The notes beneath the pieces are model-generated. The model ran no database searches. It was not told where the DNA came from and was given only the letters and a program-made list of their open reading frames with translations. From Octopus vulgaris (taxonomy: Eukaryota), in contig OX597824.1 in the NCBI GenBank assembly GCA_951406725.2, forward strand, positions 40,920,001 through 40,984,000: a stretch of 64,000 nucleotides of DNA, read 5' to 3'. The position numbers and the translations under genes are program-made. Positions 1 to 64,000 of the stretch are shown here, piece after piece (the stretch's first letter is position 1; each line of letters begins with the position of its first letter).

Positions 1-587
1 CCCCTTTCTCTGAGCTATAAGCAACTCAAACTACTTTAGATCCAGTTATTAGGATGCTTTTACGTAGTCTATTAACCTGTTGAAATAGCATCCAATTTTC
101 CTTCACGTCATAATGCTACCAGCTTGGAAAAAAAAAGAGGCACAACACATTAAGTAATGTAGTCTTGTTACACAATTTCAGAAAACAAGACAGGGTAGAC
201 AATATTGGAAAACCTTTGACCATAGGTTTGCTCATTCAAGGCTGACCTGGTGTTGAAGAATTAGCACATATGATTTACAGTAAGATTATAAATGCTATAG
301 AACATTGTAAGGGATGGCTAGTCCACATTACTCTGTAAGGAGCATAGGGCTGGTCTCCTAGTTTCTCTGTCATATATATATGTGTGTAAATGTTGAACAA
401 TGAAAATGAGTGCTTAACACCACATTGATATTTGTGAATTTTGTCTGCCATTGGTTTCATGTTAAGAAAAGTAGGAAAATATCCAAGTGTCTTAACATAG
501 TCAATTCAAATAAATGAGTAAAATTGACAGATAACAAGAGGACTTGCACAAGGAATGTATTAGCTTGACGCTTGGTGAAAAGAGAGA

Positions 588-623
588 GTTTGACATTTCG
601 AGCATAGGTTTTCATCAGAAAGG
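588..623 (-). ncRNA. Degenerate minimal hammerhead ribozyme motif
   Basis: Minus strand UUU-CUGAUGA-AAACCUAUGCUC-GAAA-U-GUC-AAA; stem II is decayed. Confidence 0.5.
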
Positions 624-1262
624 AGAAAGGGCAAAGTCCAAAAAAGGAAAAGAAATTGCCAACAGCATGTGTGTAGTTACATTGCCGAAGTGACTGGAAG
701 TATATATGTGGATGTATATATATATTCCTCGTTGAATATGATGCTGGTCTCTCGTAGGATTACTCATTTTTATCAGCTGGGTGGACTGGAGTGATGTGAA
801 GTGAAGTGTTTTGCTTAAGAACACAGCACATTGTCCTGTCCACATATTGTAACTACAATCAGGAGTCCAACACCCTAACCACTAAGCCATGTGCCTCCAC
901 TGCAAGGGATAGTAATTTAATATTTTAAAATTTTGCTTAAGTTTCATATATTTGTTTTTGTTTTATTTTCATGTATCCTTAATTTTGCTTTTATTTACTT
1001 GTTTTAACTTTATTTTTTTCTTCCATTTGGCCCTTTACAGTTTTAATGCTTTTGTTTTCCTTTGATTTTGTTTTTTGTTTATTTATTTACTTTGATAATA
1101 TTCACTTGCTTTAAATATGGCTATTGCCATCACTCTGTTGGCAAATCATATTTCACACTGTAAATCAGCAAATAAATGCTAATTTCTGATAAATTTCTGT
1201 TAAATGTTTTTCTGCACGCATGCCAAAAAGAAAAAGAAAGAAAAACACACACACACTCAAAG

Positions 1263-1305
<43 letters not shown>

Positions 1306-1733
1306 TTTTTTCTTCTTTTCTCTCCTTTCCCACTTTCTCTTCCCCAATTTATTTCTAATTAAAGTTATTTAATATTTTAATTATTAGTTTAAATTGTGAA
1401 TTGGGACTAAGGAACGAAGGGGGAAGTTTTGATTCTCTCCTTACAGAAAAATGTCTTGACACATTGCAGCTTTGTCTTCTTTTGTATGTTATTTCCTTAT
1501 TTCCTTTCAAATAAATATTGCTCTTTTTTTCTCCCCTCTACTGTAATGGTGAATTTCAGACACTCATGTGTTGTATCAGTCTTAATAGTGTTAATGAGAA
1601 CATTTAGATATACCTCAGCCTTTTCAACTGATTCCCTTACTTCTCTTTCTGTCTCTTCTCTTTCTGTCTCATGCCCTTTCTCTCTGTCTTCTGCTCTTCT
1701 CCTTCTCTCTCCTCTTTCTCTGTCACCTGCCCT

Positions 1734-1765
<32 letters not shown>

Positions 1766-1938
1766 ACTCATAAAAATGCACATGTAACACATTTCCTTTT
1801 GCTCAGTTGTTTGTGACCTATCATTTTTCATTCTCTTTTGACACTTTTGGAGGGACACACCTCAGTCTGATTTGACATCTGACCCTATTTGTGTTGTCTG
1901 CCTGTGAAAAATGTCATGTATGTAATAAACCATTTCAG

Positions 1939-2025
1939 ACCCACTGATGTCCTGCAGTGTGTGGAATGATCTGAATACAACCCCAGTTCAAAGAGCCACC
2001 CACCCCATTCCGAATACTACTGAAG
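1939..2025 (+). CDS. RALGAPA1: Putative exon (87 nt, phase 1-1): PLMSCSVWNDLNTTPVQRATHPIPNTTE
   Basis: catttcag| acceptor, GAAG|gtaaac donor, open frame, phase matches next exon; no homology recognised. Confidence 0.6.
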
Positions 2026-2350
2026 GTAAACCTGTGATTGTAGCCAGTCCTGTGAACCAAACCCAAGGACTGTGCTAAACTTGTAAAATTAGTGACTAAC
2101 TCTCTAGTAGAAATTGACTCATGACTTGTGCTCGGCTAAACAATATTACCAGTTGCTGCTGTTCTTCCTCTTCCTCCTCTTATGCGAATGGTCCTCTTCA
2201 GTAATATAGGATGCATATATATGGGATATATGTTTTGGAGGAAGGGAGGGAATGTATGTGTTTGGTTTGGATTTAACTTTAATTACTTGTTAATGAGAGA
2301 AGGACCACACACCAGTTTACATTTGTGTGTGTGTGTATGTGTGTGTGTGT

Positions 2351-2389
<39 letters not shown>

Positions 2390-5300
2390 CGTGCGTGCGC
2401 AACTGTATAAATGTGTATACAGTGTATATGCAGTCATCAGAAATTTCAACTAATTATCCCTTCTATTATTTGAAATAAGTTACGGGTTGCTTGTCATCAG
2501 TATTATATATTGCTGTCTATCAAGTCATTTTCCTTGCTCTGATGATGTGATTGTCTTATTTGTTTTGCTGACTGGGCTGTCCTTGCCCGGTCAATCTGGT
2601 TGTCATTGTTCTGTTTGTTCTTTCTGTATGGTCCTCACTCTAGCTCTGTCTATCTTGTCTGCTCAGTTTTTATGGTGGGCTTTTTTTTTCTCATCATGAA
2701 ACAAATACTTTACTGCATATAAGAAAGTTTATGAGGTGTCTTCTGGCTGACTTTGTCACTTGAGCTTGTGCTATAAATACTTGGTTGTTTTTTTTGATTA
2801 AACAGAAACCATAACATATTTTTTAGTAATATTGCATTCATCTGAGATGTGCAGGAGATAAACATTTCCAGATTTGTTCCAATTCTTGAAAAGTTAATTC
2901 AAATGTTCTGTTTCTCCAGAATTAAAATTAAATACCTAAAATCTACTGTGGTATTTGGGTTTATAAGCTCACCATTCTATGCTGTAGCTCAACTATAATT
3001 GGTTGGGTCTTTCAACAAAACAGATATGTAGAAGTACCAAATGTCTATAATCTAATCTTAAAAGAATTTTTATTGTCTTAAGGCTTTTTTCAGTTGGCCT
3101 GAAGGGAAATCCTGGTATTAGACAATAACTGAGGAGCTCCAGACAGGTGAACAAGTGCCTGAGTGACCTGATTAGCCTGATTGGTGATCAAGCCTGTTAG
3201 GAATTTTAGCTACTCCATTTAACACTCAAAGCAGAAAATTCCAAGTTTAACCCTTTTGTGATTATATTTCTCAAGAAACGTCCCACCACCGTGTTCAGCT
3301 AATTAAGGATTTGGAGGGATTCAACAAAATAACTAATTTTGCCATTTTTATGTTTGTGTTGGAGTAATAACATTTTTATTTCACATAATTTTATGATGAA
3401 AATCTTTGATTCAAATATAAACTATTTAAAGTAAAATGTTTTGTACCATAAAATCAAGCCTCAGGCAGGTTGATAAAACTCTTTGCTATATTTTATGTAT
3501 TAAATAAATGCTTTTCTTGCTGGCTAGATTCCTTAATTCTCTTTTAAAATATTTGAATAATTTTAAATATTTACTCTTTATTTTTAAAAAAATTCTAATG
3601 AAGGAAGTCTCAACTTATTTTTCTCATCTTTCATCACTCATTTCATCTGTTACCTATTACAATACCTAAGGGGTTTCTGATTGTAGGTGAGTTTGTACAC
3701 GCTATTGAAAAGATGTCTAGTTTTTTTGTGGCTGTTGTATGCATGCATATCAAGTTTATTGTGTGGGTTCAATGTCATGGCATTTTGGCTGGTCCAATGG
3801 CAAATGCCGACAGCTCTCATTAAACATGTGAAAGTTACTTACACATTATCCTTATTTTCATTATCATTCATTTGTTTTTGTTTGTTTGCTGTTTGAATAA
3901 TGGACTGGATAATCCAATAAATCTATTTGTGCTTATTTCACTATTGATTGGTTAGTGGTGGAGCAGTTACCAATCAATGAAAATGTTACCTCCAACATTT
4001 GATTAAAAAAACCCATCCTGGTCATATTAACGAAAAGTAGGTGTGAACCAGTAAAGTGCTGGAAAAAAGTAAACTCGAATTGGTTTTCTCTAATATAACT
4101 TTTTACTACTTAATTCCATCTCTTCTGATCCCTGTCTGTTTGCTACTAATCATTGATAATTCTCTTGCATCACACCCCATCTTCCTAATTTTATATCCCT
4201 TTTTATTACCTCAAACTCCCGGCTTCCACCAATAATGATTCATGTATAATCTCTCCCCACTCCCTTTTTTCCCCCCTTCTATTTTCCTTTGATAACCAGG
4301 TTTGAAGTTTCAACTTTGTAGTGTTTGGTATCTATACCAGCTTTGTTTAGTGCAACTTTTCCTACTAACCAATAGCATGCTGTGGGTCACAAGACAGGGT
4401 GCACTGAATATTACAACAGTGCTATGTTGCATGTGTCTCTATGAATACCATATGCAAAAAATATGGAATATGCATATAGGAAATAATGCAAGAGTCTATG
4501 AGAAATATTCTTTGAATATGTATACGAAATTTCTTGTTACTAACCCAAACTTTTAAAAAACTTTATTTATAAAATTTTTTTTTTCTTTCCTAAAATTCTG
4601 TTGTGTATCCATGTTTGAAAATGTATTTCTCAAATCAGTTTAAACAGTATGTAGCTTGTAGCTTAGAAATCAAAGCTAAGTCACAGACCTTGCATTTGTT
4701 TATGAACTCAGTTATGCTATGGCACATACCAGGTGCACATTGCTTTGCACCCCACCTCCACCAAATAACCACATACTCATACAATTGGCTACACACACAC
4801 ACACACACACATCTGATAAGCTTTTTGGTAACACACTACAATTGAAAGCCTATTACAGGATTTGCACCTTTATTTCTGACATTCAAATTTTGTCACCTAA
4901 ATCGACTTTGCCATCCAGTTCAGATATATTTATAAAATAAATATTATATTCATCAAATGTTGTAATGACTACAATCCAATAAGAGAGCTACTGTCAGGTT
5001 GCACAATCTATTAAAAATAGTTGCCAAATTCCCATGAATCACACCTTATTGTAAAAAAACAAACGAAGCAAAAGCAAAATAAACTCTGGATAGAAAACAG
5101 AGAGGAAGGGCATGACCAGAATGTTTTCAATCGTAGCTCTGTTCAATCAGGATTGACTTGGGGTTAACAATAAGTGAAGGTGACTTATTCCTTTCGTGAA
5201 ACTTGAATTCATCTAGATGTGTTATTGTTAAAGAAATACCTTGTGAGTGGATACATGATACAGGGCTAGTGTGGAAAGATTAAATGTATATTCCTTTACT

Positions 5301-5428
5301 AATTTCAGCCTTTTGGGTCAAGAACTGGGTTCGATGTAATCGACTAACCCCCTCCCCCCAAATTTCAGGCCCTGTGCCTATAATAGAAAGGATCATTATC
5401 ATTATTATTATTATTATCATCATTATCA

Positions 5429-5473
<45 letters not shown>

Positions 5474-6401
5474 TTTCATAATTATATTATTGTTACATTA
5501 TCAATATTATTAACCAGTAACTTTTCTTTTCCTCTTCCTCATTTTCCTTGTTATATAACTCTTCATTTGATTTTATCCCAGAGGTAAACAATGTTACACA
5601 TCATGCAGTTTCTATCATATCAAATGTCTTTTTTTTTAAAAATTTTTTCTTACTTTTGGCATCTTGAATTATGTTTGTTATTATTAAATGATCTTTTTCT
5701 TCCACAGACTTTACAGATTGACCAGTTGTAATCATATTGTAATCACCTCTTCAAAAGGGACAGTAATAGTTCTATAAAAAAACAAAACAAAAAGAAAACA
5801 TATAACAAAAATTAAAATCATTAAGTAATGGGGGCTAGTTTGAGTGATTCAAAAGTTTATGGCAAAAAATGTCATTGACTAAAAAAATGTTTGATGGTAT
5901 TCAAGTAGAAGTTTAGTCTAATGGTATGATTAAAGATGACTCCAAGGCAGTGAGCTGGCAGAATTATTTGCATGCCAGACTAAATGCTCAGCAGCATTTT
6001 TTCTGGTTCTTTATGTTCTGAGTTCAAATTTTGTTGAGTTGGTCTTTGCCTTTCATCCTTTGGGGGTTGATAAAATAAGTACCAATCAAGTCCTAGGTTT
6101 GATGCAATTGACTAGCTCCCACCACCTCCTTCAAAATTTCAAACCTTGTACCTGCAGTAGAAAGAATAATTAAAGAAGAGTGTCACTACAGATGTAATGG
6201 CAAATAGTATAAATATGTCAAGGACTGGTTTTAGTAAGTCTTTACTTGTGAAGCTAGTAGATGACTATAAAAGCCATTTCATGAAGGCATTTAACTGTTT
6301 TATTTTTTTTGTTCACCATCCACTTATTATTGAAGAAGTAAAGTTTAGCATCACAATCTTTGTTACTCATTTAATTATGTTTACTGAATATTTTTTTTTA
6401 G

Positions 6402-6539
6402 GTCCTTCCAGATCTAAATCTTCAGAACAGAATGTATCCCGTGCTTGCATCACAAGTGATAGTGGGCTACCCAGAGCCCCCTCTGTTTCTTCAAGCACCC
6501 CTGACACTCCATTTGATCGAGGCAAATTCAAGAGTGAAG
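6402..6539 (+). CDS. RALGAPA1: Exon (138 nt, phase 1-1): PSRSKSSEQNVSRACITSDSGLPRAPSVSSSTPDTPFDRGKFKSE
   Basis: poly-T ag| acceptor, GAAG|gtaaaa donor, Ser/Pro-rich open frame. Confidence 0.8.
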
Positions 6540-9496
6540 GTAAAAACCACTGGAATCTAGTCGACAAGAGTTTCTATTGCTTTCTAATGTGTGTGTTGTG
6601 TGTAATATTTAAACAACTGCTGACATATTTGCATATATAGATTTCTAGATGGTTGTTTCTGCACGTATACATGATTATGTATATAAATGCGGGTATAAAT
6701 TTATATTCTTTCACATGCACACTCAATGTCTGTTACAAACATGTCTATGTGCATGAAATGAATGCACTCATGCACACTGTATAATACTATTATACAGTGT
6801 GCATAGTATTATTGAATACTATGTTAGGGTTGCTAATTTTACAGTGCATTGTTGGAGACCAGTTGCTAAGGCCCAATGGGCCAGACAGTGCTAAGAGAAG
6901 AGAGCAAACAATTTGTTAGATTTCTCAAGTTGGGTTTGTGTTTAGCAGCGAGAATTGGATGTAAAGATGTGGAGGTAATTGTATAGGCTATCAACATTTA
7001 AGGGGATGAAAAGAACATTTTCTAAACTTTTGTGTTTGCTGAGGTCATGCATAGGTAACATAGAAGGAGCAGGGAATAATTTACACTAACAATAAGACTA
7101 GCTGGCCAGTTTGTCTGACCAAAGAGTTTTGAGCCGGCAATGGGGTTTTGGCATCTTTAGTGTGGGCACTGATCAGAGCAGCCTGTGTAAGGGAAGGTAA
7201 CTGTGCATGTGTTAAGGTTAGAAAGTGGTGGCAACACTGTTGGAGATATGCATGCCAAAAATGGGAATTAGGGAATATAATCAAGAGTACATAATTAATT
7301 GGTAAACGTTAATTTAAGATAGAAACAATTTTGAACTTCTTAAAGTGACTAAAATTACTATGGGAAAATTCCAGAAAATTGTTGGATTAGTATAGATGGG
7401 TATGGGTGTTTGATTTTAACCTATGAAAACATCAAACTGTTCAATTTGTACATGTAAAGAAGTGTGTATAATTTGATGTGTATGTATAATTGTATATATT
7501 TACATTCTGGAAACTATAACAGTACATCTTTGCTATATATTCATGCTGATATCTATCAGATATTAATTTGAATGAATTCTGTGGACATATGAAGATAGAA
7601 CTTGGATCATGGTTGACTTTTTAAACTATAAGCATAAACATATGTTATTATTTATTTTATAATTATTTTTATTTTAGAAAAAAAAACTCCTTTTTTTATC
7701 TATTGATTAATTGATATTTCTATATTAGGTTTTTCTCCCTATAATGCTCCTTCCCCTGTTCAGTTTTAACACAAAGCAGTTGGTTATTGGTTTTATTATT
7801 TTTTTAATAAAATTTTTTTATTATTATTACTCACTTACAGAGCTCTTGCTTCTTCTGCCCACTGGAAATTGTTTTCAAATTTGTGCATGTGCCTTCTTTC
7901 TCATGCCACTATGCACACACGTGTGCACATACATAATATATATAACACTTTTATATCTCAATCTGTGTTTCTGTGTTCATAATATCCTAATGCTTTATCC
8001 TCTTCACTCCATCTCCGCTTAACTTCTCAATAGTATCTTATACTTGATCTTAACACTGTCTACCACTATAGTTATAACCCTTGCTGTCACTTGGCATTTG
8101 TTAATAATTAGTAGTAATGACTGAAGCATAATGGATTTAAAACAAAAACAGTTATGGTAATTGGACTGAGTATAGGTCTCTCCTAACTTTAGATATTTCT
8201 GCTACTTCTTTTAATTGAAGTAGTTTGGAAAATAAGCTGAATCAGGAGTTAAATTTAAAAACATGAGATGATAAATGCAAATCATTTCTCTCTTTCAAAT
8301 CTCTATGATTTATGTCAACCCTATTAACAACAGTAGTAATTGTAGTAAATATCCTAATTTGACATTAATCATCATCATCATCATCATTTAACGTCCGCTC
8401 TCCATACTGGCATGGGTTAAACAGTTTGATTGGAACTGGTAAGCCAGAGAGCTGCACCAGGTTCCAGTCTGATTAGGCATGGTTTTTTACATTTACACAA
8501 CATTGGCAACAACCATGACTATGATTTCATGGGTACCATTTATATAACACTGGTAATGACCATGATTACGATTTCACTTGGCTTGACTAGTCTTCTCAAG
8601 CACATCATATCATCAGAGGTGTCAGTCATTTGTTAGCGCTTCCATGAAGCCCAACATACAAAGATCATGCTTCACCGCCTTGTCCCTCGCCTCATACTAC
8701 TGGCATGTTCTTTGAACGTATTGTTAATTTAGTGGACTTGTATTAATGCACCTTTACTCATTGAAGGTTATTTTAATGTTAGATTTTCTGTCATTTTGGC
8801 AAAAAAGATATTGTAAAATGTCCATAAAATCAGGTTATGTATGAAGTTAGAATATAATATAAGGGAATGGCAGAACTGCAGAGTGTCAATAAACTGTTTA
8901 GAGTAAATTTTTATGTTCTGAATTCAAATCTTGTTGAAGATTGACTTTGCCAATTGGGGACAATAAAATAAGATCCAGTCAAGTAACCCCTATCCCTCTC
9001 CTGCATTACATGTATTTATGTAGTCAAGTGTGTTTTTAAAACTTATTTTATTTTTGGAGCCCTAATGAGAGTAAATATTCCCTCAATTCTGGAGTCAGTG
9101 GGAATGTCTAGATACAATGATGGGAAGGGACATGGCAATTATTCAGGGTGTTAGATATTTCTTGTAGGCCAACTGATCATGTTCTAGCTGTAAAGATACA
9201 GACATATGTAGAGACATTTTTGTTTTTATGAAAAATAACCAAAATACAAGTTTTTCCAATTTTTTCTCTCTCTACATCTCTGTTTTTCTGTCTATCCATG
9301 TGTGCATGTCTGTGTTATGCATGTGGTTATAGGGAATTTAGGACTACTAATTTTAGTATGTTGAGTGACTTTGTTCCAGCTGTAAAGACATGTACATAAA
9401 ATAGTTTACGTTTTGTAAAAAGTAAACAAAATGTTATTTGAAAGTTATTGAAAGTTATTTGAAAGCTTCCAGAAGGGAAAAAGAGCCCAGCAAAGA

Positions 9497-9745
9497 TGTC
9501 TGTCTCTGTCTGTCTGTCTGTCTCTGCCTGTCTGTCTGTCTCTGCCTGTCTGTCTGTCTCTGCCTGTCTGTCTGTCTCTGTCTGTCAGTCTCTGTCTGTC
9601 AGTCTGTCTCTGTCTGTCAGTCTGTCTCTGTCTGTCAGTCTGTCTCTGTCAGTCTGTTTGCCTCTGTATGCCTGTCTGTCTGTCTGCTTGTCTGTGCTTG
9701 TTTGTCTGCTTGTCTGTCTGTCTCTGTTTCTCTCTCTCTCTCACT
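9497..9745. repeat. Compound (CTGT)/(CT) microsatellite with 18-bp higher-order units
   Basis: Direct reading. Confidence 0.9.
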
Positions 9746-9794
9746 CCATCTCTCCCCTTCTCTAAACTTTTACAAGGAGATGTTTGATAGTAAC

Positions 9795-10255
9795 TCCAAA
9801 GTTTTGTCTTCCTTACCTTCATCAGGCTGTGATTCACTTGAGTGGCTTTATATAGTCTTTGGCAGACTGTGTTTGGTTAGATGGAGCTATGCAAATGATA
9901 ATTAGGTGTGGTGTAAGTAGGCAGGGAGAGCTAGTTGTGTAGGAAGAGGGTTCGATGAGTGTAGAAAGAAAGTTTGTTTGTAGGGTGTGGGTTGTATTAT
10001 GACTTATTTTGGTTTGATGTGAGAATTTTGTTATTGTTTAGAGTTCAGTCAAACAATTTTGCTCTGATCCTCCTTTATTCTTCCTCTTCCTGCACAAGTT
10101 CTTCTGCCTACCTACAGCACACCTAATTATCATTCACATAGCTCAGCTCTCTACCTACCCAAAAAGAAACCTGCTAAAAACTATATAACCCAAAAGAAGA
10201 AAAAAAAAAGTAAATCACTGTCTGATGAAGGCAAGCAAGCCAAAATTTCTGAATT
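9795..10255. mobile_element. Old foldback insertion with outward-facing degenerate hammerhead motifs (Penelope-like)
   Basis: Arms about 9800-9950 and 10080-10245 are diverged reverse complements; CUGAUGA at 9819-9825(-) and 10222-10228(+), each followed by a short hairpin and AAAA (decayed GAAA). Confidence 0.6.
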
Positions 10256-10721
10256 TTCCCATTATAAAGATGAAAACATACGCTGAGCAATTGTTCCAAG
10301 GGGGTTATATAAATTTCCTAGAAAAAAATAGTGAGAAAAATAAACAGGAGCAATGAAGTGATTGCATATTGAATGTGATTTCTTATACTCAAATTCTCTT
10401 GTGATATTTTTAAATCAAGGAAACCTTTGATATATCATGTTTAAGAGAATGTGTGCATGCACTTACACAAAGCTTACAAAAAAGAAAAAAATCCCAAAAA
10501 ACCAAAAGCTAATTTGTAATCTTTTAAAGAGCATGATGTCAGAACTTAATAGAAGCCAATATAGCATACAAACATACATACATACACACAGATACATGCA
10601 TAAAACAGTATTCTTTAATAAATTTATGATCTGCTCTGTCTTTTAACTTCAAGTCACAGACCCTTTCTTCTTCTTCCCTGGTGTTGTTTGCAATTCCCCA
10701 TATCTCTCTACCCCTTGACAG

Positions 10722-10889
10722 GCGCAGGAGGACTAAAAAGCCGGACCGAGCTACATAAGCAGCGTTCGCTGAGCGGAGAGCCCTCTCCTTGCCACTCGCG
10801 CACTGCCTCTGTTGCTTCTGACTCAATGATCAGAAGCAGCAGTGAAGGCAATTTAGCCGATCCTCGGGAACTGGCTGAAAGGTTAAAAG
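10722..10889 (+). CDS. RALGAPA1: Exon (168 nt, phase 1-1): AGGLKSRTELHKQRSLSGEPSPCHSRTASVASDSMIRSSSEGNLADPRELAERLK
   Basis: ccccttgacag| acceptor, AAAG|gtatgg donor, GC-rich island with retained CpGs. Confidence 0.85.
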
Positions 10890-12204
10890 GTATGGTTTTA
10901 TTTGTATTTTTGTGCCTGCTTCTTTTATTATGCTTCCTCTCGGGGGCAAAAAAGAAAAAAAAGGAAATAAAATGGCTTTGATTTTTTTTCAATTTTCTGT
11001 AATTACTAAGTAGGTAATAGATTGGCAGAAACAGGAATACCTGAATAATGCTTTACAGTGTTTCATTAGTTTCCCTGTTAGGTTGTGAGTTCAAATTCTC
11101 GTGGAGGTTGACTTTGTTTTTCATCCCTCTGGGGTTGGTAAAGTCCCACTAATACACAGTTGTCCATGGAGCTGTCTATGGAATCACTTCTGTAAATTTG
11201 TAGACTTTTGTCAATGTTAAAAATTCTCTTTTAGTATTATAACTATCATCTTGTATCACTAATGTAATGATGTTGAGAAAAGTTTGAACATAAATCATTC
11301 TCTGTGTTATCTCTTTTAACAAATCTAGGTTATATTTTCTATGTACAACTATGTACTTATCATTAGCATGACGGAAGGGTAGTGATTTGATAGAAATAGT
11401 GAAGTACCTTTATAGTCTTTCATTTCCTTTTGTTCTCTATGCACGGAGTTGCATATCTTTCCGGGACTAATGTTGCCTTCCAATTCTTCAGTGTTAAGAA
11501 ATGTCAGCAACATACTAGAGCTGACCCAGTTGTCTGACTCATTCTTTACAAACACTTGTCTTCATACTTAAGGTCATGAGTTTCATGTATTAGAACTTAA
11601 TTGGAATAAACAGTTGAACATGTTACTAGTTTGATTTCATATCTTTGTAAAGTTTGACATTTTGTCGTTCACCGCTTTGAAAAATTCATGAGTTCAAATC
11701 CTACTAGAGCTAGTAATGTTGAGTAAACCTATACAGAGTTTAAAAAAAAAATAATTCAAATAACACTCAGTATTGTATTATACAGATAAGAAAGCAATAT
11801 TTCAAATGCAGTATATCTGTGAAAACAGCAGAAAGATTGGGTGTTAATACCCTTATAAAACAGAAAAAAATTTGTCAACAGACACCTTGGGACTGTTCCA
11901 TGGCTGTCTGTTGATAACTGGTTTCCGTCTTATAAAGGTAATAATACCCAATCTTTCTGCTGTTTTCACACCTATGCTGCGTTTGAAATATTGCTTTCTT
12001 GTCCGTATGATACAATACACATTTGACACTTTTAAAAACAAACAAACAAAAAAAAAATGTTTGTTTACATATGTTGTTGCAATACTCAGTAAGTTTTTAC
12101 TGTACTCTTGTGTATTGCTAATGTCTTTATGTTTAGTTGGTGGGCTAAACATACAGTTTCAGATGACATTTTCATTTAAGAAGGCATGGCTATGAACTGA
12201 ACTT

Positions 12205-12243
<39 letters not shown>

Positions 12244-15129
12244 TGTTTATTTGTCCATCAGTTGAAATATTTTAATACAACAGTTAATGTTTATCAAGTA
12301 ATCAAGAGTTGCAATTTGATCAAGCCTTTACCTGAGGCTCTTTATTAGTCTAAATTTTCTTGCTTTTAATTAATCTACTCAATAAATAATTTGTCTGCTA
12401 AAAAAATCAGTGCATATAAAATTGACAACCTGTGTATTCAAACTAGTGATAAAATATTTAATGCACACCATTGACAATCTGTTTTTTTTCTTTTTCTGCC
12501 TTTTGTTCTTTGCCTTTTTTACTGCATTTTAAAGCTGTTTACTACTTATGCTTTGTCATTCTAACACAGTTCTGTGTATGAATGTAAATAGAGGCTTCAA
12601 TGCTTTTTCACATTTTATTTGGCAGATGGAAGACATGTATTTGGTGTATTTTTTTTGTTATGTAATGGTATATTTTGTTAGGCTTCTATCAATTGCTGTG
12701 TCTATATTTGTATAAATTACTACTGTTAGCTTTAATTATTTTTTGAAGTTCATATAATATTCAGTAACTGGTATTTGATGGAATGGAAGTAGTTGGAAGT
12801 AAAAGATTTCTCTAATCTTATGAAATGATTTCAGTGGTGGTGGGGAACACTTTGTAACACGTTTTAAGGGCTCTGTTGGGACTGTTTCAGTTTAAAATTT
12901 TATGTCCTTGGGAAGGCATAAACTTAATCTATTATTTCTGAGATTTCCTGCCCCTTTAGGAAATTATTATTTGCTCTTCCTCTACCTTTTTCTCTTATAA
13001 TTCAAGGTATCATGTTTAGATTAAAACAAAAAGAAGTAAAACACTTCTTGTTGCTTGTATTGTTTTCATGTGTATGTGTGTACATAAAAGTTCATAATAT
13101 ATATAAAATATTCCAGTAATATACTGATGTTCTCAATATTTTACAGTATATACTTGTGTTGAGAATATACCTGCTGATTATAACATTTGAACTTGGAATT
13201 GAGAGATAGGGTTGTAAAGTGTTACATAGATAACTTGACATCTTACATATGTGAAACCAAGTGGAAAAGTTTATCAGCTACAATGATGGGAAGAAAGAAT
13301 AGGTGTACATTCTTCCAACTAAGTGATATTTCTTCAACTGGGGTGAAGCAGCTATATTATCGAAGATGTGGCTGCATAGCATAATTTATGTAGCTGGGAT
13401 GAAATATAGGAGTATAATTCTGTGTGCAGCCAGTGATAATAAATTTGACAGTTGTAATATTTACAATCATACTTTAAAGATGATTGAACAGATGAGTAGA
13501 GCCTGAACTGTTATACAACTAGATAACAAAGGTGTAATTATTGTAAGAAAGGAAAGTGGGATGTGGGAGTGATAAAATTGTTAGTGCATGGAGACCAATG
13601 TCTAACAGCATTTAAGTATTGAGTCATGACATTCTAAGTTCAAATCATATTGAGACTTTGCCATTCATTCCTGTACAGGTCAATAAACTAATTATGAATT
13701 ATATATTGAGTCCCTTGTTAAAGTAGGATTAACATATTTACAGCACTTCAGTTGTGCAACATGCACTAGAGTAGCTAATAGCATCAGCAACTATGGATTG
13801 AAGGCCGTTAAATGATTTTCACTGCTCTTGTTACTGTTAAAGCTTCCTGTCAGCGTCATCAAACAGACCTATGATCAGTAGTTTTCCAGCTGTGGCCACC
13901 CATCTTTTATTCTTGAAACGACCACCAAATCTGCTTGAAACCACACCTGACCATTTTATTAAAGGAAAGACACACTGCTATAGTAAACTTATATACAATA
14001 TAAGCTTACTATACCAATGTGTGTGTGTCTTTTGTTAAAATGGTCAGGTATGATTCAAAGCAAATTTGGCTATTGTTTCAAGAAGGTCGAACAGTTGCAT
14101 AATGGTACACACACACACAATCACTTTCTGTGGAGGTTATAACTCAGAAATTATTTTCGAGTAAAACTAAAGGTATATTCTTACACAGAATTGGTTGCAC
14201 AAATTTTGATCACTTGCAACATTTTATTTTATAAATTCTGTCACTCAAGTAGAATGCTACTCACTATACCTTTTAAGCACTTACTGTAGACTTATCACAC
14301 ATGGTTACATCATGGTACTTAAGCACTTTTTTGTTGTACATTGTTACGAGATAATTTGTACACCATATAACTTGGCAGCTTTGTTTTTTTTAATCATGAG
14401 TAAAGTTACTTTAAAAGCAGCACACCTGCATGAGTACATATAGGTATTTTGTTTTCAAATAGTAGTTCAAAAGTAGCAAGAGTAATCTGTTGTATATTAT
14501 ATTTCTTTTTTATTGTTAGAGTTGACTACTGTTTCATTACTTCCAGTTTTGTACTAACAAATATCAGGGACACCCCCCTCGACTCACTCACTCCTGATTG
14601 TTTCTATGGCATGAACACTGAAGTAATAGAACAGCAGAAAACTCTAAAATCAAATATGATACATGCATAGTTATATTAATAGGTCAGATACTGCTACTGC
14701 CACTGTTGTTTTGGCCCTTTACCAAACTCAGCTGAAGGTTTATTGTGATTAACCTCAGAGATGAATGGTCAAAGTTATGAAGGGTAGTCAGAAAGTAATG
14801 CAATTTTCATTTGCATTACTTTTTTACTCACCCTCATTGTCATGACCATCTTTTTTTTAATAATTAACATGCAATCATTTAAATTAGTAACCCAATTTCT
14901 TAGTTCACTAGGAAATGGGGAGTATAAAATATTTACCCAATTCTAACTCAGTAGCTGTTTCTTTTTCTGAGGGTTGTTAATTTTTGCAAATGGCTTTTTG
15001 TGATTTGGTTATGTTTATATTGGTCTTTTTTTTTTTTATTTTGTGTGTGTGCGTGTATGTGTGTGTGTTACAATGTGGCTACACTCTTGCATGGTTGTTG
15101 AGAAGATGGATATTTGTCTTGCTTATCAG

Positions 15130-15201
15130 GTGCCAGTTGCCAATCTGATCAGAAAGAAATTAGTATCACAGATAATGAAGACTTTCACACTGCTGCTGCA
15201 G
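15130..15201 (+). CDS. RALGAPA1: Putative exon (72 nt, phase 1-1): ASCQSDQKEISITDNEDFHTAAA
   Basis: cttatcag| acceptor, GCAG|gtgaga donor, open in phase 1 (a different frame from the ORF-track call). Confidence 0.7.
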
Positions 15202-15661
15202 GTGAGAATATGGCTTTTGCTTGTTCTGCATTTGTGTCTTGTTTGATAATTAATTAGTTATTCACTGAACCCAATCACATTTGCATGGTTCCTGACCTAA
15301 CCCAAATGAGTATATTTTTGAGGCATGCTTTTTTGTATTGTTATTTTCGATTTTAATGATAATTTTTACAGTATAATTCTGAGTATTAATTTGTCTGGTG
15401 GGTTGCCATAACTGTGTTTCAACTTCATGTCAAACTAGATATGGTTTATAATTATTATTATTCTGGCAGAATCGTTAGCATGCCGGACAAAATGCTTAGC
15501 AGCACTTTGTTCGTCTTTATGTTCTGAGTTCAAATTCTGCCAAGGTTGACATTGTCTTTCATCCTTTCAGGGTTGATTAAGTACCAGTTGATTACTCAGG
15601 TCGATGTGGTTGACTTTCCCCTTCCCCCAATATTTCAGGCCTTGTGCCTATAGTAGAAAGG

Positions 15662-15720
<59 letters not shown>

Positions 15721-18049
15721 GACAATGTTACTGTTGGCAATTTGGTAGAATTGTTGGAGCATTGGCTAAAGTGCCTTTACAGTATTTTTTCTTTGGTCTT
15801 TGTGCTCTGAGTTCAAATCTCACTGAAGTTCACTTTTTTTTGTAACCTTTTGAGATTGATAAACGGAACACCAATCCAAATCAGTGGATTTGTGGAATTG
15901 TTTGTGTTGGATGAAAATGCCTTGCATCTGTTCCAGCTCCTTGCATTCTGAGTTTAAATTCTGTCTAAAGATTAAAATCCCATCAATAGCCAGAAGCAGT
16001 TTCCCAATTATTTGACCACAATTAATTGTGGAGGGTTGCAGCCATTTACTGCTGCAGTCAGATGATGATGTTATTGCCATTTGTAGTAGTGTGTGATTTT
16101 GATCATAGTAACTAACAGTTAACTTTTTTGTGTTTGCCTTTCATTGTCTTTATAAATTTGATTATTTTGTAGTGTTATAATGTTTTACCTTTTCTAACAT
16201 TTGCCTGAAGCTTCCATAATTTTACCATTCTGCATGTGTTAATAATTTAGTGAGTTTTCTCCTTCCATTTGTCTGTAATTTTGCTAGGTTTTACCTCCCC
16301 CGTAGCATTTAGCATATTGATCTTCCTCTCTCTTTCACTAGTGCCTTGTGATTTTAACCCTCCTGTATTTGTTGCATGTATTGAATTTTTAGCCTAGCAA
16401 TATCTATAGCCTGTTTATGATTCTTAACTTCACTATATTTTAAAATATTTTGTATAACTTTTTTACTCTGCCAAATTTATTTTCTTGCCTTATATCTTTT
16501 CCCAGTGTCTGTTGATTAAATCTTGTTGCAGGGTATCATTATTGATCACTTTATTTATATACCTAGCCAAAACATGGGGAAAAGGTGGACATAGTTGATT
16601 ATATCAATTTTACTACTTAACTGAACATCTATTTTTTTAATAAATACTAATATTTTAACATGATAGCTAGTATAATAATCATGTTAAATCTGTTTGGAAA
16701 CAGGATTTGATTTCTTGCTTCATGAGTATTCTTTGGTTTTGATAGTGGTGCCCAAGAATGGCTGAAACTATTGAAAGACTGAAACTGATGATTCATTATT
16801 CTAGTATTCAAAAGTTCAAAGTACATGTGATACACCTCATTAATCTGCAAGTTACACCCTGCAAAAATGGATTTCTGGAACGAGAGGGAATTATTGTTGT
16901 CTTGACATTCTAATTAGTGTCTGATGTCCAGCCATTTTTGTTTGATTTGGAAAAATTTTTGAGAATTTCTTTTATGCAGAGTGCGCCACACACTCTTTTT
17001 TTCCCCAAGTTATAAAATCATACTTCAGACCATTCCAACATAAACTTGGTTATTATATCTTGGAAACTGACAGTAGTTTTCAATGTTTGTGAGATATCAA
17101 GAAATATTTCAGTGGCTACCTACCTTTCTTTCACAGTTGATCCATATTGATGTTTACTCAGGTTGCAGACATTCATCAAAGTTAGACATCCGTCAAAGTT
17201 ACTCCTAAAACGTTTACTGAATGGTTTGAACAGGCCAAGCAAGGCTTATAAACTATGTGAATACATTCAACTGATTGTATGTTTATAAATACTTTTCTAT
17301 GTCTACTGCTGGTGATTATTTTATTGACTCTGTCAGATAACATTTCAAATCAATTATAGTTAAATTTCAATGCAAAATTGTTAGATACCATACTGCTTTG
17401 CAATTCAGTCATTGCTTATTCAGTCAAGAGACATATATTGCTGCAATGCTATGCTTTAATTAATATTGCCATCATGAAGAATAACTGAAATATTCTTGAG
17501 AAAGGCATGTTTAAGTTAGGACTTCTAGATCTTGCCCTAATAACAGCACTAAAACTCCTATAATATATTTCTTCTCTGGAATCTATAGCTTAAAATAGTA
17601 GAATTTTTTTTTTTAGCTTCTCTTAAAAAATAACCGAACGTTTTTCTGATATTTTGAGCTAATATCTTTCTCTGCTAAGAGAACTACCAAATGCTTCACT
17701 TGCACAAATATTTTGAAAGACAAAGCATCTATGTCTCCTTGTTTCTCTATTTCTGTCACTTTGTGTCGTCATCTTTTACTCACTCTCTGCTCTGTTTGAC
17801 TTTCTCCATATTTCTCCGTTTAACTCTAACTTTTTTACCACGTATAATTCTCTTTCTCTCTCTTTGACTCCCTCACTATCTCCTAATCTATTAGCCTATC
17901 TCCAAATCTACTACTGACTCTCTCTATTTCTCTTTCCTCTCTCTGATTCTCCAACACCCAGTATCTGACATTCTTCTCCCTCTCTGTCTAACTTTCTGTT
18001 GCTTTCTCTATCTGTCTAACTCTATTTTTCTTTACCTATCTGTCTCATG

Positions 18050-18585
18050 TTCTCTCCTCATCTGTCAGTCTTGCACCTTCTTCCAGTCTGTCAGTCTCGC
18101 ACCTTCTTCCAGTCTGTCAGTCTCGCACCTTCTCTCAGTCTGTCAGTCTCGCACCTTCTCCCAGTCTGTCAATCTCGCACCTTCTCCCAGTCTGTCAATC
18201 TCACACACTTTCCCAGTCTGTCAATCTCTCATAATCTCCCAGCCTGTAAGTCTCTCACACTCTCCCTCTATGTCAGTCTCTCACACTCTCCCACTATGTC
18301 AGTCTCTCACACTCTCTCACTATGTCAGTCTCTCCCACTCTCCCACTATGTCAGTCTCTCACGCTCTCCCACTATGTCAGTCTCTCACACTCTCCCACTA
18401 TGTCAGTCTCTCACACTCTCCCACTATGTCAGTCTCTCACGCTCTCCCACTATGTCAGTCTCTCACGCTCTCCCACTATGTCAGTCTCTCACGCTCTCCC
18501 ACTATGTCAGTCTCTCACACTCTCCCACTATGTCAGTCTCTCACTCTCTCCCACTATGTCAGTCTCACACTCTTTCCCTGTATGT
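18050..18585. repeat. 26-bp minisatellite (TCTCCCACTATGTCAGTCTCTCACAC), about 20 units
   Basis: Direct periodicity; explains ORFs in all three + frames. Confidence 0.92.
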
Positions 18586-18964
18586 CTCACTTTCTATCCA
18601 TATCTCCTCTCCTGTCACATCCCTCTCTCACATTATATATTAGTGACACTTGTTACTTGAGTCAATGTTAGTGGTGTCATGTGTCAGTGTATCGTGTAGT
18701 TTGATAGTACTGGTACTAAAATTAAAAACCTAGACCAGTTTTTTTTTTCTTTTTTTTTTTTTCTCTTCTTCATTTCGGAGTTAAAGTTCTGCTTTGATTA
18801 CCATAACCTTTTTCTTGGTTCAGCTTCTGATAAAAGAAGTATTGGTAAAATTCTGGAGATGTGTCAATGAGGTAACAAAGGAAAATGAAATATTAAAGAG
18901 TGCCTAATATTTAGCAGATGTTCATAGCTGGCTGTTCCATATTGAACTTTTCTGTCTATTGCAG

Positions 18965-19258
18965 GGAGACGCACATCATTGTCTGGAGGAGAGGATCAGG
19001 ACCATGAAGTAGCTGTGATAACCACCACCACGACGACAACCATGACGACGACAACAACAGCAGCAACAACCACCACCACCACAACAACAACTACATCATC
19101 CTCATCATCAACAACTGTGATACATGAAATCGAAGGCAGTGACAGTAGTACTGGTAACGGAAGCGAAAACATTACATGTACTGCATTATTGCCATCAACA
19201 GACTCCATGCTCGATGCTATCAGCTTAGAAAAGTCAGACTTGGAGAATTCCGGAAGGT
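18965..19258 (+). CDS. RALGAPA1: Exon (294 nt, phase 1-1) with poly-Thr/Ser tract
   Basis: ctattgcag| acceptor, AGGT|gtaagt donor; RRTSLSGGEDQDHE...TTTT...SLEKSDLENSGR. Confidence 0.8.
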
Positions 19259-19456
19259 GTAAGTGTTTGCTTGGTTTTTATTATTGAAGTTTTTGTCCCT
19301 CTGTTTTGTGGGATTTGCTAATGATTCTTTATTTTATTCCTTCTTTTATATTTTTAAACCTTTTGGTTCAAACTCTGTCTCAGCCAGAGATATTCTAAAT
19401 ATATTATGTGTTTTTGGAGTACCTGAAGTCTGTCAAAGGATTCTTTAAGACTATTT

Positions 19457-19760
19457 TTATCATCATCATCATCATCATCATCTTTTAACGTCCGCTTTCC
19501 ACGCTAGCATGGGTTGGACGATTTGACTGAGGACTGGCGAACCAGATGGCTGCACCAGGCTCCAATCTTGATCTGGCAGAGTTCTACAGCTGGATGCTCT
19601 TCCTAATGCCAACCACTCCGAGAGTGTAGTGGGTGCTTTTACGTGCCACTGGCATGAGGGCCAGTCAGGCGGTACTGGCAACGGCCACGAAAAATTTGTG
19701 TTTTTTTTTTTTTTACGTCACCTGCACACCGGAACAAGTGTCAGTAAGGCGACGCTGGTA
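19457..19760 (-). mobile_element. RTE-related SINE 3' part with (GAT)n tail; copies about 8368-8640, 24187-24340, 27890-28152, 29010-29195, 30846-31130, 34558-34780, 45750-46000, 60470-60735
   Basis: Shared GGAAGGGCATCCAGCTGTAGAAAC...CCAACCCATGCCAGCATGGAAA..GGACGTTAAA(TGA)n. Confidence 0.8.
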
Positions 19761-20409
19761 ACAATAGTTTAAATAGTTAAATGTGCTTCATACCATGAAA
19801 AAGAACTGAAGTCTATCACTTTGGATGCTTCTCTTTCTTCAGAAATTTGCAAATTTGTTTAGCATTTCATCTGTCTGATTTTATATTCTGAATTCAAATT
19901 CCACCAAGATTAACTTTGCCTTTCATCCTTTTGGGCTTGATAACCTAAGTTCTGGTTGAATACAGGGGTTGATGTAATCAATTTAACTCCTCTTCCAAAC
20001 TTGCTGGCTTTGTGCGTAAATTTGAATTCAGTATGACACAATATTGAGGTACATTGAAATAAGCTGTTATAGAGACACCTGTCCAACCCAAACTGATGTT
20101 AAAATGTGTGATGATAATGCCCCAGACTTTCAGCAGTTTATAAAGGTCAGTAACAATGTGGGAGGAAGTAAATTGTAGAGTAGGGGATTGAAGAGGTAGC
20201 AGGATACTGTTCAGCTGAAAAGGTGGGAGATGAATTAGAAATAAAAAAGAAGACAGGTGTGGATGTAAGGGGCAAATATCGCTTTTATCAACAATAAAAG
20301 AATTTTGACCAATTAATATTTTGTTGCTATTGACAGTATGTGATTAAGATTTTAGTGTTAATGTAACCTCTTTTATTTACCTCAAATATTGCTCTCTTTC
20401 TTTCTGCAG

Positions 20410-20586
20410 TGTCGCGGACGCCGTCAATAATGTCAATCCATTCTAAGTCAGATTCTCGTAGCCAGTCACCAACAAGTGAACTGGCTGTGGAACTCAATCC
20501 AAAAGACAGTCCTACTCCAGATCGTGATAGCTTACATATTGATGTTGTGGCTGGATCGGGGGCAGATGAAGGCCCCATAAATCGAG
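20410..20586 (+). CDS. RALGAPA1: Exon (177 nt, phase 1-1): SRTPSIMSIHSKSDSRSQSPTSELAVELNPKDSPTPDRDSLHIDVV...
   Basis: ctttctgcag| acceptor, CGAG|gtaaaa donor; SRSQSP and SLHID resemble RalGAP-alpha linker motifs. Confidence 0.88.
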
Positions 20587-21932
20587 GTAAAAATTTACTT
20601 ATCTTTTAACTTTTTACTGTTAGCCTGCATGGCTACCATGTAGGTTTACTTTTTAACTAATTTTGCCTTCAGTTGTCTTGTATTTACATCTGAAATAGCA
20701 ACTGTACATCATTGATGTGGTATAAGTTACTGCTGTGATTATGACAATTATAACTACGGTTATAATTAGTAGTATTAATAATAGTAAGGGTCTTACCCAA
20801 AGTGTTATATGATCATGTTCATTATGATGACTGGGATGACTGAAAAGAAAGATAATTGTAGGAAGAATTGTGACATCAAAAGATGTGGGATATAGATAAT
20901 AATTCTATTTTGTGTATGGAACCATACTTAATCTTATTATGAAGATTGTTCATAAACCCAAGTTAATGAGTGCACATGATCAAGAACTGCACTATTGTAT
21001 TTCTGTTTTTTCACTTCATATTAGACTCCTCTAACCTGCTATATTTGATTAACTACTCTCCAGTTAGGTGCAGATATTAAACTGTTGATGTATAGCAGAG
21101 TATAGTGATGATTTGACAGACGTTCACTGTTACTTATTTTATCTGTTATCACACAGAACATAGCATAAGCTTATAAAATTAGTTTTGCTATGGAGAGTTT
21201 TGATTTGAAATCCAAGTTAATGAGAATGCATTTATTGTGATTTCAGATCTTACTCAGCATACCTGACTCTTAGAGTCAGCATAAATAGATGATTATTTAT
21301 AAAAATTAGCTTGAATTAACCTTCACAGCAAGACTTTATAGTCTACCTTTGGCTGTGTGGTGGTTTAATGTATGATTAACTACAAATTGATAACACTGTG
21401 TAACACGATTTTTGTCTTTGAGTAGCAACTATTATTTCCTATTTGCTTACCTCTATAAAGTATGGAAAATGGCTAATATTTTCTTCAAACTTTGCTTTTG
21501 TTACATGTATTCAAATCCCAAAGAATCCCTATCAACACATGGCTGTGGTGCTACCCCACTACACCTGCTTATGATCAGAGATGCACGTATTGTCAGCCAT
21601 TAAGGAACATAATCAACTGGTTATGGTGAAGCAACTGACAAGCAAACCTGTTATTGAGCAGAATATTTGCTATAATGATTCTTCTGTTTCAGCAACTCAG
21701 TGCCGAATCTCTCTGAGATGTATTGGAAAATTGGTCAGTTTCAAAACATTGTTGTCCAGATCACAGAAGCAAAGTTTGAAGGGAATAGTAGTAATTGCCT
21801 TTGATTTCCAGATAGAAGCAGATAGGAAATAACACTTACTGACCAAAGACAAAAAAAAAAAATTGTCATGCAGTGTAATGACCTGAAGATGTAGTGATAG
21901 TAACAATAAATGTATATTTAACTCTCTTCCAG

Positions 21933-22135
21933 AGTCTATTGCTGGAGTGGACAATTTTGAGGAGTACAAGAGTGTACTGGCTGGTGGCTATATCATGGGT
22001 TGGACACCTGACGTTGCTGTGGTGCTGTGGCGGAGGATGCTGGGAGTGTTAGGCAATGTCAATGAAATAGAAAGTACTGAAATCCACACATCCGTCTATA
22101 AGTGTCTCCAAGGACTCATGGAGACAATGATTAAG
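21933..22135 (+). CDS. RALGAPA1: Exon (phase 1-0): SIAGVDNFEEYKSVLAGGYIMGWTPDVAVVLWRRMLGVLGNVN...MIK
   Basis: Conserved RalGAP-alpha motif; ttccag| and AAG|gtaaat. Confidence 0.95.
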
Positions 22136-22400
22136 GTAAATAGTGATGTAACACAGGTGTCTGTGTGCATGCATGTGAACACAGGATTTATGTGTCTGTG
22201 AGTGTTGGTGCATTTTAGTTTGTGTGTCTGTTGTGCATTCATACATACGAAATAGCAATGGTAATACTTGAACACAGAAGAAAAATGTAAACTATATTTA
22301 TTAATCAAGATATATGGGTTTGATTCCCCATCATTTTAATTCATTAAGCTACCATAAAAATAATCCTTTTTCTCAGCAGTGTGACAATTTGATATTTCAG

Positions 22401-22499
22401 ATGAGAGAAAATCTTGGAGTGACATTAGACAACCAATGTTCTCCAGCACCTCCAGAGTTGATTCCACCTCTCGCCATATTTTCTTCATGGTTATTTGAA
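22401..22499 (+). CDS. RALGAPA1: Exon: MRENLGVTLDNQCSPAPPELIPPLAIFSSWLFE
   Basis: tttcag| and GAA|gtaagt; conserved PPxLIPPL. Confidence 0.95.
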
Positions 22500-22518
22500 G
22501 TAAGTTACTTTTAAACCT

Positions 22519-22770
22519 TTAACTCTTTAGCGTTCAGGTTATTCTGTCAAATGTAATACTAATTTATTTATGTTGTTTTGAAATAGTCTTGCATTATCTT
22601 GTAGCTTTGAGATTTCAATGATGTAATTGTTTGATTTAAATGACATTGTCAGTTAAGTGTGACTGGACAGATCTGGCCACAGTTTGGTGTGACTGGATAA
22701 ATCTGACCAGTTTGAACATAAAACAAGTAGAACATTTTGGGCCAGATATGGTTTAAATGCTAAAGAGTTG
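22519..22770. mobile_element. ~220-bp TTAA-flanked piggyBac-type MITE; other copies about 27187-27412, 29628-29856, 31975-32187, 36414-36676, 47755-47968, 58992-59217, 60738-60952
   Basis: Family consensus TTAA-CCCTTTAGCATT...AATGCTAAAGGG-TTAA with shared internal sequence. Confidence 0.85.
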
Positions 22771-23104
22771 TTGCTCTTTTGGCACAAAGATGTTTTTCTT
22801 CTTCCAAAATTCAATTTATCTTCCCAACCACCAGTCATCTTTCTTGGGTTGATAAAATAAGAACCACTCAAATAATGTAGGGGTAGGAATGTATTATTAT
22901 ATTTTTGATTTCTGATTTTTGATTAAACAATTGCCTATTGTTTAATAATAGAAAAATGATTATAGTTATTAATTTGAATTTGTGTTTTTATGTGTTTTCC
23001 TTCTTTGTGTAACCCATGTCAGCATGGAAGACAGAGATTAAAAGATGATGATGACGCAGTATTAAGCTTTAAGTTATATTTTTAATGTTTCTGTGTTTTT
23101 ACAG

Positions 23105-23260
23105 TGTTTGCAGTTGCCGAACAGATACAAAAATAGCAAATTGATAGCATATCAACTCCTTTGCCAAATGTTTGTACGTCGTGACAATACATTTTTACCT
23201 TTGGATTCACTCACTCACTTCTATCAGGCCTTGCATTTGGGACTGGTTTCCCAGGAGCAG
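23105..23260 (+). CDS. RALGAPA1: Exon: CLQLPNRYKNSKLIAYQLLC...LTHFYQALHLGLVSQEQ
   Basis: ttacag| and CAG|gtaata; conserved LTHFY. Confidence 0.95.
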
Positions 23261-23299
23261 GTAATAATTTCATTATTTATTTTTTCAAGAGTATGAAAA

Positions 23300-23610
23300 T
23301 GCTTATAATGTGCAGTGCATGCATGGCAGAGTGTAAATGATTTGGGAGGAAAACTGGGTATAAGAGGCATCAGATGTTGTGTGCAAGAGAGAAGACTGTG
23401 TTCATTTATTCACGTGATGTGTATGGATGAGGACAGCTGCATAAAGAATTGCCAAGCTCTTATTGTGTAGGAGAGCTGTGGAAGGGATAGACCCAGGAAG
23501 ATGTGGGATGAAGTGGTGAGAAGGATCTTTAGATGCGGGCCTCACTGAGGAAATGACAAGGGACTGGGAATTGTGGCAATTTACTGTATTTGAAAAGATG
23601 TGTTAAGCTA
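23300..23610 (+). mobile_element. RTE-clade LINE 3' fragment
   Basis: Decayed RRL..HV..MDED..GRDRPRKMWDEVV..GLTEEMTRD translation. Confidence 0.7.
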
Positions 23611-23763
23611 AGTAAAAGCCCTGTCATTCATACATACAGGCTTGTCCTTTCAGGTGTTGGTGGCACATAAATGCAGCCATGTTGGTGCCGTGTAAACACA
23701 CCTGTGCCAGTGCTGTGTAACGCACCCATGCTGGTGGCATGTAGAAAGCACCCAGCAAACTCT

Positions 23764-24170
23764 TATTTCTTTATTACCCACAAGGGGCTACACACAGAGG
23801 GGACAAACAAGGACAGACAAAGGGATTGTCGATTATATCGACTCCAGTGCATAACTGGTACTTAATTTATCGACCCCAAAAGGATGAAAGGCAAAGTCGA
23901 CCTCGGTGGAATTTGAACTTGGAATGTAATGGCAGACGAAATAGCTATTTCTTTCCTACCCACAAGGGGCTAAACACAAAGAAGACAAACAAAGACAGAC
24001 AAATGACTTAAGTCGATCATATTGACCCCAGTGCGTAACTGGTACTTATTTAATTGACCCCGAAAGGATGAAAGGCAAAGTCAACCTCGGTGGAATTTGA
24101 ACTCAGAACGTAACGGCAGACGAAATACCGCTAAGCATTTCGTCCGGCGTGCTAACATTTCTGCCAGCTC
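23764..24170 (-). mobile_element. Dimeric SINE nested in another SINE, 16-bp TSD
   Basis: GCACCCAGCAAAYTCT at 23748-23763 and 24171-24186; retained CpGs suggest a young insertion. Confidence 0.82.
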
Positions 24171-24976
24171 GCACCCAGCAAATTCTGTTAAGTATTTGGT
24201 TTTAGGAGGGGCATCCAGTTGTAGAAACCATGACAAAACTGAAATAGAACCTGGCAGAGCCCTCTGGCTTGTCTGTTCTTGTCAAACAGTCCAACCTGTA
24301 CCAGCATGAAAAAGAGATGTTAAAGGATGGTGTTGATGATTTACAGAATTTGATTTCTTGTACATATTTGGAAAATGGTTTGATCTTGAATTATATGAAG
24401 CAACAATATTTTGTATTTTGGTAAGGTCATATTGGCTAGTTAAGTCAATATATACTCGCTGTTGTATTCATTCTTTTATTAGCTTGTATTGAAGTCTTTC
24501 ATCATAAACATACAAACAGGTCATTAACAACAGCAGTGTACCTAACTGAATTTTGTAATCAGTCTCTTCTTACTTCTGCTTGAAAAAATTGACAATGTAC
24601 CCATAAAAATGACCAGTGTGTTCATGTGTACATGTGTTATGTAACCAACACTCATTTTTAAATATATACAAAACAACTTGTTCAAAGTGGGTGCAGGGTT
24701 TAACTTGCAGCAATTAAATTGCTAAATTTAACATCATGTTTATGAAACTCCATCTTCAAGATTTAAAATACCTTATAAAATTATGACCTCTTAGACTTGT
24801 ACTAAAATTATTGCAATTATTTTCAAGTCTGTATATGCTCAAGAGTTTAGTGCTTACATATTTCATTTATGGCACTGGGTAGTAAAATTTAAGCTCGTAA
24901 TCATTCATGCATCCATTGTTCCTTGATAATCTTGATATATTTTTCTTGATTGTTTTCTGTATTTCTTCCACTACAG

Positions 24977-25105
24977 GATATGGTAAATGTTTTAGTGAAA
25001 CACTGTGGGCCTTGGTTTTTTTCCGCCCCTCTGCCAGGTTCAACACTGCTCATATTAGATTCGATCCATGCTGCTGGAACTATTATCTCTAGCTCTGATC
25101 CAGAG
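24977..25105 (+). CDS. RALGAPA1: Exon: DMVNVLVKHCGPWFFSAPLPGSTLLILDSIHAAGTIISSSDPE
   Basis: ctacag| and GAG|gtaagt. Confidence 0.95.
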
Positions 25106-25135
25106 GTAAGTGAATTACAAACACATCTCTATGTT

Positions 25136-25793
25136 ACTTATCAAGGTTATCTCTACAGATTTTCTGTAGAAATTATAGCCAGCACTGATTTTGTTACATT
25201 TTATATCCGAGACACTTGATGTAAACCACAGTGAGATCAAAGATGAAAAATGGGTAATTACTATAGAAATTATAACCAGCATTAATTTTTTTATGAGGTT
25301 TCGTATCCGAGATGTCTGATGTAAACCATAATGAGATCGAAGATGGAAAATAGGAAATGGGCATATACATCTTTTTTCAGATGTTTTTGCTCCTTCATCA
25401 GTACCCATCCAACCCATTAATCATCCACAAACACATTGCTTATAGAGCCACTAAATACAGCGGTGTAACGAAATACAGTGTGCCCATGCAAGTCATTAAT
25501 ATTTACATACTCGCTTCCAGGAATGAGTTTAATATTTAAAATTTGTATATTCAATAATGTGACACCACTATATTTAGTGGCCATATATGCAGTGTGTTCA
25601 TGGATGTTTAATGGGTTGGATGGGTGCTGATGAAGGAACAAAAACTCTTGAAATATGGTATATGCACCCATTACCCATTTTTCATCTTTGATTTCACTGT
25701 TTGTATCAGGTACCTGGGATACGAAACATTGTAACAAAGTCAGTGCTGGCTATAATTTTTATTAAAAAATCTGTCGAGATAACCTTAAAAAGT
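25136..25793. mobile_element. Foldback insertion (~650 bp) with a hammerhead-like motif in each arm (Penelope-like)
   Basis: AAGGTTATCTC...AGATTTT / AAAATCT...GAGATAACCTT ends; UGGGUG-CUGAUGA-AGGA..UCUU-GAAA..CACCCA at 25621-25670(+) and mirror at about 25357-25407(-). Confidence 0.7.
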
Positions 25794-26234
25794 GATGTAA
25801 TATCACTGCTAACACAGTATTGACTTATAAAAGTGTTTAATACACTTTGTTGTATATTATGGTTGCATAACTAAACACTGTGTTCTTACAGGTCATTAAC
25901 ATTTATATGTGTGTGTGTGTGGTGTGTCAAGGATTACTACGCAGTGTTTAACCTCATCTTCTACTAAAATATGTACACTCATTAGTACTGAAGCCTTAAG
26001 GTCCAACATTATGGTTTTAGTTGCTATGCACATGTAACAGTGTACTTATTTTTGCTGTAAATAAACATTTAGACATGTGTGCATATGCATACAAAACACT
26101 TATGCACTCTTTCATACTTCCAGGTAAACACACTTATAAAACTGCCATGCACATTTGTATATTTTCTTGTTTCTCATGTACATTTTCTTGTTTCTCTTCA
26201 TATTAACTCTTGTTGTCTCTACCATCTTTCACAG

Positions 26235-26360
26235 GCGCCCAAAACTGAAGCTGTGGCTCTGTTGGGTGCGTTGATTTGCTTCCCCAATCATTTTGGTGAT
26301 CTACGGGTGTTGCAGCCCAAGACGTTGGTCTGTACACAGATAGCTGCTAATGAATTCAAG
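26235..26360 (+). CDS. RALGAPA1: Exon: APKTEAVALLGALICFPNHFGDLRVLQPKTLVCTQIAANEFK
   Basis: tcacag| and AAG|gtagtt; conserved LLGxLxCFPN. Confidence 0.95.
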
Positions 26361-26397
26361 GTAGTTATATATTATTATTATTATTATTATTATTATT

Positions 26398-26860
26398 AAA
26401 GCAGTGAGCTGGCAGAATCATTAACATGCTGGACAAAGTGCTTAGTGGCACTTCGTTTGTTTTTTATGTTCTGAGTTCAAATTTCACCAAGGTTGATTTT
26501 GCCTTTCATCTTTTCTGGGTTGATAAAATAGGTACCAGTTGATTTCTGGGGTTGATGTATTCGACTCATCCCCCTACCCCGAAATTGCTGGCCTTGTGCC
26601 AAAATTCAAAACCACTATTATTATTATTATTATTATTAAGGCAGTGAGCTGGCAGAATTGTTACCGTGCTGGACAAAATGCTTAGCGGTATTTCGTCTAT
26701 CTTTGTTCTGAGTTCAAATTCCGCTGAGTTCAACTTTATTGTTCATCCTTTCAGGGGCCAGCAAATTAAGTACCAGTGAAACACTAGGGTTGATGTAATC
26801 AACTAGTCCCTTCCTGCCAAATTTCAGGCCTTGTGCATTTAGTAGAAAGGATTATTATTA
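26398..26860 (+). mobile_element. Two tandem SINEs of the same family; other copies about 5944-6170, 15463-15720, 28180-28385, 29410-29610(-), 29862-30068, 51890-52450, 59410-59700(-), 62821-63040
   Basis: Same A/B-box head, central domain and (ATT)n tails. Confidence 0.88.
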
Positions 26861-28494
26861 TTATCATCACCATTATCTTCGTTGTCATCATCATTATTGT
26901 TATAATGGTGGATGACAGAATTAGTAGGGTGGTGGTTAGAATTTCCTGTGATATTCAATTAGATCTCGTCATATTCTAAGCTCAAATCCTGCTAAGGTCA
27001 GCTCTGCTGTTTATCTGTCTATTGTTGGTAACAGAGTACGCAGTCAAGTTCTGTAGTTGATAGAACCAGCTTCTGTTTTTATACCCGTTTGAAATCATTT
27101 TGAGAATTTTCTTTTCTATAAAGAGTTGGAAAATTAGCAAAGAGTTAAACTAAAATACCTTGTAGTATTGGGATATATTGTTGGTTTTATCCTTTAGCAT
27201 TTAAACCAGCCATATCTGGCCCAAATATACTTCCTGTTTTATGTTCAAACTGGCCATATCTAGCCCCTCACACCTACCCTAAATGTCATTCTAAAACTAG
27301 GCAATGACATCATTGAAATCTCAAAGCTATGAGACAATACATGATTAATTCAAAACAGTTTGAATAAATAAGCTTTAGATTTGGCAGAGTAATTTGAATG
27401 CTAAATGGTTAAAATGCACCTGGCTTGACATTATTTTAATGATCTTAGTGAGATGAAAGGCAAAGTTCAACTTTGAACATTGTTAATCTATCTCTGTAAA
27501 ATTTCTGTAAGAAATTATTCCTGTTATTGTTTCAAAAATGTGATGGAGTTTTAGAAAATTAGAGCAATGTTCTAAATGTTTAGTTTTGTCTAAGATTTCT
27601 ATTAAAGTCTTAGAGCATGTATTTTTTTCCCTCTACACTTTCAGCTCAAATTCTGTTGAGCTTGATAAAAGCAAAATAAGTACTCTGTAATGTCAGTTAA
27701 AACGACTGTACTACTTACTCCAAAATTCTGTGTCAACATAAAGACATTGTTAATGTTGTTATTGATGATGGTGTGATGGTAGAGCAGTTGGCTCAGACAG
27801 AAATGCCCAAGAGTATGGATTTGGTGCATCAGTGCCTTTGCTAAAGCCAACCTTGATATTCATTCTACTGCCATTGATAATTCAGTAATAGTCCACACTG
27901 TAAAGTGGTTGGTGTTTGGAAGGACATCCAGTTGTAAAAACCATGTGAAAACTGACCTTGCTTGTGCTGATACCACATAAAAAACACTCAGTCCATTCTG
28001 CTTGGTGGTTGGTATTAGGAAGGGCATCCAGCTTGTGAAAACCATGCCAAAATAGACACAGAAGTCTGGTACAGTCTTCTGCCTGACTAGTTTCTGTCAA
28101 ACCATCCAACCCATGCCAGCGTGGAAGGTGGACTTTAAATGATGATGAGGATAATGAACAATATACTTATGGTAAGTTAAGGTGGTGAACTGGCAGAATC
28201 ATTAGTATGCTGGGTGAAATGCTTAGCGGTATTTCATGGTCTTAAGTTCAAATTACACCGAGATCGATTTTACTTTTCATCCTTTTAAGGCTGATAAAAT
28301 AAATACCAGTTGAAGACTGGGACTGATGTAAATGACTTACCCCCTTCCCCTAGATTGCTGGCCTTGTGCCAAAATTTAAAATCAATAATGGTAAGTTTAT
28401 GTACTATTATCAACTTAACTGTTATTAACAATAATATTTATCATAAATGACTCTGATTTTTTAAAAATTGGTTTTTGTCTTTGTTACCTTACAG

Positions 28495-28553
28495 GATCTT
28501 ATAGTTGACCAGCTATTGAAGGCAGGAAAACTAGACTCAGTAAGCTCAGCAAG
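28495..28553 (+). CDS. RALGAPA1: Exon (59 nt, phase 0-2): DLIVDQLLKAGKLDSVSSA(R)
   Basis: ttacag| and AG|gtaaga; needed for phase continuity. Confidence 0.9.
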
Positions 28554-28683
28554 GTAAGATTCATTGTTACCACTATTACCAATATTTATCTTCCTGTTTA
28601 TTTTAGTCTTTTACTCATTTGGATCGAGAAAATCATGCGAATCCAAACAATGCATTCACTGAATTTGTAAGCTGATGTGGTTA

Positions 28684-29255
28684 TAGGTGCAGGCGTGGCT
28701 GTGTGGTAAGAATTTTGCTTCCCAACCATATGGTTCTGGGGTTAGTTCCACCTCAGTAATGTGGCACCTCAGTACAGTGTCTTCTACTATGGCTCCAAGC
28801 TAACCAAAGCCTTGTCTGTTGATTTGGTAGACAGAAACTGAAAGAAGCCTGTCGTGTATATGTGTTTATCCATCCAATTGTCTGTCCCACTACCACTTGA
28901 CAACTAGTGTTGGTTTGTTTACATTCCCGTAGCCTAGTGGTTCAACAAAAAGAGCCCAATAGAATAAGTACCAGGTTTAGAAAAAAAAAATACTCAATTG
29001 TAGAGTCATCTGTGCTGGTGACACGTAAAAGGCACCCGCTACACTCTTTGAGTGGTTGGCATTAGGAAGGGCAGTCAGCTGTAGAAACCAATCCAGAATA
29101 AGACTGGAACCTTGTACAACTCTCTGGTTTACCCGTTCCAGTTCAATCGTCTAACCCCTGCCACCATGGAAAGCAGATGAAGAAATGACGATGATGTCTA
29201 AGCTCTTCAAGGCAAGTGCCCCAGCATAGCTGCAGTCAAAGGATTGAGACAAAAG
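28684..29255 (+). mobile_element. tRNA-derived SINE with internal (TA)/(TG)n; copies about 33820-34180, 42990-43520(-), 46040-46195(-), 49520-49680(-), 49775-50085, 61920-62135(-)
   Basis: GTGGCTGTGTGGTAAG..GTGTCTTCTACTAT..GGATTTGGTAGACGGAAACTGAAAGAAGCC..ATAGAATAAGTAC. Confidence 0.8.
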
Positions 29256-30684
29256 AAGTTGCTCATGAAGAAACTGTTGCTGTCCAGACCCTATACTTCA
29301 CATACTATACATTTTATCCAATTGTTCTTCACAAGAAGAGAAATCTGGGCATATCCATGTACTATGACAATAGCATAACAACAACAATAATATTAGTTTC
29401 AAATGTTGGTATATAAGGCCAGCAGTTTTGGGGAGGGTGGTAAGTCAAGTACATTAATCCCTGTTGTCAACTGGTACTTATTTTATTGACCCTTAAATGA
29501 TGTAAGGCAAAGTTGATCTCAGTGGAATTTGAACTTAGAATATGAAAATGGACAAAATGGTGCTAAGCATTTTGCCTTGTGAGCTAATGATACTGACTTC
29601 TTACTGCCTTAACAACAACAATAATACTACCCCTTTACCATTCAAGCTGGCCTTATCTGGCCCAAATATTCTATCCAGTTTTTTTGTTCAAACTGGCCAT
29701 GTCCAGCCTCTCATACCTACTTTACATTATCATTCTAAGAGTAAACAATCATTTCTTTGAAATCTCAAAGCCACAAGATAATGCATGATTACTTCAAAAC
29801 AATGTGAAGAAGTAAGTCTTACGTTTGATCGAATAATCTGAATGCTAAAGGGTTAAATCAAAGATGGTGAGTTGGCAGAGTCATTAGTACACCAGGGCAG
29901 ATGCTTGTGGCGTTTTGCCCGTTTTTACACTGTGAGTTCAAATTCCGTTGAGGTCAGCTTTGCCTTCCTTTTAGAGTTGATAAAATAAGTTGAGCACTGA
30001 AGTAAATGTAATTGACTTACACCCTTCTCCCCAAATTGCTGGCTTTGTACCAAAATTTGAAACCAATATTAATGAAATCAAGCAGACAATTTCACATTTT
30101 ATGAAAAGCTTGCATCACCTAATTGTTTTTGTTATTGTTGTCACCAATTTTAAGGATCCAGTAGTTGTTTAGCTCTTGGTTAGCTCTAAATGAGTAGACT
30201 CTCTCATCTAGGGTGTTCAAGCAGTGATCATGCTGTCTTTTTCTAGCAGTGTTTGTTTATGACCACATTATCCATTTATGATGGTTGGGTAGGTTGAGAC
30301 AAATTTAGCTGCTATTTCTAGCGGATTGAGTAACTGCTTAGCCCTTCCATTGTTGTTTGAAGAGATATTGAAACTTTTGTTATATTATGGAGTAGAGTAG
30401 AATATTTACAATAATATTTAATAGCTGCAATTTTTATGGGAAGTTTGAGTTACATTTACAGTTGGTTAGTCATTTTTATTTGGCATCATGAAGTTGTGTA
30501 GAAACAGTTTTGAAATGTCAAAGTTTTTGATATGAGATGAAGTGTATTGTCCAGATGGTTGTGGTTGTGGTGGTGGTTGATAGTTTTAATGGAGTTACTG
30601 ATGTTTAGTTTAGAATTATTTCCAGTAATATTGAGTATTGAAAATACTAACACCTTTCTAATGTTTGGCTTATTTCATTTCCAG

Positions 30685-30793
30685 GTGTATAGCTTTGAGC
30701 AGTTTAGGTATTTTCCTGTATGAAGAATTGGTACATGGTACACTACATCCAAAAATTAAAGAAGCTATTAATGTATTGCTTGGTGCTCTGAAG
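30685..30793 (+). CDS. RALGAPA1: Exon (phase 2-0): [36 protein letters not shown]
   Basis: ttccag| and AAG|gttggt; conserved motif. Confidence 0.95.
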
Positions 30794-31509
30794 GTTGGTT
30801 TTTTCCCTTTCTTTTTTCTCGTTTTTATTTTCTTAGTTCTGTATACATCATTGTCATAATCATTTAATGTCCATGCTGGCATGGGTTGGATGGTTTGACA
30901 GGGCTGCACCAGGATCCAGTCTGATTTGGCATGGTTTTCTACGGCTATATGCCCTTCCTAACACCAACCACTCTGAGAGTGTAATGGGTGCCATTTGCAT
31001 GACAGGTGCTATTTGTGTGACACAGGTATCTGCCATGACTGCAATCTTGCTTGGCTTGATGGGTCTTCTTCTCAAGCATGACATGATGCCAAAGGTCTTG
31101 GTTATTGCCTCCATGAGGCCCAAAACTTGAAACACTGTAAAATTTTTTTTGTTTCCATATAGTTTATTCCTGCAATTAATCTAGTGGATCAATCATTGTT
31201 GTAGCCTATGCTGGTATCACATAACTGGCACCCATGCTGGTGGCACATAAAAAGCACCCTTCAGACATAGAGCCTCATGGAGGCAATGATACCTTTGATG
31301 AGACCTTTGATGATATGCTGTGCTTGAGAAAACCTGTCAAGCCAAGTGATATTTCTAATACATTATCCACTCAATCATTTCATTTGAGTGTTTCTTTGAA
31401 GGAAGGGGGAGAGTGAGAGGGGGAAGGAAAATAAGAGGGAGAGAGGGAGGGGAAAGAGAGAGAGAGGTGTTATCAATGTTAGTATGATTGTAAAAGAGAA
31501 ATATCACTG

Positions 31510-31559
<50 letters not shown>

Positions 31560-31564
31560 GTGTG

Positions 31565-31966
31565 TGTGTAAACATAAATGCAAAATAAGAGTGGATTATT
31601 TATAGTTGTTTGAGTAGAAATATCCGTGCTTTAAAACAAACCAAAATTGTATCTATTCCAAGCTAATCCATCTTCAGTTAACACAGCTGAAACTATCTCA
31701 GTCTCAAATTTAGCCAATCCATTTGAAGCCCCCCATAACTGGCCTTTCCAGTTATAGTTTCAACACCAAAGCAAATATCACTGGAAAGGCCAGTTATAGG
31801 GGCCTCAAATGGATTGACTAAATTTGAGACTGAGAGAATTTCAGCTGTGTTAATTGAAGATGGATTAGCTTGGAATAGATACAATTTTGGTTTGTGTTAA
31901 AGCACAGATATTTCTACTCAAACAACTATAAATAATTCACTCTTATTTTGCATTTATGTTTGCACA
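31565..31966. repeat. Near-perfect ~400-bp palindrome (arms ~195 bp, loop ~12 nt)
   Basis: Arms read as reverse complements with only scattered mismatches; centre about 31761-31772. Confidence 0.92.
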
Positions 31967-32413
31967 AAAATAATTCAACCCTTTAGCATTCACATTAATC
32001 TGTCAAAAGCAATGCTCATTTATTCACATTGTTTTGAATTAATCACGCATTATCTCAAAGCTTTGAAATTCTGATGATGTAACTTTTAGTGTAGGGTTGT
32101 TGTGAGAGGCCAGATCTGGTCAGTTTAAATACAAAACAGGTAGAATATTTTAGCCAGATATGGCTAGTTTAAATGCTAAAGTGTTAATTGAATCCTGTGC
32201 CTTGTAGTCTGGTGGTCACTAAGAAATGTGAGAGCTATGATCAGTGAGTTCTTTTAGTAAGGTGAGGGTTGGCAATGAGTTTAGTGAGAAGTTTAGAATA
32301 CCAGCCTTCTTTGTAATTCATTATGAAACAAATACAGTTCACTGTTCTTTTCTTTTTTTTTTCCTTTTTAAGAGTATATAATTAACTGTAAAATGTTTAT
32401 TGTTCTTTGATAG

Positions 32414-32524
32414 TGTTCTACTAAAATGGTGGCCAAGGTGGCATCAGATATGTTGATGTTGCTCTGTGATCATGTTGACACGTTTCTCAGCTATCTGCCG
32501 GATTTACCAAAGAAGATCATTGAA
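32414..32524 (+). CDS. RALGAPA1: Exon: CSTKMVAKVASDMLMLLCDHVDTFLSYLPDLPKKIIE
   Basis: tgatag| and GAA|gtaagt. Confidence 0.92.
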
Positions 32525-33697
32525 GTAAGTCTCTCTATTGGTTTTATAGTACTTCTTGTCTCTGCTCTTCAATCTGGGTTTCCACAGCTTTTAATTTTCC
32601 TGTTTCTCTGTCCACTTATCTCCCTGTTTCTCTTCCCCCTTATCTCTGTTTCTCTGCCCCCTTTTCTCTCTGTTTCTCTGCTCCAAATCCTCAGGTCTCT
32701 ATACCCCTAATCATTAATTCTCCATCTTTCTCTGTCTGGTTGTTTCTCCATCTGTTCTCTAATATTTCCCTCTCTCTGTCTCTCCTTCGCCATCTCTCTC
32801 TCCCTTAATCTCCTCTTTCTCTCTTTGTCTTTCTCCGTTTCCACTAATCTCCTCTCTATCTGTTTCTTGCTACTAATCTCCTTGTCTCTTGCCTTCTTTC
32901 TCTTTCCCCTCACTTCTTTCATTCTCTATCCCCTCATCTCTTTCTCTCTTTCTCCACATACCTGCATATGATGTTAAAAATCATTATTGGCACCACTTAC
33001 AATTAGGCAGGCTGACAACTATATTATTGCTCTGTCTTAGTTTAAATTCATCTCAGATTGACTTGACTTTTCATCTTACTAAATCAATAATTTTATTATT
33101 ACTTAAATACCTGGAGATAAACGTTTGATCTTGTGCCAAAATTAGAAATATTTATTATTGCTTAGTTTTGTTTTATCTTTGTGGTTTGAAGTCCTTTTGT
33201 TCTGAGCTTAAATTTTACCAGAGTTGATTTATTTAAAACTGAAACCAAGCAAGAACCTGTTGTATAACAGATATTATTTACACAATATTTGCCCACTCTC
33301 CTCTGCAAAACTGACTTTTGCTTGCTTGAGGGTGGAAGCATGTTTGTGCAGTTAAAAAGTTTGTTTTGCACCATGTGGTTGCAAGCATTTTGGGGAAATA
33401 TCTTTTTTCATAGCTTTATGATAGTAATTTGGTTGACATCTAAAAAATACATGCTACCAAGTAATTCTCATTTGTGTGATGGCCTTTGTGTGTGTGTATG
33501 TTTTATTGTTATATATTGGAAAAATGTATACAAGCAAGAAAGCCAAGTAACCACTGCTCTTTTGCTCTTGCCTCCAGAAGAACCTTGAATAGATGATTGA
33601 GCTGCTGGAAACCTGCAGTCAACAATGCAGTTGTTTATAAATTGTTGTATAAAATAGATTTTATAAATTAATACATATATTTTTTTATCTTTTTCAG

Positions 33698-33766
33698 GCA
33701 ATTGCCTTAACTGTTACAGAGATCATGCCAAGTCCGGATCAACCATGCAATGAAGACCAAAAGCGG
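33698..33766 (+). CDS. RALGAPA1: Exon: AIALTVTEIMPSPDQPCNEDQKR
   Basis: ttttcag| and CGG|gtaaaa; phase 0-0. Confidence 0.9.
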
Positions 33767-34799
33767 GTAAAATACATTCCATGAAATTTCTCATATGTTA
33801 ACATAAATTTCTCATTCATATAGGCTTAGGCTTGGCTGCATGGTTAAGAATCTCATTTTTGCAACTATGTGATTTCTGGTTCAGTTCTACTCTCCAGCAT
33901 CTTGGCCAAATGTCTTCTACTATGGTCCTGGGCTGACCAATGGCTTATGAGTGAATTTGGTTGATTTGAAACTGTGGAAACCAGTTGTATGTCGTGTGTG
34001 TGTGTGCCCCCCGTTGCTGTTTTTACGTCTCGGTAAACGAGTTGCTTGGTAAAAGACACCGATAGAATAAGTACCAGACTTAACAAAATAAGTTACTGGG
34101 GTCAGTTTGTTTGACTAGACCTGTCAAAGCGGTGCCCCAGCTTAGCTGTAATTTAACATGTCAAGACTGAAGATAAAATCAGAATTATCTCCCTTAGTTA
34201 AAAAATTTGGGAAGAATTATCTCCCCTTTTAGCTTGCGCGCGTATGAGGAGTTATTCCCCCTAGCTATTAGCTTTCCAAATTTATCGTTTTGACATTGAT
34301 TTCCTTTTGTTAAGATGACTGAATTTCCGTTTTTATTTTTAATTCGTCCTTTTCACATATTTACATTGATTGTTTAAAAAAAAAAAAGATTTGAAATTAA
34401 ACTTTCTGCTCTAGGAATTCTGAATGCATATTGCCGGATCTATTGCACATACAAATCCGTGTTTGCTAATGACAAAAGAAAAAAATAATGTGGGGTGGGC
34501 AGACAAAACATTTGTATAGCATTCCTGGTCCACCGTTCCATTCCATTCCCTCAAGCGTTCATCATCTTTATCTTTTAACATCCTCTTTTCCATGCTCGCA
34601 TGGGTTGGACAGTTTGACAGGAACAGGCAAATTAGAGGGCTGTGCTGGGCTCTGTGTCTGCTTTGGCATGGATTCAACGGCTGGATGTCCTTCCTAGCAC
34701 CAACCATATAACAAAGTGTACTGGGTGCATTTTACGTGGCACTAGTGATATCACCAAGTACCTGCAAGATGAGGTACCTTAACTGAGTGTGGTACAGAC

Positions 34800-34985
34800 C
34801 AGTGCTCCACACCTGGTGTTCTGCAGCACACTGGTGTGCCATGAGACGGTGCCAGGTGTGTTGCAGTGTAACCTGAATATAATTTTTTCCCTTATATTCT
34901 TAGTTATATTTTTAATTCAGGTGTGCTGCTGAATTTTGAAAAGAATATAAGTATACCGCAAGTGGAAAAAGGTTGTGGAGCACTA
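34800..34985. mobile_element. hAT (Charlie-like) MITE
   Basis: TIR CAGTGCTCCACA / TGTGGAGCACTA; imperfect 8-bp TSD GTACAGAC/GTATAAAC. Confidence 0.65.
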
Positions 34986-35349
34986 GTATAAACTGCAGGG
35001 ATGAGAAACTATGAAAGGACAGGAACAGGTGACTTGCTGAAGAGGTGACTACATGGTTTGCTCACCTGGAGGGGGTGGGGAGAGTGAGTGTGTTAGGTTC
35101 AAGTACAATATGAATATAAGACAGAATAGGATAGAAGATTAGAAAAAGTGGATGTGTAGGTAAGTGCACTGACTGAAAATAGTGTGACAGATAATTAGAG
35201 GTAGGGAACAAATTGGACACTGTGGATATCAGTTCAGTGAATGGAGAAGTGAAGAAAATATGGTAACATAGAAGAGTGATAAAAGAGTGAGTGTTAGAAG
35301 ATGAGCTGTAGTGGTAGGAGGAGGTTTGACTGAACCTCAATTCTACTGA

Positions 35350-35890
35350 GATGGACAGGTCTTCTCAAGCATAGAATATCACCATTTATCTTGGTCCCTC
35401 ATCATCTACTCTGAGAGGCTCATTTTCTTGAGGTCACTCTTCACCACATCATCCCTTGTTTTCTAGGTCTTCCTCTTTTACAAGTTCCTTCCATGTGTAA
35501 TGATTGGCATTTCTTCATAATGATGGCCTCATCCATCACAATCACATAACCATACAAGCATAGTCTTCTCTCCTGCACACCATATCTGATGTTTCTTATG
35601 CTTGATTTTTCTCTCAGTACATTTCTACTTTGTCGTACATGAACACTGACATTGCAAATCTATTGGTGCATGCCAGTTTCATTTCTTTCCAGTCTTCACA
35701 TATCCTCTGCATTCACAGCCTAAGTTTTACAACCATGTAGCATTGCTCTTTGTACACAGGCATTGTACAGTCTGCCTTTCATTCTGAGATAGAAGCCTTT
35801 TATTACCAACAGAGGTAAAGGTTCTCTGAATTTTCTCCATCCGGTTTTTATTCCAGCAACTATACTTTCAGAGCATCCTCCTCCACTGTC
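35350..35890 (-). mobile_element. RTE-clade LINE fragment
   Basis: Reverse complement resembles the 23300-23610 fragment and extends further 5'. Confidence 0.65.
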
Positions 35891-36101
35891 TGATCAGTTT
35901 CTTATCCCTGCAGTCTATACCAGTGCTTTGCAACCTTTTTTTACTTTCGGTATACTTATATTCTTTACAAAATTTGGATAACAGAAACTATCTACTACTT
36001 CTAGGGAGCCTTCCGGATATTTCAGAATATCTATTTTCTCTGTGCTCTTTTCATTTAAATATATAAATATGTACAGTATAATCCTCTATCATTGTTTGCA
36101 G

Positions 36102-36212
36102 TTACTGGAGTCTATGTTGTTCACAACTGTTGAGTGGTGTATGCAGATGCCAATGCATCTTCTGTTGGAACCAACTGAAAATGAGAAACCTTTACTTCAT
36201 AAAGTATTTCAA
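36102..36212 (+). CDS. RALGAPA1: Exon: LLESMLFTTVEWCMQMPMHLLLEPTENEKPLLHKVFQ
   Basis: ttgcag| and CAA|gtaagt. Confidence 0.93.
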
Positions 36213-36936
36213 GTAAGTATTTCCTGTACATATGTGTGTATGCTTGTTTGAATTTGTATACAGACTTGTGTGTGTGTGAGTGTTAATATGCATGTTTGCG
36301 TAAGTGTGTGTATGTCAGTGTTATTTAGGGTGAGATCAGCTCTGATCAATTATATTTATTGTTATTAGAAGCATTACAACAATTCCTCACCTGTGTTTAT
36401 TTAAAAATTTTGTTCATCCCTTTAGCATTCAGATTATTCTGTCAAATGTAATGCTTATTTATTCACATTGTTTTGAATTGATCATGTATTATCTCATAGT
36501 ATTGAGATTTCAATGGACAGATCTAGACTCTCACATCTACACTTCAAAGTCATTCTAAAAATAAGCAATCACATCATCAAAATCTCAAAGCAACATGTTA
36601 ATACATGATAAATTTAAAACAATATGAATAAATAATCATTACTTTGGATAGAGTAATCTGAACGCTAACAGGTTAAAGTATTTTTGAAGCATATTTTAGT
36701 ATATGAAATAATGCTTAGTTGAAAGTTTGCTACATGAATGTTAACATTGTATGTAATATGGATGTAGGTATGTGCTTGTGTATATGTTTGCACTCTGTTG
36801 TTTTGTACTGTCATTTGTGTTTTGTAATGTGTAATTAAGTAGTCATGTTAGAAAGCTGACTTAACCTTGACTAAAATCAATTTGTTGCTTTAATTTAAGT
36901 TTTGTTGCTTTCCTTCTCTTTCTGTGCCTCTCAAAG

Positions 36937-37179
36937 GTTCTGAATGCTGCTGTTACGGGACAGACGACGGCATCACTTTCAAGAGGTAGCCACTCATTCT
37001 CTGACTTTGTCTCAGAAATGGACATGGACAGAGAGGCACTACTAGGCAGCACGAGTGGCTCGAAACTGTTTCCTGCAGAATCAGTTGAGAACACAAATGT
37101 TGAAAACCCAAAAGGCCTTTGCCCATTTGAAGCACCAGTAAAGCAAGAAACGGATATTCTTAAACTAGCAGCTAAAACG
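36937..37179 (+). CDS. RALGAPA1: Exon: VLNAAVTGQTTASLSRGSHSFSDF...ILKLAAKT
   Basis: pyrimidine tract + aaag| and ACG|gtaagt; 243 nt. Confidence 0.92.
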
Positions 37180-37235
37180 GTAAGTAAAATAGTTGAAACT
37201 GGAGAATATTTTTATAGACACATTTGATTTGTGTT

Positions 37236-38120
37236 AATCCATCTATTTATCTTTTCCACCTACTATATTCTTGGGAGGGTTGTTGGGGTAGAGTCCTCAG
37301 GTATCCCCTCCATAGGGTTCTATCAGAAGCAACCATCATCTGATTTTCCTGCTGGAATCCCAAGCACAACCAAGATTATGGATATTGTTCAACCATCACA
37401 TTCTTGGTATATTCCTAGGTCTCCTGCCAGTTGGCTTAGCTTTAAGAACTTGTCTTGCAATTCTTTCCTGTGACATTCTAATCACATGTCTGTAGTATCA
37501 GAGCTGTGGAGGCCTGTGGCTTAGTGGTTAGGGTGCTGGACTCAAGATTGGCAGATTGTAGTTTTGATTCATGGACCAGGTGATGCAATGAGTTCTTAAG
37601 CAAAACACTTCATTTCACGTTGCTCCAGTCCACTCAGCTGGCAAAAATGAATAATCCTGCGATGGACTGGCATCCTGTCCAGGTAGGAAATATATACGCC
37701 ATGAAGCTAGGAAATTGGATCTTAAGAGTTGATATGACTTGAGAAGGTAATTTTACTTTACTTTTTAGTATCATAGCTGTGCTGTCAATGTGGAGAAGTA
37801 GCAGCTTGACTTAGGCAGACTCTTTGATATCTGAGCTATGCACCCTGCCAAGTAATGTTACTCAAGTGACCCTTGGGAGGAGCCCCCTTATGGTTGCTTG
37901 TATTTATGATGGTACTCTTTTGATCATTACCCAACATACATGGCCATAGGTGAGAATAGACATGAAAGTTGAATTGGAGATAGCGAGTTTGGCTTTCTTA
38001 TGAACCTCTCCACTTTTGGGGATCATTTACTGGTTCTGTCGCATTACTGTGCCAGCACCTCCAGTTCTAGCCTCTATTTCAGTCTTCTGTCTCTCATCAC
38101 TTGTGAAAATGGCCTTGAGA
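37236..38120 (-). mobile_element. RTE-like LINE 3' end with (GGAT)n tail; second copy 40347-40570
   Basis: 37236-37460 and 40347-40570 are clearly homologous; minus strand gives HV.RM..RIARQVL.AKPTGRRPR. Confidence 0.65.
37509..37765 (+). mobile_element. tRNA-derived SINE (Meta/V-domain-like) inserted in a LINE fragment, 16-bp TSD
   Basis: TAGTATCA(G/T)AGCTGTG at 37493-37508 and 37766-37781; GGCTTAGTGGTTAGG head; related partial copies about 740-900(-) and 61010-61130. Confidence 0.78.
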
Positions 38121-38444
38121 TACTGAAACTTCTCTACTCGTCTCTTTTCTTTGGAATCTGTGCCTCTAAGTAGCTGAACTCTTGATTTCAGTATCATGGA
38201 TTCAAAATGTATTGATGTAATCTAATTGCTTCAGTTGATAAGTGTGAAAATGAGCTAATTTGTGTCACACTTCTGCTTTACATCCAGTCAGAGTAGATCA
38301 AGTACTTGTCAAGTACAGGGTTCAGTTTAATATTCCCCATAAGACAACATTGAAGATTTAAATGGATGTATGCATATTTAATATATGTATGTATATTGTT
38401 ACACACACACACACATGTATACACACACACACACACATATATGT

Positions 38445-38475
<31 letters not shown>

Positions 38476-38667
38476 ATGTATGTGTAGTAGTGAGCTAGCC
38501 ATCCCACTCCCAAATTTCAGGCCTTGTGCCTATAATAGAAAGGAATATATGAATATAATATAATATATAATCAATCTCAAAAGCATGGAATATAAGAAAA
38601 TTAGGAAAATAGGTTCGTTTGTTTTTCATTTCATTCATGTTTCCTTACCCTCTTCTTTTGTGGACAG

Positions 38668-38817
38668 TTAATGACCCATTTAGTGAACCACCTGAGCCAT
38701 TTCCCAATGGGTGATGGTGCTGCTAAACTGAGCAGTTGTGTACAAGAACATCATGATCTGCCAGAGTTCTGTGACAATGATTTGAAACCGGAAATCTTCC
38801 AAGCAACGAATGTGCAG
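38668..38817 (+). CDS. RALGAPA1: Exon: LMTHLVNHLSHFPMGDGAAKLSSCVQEHHD...ATNVQ
   Basis: ggacag| and CAG|gtgagt; conserved THLVNHL. Confidence 0.95.
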
Positions 38818-40280
38818 GTGAGTTTTATTGCAATTATGATACTTCTCTGTTATTTTTGTTTTTATTATTTCAGTTAAGGGATGCTCTGGCTCAATCTGGG
38901 TGGGTCTATGCTATGTAGTGATATCTTGCTGTATTTGTGTGTTATTCATTTTTTTATTTTATAAATAATCTGGTTTTATTTAAATTTTGACTACCAAATC
39001 CTTGGTAGATAAGAATTGGAAGAAGTCCATCATATATGTATAGGTGTGTGCTGATCATCGTACAATAGTTGTAAATGAGCATCACCATCATACCTCCAGG
39101 GTCCATTGTTTCCAATCTTCCTTGTAAACATGTTCAGCCAGTGGGGAAGAATACTTTGCTTGGAAATGATTGAAGATTGGTGACAGCAAAGGCATCTGGC
39201 TATCGAAAATATGCCTCAATGAATTGTGTTACCCATGGAAACCTGGAAATGTGGACATTAAAACAATGCTGCTGATGATGAGATAATGTTTACAATCCTT
39301 GTGAAATAATCCTAGTGAAATAATAGGATTGATATTATGTATGGCAATATTTAGTTTTGGACCCAGTTATTATCTGAGTAAAGATCCTCCTAGGGCTGAC
39401 TGTTCTATTTGTCATATCTGGGGTTTAAAAAAATACATTCATATGGTCTTATAATGATTAAAAAAATTTTTTTTGTAATTATGTGTTATGTTCATATTTT
39501 CATAGTGGAATATTTTTTAGACCTGTTTCTGGCATATACATATTACTTTTAACATTTTGTTCTTGCCAACCACTTAATAACGAAGTGGTTGGATAGTACC
39601 TCTTTGTTAGCTAGGCAAACATAGATAAGAAAATACATGTTCTTTGCTCAAGGATACAACACAGTGGATTGCTATTATAATGAGGTTGTTTATACATAGT
39701 CGTTTGGCCTGCTAGAAATAGCAGTCAAATCTTCCTGAAATAACACTCTACTATTTTAAACAAGGAAGACCACACTGAATAATGGAGTCTTAGATACACC
39801 TCAAAATATATGACAGTTATGGTTGGAATGCTTTTGATCATAAATGTGTTTGATTGGGGTTGACCTTGGGTTAAACAATGACAGCCACAACTGTTGAGGT
39901 GAATCTTGAAGTCATTTGGATGAAGTGGAACTGAAATGTTGTTGATGAATCTACTTTCAGTGACCCTCAAAAGAGCAGACAATACGAATGTTACAAAGAG
40001 GTTGATGAACAAGGTAAATAATTAGGGGAAATAGTAGAAATCAGTATGGGGATGGTGAGTATAGCAGTTAAAGAGATAAAAACAAAGTTTTAGGATCTTG
40101 AGTTGTGGGGTTGACTCTAGCATAAATTTGACTGTCAAGAAAGGGTGAAAGCTAGCTAGCAATCTCACCTTGCTTTTAATATTAACCATTGTTATTAGCT
40201 ACATTTTCAGTTTGTTGACCAATATTCCATTCATTGGTTGTTTTAATACTGAATTTTTTTATTTCTGTCTCATTTTTCAG

Positions 40281-40334
40281 TTCTTTGTCCTTAATCATCA
40301 GTCACTGATATCTTTTGTTGAGCTACCTGCTTTG
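40281..40334 (+). CDS. RALGAPA1: Exon: FFVLNHQSLISFVELPAL
   Basis: ttttcag| and TTG|gtaagt; conserved FFVLN. Confidence 0.93.
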
Positions 40335-41310
40335 GTAAGTAATACTCATCTATCCATCCATCTTCTATGCCCACTGTTCTTGGGAGGGTTGTGGAGGCAT
40401 AGTCCTCAGGTACCTTCTCTATTACTTCCTATCAAAAGCAACTGTCTTTAAGCTTTCCAGCTGGATTCCCAAGCACGACCAACTGAGACCATGGATATTA
40501 TCCAACCATCTCATTCTTGGTCTATCCCTTGGTCTCCTGCTGATTGACTTGGCTTGAAGAATCTATCTTTTGCCATGACTACCATTACCATTGGTGTTTG
40601 GTCATCCATTAATCTCTGGTTTTGTTACCAGTTTTAGTATTTAGTCCTTGTGATCATTGTTGTGAAGCATTCATCTTTATCAGAGTTAATGACTACACAG
40701 TGTATTTCGTGTATCATTTCCTTTGTAATTGAACAGTACTTCTCATAGTAGCCAATACTGCTCTCTGGCTGGGGAATTTTATATGGGTACTGGAGAGAAA
40801 GGGAGTTATAGTGGATGGTGTTAATAGGTGTATCTGTACAGTCTTTTAGTCATTGTTTCTTATTTAAATATTAGCTTTCTAAAAAAAAAAAAAAAATTGA
40901 TAACCTGCTTGTTAGCAGCAATTAGAACAGCAATAACAATAACGACAACATTAACAATAATAATAGACTTTAAAATGTGAATAAGTAAATTAGCAAAACT
41001 GAATATATGTCACCTATGCTTATAGTGTTGTGGTAAGTAGTTACTTCTAACAGACTAGTACCTGGAACTAAATTACCCTGGCCTGATATTTCCTGTATAC
41101 ACATGGAAAATGGGGCTAGGAGGCATTAGGTTGTAGCTAGAGGGAACTGAAAAAGTGTTAGTAAAATTAAAAGGGTGATAGTTAAAAGAAAGGTTTGAGA
41201 AGAATTGTTTTAGATCCATGTAATAGGAAAGGCTTGAAGACGGTTTATAATTTTAATTTTTATTTTATTTCCAATTTTTTTTTTCATTTATCTTTATTTA
41301 TCTCTACTAG

Positions 41311-41470
41311 TCTGATTCATCTGGAAGAAGTGTGACTGCTGGTTTGACCACTGCCAAAACCGTGTGCCGTGTGATCATTCGAGACCTGAGTGGAAAATAC
41401 TGCTGGGAGAACTCTGTGCTCTATGGTCCTCCATGGTATCAGAAGGATCCAACGCCACAGGTTAAAAAAG
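41311..41470 (+). CDS. RALGAPA1: Exon (phase 0-1): SDSSGRSVTAGLTTAKTVCRVIIRDLSGKYCWENSVLYGPPWYQKDPTPQVKK
   Basis: ctactag| and AAAG|gtttgt; conserved RDLSGKYxW. Confidence 0.93.
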
Positions 41471-42039
41471 GTTTGTGCCAATGTTTATACATTGCAATGT
41501 GAAGGAGTGCTGGTTTGAGTGAGTGAATATATATATAGGTGTATAATGGATTGAAACATGTATGGATGAGCAACAGTTTGTGTGTGTGTGTGTGTGCATG
41601 CATGTATCCATCCATCAATTCATCCATTCATTCATTCGTTCATTCATTCATTCATTCATTCATTAAGTTGTATGTTTGTTTGGTAGGTAGTGTCCATGTG
41701 TATATGCTTTGCAGTGTGAATGCAGGTGCATATATATTGTATCTCAGATAATAGGTGAAACATTCAACACGGTAAAAGATAACTGTATTGCAGACTTGCC
41801 TAACATATAGCAGTATGTGTAAACAGATATTAAAAGACAATGAATGATACATATCAAACTTCATTCTGTCATACTGACACTTCCTTTAATGATAAAGTGA
41901 CACTATGCTTTATTCATTGTTGTTTGTTAGCAAGTTGATTATTGTCATCTCTGTGTTTGATGCGGAAACATCAATGCCTTGTTTACGAATTCTTTTCTTC
42001 AGATTTTTGTTAATTTTTTTTTTTTTGTTTCCATTACAG

Positions 42040-42218
42040 TTGAATCCCCTCTTGTTAATGGCCCGTCCAATATGCAATTTTCATCCGTCAAGATGGAAGC
42101 AGAACCACATACCAACCAAGAGAACTGTGATAGCAAGCCTCAGGATTTGAGGCCACCTCATCCTGAAGTTGTAGAACTACCTGAAGGCCACACTCCAGAC
42201 CTTGATAATTTGGATCAA
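42040..42218 (+). CDS. RALGAPA1: Exon (phase 1-0): ESPLVNGPSNMQF...PDLDNLDQ
   Basis: attacag| and CAA|gtatga. Confidence 0.9.
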
Positions 42219-43179
42219 GTATGAAATTATTCATGTCCTTTTCTAATTAGTTATTACTGATTAATCCCAAGTCCTGATTGAACATATTTCTGATGAAAGG
42301 CATTCCAACTGTGACTTTGTCTTATTTTCAGACTTAATATATCAAGGACTACATTACTCAGTGTGTCCTTTCTGTTCTAAGAGATGGTAAGGGGTGGTTT
42401 AATTGCTATATCTAGCATTAGAGTGACCCTGTAGATTATCCTCCATTGGTTTCTGTTAAGTCTGTTTTCAGTTATAGAAGTTGGAAAAATCAACTGAATT
42501 AATTTTTTTTTTCAGAGGGAGTGATGTTTACTGATAATTACATGCAGCTTAGTTATGTGGTAGTTATTTAAATATTTGATGATTAGGTATACCTAACTAT
42601 TTGGTTAATTAACAACAGATTCAGTGAACCTTTGTGATTGTGTATGTTCAAATATAAGAAGAGCCCAAGTAGAGAAGGACAAATGTAATGCCTATGCTCC
42701 TGTCCATTAAAAAGTAAAGGGATCTCTTGACCATAAGGTATCAAACACAAGGTGGTCCTTTTCTCTCTCTCTCTCCTCCATTTTTAGATAAGGGCCAATT
42801 GGAAAAAAAAAAAAAATTTTACAATGGATAACCAACTGAAAGTTGACAGTTTGTTTTAAAGTTATTAACTATTGTTACAGTTATTAAGTGTCTCAGGATT
42901 CTCTCTCAAGCTCTTCCCACCTGACTGTAAAAATGTTCTACAATACAAGAAGTACTCACCACTATAAGCTGTGACATCATAAACAGATTGTTTTATTCTT
43001 TTGTTTGTTTCAGTCATTTGACTGTGGCCATGCTGGAGCACCACCTTGAAGGGTTTTAGTCAAATCAATCACAGGAATTTTTAAAGCATAGTGCTTATTC
43101 TATCGGTTTCTTTAGTTGAACTGCTAAGTTATGGGGATGTAACCACACCAACACTGGTTGTCAGGCAATGATGGGGGAG

Positions 43180-43216
<37 letters not shown>

Positions 43217-44712
43217 TTGTAATACAAATAAGAAAATGGAGGAACAAATTCCTTTCAATCATCAACTTACAGATATTACCATTTCATATTATTTATTAAT
43301 TATATAAATAGGAACATGAAAATCGAACAAAACAATATACATCAATATGCAAATATATATATATACACAAGATGGGCTTCTTTCAGTTTCTGTCTACCAA
43401 ATCCTCCCACAAGGCTTTGGTTGGCCTTATGCTATAGAAGAAGACACCCAGGGTGCCATGCAGTGGGACTGAACACTGAACCATATGGTTTAGAAGCAAG
43501 CTTCTTAGTACACAGCCATGCCATGTTCAAAATATATGGTAGTGAAGTGGAACACTTGCATCAGTGTTGTAACTCTTTGCCTTGGAGACCGTGTTGGTTA
43601 GAATAGTTAGTTACCCGATTTAGTCCTTTATTTGAACTGTTATTTTTCTTCTGCTAAAGCAATCTTGTGCTGGATGAAATAAAGATATGATATTGTTAAA
43701 AGGTTCATGCCTTGATTGCATGAATGCCATATAATATTGACTACTGTGATTTTTTTTGGGGTCTGTTTTTGTCTTTCTTCAGCTATTTCCATGCATCAGT
43801 ATAAAGAAGATACTGCTATGCCTATTTCATTTGCCATGTTTTGTGTGTGTTTGACCACTGCCAAAACAGGCAATTAAACCAAATTGAAAGGAATCATTTG
43901 TATAGAATTGCTTATATATAGTATTTTTACATTGTTTTCTTGTGTTAGTATCCATGGAGTGGTTTGCACATACTTGAATTTTCTTTTAAGTGATCAGCTA
44001 CTGATCACTTTGTTTCTGGATTGGTAATAATATATAGACTTGCTGAAGGAAGGCAAGCTGCCTAAAAGTTGTCCTTGTCTGAAGGCTCTTCTGTATACTC
44101 ATCATTCTGTAAACAGTAGTCGAGTATCATTTGAACTTTGCAGTCATTGTGTCTCTACGAAAGAAATTTAAGTCTATAGCAATTAAAAAGAGACATGGAC
44201 AACAAAATAAAAGTTGGTGGTTCATATTACATCACTATTGTTGCATTGTGTCACAAGGGTTAAGACACAAGTGAGATAAACTTTGCAAAACTTAAACTGG
44301 CCCTCTGTGAAAATGAAAAGATTACAAAAGCCAAAAAATTGTGTCTGTCAATGTAGGAAAAAACTGTTGACAGCAAAGATGGATTTTATAGTTATTTTGA
44401 TACTTAATATTTTCAAGGCTTTCTGGAATCAAACTAGGCCTGAAGTCCATTAATTATCTAATGCCAAACTTCTAATATGAGCTGTAAAATACTGATCGGT
44501 AGGGATGATAAAATATATTTTAGTTTTCAATATTTGTTGTTTTATTTTGACATCGTTACAGCTATTCTGGTATAGCAGACATTAACTTGGTATAAATTTT
44601 TGTAGAAGCTCTTATATATTGTTGTGAAATTGTGATATTTTTTATGCTGAAGCATTATGATAGCTCTACAACTGCACAAATCTATTGTTGTATGATTGCG
44701 ATATCTTTATAG

Positions 44713-44894
44713 CTGCTCCGGTATATTGGTTATGCAAGTCCTGAGTGCCTACTAATGCCTGGAGTACCTCTTAACATAGCAGCACCAATTCCTGAGAAGT
44801 TGAGCACTCAAGCTGAGGAAATGATGACAAACCTAGTCCTGCAACAGAAAGAGGCAGAACTAGATTATTACTACCAGCACAAATCTGATCCACG
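44713..44894 (+). CDS. RALGAPA1: Exon (phase 0-2): LLRYIGYASPECLLMPGVPLNIAAP...YYQHKSDP(R)
   Basis: ttatag| and CG|gtaagc; conserved LLxYxGxxSPECL. Confidence 0.95.
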
Positions 44895-46971
44895 GTAAGC
44901 AATACCTCATGCAACTTTCTTGGTTTAGCTAGTAATTTCTGTTAAGTTAGTTTGCTTTGAATTTCACATTTGATTACTTTTCTTAGTATTAACTACAGGT
45001 CCCAAGTGGACCACATATAAATACAGTTATTCTGGACTTGCTGATAGAGAGGGTGTATCTTTATAGTTCAAGAGATTTTATTACATTTTGTTACCAGCTT
45101 CTATTACTGGACGTTTGTTAAAGCCATTTCTCGAAATTGATTGTCTTCACCTATGTTTGAGGACTGGCTGTTCTCTTTAGTGGACTGCCTTGTTATACTT
45201 TAAATTTTGTCACCTTGTTCAAATGATGTCTTGAAGATGACAAATTTAAAACCACAGAAGATGGCATTTTGTTTTAAAATTTAAATTGACAATTTTTGTT
45301 GCTGTCATAGTGATTGAGTGGCCATGGTTGTGGTCAGCTGTGGTTATGGTTAATTGAGCCAACAAATTTTGAATTCAAAACCTGCCATGGACATTGTTAT
45401 GTCCATAATTCTACCATGACTATATCTTCTAAGGAAGTACTCTGCCTATTTCTATTATTTTTCCAAATAGGAATTTTGAGGCATTTAGTGGAATGATAAA
45501 CATTTTCATTATTGAATTGACATTTGAACATAACTTGGCAAAATGTTCTATTATAATAATATAATCTTTAAAACATATTTGTATTATAGAACTAGAAAAG
45601 TGTCTTAGGTGGTTTGGTATCAAGTGTTAAGCAAACTTCTGTTGACTTTGTTGATTTAAAAGAGCCACTTTCACTATAAAGATGATGTGTTTAGACTTAG
45701 GAAGGGTAACTACTCTGATAAGGTAAAATTGCAGAAATATTTTATATTAGTATCATTATTATCACCAGCATTGTTTTAATGTCCATTTTTCCATGCTTGT
45801 ATGGGAAAGATATAATTCATTGAGGCAGACTTCTTTTTACAATTGGATGCCCTTCCTGTCACCAACCCTTCTCTGTTTCCAAATAAGGTATTATTTCTCC
45901 ATAACTGGGCATGTTTTCACAGAAAATTGGAAACAAAGGACACCCTTTGTATGATAGTGATACTTATTCTCCAACAATTTGTGCGAATGTCTGCCAAGAC
46001 AAGGAAACCCAACCTCCCCATAAGTGAATGAGTTAGTGAAGGGTTCTTTAAGTTTCTGTCTACTAATCCGTTTACAAGGCTTTGGTTGGCCTGGAGTTAA
46101 CGTAGAAGATACTTGCCCATGGTTTCACACAGTGGGACTGAACCTGGAACCATGTGGTTGGGAAGCAAACTTCTTAACCACACAGCCATGCCTGCTTTTT
46201 TATATAAATATCCAGTTAAATTTTATATAATTAAGTTTCATGTTTGCTCTGCCTTGTCTCAAACTCATTAGCTGCTGGCAGGTACCATTTTGACTTTACA
46301 ATTGAATAGTTAACAGTAGGAAGGGCATCTTGATGTAAACATTTTTTGCTTTAAATAATGTACAAATCTACAATAGTATCTTACCAACTTTTGTATTGAG
46401 AATTGGATATTGAATATTGTAATTGATAATTATTTCTTAAGTAAACTAAAAATTAATTTAAAGTGTTTTGGTTAAAGTAAATGGTCTTAAAAGTTACTAT
46501 TGCCTCAATCATTATTGCTGAAAAATTGGTACTCCACAACTTCTTTTTACAAAGTAGGGCGAGAGGGAGTCACCCATCGAGCTGTAAAAAAATGCCCCAG
46601 GGTTTTTGATCATCCAATATGCAGCTGGAGTCTTGATATTTCTCTCTTATCAACATGGAGCCTCTGTGGCTCTATGTAAGAAATCAGTTTCATTATCATG
46701 AGCAGCTGTAAGTAGTTGCATGTTGTCAAAAGTTGGCCTTGTGTCACTCAAATGTCTGAAGTGACTATTGTGACTATGACCCCTATTGATATTTATGCCC
46801 TTGAGAAAAAATTTTAAAACACATTACTGAAGTTGACTGACCCTTCTCTAAAACTGTGTGATCTTTGCCATGGTTAAATTTGCCTTTCATCCTTTTCAAC
46901 ACAATTTCACATCAGGAATCTTGCAAAACAAATACATAAATGTAATAATAATAATTGTTATTATTATTATT

Positions 46972-48480
46972 AAGGCTGTGAGCTGGCAGAATTATTAGCA
47001 TGCTGGGCAAAATGCTTAGTTGTAGTTCATCTGTCTTTACGTTTCAAGTTCAAATTCCGCTGAGGTCAGCTCTGCCTTTCATCCTTCTGGAGTTGACAAA
47101 TTAAGTAACCAGTGAAACACTGGGGTTGATGTAATCGTCTGGTCCCCCCAACAAAATTTCAGGCCTTGTGCCTTTAATAAAAAGGATTAGGTGGTGAGCT
47201 GACAGAATTGTCAACATGCCAGACAAAATGCTTTGCAGCGTTTCACCTGTCCCCATGTTCTGAGTTCAAATTCTGCCATGGTTGGCTTTGTCTTTCATGA
47301 AATAAGTAGCAGTTCAGCACTGGGGTTGATGTAGTTGACTTGCCTGCTCCTTTAAAATTGTTGGTCTTTTATCAAAATTTGAAGCTATGGTTATTATTAT
47401 CTTTATAATACAAAGTGATGAGCTTGCAGAACTGTTAGCATGCCGGACAAAATGCTTAGTTGCATTTCATCTGGCTTTATGTTCTGAGCCGAAAATTCTG
47501 CCGTGATTGATTTTGCTTTTCATCCTTTTGGGGGTCAATGAAATAAGCACCAGTCAAGTCAAGGGGTCGATGGGCTCACTGTAATTGACAAGCCTCCTCC
47601 ACATCAACATTTCAGGTCTTGTGTGTATAGTTGAACAGATTATTATTAAGGGTGGTGAGCTGGCAGAATTGTTAGTACACCAGACAAAAATGCTTAATGG
47701 CATTTTGTCCATCTTTACATTCTGAGTTCAAATCCCACTGAGGTCAATTTTGCCTTAAGCCTCTAGCATTTTAAACTGGCCATATCTGGCCAAAATATTC
47801 TACGTGTTTTAAGTTAAAACTGACCAGATTCAACCTCTCACACTTACTCTACAATGTCATTATAAAAATATTTAGTCACAAGATACAAGATAATACCTGA
47901 TTAATTCAAAACAATACTAATAGATATGCAATGAATTGGACAAAGAAATCTGAATGCTAAAGAGTTAAATCCTTTTGGGGTCAATAAAATAAGTACCAGC
48001 CTAGCACTGGGTTCATTGTAATTGACTAGGCCCCCTCCCCCGAAATTTCAGGCCTTGTGCCTATGACTGAAGGTGGTGAACTGGCAGAATCATTAGCATG
48101 CTGGGCAAAATGCTTACAGCATTTGTCAGTCCTTACATTTTGAGTTCAAATTCTGCCGAGGTTGACTTTGCCTTTCATCCTTTCAGGGTCGATAAAAAAT
48201 TAATTAGTTGAGTACTGCAGTCAATGTAATTGACTTAACCCCTCCTCCAAAATTTCAGGCCTTGTACCTATACTAGAAAGGATTATTATTATTATTATTA
48301 TTGGCAGAATCGTTAGCACACTGGGCAAAATGCTACATTCTGAGTTCAGTCTGCTGAGGTCAACTTTGCCTTTCATCCTTCCAAAGTTGATAAAATGAGT
48401 ACCTGTTGAATGCTGGGGTCGATGTAATCGACTTATCTCCAGCCTGGAACATGCTGGCCTTGTGCCAAAATTTGAAGTCA
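46972..48480 (+). mobile_element. Head-to-tail array of six tRNA-derived SINEs, one interrupted by the piggyBac MITE
   Basis: Repeated GGTGAGCTGGCAGAAT..GAGTTCAAAT..GCCTTTCATCCTTTCGGGGTCGATAAAATAAGTACCAG (Nin/Deu-like central domain) separated by (ATT)n. Confidence 0.9.
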
Positions 48481-48584
48481 TCATCATCATCATTATCATT
48501 ATTATAATCGTTATTGTTATTATGTTACATGTAATTCAATTGTAAATAAAGCAATGCCTGATTTACTTCATTTGTTGTGTACAG

Positions 48585-48602
48585 ACGAACCGAGGAGAGA
48601 CC
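48585..48602 (+). CDS. RALGAPA1: Putative 18-nt microexon (phase 2-2), adds RTEERP
   Basis: tttgttgtgtacag|ACGAACCGAGGAGAGACC|gtaagt; frame-preserving, no stop, matches phase 2 of both neighbours. Confidence 0.7.
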
Positions 48603-49159
48603 GTAAGTGTTTCATTGTTTTAAGGCCACACTTAATTTCTGGGTCCTTTTGCCTGTGTCACACGTAACATAACCACCATCCTTCCTTATTATATTTTTCC
48701 TTCTTTGCACTTTGTAGAAATATTTATTTTTTTTTACACTTTTGCATTATTATTATAATTATTATTATTTTCTTTTGCTACTTGTCCACCTCATCCAACC
48801 ACACTATCTTCAAAATGAAGCCGTGAAAGCATTATATACATACATGTATGTATATAAGTGTGTGTGTGTGTACATATATGTATATTGATTTTATTTGATT
48901 TTTCTACTCCTCTTGTTCTGCTATGATGGTTTTGTCAGTTTTGTAAAACAGTGATTTTTTTTTTTTTTATAGTTTTTGTGCTAATATTTCAAGTCTATAT
49001 TACAAAAATTCCTCTTGGATTCCTTATATTTTATTTTGTTTTTGTCCATATATCTTCCTATCCTTCTTTGTTTCCTTAGTCATTGTATTTCTATGTATAT
49101 TTTGAAATTTATGCCTATGTGGTGTGCCAATGAATATAAATATTCTTGCTTACATACAC

Positions 49160-49251
49160 GTGTGTGTATATTTATGTCTGGACATATATGTATACATGTG
49201 TGTGTGTATATGTAAATGTGTGTGTATATATATATATATATAAATGTGTGT

Positions 49252-49297
<46 letters not shown>

Positions 49298-49685
49298 AAA
49301 TAAGTACTGAGGCTGCTTCATTTAACTAAAATTCTTCAAGGTGGTGTTCCAGCATGGCCACAGTCTGACTGAAGCAAGTAAAGGATAAAAGATATATAAA
49401 TATGACTGTGTGTATGTTAGTGTATATGTATACATAAAATACACACTCTCACATGTGTTTGTGTGTATATATATATATATAAATATGTGTGTGCGTGTGT
49501 GTGTATATATACATACACACACTGGGTCTTTTCTGTCTACTAAAATCTACTCACAAGGCTTTGGTTAGCTAGGAGCTTACAGTACAAGACACTTGCCCAA
49601 GGTACCATGCAGTGGAACTGAACTTGAAACCATGTAGTTGTGATGCAAACGTTTTTAAACACAGTCACATCTGCACCTATATATC

Positions 49686-49720
<35 letters not shown>

Positions 49721-49813
49721 AACATGCAAGTATACAGATGTATGTGTTAACATGTATGTACATGTGTATGTATATGTGAGTGGATTTGGTAGATGGAAAC
49801 TGAAAGAAGCCTG

Positions 49814-49858
<45 letters not shown>

Positions 49859-49870
49859 CTGTGTGTGTGT
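49160..49870. repeat. (TA)n/(TG)n microsatellite-rich zone interleaved with SINE pieces
   Basis: Direct reading; other simple repeats at 1265-1300 (CT), 2324-2400 (TG), 5395-5470 (ATT), 15662-15720 (ATT), 31512-31556 (TA). Confidence 0.9.
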
Positions 49871-50117
49871 GCGTGCCTTTATGTCTGTTTTTTTCTCTCA
49901 TCACCACTTGACAACTGGTGTTGGTGTGTTTACATCCCCGTAACTTAGCAGTTTGGCAAAAGAGATCAATAGAATAAGTACTAGGCTTTAAAAAGTAAGT
50001 ATTGGGGTTGATTTATTTGACTAAAATTCTTGAAGGCAGTACTCCAGTATGACCGCAGTCTAATGACTGAAACAACTAAAAGATGTGTGTATGTGTTTAT
50101 ATGTATATATATATATA

Positions 50118-50977
50118 AAGGGTGTGATGGCTAAATTGTCGCTATTTTATATTTTTAATTTCGTGCACGTGTACTGTTTTTGATTTTGTCAACGACACAG
50201 TATGGTCAGTTGGGCACCGTCTGTGAGACAAACAGTACCGTGATGCAATTCACTCTGCTAGAAATTTGGAAACAACATGCTGTGCTGTTTGGCATTTGCA
50301 CTGGAAGCTCTAGTACAAACACAGATGATGAACACACAGAACAACCGTTGGTGTGCCATGTCCCCAAAACATGTACCAAGAGTGATAAAAATCAAACATC
50401 CAGTCAACATGATAGTGTTTGGAGTGATCACTAGTGATGGTGATGTTATGCCTCCATTTATCTTCCCACACAGCTTCAGACTCAACCTCCTGGAGGAGGT
50501 AGTGCTGCCCTGAGTCAAGAGGATGGCTGCTGGAAGACCCTGTCTGGCAACAGGACTCTGCACCATGCCACACCTGCAGGAGAACCCAGTCATGGCTGTC
50601 AGACAATTTCTGCGATCACATCACCCCTAACATCTGACTACCTAACTCCCCAGACTGCAACCCGCTTGATTACTATGTGTGGGATGCAGTTGAACGAGAG
50701 ACTAACAAAACTCCTGGTAACACCAAAAAATGAACTGAAGGCAAGGATTATGGCAGCATTCACCAACTTAAACAAGGAGACTGTCGAGAAGAGTTGCAGG
50801 AGATTTCAAAGTCATCTAGAGGCCATGGTTGAAGCCAGTGGCAATTTTATTGAAGATTTACTCATTAGTATTTCATGATATTTTATGTAATTTTGGTAAA
50901 TATGTCTTTTAAAATGAGATGTCAGTGTTATTTTCATTTTTGCGTAATTTAGACGACAATATACTCACCACACCCAG
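50118..50977 (+). mobile_element. Decayed Tc1/mariner-superfamily element, DD37D (maT) type
   Basis: TIRs GGGTGTG..ATTGTCG; WQQDSAPCH...PNSPDCNPLDYYVW with 37 residues between the 2nd and 3rd Asp; stops and deletions. Confidence 0.88.
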
Positions 50978-53900
50978 TGTGTGTGTGTGTATTTGTGTGT
51001 GTGTGTGTGTGTGTGTAGATAATTCTATTTTTTAAAATTTACCAATGTCCTGTTTTACTTCTCTTGTATTTAGATTATTTTTATTTTCTTTCTCCTTGCT
51101 ATTGTTTCTGGGGCTGCTTTTTGTTTCTTTTTTACAGTTTTGTTCTCTTGAAATCTTTGTATATTTACTTTTATAATGTGTATATTTTAATTTTTTTTCC
51201 CTTGAAGAATAAAAAATACATCATTGTTTGGTGTATGACTTGAATTTTAAGGAATATCATTTCTTGTATTAATTTCTCTATTTAAAATTTTTTATCAGCT
51301 ATGACTATACATAAACACTAACAGTATATCTGTATATGTAGGTCATACATTAGGTAGATCACACAGCACTTTTTCAAAGAAGATCCATTTTACACCAGTC
51401 AGTTAAACTACAATGATTATTATTGGTGGATTAAGCTGAAAACCCAGTGCTTAAAAACTTGAAACAAATGCTGCAAAGCAATTTTTCCTGGCTTTTTTTT
51501 TCACTTTGAGTTCAAAATCCTACCAAGATCAATGTTGCATTTTATCCCTTTGCAGTTGATAAAATAAAGTACTGATCAAGTTCTGGCTGGGGTTTATTGC
51601 ATTGTCTAATTCCTTGCTTGCTCAAAATTTCAAATTGAGCCTGTAGAATTGTTAGAGCTGTGGAGATGTTTTGTTGTGTTTGTTCCAGTTCTCTAAGTTG
51701 TCTGGATCAGCTTTGCTTTTCATCCCTCCAGGGCTGATAAAATAATATACCAGTCAAATACTGGGGTCTATCGTATCAATTAATCGATTAAGCCCCTCTT
51801 CTCAACCTAAGTCAGAAATTATTATTATTGTTGTGGTTGTTATCATCATCATCATTATTATTGTTGTTGTTGTTGTTAGTATATTTATTAAGACAGCAAG
51901 CTGGCAGAATTGTTAGCATGCTGGACAAAATGCTGCTAAACATTTTGTCGGTCTTTAAGTTCTGAGTTCAAATTCTGCCGAGGTTGACTTTGCCTTTCAT
52001 CCTTTCATGGTTGGTGAAAAGTACCAGTTAAGCACTGGGGTCAATGTAATTGACTAGCTCTCTTCCCCAAAATGTCAAGCCTTGTGCCTATAGTAGAAAG
52101 GATTATTACTACTACTACCATGGTAAACTGGTAGACTCATTAGCACACTGGACAAAATGCCACTAAGTAATTGAGTTCAAATCTGAGTTCAAATGCTGCC
52201 AAGGTTGACTTGGCCCATCATCCTTTTGGGGTTGGTGAAATAATTATCAGTTGAACACTGGGATCAATGTAATTGACTACCCTAACACCTAAAACTGCTG
52301 GCCTTGTTGCAAAATTTAAAAACATTATTGTTATTAAGATGGTGAGCTGGCAGAATCACTAGCATACCAGACAAAATTCCTGGTGGTAATTTGTCCATCT
52401 TTTTGAGTCGAAATTCCTCTGAGGTCAGCTTTGCCTTTTATCCTTTTGGGGTCTATAGAAGTGCATCAGCATTTTACTTATATCAATAATACTATACAAA
52501 AATTTAGCATATCTTGGAAAATACATATAGAAGTAGCTATGGCTAAGAAGTGTTTTGAAAGAACCATCTTACAGCATTAACACATGCCCTAACATTACAA
52601 ATTTCTGGAGCTCTCCTTTCTTTATTACTTAACAATAACCTGTTCATATCTTCACAATAGCTATTGTATATCGTTGTTGTAACAATTTACAATCAGAATA
52701 TTGGACAGTGTTTCTTACTTGACAATTATATTCCAGTTTTAAATCTAAATTGACATTATTTCTTAATTTCTGAATTTGCTTCTCTAGCACATTTTAGACA
52801 TTTGGTGTAGTAAAGTTTATCATTACTACTACTTTTATTATTATTACATTATTTCTATTGTGTAATATATATCAGGCTTGCTGTTTCTGAGCTGTTTATA
52901 TGCTTCCATCCTTGTTAGGTTTGGAGCTGGTAGCTGTGTGAATGAGTGCGTGCAATATCATTATCAACCCCTGTTTTTGTCTGTCTCTCTCTCTCTGCAT
53001 TCTGATTGTAAATCTTGTGATGATTCCCTTCACCCCTACAGTTCATAAAATATGTACTAGATATGGTACTAGTCTCCATCCAGTCAACTTTATAGCTACA
53101 AAACTATGGCCTTGTGTGCCAAACCACAGAATTGTTGCTCTAAGTATCAGTTTATTAAAGTGTGTTAAAGTTCTTCTTTGTCCTCCAGCAATATTTATTA
53201 ACTACTGCTGGTGATGGTATTGGTGTTGGTGGTGGTGGTAGCATATTGGAGCATTTTGCCTAGTGGTGTTGGTATTGGTAAAGGTATCTCTGGGTTGTTT
53301 TTGATGCAAGGGAGAACGGTATTATTCCTACCAACCATAAACTTTCTAACTATACTTTGAACCTAATTCTATTATTGCTTTCTACACTTCATTCTCCACA
53401 AAGCCTGGGAACATTATCATTTTAACTCAGCCATCATTCCATTTATGAACTTTTGGAATTCACAAGGAGGGTTTCTGTGTTATTAGGTGGACACCATTCT
53501 GTGTCACAAATTATAATTTTTTTCCTTGTGTTACTTTTAAAGTGTAGCTGCTGCTAATGGTGGTGAAGTTTGCCAACCCACAGTATGCACTTGGAGTTAG
53601 GGGTATTTGGTTATAGAGAGTTATTTGTCTTGGCTGTAGACATGGTGCAATGTTTTAGCTTCTTTGGCAGTCACCTCTCAAAAGAAACAATGGTCTGTCA
53701 GGATTTTAGTTGCAGGCCAACACTGAAGGAGCAGCCACTTTCCATACCATTGCTGCTGCCTTTCATAGTGGTACTTCAGTACAAACTTAGGCTGAGTGTA
53801 TGGAGATCTTAAGCAGTACAAAAACTTAATGAGCTAAGTTTCAATTGACCTTTAATTTGTTGACTCTGTACTTAATTTCTTTTTAGTGTCACAAGAACAA

Positions 53901-54689
53901 ACTTTGCTTTTTCAGTTTTTGTTACAAACATCCCATCCTAGTTTAAATTAACTTTGTCCCCACCCTCTTTCTTTTTCACTCATGGTTCATGTTCTTCCCT
54001 AAAACACCAAGCATTATATGAAGAGTCTTTATTCAAGAACTACTACTCTCTGACAATCTTTTATCTCGGCCTTGTTTATTTACATTATACTAACATTATC
54101 CAACTTTTTCAGGTCCATGTAATGTACTGGTTTTATCTTTGTCTAGCTTTCTCAAGATGTAGCCCCCCCCCATCCCATCCCATCCATATGTGTGTGTTTT
54201 TGACAGGCAAAACACGTCCATCTTTCTTGTTAGTAAAATATAAAGCAAAAAGAACTAATTTTGTTGATTGGTTATGGTAAACAAATGATTCTTATTTTTT
54301 TTCCCCCTTGTTCTGCTGTCATCCCTAGCCTTACATCTCATCTTCTGTGATCTGTGCTCCATAGTATTATTCAGTAACATGTATCACCTGATGCTACAGA
54401 AGGTAATTCCAACACTGGAAAATTTGGTACTTCTACCCACTTAATACCTTATATGTTAGATCCCAAAACCATGGCCACTATCCTAAGATGACAGGGCTCA
54501 CATTAGATATTGAAATTGACCGTGGATGAAACAGTATTTGAACTGTTTATTCCATGTCAAGGAACCACTGACAGTAAACAGAAATGCCTCTTTAGCTTTA
54601 AAGGGCTGCAAAGGGTTGGATAAATCTTTCTTTTGGAAAGAATTCATGTTCATTATTATTGCATTGATACCCTACCTCCCATCTCTGTT

Positions 54690-54872
54690 ATCTATATGCT
54701 GATATCCCCTCTCATTTCCATTGTCCATGTGTTGATATCCTTTCATCTTCATTGTCCATATGCTAATATCTCCCTACCATGACAAACTCCACTGTTCATA
54801 TGCTGATATGCCCTCCCATTTTTATTTTTCATTTATTAACTTCTACTTTCTTCATATGCTGACATCCTCTAC
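54690..54872. repeat. Degenerate tandem repeat, five copies of the TCCATATGCTGATATCC core
   Basis: Recurring YATATGCTGATATC at 31-40 bp spacing, last copy further away. Confidence 0.7.
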
Positions 54873-54988
54873 TTTTTTTTATACTTATCTCAACTGTATT
54901 TTCAGTTTTATTGTAGCTGTACCTAATGTGAAACAAATGATTCATCTTTTTCTTTTCTTTTCTTTTTTTTTTGTTTTTCGTTTTACAG

Positions 54989-55096
54989 TATGGTAGCTAA
55001 TCCTCAGATGACTACTGAAATTAAAGATCCTGTGTCCCCATTTCAAATCTCCCGGTCACTACTTGATCAGATGGGCCTGCTGTCTTGGGAGAGAAG
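54989..55096 (+). CDS. RALGAPA1: Exon (phase 2-2): MVANPQMTTEIKDPVSPFQISRSLLDQMGLLSWER(R)
   Basis: ttttacag| and AG|gtgatg. Confidence 0.93.
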
Positions 55097-55380
55097 GTGA
55101 TGGACTTTTTTTGTTATTGTTGCTGTTATTGTGAATGCAGTCAGTGGGTGGATGGGTGAGAAGAGATAATATTTTAGGGATTACTAAACAGTGTTATTCT
55201 GTTTGCCTAAGGCTTCAGAACTAATCATCATCACCACTAATAATAATACTTGAAGAAAGCTCACCTGTTGGGTTATGGTATTTTTACCATATTTGTCTAA
55301 TGGTACATGGTTCTCAGCCACTTTAGATATGCATTTCAAATGTAGCAGGCTGTCATATTGCACTTTAGCACTTTTGTGAC

Positions 55381-56457
55381 TTAACCCTTTCGTTACTATA
55401 TTTCTGACCAAATTACACCCCTTATGTGTTTCAATTAATTTCTAACGTAATCATAAATTTAGTCTGGTTTCATTAAACAACTATAACTTTTTTATTAATC
55501 TGATTTTTGGAAGATAATTTAATGAAATATTCTCAACCAATTCTATACTATAATTTTTGTCACAAAGTGACTCTATTTGCAGGTAGATACAGGTAAATTC
55601 CACAAAATATAAAATTATTAAAATTTTGTTCAAACATCGCTATAGAAAATATTAGCTAATATTCAATTGGGTATACAACAAAATTTTACGATAGAATTTG
55701 TTATTCTGGGTAACTTTCTGATACCCATAATAATATTTATGGCAAAATAGGCCTTAATTTCATTTAAGGTTGTGGGAAATAACAAACTATCCTTTCTTTC
55801 GTTTTGTTTACGTTTAGCGTAACGTTTCGTTTTCGCTGTAATGATTTCAAATAGGCTCATTCGAAAAAGTAAATAGAAATAGCCTAAGGCTTTACCCTTC
55901 TGGGAAAGTCTGTGGCTTGGTCCAGTTTCTGCAGAAAAATCACCGAAAGAAACAGTTTTTAAATTTTCACTCCATTCAGGTGCCAATTCGTTTTCTTTAT
56001 CGCTATCGGAGATCTCAGATTCACTGTTTTCACTTTCGGAAAATGAAACATCAAATTCATTATCAAATACCATGTGCTTTTTTTTTTCAGTCATAGAGTT
56101 AGATTTATGAAGGTCTTCAGTAAAAATCCTTCGAATTCTGACTCGCTGCTTGATATAATGAAATTCGTATCCATTTTTTGTCAGAATTACAAATTTTGAA
56201 AACACAATAGGAACAAATTTCGGAAAAAAATCTCCCAAGATTCACGGAATTAAAATTACACTTCGATTATTGTACAAAACTGTAGTTGAACTGTTTATGA
56301 AGTATAATACGTGTTTTCACGAATGTACTGAAGAGATTTGCTCTGATATTCTCATTTAAATATGAATAGGTAAATTCGGGCGGCTTTGGGCGGTTTGGTT
56401 TCATAAACCAAAATTTTTTTCGGGCGGCTTTGGGCGGTTTGGTAACGAAAGGGTTAA
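55381..56457 (-). mobile_element. Internally deleted piggyBac transposon
   Basis: TTAA TSD on both sides, TIR CCCTTTCGTTAC, duplicated subterminal TTCGGGCGGCTTTGGGCGGTTTGGT; ORF 55663-56238(-) resembles the piggyBac transposase N-terminus (YFYLLF..IITAKTKRYA..TTLNEIKAYFAINIIMG..LP). Confidence 0.9.
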
Positions 56458-56569
56458 GCACTAAAAATTATTGACATTGTCACATAATTGAAAACTGAGT
56501 CTTTGGATTTTCTGAGCTGCATTTTTGGCAATTATGTTTAGTAATTCTACACTTAGGTTTTACTTCAAA

Positions 56570-56904
56570 TTCAAATTAGATTTACGGAGATGTACTTGCA
56601 TAGCAAGTGATTTGATCTGAGATCGTGTGCTGAAATGAAAACAATTGCAGCGTGGAAGGTGTTTGTAAGCCATTTAAGAAACACACAAAAGCCATTCGAT
56701 TCACTTCAACATTTAAGTTTAATTTGTCAAAATATTTTCGTCACTTTAAGACCGCGACCTGTTCACTGACAAAAATCCGAGCACGAATATATATTTTGAC
56801 AAATTAAACTTAAATATTGAAGTGAATTGAACGGCTTTTGTGTGTTTTTTAAATGGCTTACAAACACCTTCCACGCTGCAATTGTTTGTGTTCAAATTAG
56901 ATTT
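56570..56904 (-). mobile_element. Foldback insertion with 14-bp TSD and hammerhead variant (Penelope-like)
   Basis: TTCAAATTAGATTT at 56570-56583 and 56891-56904; inverted arms about 56639-56741 / 56783-56887. Confidence 0.8.
56723..56773 (-). ncRNA. Minimal type I hammerhead ribozyme with G3:C8 core swap
   Basis: UUUGUCA-GUGAACA-G-GUCGC-ggucuuaaa-GUGAC-GAAA-AUAUU-U-UGACAAA: 7-bp stem I, 5-bp stem II, palindromic stem III. Confidence 0.7.
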
Positions 56905-57328
56905 CCTGGAGCTAAAAATCAATATTCTATTGTGAGTGTCTGTTGAGTTTTGTAGAGGGTTAATAGCTGATATGGGATGAAGTCTCAGTGATGAAGCCTT
57001 TATTATGCCCAGCAAGAGAGATCCTCAGTAATGATTAGGTCTAACGCTTGTTGCAGCTTTGAGGGTTTTAGTTGTGTGCTGTTCATGTTTGGGAGTGGAA
57101 TGGTATATGACTAAGTTTTTTTCTTTGTTATAGTTCTTGTGTCTTTGTGCTGTTGAAAGTAATAAGTTTAGTATGATCCTTTAATCAAATTTGGGGGGTG
57201 TTTCTGAGCTCTCTGTAACTGGAGCCAGTGCTGGTTTAGCATAAGGTGTCTTAATTGCATGTGGATGATGCTAGGGTGTGGGAAATTTCTTTCTTTTTTA
57301 ATTTAAAGAATTTCTTTTCCTTTGGCAG

Positions 57329-57400
57329 ATGTCATTTTGATTTATTGAAGAAAAGTGACAAATTGTTACGAGAACTGAAAAATTTGGACAGCCAAAAATG
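57329..57400 (+). CDS. RALGAPA1: Exon (phase 2-2): CHFDLLKKSDKLLRELKNLDSQK(C)
   Basis: tggcag| and TG|gtatgt; conserved KLLRELxNLD. Confidence 0.95.
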
Positions 57401-58059
57401 GTATGTTTCTATTTTAGGATATATTTGTTACAGTCTTGTTTCATTGCTTTTTTTTTTGTGATTTCTTACTCTCTGCCTGTTTTTTTATTCTTTCTTTTTG
57501 ACTTTTTTCATTTTATGTTCTGTTTTACTTTTTCTTTTTTTCTTTTTTTGTCTTTTTCTTTTGATATTTTGTTCAATAACCATGTCAATAGAGTAATTGT
57601 AAGACAAATATTTGGTATACTATTTATTTATTGATTGATTGTGAAGTTACCTGACATTGTGCTTGAGTTAACATGGTCATAAGCTAATATTGATTTCTTC
57701 ATCAAAGAATGAATAAGGACACTTTTAGTGATGCCACTGTTTATAGGGCCAAGTTAATTTCACCCTGAAGTAGCTGTTTACTGATAAAAAATTGAAATGT
57801 TGGCTATGGATATAAAAAAAAAACATTAGAAGAGAATAAACAAAAATAACTTACAGAGAATTTTCTTTGGAGTAACTGTCATGGCATAATGGTAAATTAA
57901 TGATGTATGAGCAATGTCAGTCTGGTCACAGCTTCTAGTTGGAACTTTACAATGTATGCTTCTGTTTTAGTAACGAATAACATTGTATATGTATCTCTTT
58001 CTTATTAAAGTATACGAAATGTGAGTTAATAATTTATATAAATTTAAAAAATTTTCTAG

Positions 58060-58183
58060 CCGTGACACCCACAAAGTTGCTGTGATATATGTCGCTGAAG
58101 GTCAGGAAGATAAACACTCAATACTTGCTAACTGTGGAGGAAGCAAAGCTTACGAAGATTTTGTTAGTGGTTTAGGCTGGGAA
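58060..58183 (+). CDS. RALGAPA1: Exon, start of Rap/Ran-GAP domain: [41 protein letters not shown]
   Basis: ttctag| and GAA|gtaagt. Confidence 0.96.
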
Positions 58184-59770
58184 GTAAGTATATGTTTAAT
58201 GACTTGCCAAATGTTTTGGAGGAAGATGTATTGCATGTTGAATCTTTGCTAAATATCATTGTTGAATGTGTGAAAAGGCTTTGTGTTTGTGGTATTTAAT
58301 TGTTGGTTCATGGAGCTGTAATTATGTTATATTTCAAATCTTGTCTTCTAATTGTTTTTGATCACATTTAAATGATTATTCTATTCACTAACTGCAAGGC
58401 TTCGTTGAAGTATCTCACCTATCCCTTAGGTCTCCCATCAACCACTTACTTTCACCACCACCACTGCTGTTGCACCACCACCACCACCACTGCTGTTGCT
58501 ACCACCACCACCACTACTACTTGTAGATGTCTTCTGTTACAAATACATTTTCTCATTCATGTTTCATTGAAAACAAGATTTGTCAATTTTTTGTTTGGTA
58601 TTTCACTATCTTGTTTCTTTTTGCTCTGCTGTTCACAGTTAAATAATAGTACTTCTAGTAAACTACAAGATCTTACTGAGTGGTTAGCATGAGGACAAGA
58701 TAATCAGCATCTGAATTCTCTTGCTTTAAAAACAATTCTCAAAATATCAAGGAATATTGGAGTCTTGAACAAAGCATCTTATTTTATGTTATACAATTTT
58801 GTTAAAAGAACAGACACCACTTTCACATATCTGTTAAATAGGTGATACTAAAATATTTGTTTAATCACATCCTTACTATCAATCACAAAATGTTTTCTCA
58901 CCATCATCTATTAGTTGCTCTTAACTACAAACCATCAACATTGGTTCTATTACAGTTTACTATTCACACAAAATCTCTTAGCAGCTGAAGTTTAATCCTT
59001 TAGTATTCAGATTATTCTATCAAATGTTATGCCTATTTATTCATATTGTTTTGAATTAATCATGGATTATCTTGTAGCTTTGTGATTTTCATAATGTGAT
59101 TGTTTAATTTTAGAAGGACCTTATAGAATAGGTGTGAGAGGCTGGATCTGGCTAGTTTGGACATAAAACGTTGAATATTTTGACTGGATATGACCAGTTT
59201 GAGTACTAAAAGGTTAACTTGCACTTAGATATGACATAAGGAAGGAAAAGGAGTACTCTGTCGGTTATGATAATGGGGGCCCCAGCTGATACAATCAACG
59301 GAACAGCTTGATCGTAAAATGAACGTGCAAGTATCTGAGCACTCCACGGACCTGTGTACCTTTGACATAGTTCTTAGGGAGATTCAGTGTGACACAGTGT
59401 GACAGGGCTGAAATTCTGCTAAGCATTTTGCCTGGCATGCTAATGCTTCTGTCAGCTCACCACCTTAATGATGATAATAATAATAATAATCATTTCTACT
59501 AAAGGCACAAGATCTGAAATTTGGTGTGAGGGGACTAGTCAATTACATTGACCCCCCAGTGTTTCACTTAATTTATTGACCCCAAAAGGATGAAAAGCAA
59601 AGTTAGCCTCAGCAGAATTTTAACTCAGAATGTAGTGGCAGACGAAAACTGCTAAGCATTTCACCCAACATGCTTACGATTCTGCCACTTCACCACCTTA
59701 TTATTATGAATAATAATGATAACAACAACAATAATGATAATATGGTGTTCTGTTTTTGTGTATGTTACAG

Positions 59771-59926
59771 GTGGATCTTGAACAACATGTTGGTTTTCTT
59801 GGAGGATTGCAACAGAACAAGACTACAGGAGAGACTGCCCCCTATTATGCTAATTCAACATGTGAAGTTATTTACCACGTTTCCACTCGCATGCCAACTG
59901 GTAATGATGCAGCTATGCATATCAAG
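59771..59926 (+). CDS. RALGAPA1: Exon, GAP domain: [52 protein letters not shown]
   Basis: ttacag| and AAG|gtgagt. Confidence 0.96.
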
Positions 59927-61488
59927 GTGAGTATGTTTTATAGAATTTTTGTTTTCTTCTCTCTTGTCTATGCTGTAACAGTTTTAGTTCTGTTTTTGTG
60001 GAGAGAGAATGGTTGTAGGAACTCATTTATTTGTTAATTATGACTTAGCCAGTACAGACTTATGGTAAGAATGGGACTTGAAAAAGGCCTTCTGTGGATT
60101 GTAAAATACAAAATAGCTGCTTTTCATTGAATAACTAACTTATCATCTTGGAATTGTCTCACCAGAAGTTATAGTATCTGAATTCTTGTTTAGCCCTGAT
60201 CAATTTAGACCTATGATCATAGGGATTCCATCCCTAGCTAATCCATAAATGACTATATTTGATGTTTGTCTTCAAACTAGAGTTGTTTCATTTCACCTTT
60301 CAACAATGCTTTTACAAATTTTCTTTGACCCTTACATTCTAGTCTGTTAGATTATTGTCATGGTTTTCCTTTAGACTCTATTTCAGATTTTAAAAAAAAC
60401 CCAAAAAGCAAATGCAAGCCAATTTCTACCTTGAAAACAGCTCTGCTTTATGCACAAACTCTCTCACTCTCTCTGTGTAATGGGTGTTTTTTACATGCCG
60501 CTGGCATGAGTGCTAGTTAGGTAACACCAGCATTGGCTACGTCTATGATTTCACTTGACTTGATGGATCTTCTTAAGCATGGCATATCACCAAAGGTCTC
60601 AGTCACTTGTTATTGCATCTATGAGGCCAGCCCAATGTTTGAAGAGTGCTTTTTACATGTCACCGGCATGGGCACCAGTTACGTTACACAAACATTGGCC
60701 ACAACTGTGATTTATTTCACTTGGCTTCATGTGTCTTCTAACCCTTTAGTATTTAGATTACTCTGTCAGATGTAATATTTATTTATATTGTTTTGAATTA
60801 TCTTGTAAATTAGAAATTTCAGTGATGTGATTGTTTAGTTTTAGAAGGACATTGTAGGGTTGAGGTGAGAGGCAAGATCTGGCCAGTTTTTCAACATAAA
60901 ACTGGTTAAATATTTTGGCTGGATATTGCTGGTTTGAATGCTAAAAGGCTAAATATTTTGGATTCCTGTATGAAAGTATCTTTTTGCTTCCCTACTTCCT
61001 GTGAATGCATGTAATAGTCTAGTGGTCAGGTTGTTGCACTTACGATCGCCAGATTGTGGGTTCGATTCCCTGACTGGGCAGCACGTTGTATTCTTGAGTA
61101 AAACACTTCATTTCACATTACTCCCGTCCCTCTTTCAATCTTGCTGACCTGCTCACCTAGCCAGTGGGGTGGCTTTATTTGAAGGTGAAAACAAATCAAA
61201 AGCGCATTGTGACCAGTGATGTTTAATAATATAGCCTGTTCGGCCATGTGATCACAAGACTTACCTCCTAGTTGAGATATTTCATACATTCACTAATTAA
61301 GTTCATTAACCACTTAGTTTACATATGTTATTCCTTTCCAGGAGTAGATTTTGTGTTCACAACTGTTTTGTATTCATATTTTGGCATTCTGTTTTTGTGC
61401 ATGTTTTTGTGGCCTGTAGCCACTGTTTTTTTTGTTACTTTGTACTTTACTCCTTTATTTGCTAATTTTGACCAAATTGTTGTTATAG

Positions 61489-61647
61489 ATGAGGCATCTT
61501 GGGAATGATGAGGTCCATATAGTGTGGTCAGAACATAGTCGAGACTATCGCAGGAACATTATTCCGACAGAATTTGGGGATATTCTCATCATTATTTACC
61601 CACTTCCAAATGGGCTTTTTAGGATTCACATTAACAAGAAACCTGAT
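61489..61647 (+). CDS. RALGAPA1: Exon, GAP catalytic helix: [16 protein letters not shown]...NKKPD (Asn thumb codon 61504-61506)
   Basis: ttatag| and GAT|gtaagg; RHxGND motif of Rap1GAP/TSC2/RalGAP family. Confidence 0.97.
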
Positions 61648-62156
61648 GTAAGGAACATTTTAAAAATATATTTTCTTGTTTTTTATTGTATAATTTTAAA
61701 AGAATGTTCTTGTATTTTTTATTGTTCATTATAAAAAAAAAAGAAAATAACAATTAGAGTCCAAAGGAACTAATTATGCTTTGCTTTCAATAAAATTTAG
61801 GAATGTAAGATTGGTTTGTGTACCATAAATGAGGTAGGGTCCTGATTTCTTGAAGAAATCCCATTCCATGAATCATCAGAGCTGATCTTTTGCTACAGAG
61901 GCTTGTATTGTCTAGTCAAGTGTTCTTTTATTCTCTTATTTGTTTTAGTCATTTGACTGTGGCCATGCAGGAGCACTGCCTTGAAAGATTTTAGCCGAAC
62001 AAATCAACTGCAGGGCTTTTTTTTTTATCAAAGCCTAGTTCTTATTCTATCGGTCTCATTTGCTGAACTGCTAAGTTACAGGGACATAAGCACACCAACA
62101 CTGGTTGTCAAGCTGTGATGTGGGGACTAATACTGACATACAGACATACAAATATA

Positions 62157-62720
62157 TTGGGTCATCCCATAAATAATGTGGTTTTTTTATCAATTGCATT
62201 AACTAAAAGTTGGAGGGATCAGGATAAACTACCTGCATCATCTTGCTATAAAAGCAGGTAGTAATTTTAGTGTGAACTTATTTTTAGTGCAAGTTTTGAA
62301 GAGTGCAGTTCGATTTTAACGTTTATTTTTTCAAAGCTATAATGGAAGTGGCAAAGGAGCATATTTGGCATGTTTTGTTTTATGAGTTCAATAAAGGCAG
62401 GAACACAATGAAAAGTGCAAGGAATGCAGTATATGGGTATTGGACAATAAACATAAGCCTGTGTCAGTGGGGGTTCCAGAAATTCTGAGCTGGAAACTAC
62501 AGCCTAGAAGACGAGCCTCATCCTGGAAGATCTGTAGAGCTTGATGAGGACATCCTGCAAACCCTGGTTGAACAAAATCTCATTGTAACTGTTGAGGAAC
62601 TATCAGAGAAGCTTGGATTTGGTCATTCAACCATTTAGTGACACCTGCATGCCATTGGAAAAGTCAGCAAATTGGGTTGATGGGTTCCTCACAAACTTTC
62701 TGAGTCTAATTGCATGCAGA
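62157..62720 (+). mobile_element. 5' half of a decayed mariner element
   Basis: MEVAKEHIWHVLFYEFNKG HTH, SLEDEPHPGR, WVPHKL linker; several stops; truncated. Confidence 0.88.
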
Positions 62721-63118
62721 TGTTTTTAAAAATTTTTTTTGTAGCCCCCTACTGTTAGTGTTTTTGTGTTTTTATATACTTGTGGAAAACAAAATCATCA
62801 TTATTATTATTGTTATTAATAAGGTGGTGAGCTGGCAGAATTGTTAGCACACTGGATGACATGCTTAACGATATTTTGCCTGTCGCTATGTTCTGAGTTC
62901 AAATTCCACCGAGGTCAACTTTGCCTTTCTTCCTTTCAGAGTTAATAAATTAAGTACCAGTCAAGTACTGGGGTTGATGTGATTGACTGTATCCCTCCCC
63001 ACAAATTCCTGGCCTTGTGCCTATAGTAGAAGGGATTATTATTATTATTATTAGTGTTAATGCAAGGAAATTATTAGTGGTAGTAATATTATTAATGTTG
63101 TTTTCTTTTTAATTTCAG

Positions 63119-63243
63119 ATTCATTTTGGCCCATTGTTTGATGGTGCAATAGTCAATTCCAAAGTCCTCCCTTGTCTAGTCCGAGCCACAGCCATCAATG
63201 CGAGCAGAACAAAGCGGGCTCTGATGCCCCTCTACCATTCCCA
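63119..63243 (+). CDS. RALGAPA1: Exon (phase 0-2): [41 protein letters not shown]
   Basis: tttcag| acceptor; donor CA|GTATCTTTTT (U12-like); recognisable homology stops here. Confidence 0.92.
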
Positions 63244-63253
63244 GTATCTTTTT
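63244..63253 (+). promoter_or_regulatory. U12-type (minor spliceosome) 5' splice site
   Basis: GTATCTTTTT vs consensus RTATCCTTT; unlike the other 28 donors. Confidence 0.75.
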
Positions 63254-63622
63254 ATTAGCTGTGTTGAAATGCTGTTTTTATCCATTTTCAAATGTAAAAG
63301 ATGAAGAGAATGTCTTCCTCTATCTGCTCCCACATAGTGTAGTTCTTATTTCCAACTTGTCAGTGAAAGCCACTTGCAAATCAAATCTCTTGATTAAATA
63401 GACTGTTCACTTCATCAAATAGACTATTAATGATAGGATATGAACTTCCAATGTTTTTATTGGCTTTCTACTACCTTATTGATTTGGTCATCTTTTTCTT
63501 CTTAAGAACATACAGGGTTTGTGTTTGGCACTCTCAGAGTTAGTAACCATGTCAAGGTGTTCATTTTTACTAGAGGACCAAGAAGAGAACAACATTCTTA
63601 CCAAAATGATCTTGTTGTTTAA

Positions 63623-63641
<19 letters not shown>

Positions 63642-63654
<13 letters not shown>

Positions 63655-63975
63655 TCACTGCCTGGTATTGAACTCGGAATCTTGGGGTTAGTAGCCTGCG
63701 CTCAACCACTATACCACGGCCATATGGCATAGTGGTTAAGAGCGCTTGCTACTAACTCCAAGATTCCAAGTTCAATACTAGGCAGTGACCTGAATAATAA
63801 TGTTATTATTATTAATAATAATAACAACAACAATGGCAACATTGAAAAATACCTTAGGAATGAGAACCCAGGTTCAAAATTTCCCCAAGATACCTGATGA
63901 AGGCTGGAGGGTATATCAGCCGAAATGTTATGTTAACAAACAAGATGAGGACAAATATTCGTCAAATGTAAATAC
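63642..63975 (+). mobile_element. tRNA-headed, hammerhead-containing element with 5' inverted copy
   Basis: Arms 63642-63716 / 63725-63801; A-box TGGCATAGTGG, B-box-like AGTTCAATAC; hammerhead downstream. Confidence 0.75.
63889..63934 (+). ncRNA. Minimal type I hammerhead ribozyme motif
   Basis: CUGAUGA(63894-63900)-A-GGCUG-gaggguauau-CAGCC-GAAA-UGUU; stem I imperfect. Confidence 0.7.
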
Positions 63976-64000
63976 TGTAGTTCAGCCATATTTTGTGATT

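Follow-up and report, generated by a model that had tools for sequence, protein, structure and literature searches.

Four of the five inverted repeats followed up in a 64,000-nucleotide (nt) stretch of the Octopus vulgaris genome (contig OX597824.1, positions 40,920,001 to 40,984,000; here, the window) very probably represent four unrelated families of short non-coding elements with minimal hammerhead motifs (E1, E2, E4, and E5), likely mobilized in trans by the reverse transcriptase (RT)/GIY-YIG proteins of Penelope-like elements (PLEs), and by the same reading the fifth (E3) is an inverted duplication of its own flank, present in a single copy. The initial annotation had assigned all five to non-autonomous Penelope-like or retrozyme-type elements. 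This assignment holds for E1, E2, E4, and E5, with hammerhead cores in their consensuses, arms and flank duplications of variable length, and many copies free of any inversion, but not for E3, which is single-copy and has no hammerhead.

RESULTS

Inverted repeats of the window and their families

The five inverted repeats are present near the positions originally given and, as proposed, are mutually unrelated, with no similarity between the window copies or between the family consensuses. Arm identity is 69% in E1, 74 to 82% in E2, 91 to 93% in E3, 95 to 96% in E4, and 84% in E5. Their extents needed correction: E1 spans 9765 to 10249, E2 reaches 25905 (formerly 25793), E4 covers 56582 to 56892 plus a 14-bp duplication at its borders, and E5 covers 63612 to 63979, with its hammerhead (63894) outside the arms. 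The list was also incomplete, as the window holds at least five further foldbacks. A foldback by itself is not diagnostic in this genome, since 10 of 30 tRNA-gene loci taken without selection contain self-inverted repeats as well. The insertions share the window with a host gene, presumably RalGAPA-like, of which three exons (approximately 57999 to 61731) match Rap_GAP on the plus strand, two of them above the curated cutoff, so that the gene is transcribed from the plus strand.

Family searches covered the 2.8-Gb genome (227 contigs) and at first look returned 38 candidates for E1, 1,714 for E2, 1 for E3, 2,230 for E4, 3,473 for E5, and 1,451 for H0, the family of a lone motif described below. 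The loci studied, window copies included, numbered 25 for E1, 25 for E2, 2 for E3, 25 for E4, 30 for E5, and 15 for H0; those of E1, E2, E4, and E5 are the 25 to 30 top-scoring loci of each family and not a random sample. The units are non-coding and short (about 206 nt in E4, 413 nt in E2, and roughly 270 to 300 nt in E5) and have no PLE protein matches: tblastn with four PLE proteins from the same genome matched neither the window nor any of the family loci.

E1 is an old family. Its left arm in the window (9765 to 9994, minus strand) carries a decayed motif at 9825(-), and its right arm (10058 to 10249, plus strand) carries a motif at 10222 that has lost G12, likely by CpG decay; the consensus is a full minimal hammerhead. 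Similarity among E1 copies fades gradually upstream across about 350 nt of A/C-rich sequence, and neither head-to-tail tandems nor more-than-unit copies were seen in the loci studied.

E2 is a circularly permuted, retrozyme-like unit. Its main arm in the window (25466 to 25905, plus strand, motif at 25627) holds 451 nt of the permuted 413-nt unit and ends at the long 3′ end, and its inverted arm (25136 to 25470, minus strand), which contains an internal tandem duplication of about 98 bp and a damaged motif at 25401(-), stops at unit position 289, the short 3′ end. Across the family, 3′ ends cluster at unit positions 285 to 295 (13 of 25 loci) and 407 to 412 (6 of 25). At 8 of 25 loci the main arm is longer than one unit, the sequence wrapping onto its own 3′ end. 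Flank duplications of at least 9 nt were found at only 1 of 25 loci in this family, which is older than E4 and E5.

Hammerhead motifs

The initial annotation had reported a hammerhead-like motif in four of the insertions and a CUGAAGA half-core in the fifth. The consensuses of E1, E2, E4, and E5 indeed contain complete minimal type I hammerheads, with stems I and II, the GAAA, and a palindromic stem III, as well as an extra base after A9 in E1, E4, and E5. The half-core of E3 is no hammerhead: bare CTGANGA half-cores occur 37 times in the window, with 30 expected (range, 18 to 45), and at this chance level the one in E3 carries no meaning. A strict descriptor (stem I of at least 5 bp, stem II of at least 4 bp, palindromic stem III, and C-G, G-C, or U-A as the 3-8 pair) matched once in the window, at the E4 motif starting at 56766(-), and twice in 200 shuffles. 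The remaining motifs of the window have decayed and were therefore judged solely through their families, in which core and GAAA are intact in 9 of 25 E1, 15 of 25 E2, and 24 of 30 E5 copies, following family age. The Rfam hammerhead models matched neither the window nor the E4 and E5 copies tested. When all 16 combinations at positions 3 and 8 were searched, GC gave 49 matches, CG 25, TA 9, and CA 2, a control that is biased because most of the loci had been picked for these very families. Cleavage by the four consensus hammerheads is predicted to require dimers formed through the palindromic stem III; minimal hammerheads are described as nearly inactive as monomers (PMC4209133).

The lone motif noted at 588 to 623(-) is hammerhead-like, at 618(-), and belongs to a family of its own, H0 (497 to 690, minus strand), a 194-nt element usually flanked by (TA)n or (CA)n. 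Its consensus has stem II and GAAA together with a 3-bp stem I and an atypical CCGAYGA core; the CTGATGA of the window copy is probably a product of CpG decay of that core. H0 was rejected as a canonical hammerhead, since 1 of 15 copies keeps both core and GAAA intact; none of the 15 loci contains a foldback.

It had further been suggested that motif damage on the sense strand of the host gene might reflect selection. The sense motifs of E1 (10222) and E2 (25627) are damaged, as stated, whereas that of E5 (63894) is nearly intact, keeping core, stem II, and GAAA. Selection by strand finds no support: E1 and E2 motifs are damaged on both strands (9825- and 10222+; 25401- and 25627+), the sense arm of E4 lacks the core through truncation, and damage tracks family age, with identity to the window copy of about 72% in E1, 80% in E2, 93% in E5, and 97% in E4.

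The G3-C8 core of E4

The window copy of E4 lies between perfect 14-bp target site duplications (TSDs) at 56570 to 56583 and 56891 to 56904. Its main copy (56582 to 56782, minus strand) comprises unit positions 6 to 206 at 98% identity to the consensus, including the long 3′ tail, and its inverted partial arm (56791 to 56892, plus strand) runs from unit position 53 to about 150, without core or tail. The 206-nt unit begins at a fixed 5′ end, 21 nt ahead of the core. This core reads GUGAACA instead of CUGANGA and thus has a G3-C8 pair, combined with a 7-bp stem I, a 5-bp stem II, and a palindromic stem III. A pattern built on this structure matched 9,428 times genome-wide, versus 46 times for the reversed control. 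Stem variants present at 5% or more retain pairing and none falls within the core, and among 100 matches listed loop II takes several forms while its stem stays largely the same.

With a slightly different pattern, G3·G8 gave 278 matches, C3·C8 gave 50 (about 38 of them family members, judged by eye), and C3-G8 gave 16, of which 2 are E4 family copies. Given that about one such copy is expected by chance from the 278 G3·G8 and roughly 38 C3·C8 single variants, we claim no covariation between positions 3 and 8 within E4; the idea was dropped, two canonical-core copies being what independent mutation predicts. A candidate third copy of this kind (L180) is not a family member and was rejected.

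The swapped core is predicted to be compatible with cleavage. In the literature seen in part, the G3/C8 combination is known as an engineered rescue only, the C3G/G8C double mutant being partly active (PMC11167929, PMC8495972, PMC3884650), and a natural U3-A8 core has been reported (PMC3088659; also PMC4209133). Our search, with partial coverage, found no report of a natural G3-C8 core, and a prior description of this core, or of the families themselves, is possible. Cleavage competence may not be needed for copying: among the first 100 G3·G8 matches listed, four insertions have the mismatch in both arms, so that their RNA was likely copied even though its core was presumably dead. This agrees with the portion of PMC11167929 consulted, in which mutating the ribozyme did not prevent insertion in vitro. 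Contigs with E4 in runs guessed to be RNA were rejected as a sign of expression.

The tRNA-like head of E5

The genome has an abundant tRNA-type SINE that we take to resemble octopus SINEs. The first base of the E5 family is G1 of a tRNA-like head, which in the window occupies 63721 to 63792 (plus strand). In the family consensus, both the A box and the B box of this 75-nt head are exact. Of the 27 distinct tRNA sequences compared, which cover a few isotypes, tRNA-Arg of the same genome aligns best with it (z of about 9; 0 of 300 shuffles). ARAGORN called no tRNA gene in 17 E5 loci, and Rfam gave no tRNA match. The body that follows (63838 to 63979, plus strand) carries the minimal hammerhead and stops at the short 3′ end, without the 31-nt tail found in other copies, and the inverted arm (63612 to 63716, minus strand) consists of (TTA)n and the inverted tRNA-like head only. 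One locus (L027) holds a head-to-tail tandem or more-than-unit copy. In the literature searched, with partial coverage, we found no report of a PLE-type insertion signature on a tRNA-headed hammerhead element.

Insertion signature

It had been proposed that the motif-bearing strand always runs outward from the center of the foldback, and the families bear this out: an inverted copy lies upstream versus downstream in 12 versus 0 of 25 E4 loci, 21 versus 2 of 30 E5 loci, 11 versus 1 of 25 E2 loci, and 5 versus 0 of 24 distinct E1 loci. No adjacent inverted arm is present in 13 of 25 E4 copies, and E4 also forms head-to-tail arrays (L100 and L101). The inner end of the inverted copy varies widely, producing head-to-head arms of variable length, and each of the young families (E4 and E5) has two alternative 3′ ends, the extra tail being one-sided. 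Thus, the 31-nt tail of E5 is present in exactly one arm at 19 of 21 two-arm loci, in neither at 2, and in both at none, and of eight E4 two-arm loci picked from the pattern lists, seven combine one long arm (198 to 206 nt) with one short arm (142 to 150 nt). DNA contigs of one run (X15) likewise break at the E4 5′ end and at both 3′ ends (33, 40, and 53 loose ends).

Duplications of the flanks in the young families are of variable length (9 to 17 bp). Those of at least 9 nt were found at 13 of 30 E5 loci, versus 7 of 870 cross-paired controls, and at 12 of 25 E4 loci (3 of them simple TA repeats), versus 31 of 600 controls. Neither E1 nor E5 shows such a duplication in its window copy.

E3 shows a different arrangement: a 14-bp sequence (31499 to 31512, plus strand) is followed by (TA)n, by an inverted copy of the next 195 nt of downstream flank (31565 to 31759, minus strand; 93% identical, no hammerhead), by about 12 nt, and by the second 14-bp copy, with which the template arm begins (31773 to 31966, plus strand), itself single-copy intronic DNA. 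The genome search found no other copy. In two runs, contigs cross the hairpin center without differences at a depth of about 5, compared with depths of 10,000-fold and higher in the flanking repeats, so that E3 is real and single-copy. A third run (X16) was rejected as evidence for an empty site, as it covers just the outer right arm. The layout fits snap-back synthesis, by which E3 would likely have duplicated its own flank.

Coding PLEs

The genome holds young RT+GIY-YIG PLEs: a GIY-YIG search returned 6,136 candidates, many in 781-amino-acid open frames together with RT. We take the cysteine-rich linker of these proteins to place them in the Neptune clade. This placement is consistent with the part of PMC8557442 that was available to us. 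The hammerhead at the end of the dominant coding family is a different one, with a U3-A8 pair, and one coding copy (L144) is itself a foldback with 766-nt arms of 100% identity. In the literature searched, with partial coverage, no report of octopus PLE hammerheads was found.

A link between each short family and an autonomous RT+GIY-YIG element through shared termini, as envisaged at the outset, did not emerge: 70 GIY-YIG loci, taken from the 6,136 candidates and belonging mostly to three families, have no terminus in common with E1, E2, E4, E5, or H0. Family matches within these loci lie on the opposite strand, upstream of the end of the open reading frame, or at least 1.4 kb beyond it, and weak E1 matches were rejected as shared termini, being opposite-strand or low-complexity. 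The PLE partner is thus inferred.

DISCUSSION

Two explanations keep retrotransposition but change the partner or the nature of the families. The families might be heavily 5′-truncated ends (pseudo-LTRs) of autonomous PLEs instead of independent non-autonomous elements, which would fit the gradual upstream fading of E1 and the ability of coding PLEs here to form the same foldbacks. However, truncation would account poorly for the fixed 5′ end of E4, the start of E5 at G1 of its head, the wrapping of E2 onto its own 3′ end, and the blank tblastn searches in family loci and window, so that we regard this explanation as improbable overall and, for E2, E4, and E5 in particular, as unlikely. A second possibility, very improbable in our estimation, is that these are SINEs dependent on LINEs, their inversions arising by twin priming or later recombination and their hammerheads being passengers. 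The tRNA-like head of E5, variable TSDs as in ordinary SINEs, the failure to find a PLE partner in 70 loci, and the two-arm G3·G8 insertions, by which copying does not require an intact core, all point this way. Yet LINE twin priming inverts the 5′ part of the copy and does not duplicate the 3′ end, whereas in the present families it is the 3′ part that recurs in the inverted arm, which terminates at either of two fixed 3′ ends, and the tail is one-sided.

Near-fixed outer ends, MITE-like foldbacks nearby, and the chance frequency of bare CTGANGA in the window might instead suggest DNA foldback elements or MITEs with fortuitous motifs. Against this stand unequal arms, E4 copies lacking an inverted arm or arranged head to tail, variable TSDs, complete hammerheads in four independent consensuses, and the excess of the E4 motif over its control. 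Equal, fixed terminal inverted repeats and a short fixed TSD, named in the initial annotation as marks of MITEs, are absent, and cores are present in the consensuses, so the MITE reading was rejected: the many plain monomers argue against MITEs, and the upstream inverted copy, the two 3′ ends, and the variable flank duplications exclude them, making this origin hardly credible.

We thus favor mobilization of the four families by PLE proteins. An inverted, 5′-truncated copy with a one-sided tail has been described for PLEs (PMC8557442, in part), and a PLE protein has been found to cleave and extend both strands and to use two internal RT start sites (PMC11167929, in part). Accordingly modeled, a PLE complex would nick both strands about 9 to 17 bp apart, and each 3′-OH would prime RT, one at the distal start site (yielding the tail) and the other at the proximal site (no tail). 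The two cDNAs would extend inward and be joined at variably truncated ends, resulting in a foldback with outward ribozyme strands, a tail on one side, and a target duplication of variable length. The RNA might come from Pol III transcription from the tRNA-like head in E5, from circular or tandem RNA in E2, and from read-through or tandem arrays in E4. E3 could have arisen by snap-back synthesis at a staggered break similar to that of the other insertions, made either by PLE enzymes or by host repair.

It is tempting to go further, although we consider the following combination somewhat doubtful. E4 would be a natural, catalytically active G3-C8 hammerhead in some 10,000 copies, the genome thus using C-G, U-A, and G-C 3-8 pairs in separate families; E5 would be a true tRNA-derived SINE with a PLE and not a LINE as partner; the strict one-sidedness of the tail would mean that priming on both strands draws on a single RNA or a single asymmetric dimer; and E3 would record the same machinery misfiring on flanking DNA.

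As far as the sources could be consulted, which was in part, several known systems come close. Non-LTR retrozymes (PMC7229834; bioRxiv 10.64898/2026.07.22.740005) are likewise non-coding units of about 200 to 410 nt with type I hammerheads that co-occur with PLEs, and the circular permutation and more-than-unit copies of E2 and the tandem arrays of E4 recall them. Unlike them, most copies of the present families are dispersed monomers or head-to-head foldbacks and not tandem arrays, and no homology to the pseudo-LTR of a coding PLE was found in the 70 loci; the one-sided tail and the TSD were measured in the present families. The minimal PLE hammerheads of Cervera and De la Pena (2014; PMC4209133) share the short stem I, the extra base after A9, G10.1-C11.1, and the palindromic stem III, and the same work describes dual opposite-strand motifs 100 to 700 bp apart as well as the U3-A8 variant; its alignment, in the part seen, contains C3 and U3 cores only, in contrast to the G3-C8 of E4. 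The SINE-like hammerhead repeats Sm-alpha and Sj-alpha of schistosomes (PMC6765202) resemble E5 in that a Pol III-type promoter precedes the hammerhead, but E5 differs in its minimal, dimer-type motif and its PLE tail and foldback signature; the passage on Sm-alpha names no mobilizing partner. Penelope, Neptune, and Naiad elements (PMC8557442; PMC11167929) share the inverted 5′-truncated copy, the one-sided tail, the two RT start sites, and microsatellite or AT-rich targets, whereas the present families are non-coding and their tails (about 57 nt in E4 and 120 nt in E2) exceed the published 30 to 40 bp.

The concept of hammerhead-bearing non-autonomous PLE derivatives with inverted 5′ copies is therefore already in print, and the G3-C8 family (E4) and the tRNA-headed family (E5) are new variants as far as our searches reach. 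That a high-copy G3-C8 core escapes CUGANGA descriptors and, here, Rfam suggests that entire families go unseen in ribozyme surveys. An element combining a tRNA-like head with the insertion signature of PLEs would widen the partners of SINEs beyond LINEs. In addition, the young short families offer thousands of insertions that can be scored for tail side, arm length, and TSD, and these could be used to test the second-strand step of PLE transposition and the relevance of ribozyme cleavage to it.

Other repetitive elements in the window

Besides the five foldbacks, the window holds two short-loop foldbacks, at 11770-12018 (self-identity of 84%) and 13910-14084 (78%), neither of which contains a hammerhead match; they may be local duplications similar to E3, the single-copy foldback, or else MITEs. 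An element at 21409-21855 is bounded by 93-bp terminal inverted repeats and has an 80% match in locus L113, and we consider it MITE-like. Within 29385-30074, two opposed copies of an abundant tRNA-type SINE flank an inverted-repeat element, and a further copy of that MITE-like family lies at 36422-36668. A minisatellite array (26-bp unit, about 22 copies) occupies 17935-18662. Open frames were also present: those at 50261-50875 presumably resemble a decayed Tc1/mariner transposase, and a 192-codon frame on the minus strand (55666-56241) is one that we take to resemble a fragment of a piggyBac-type transposase.

Hammerhead variants at other loci

In E4, the 206-nt family with a G3-C8 hammerhead core, one foldback (L183; G000:C18:35457300-35458500) carries this core in one arm and the canonical C3-G8 in the other. 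The young family of coding Penelope-like elements (PLEs; L115-L149) features a terminal minimal hammerhead motif with U3-A8, located 0.4 to 0.9 kb past the ORF, whose loop II differs from subfamily to subfamily. A foldback of a coding PLE (L144, 1621-4783) has 766-nt arms that are 100% identical, indicating a very recent insertion. PLE loci also yielded further complete, unrelated hammerhead motifs, at positions 690 (-) of L111, 3015 (-) of L119, and 27 (+) of L126, which suggests that the genome harbors more hammerhead families.
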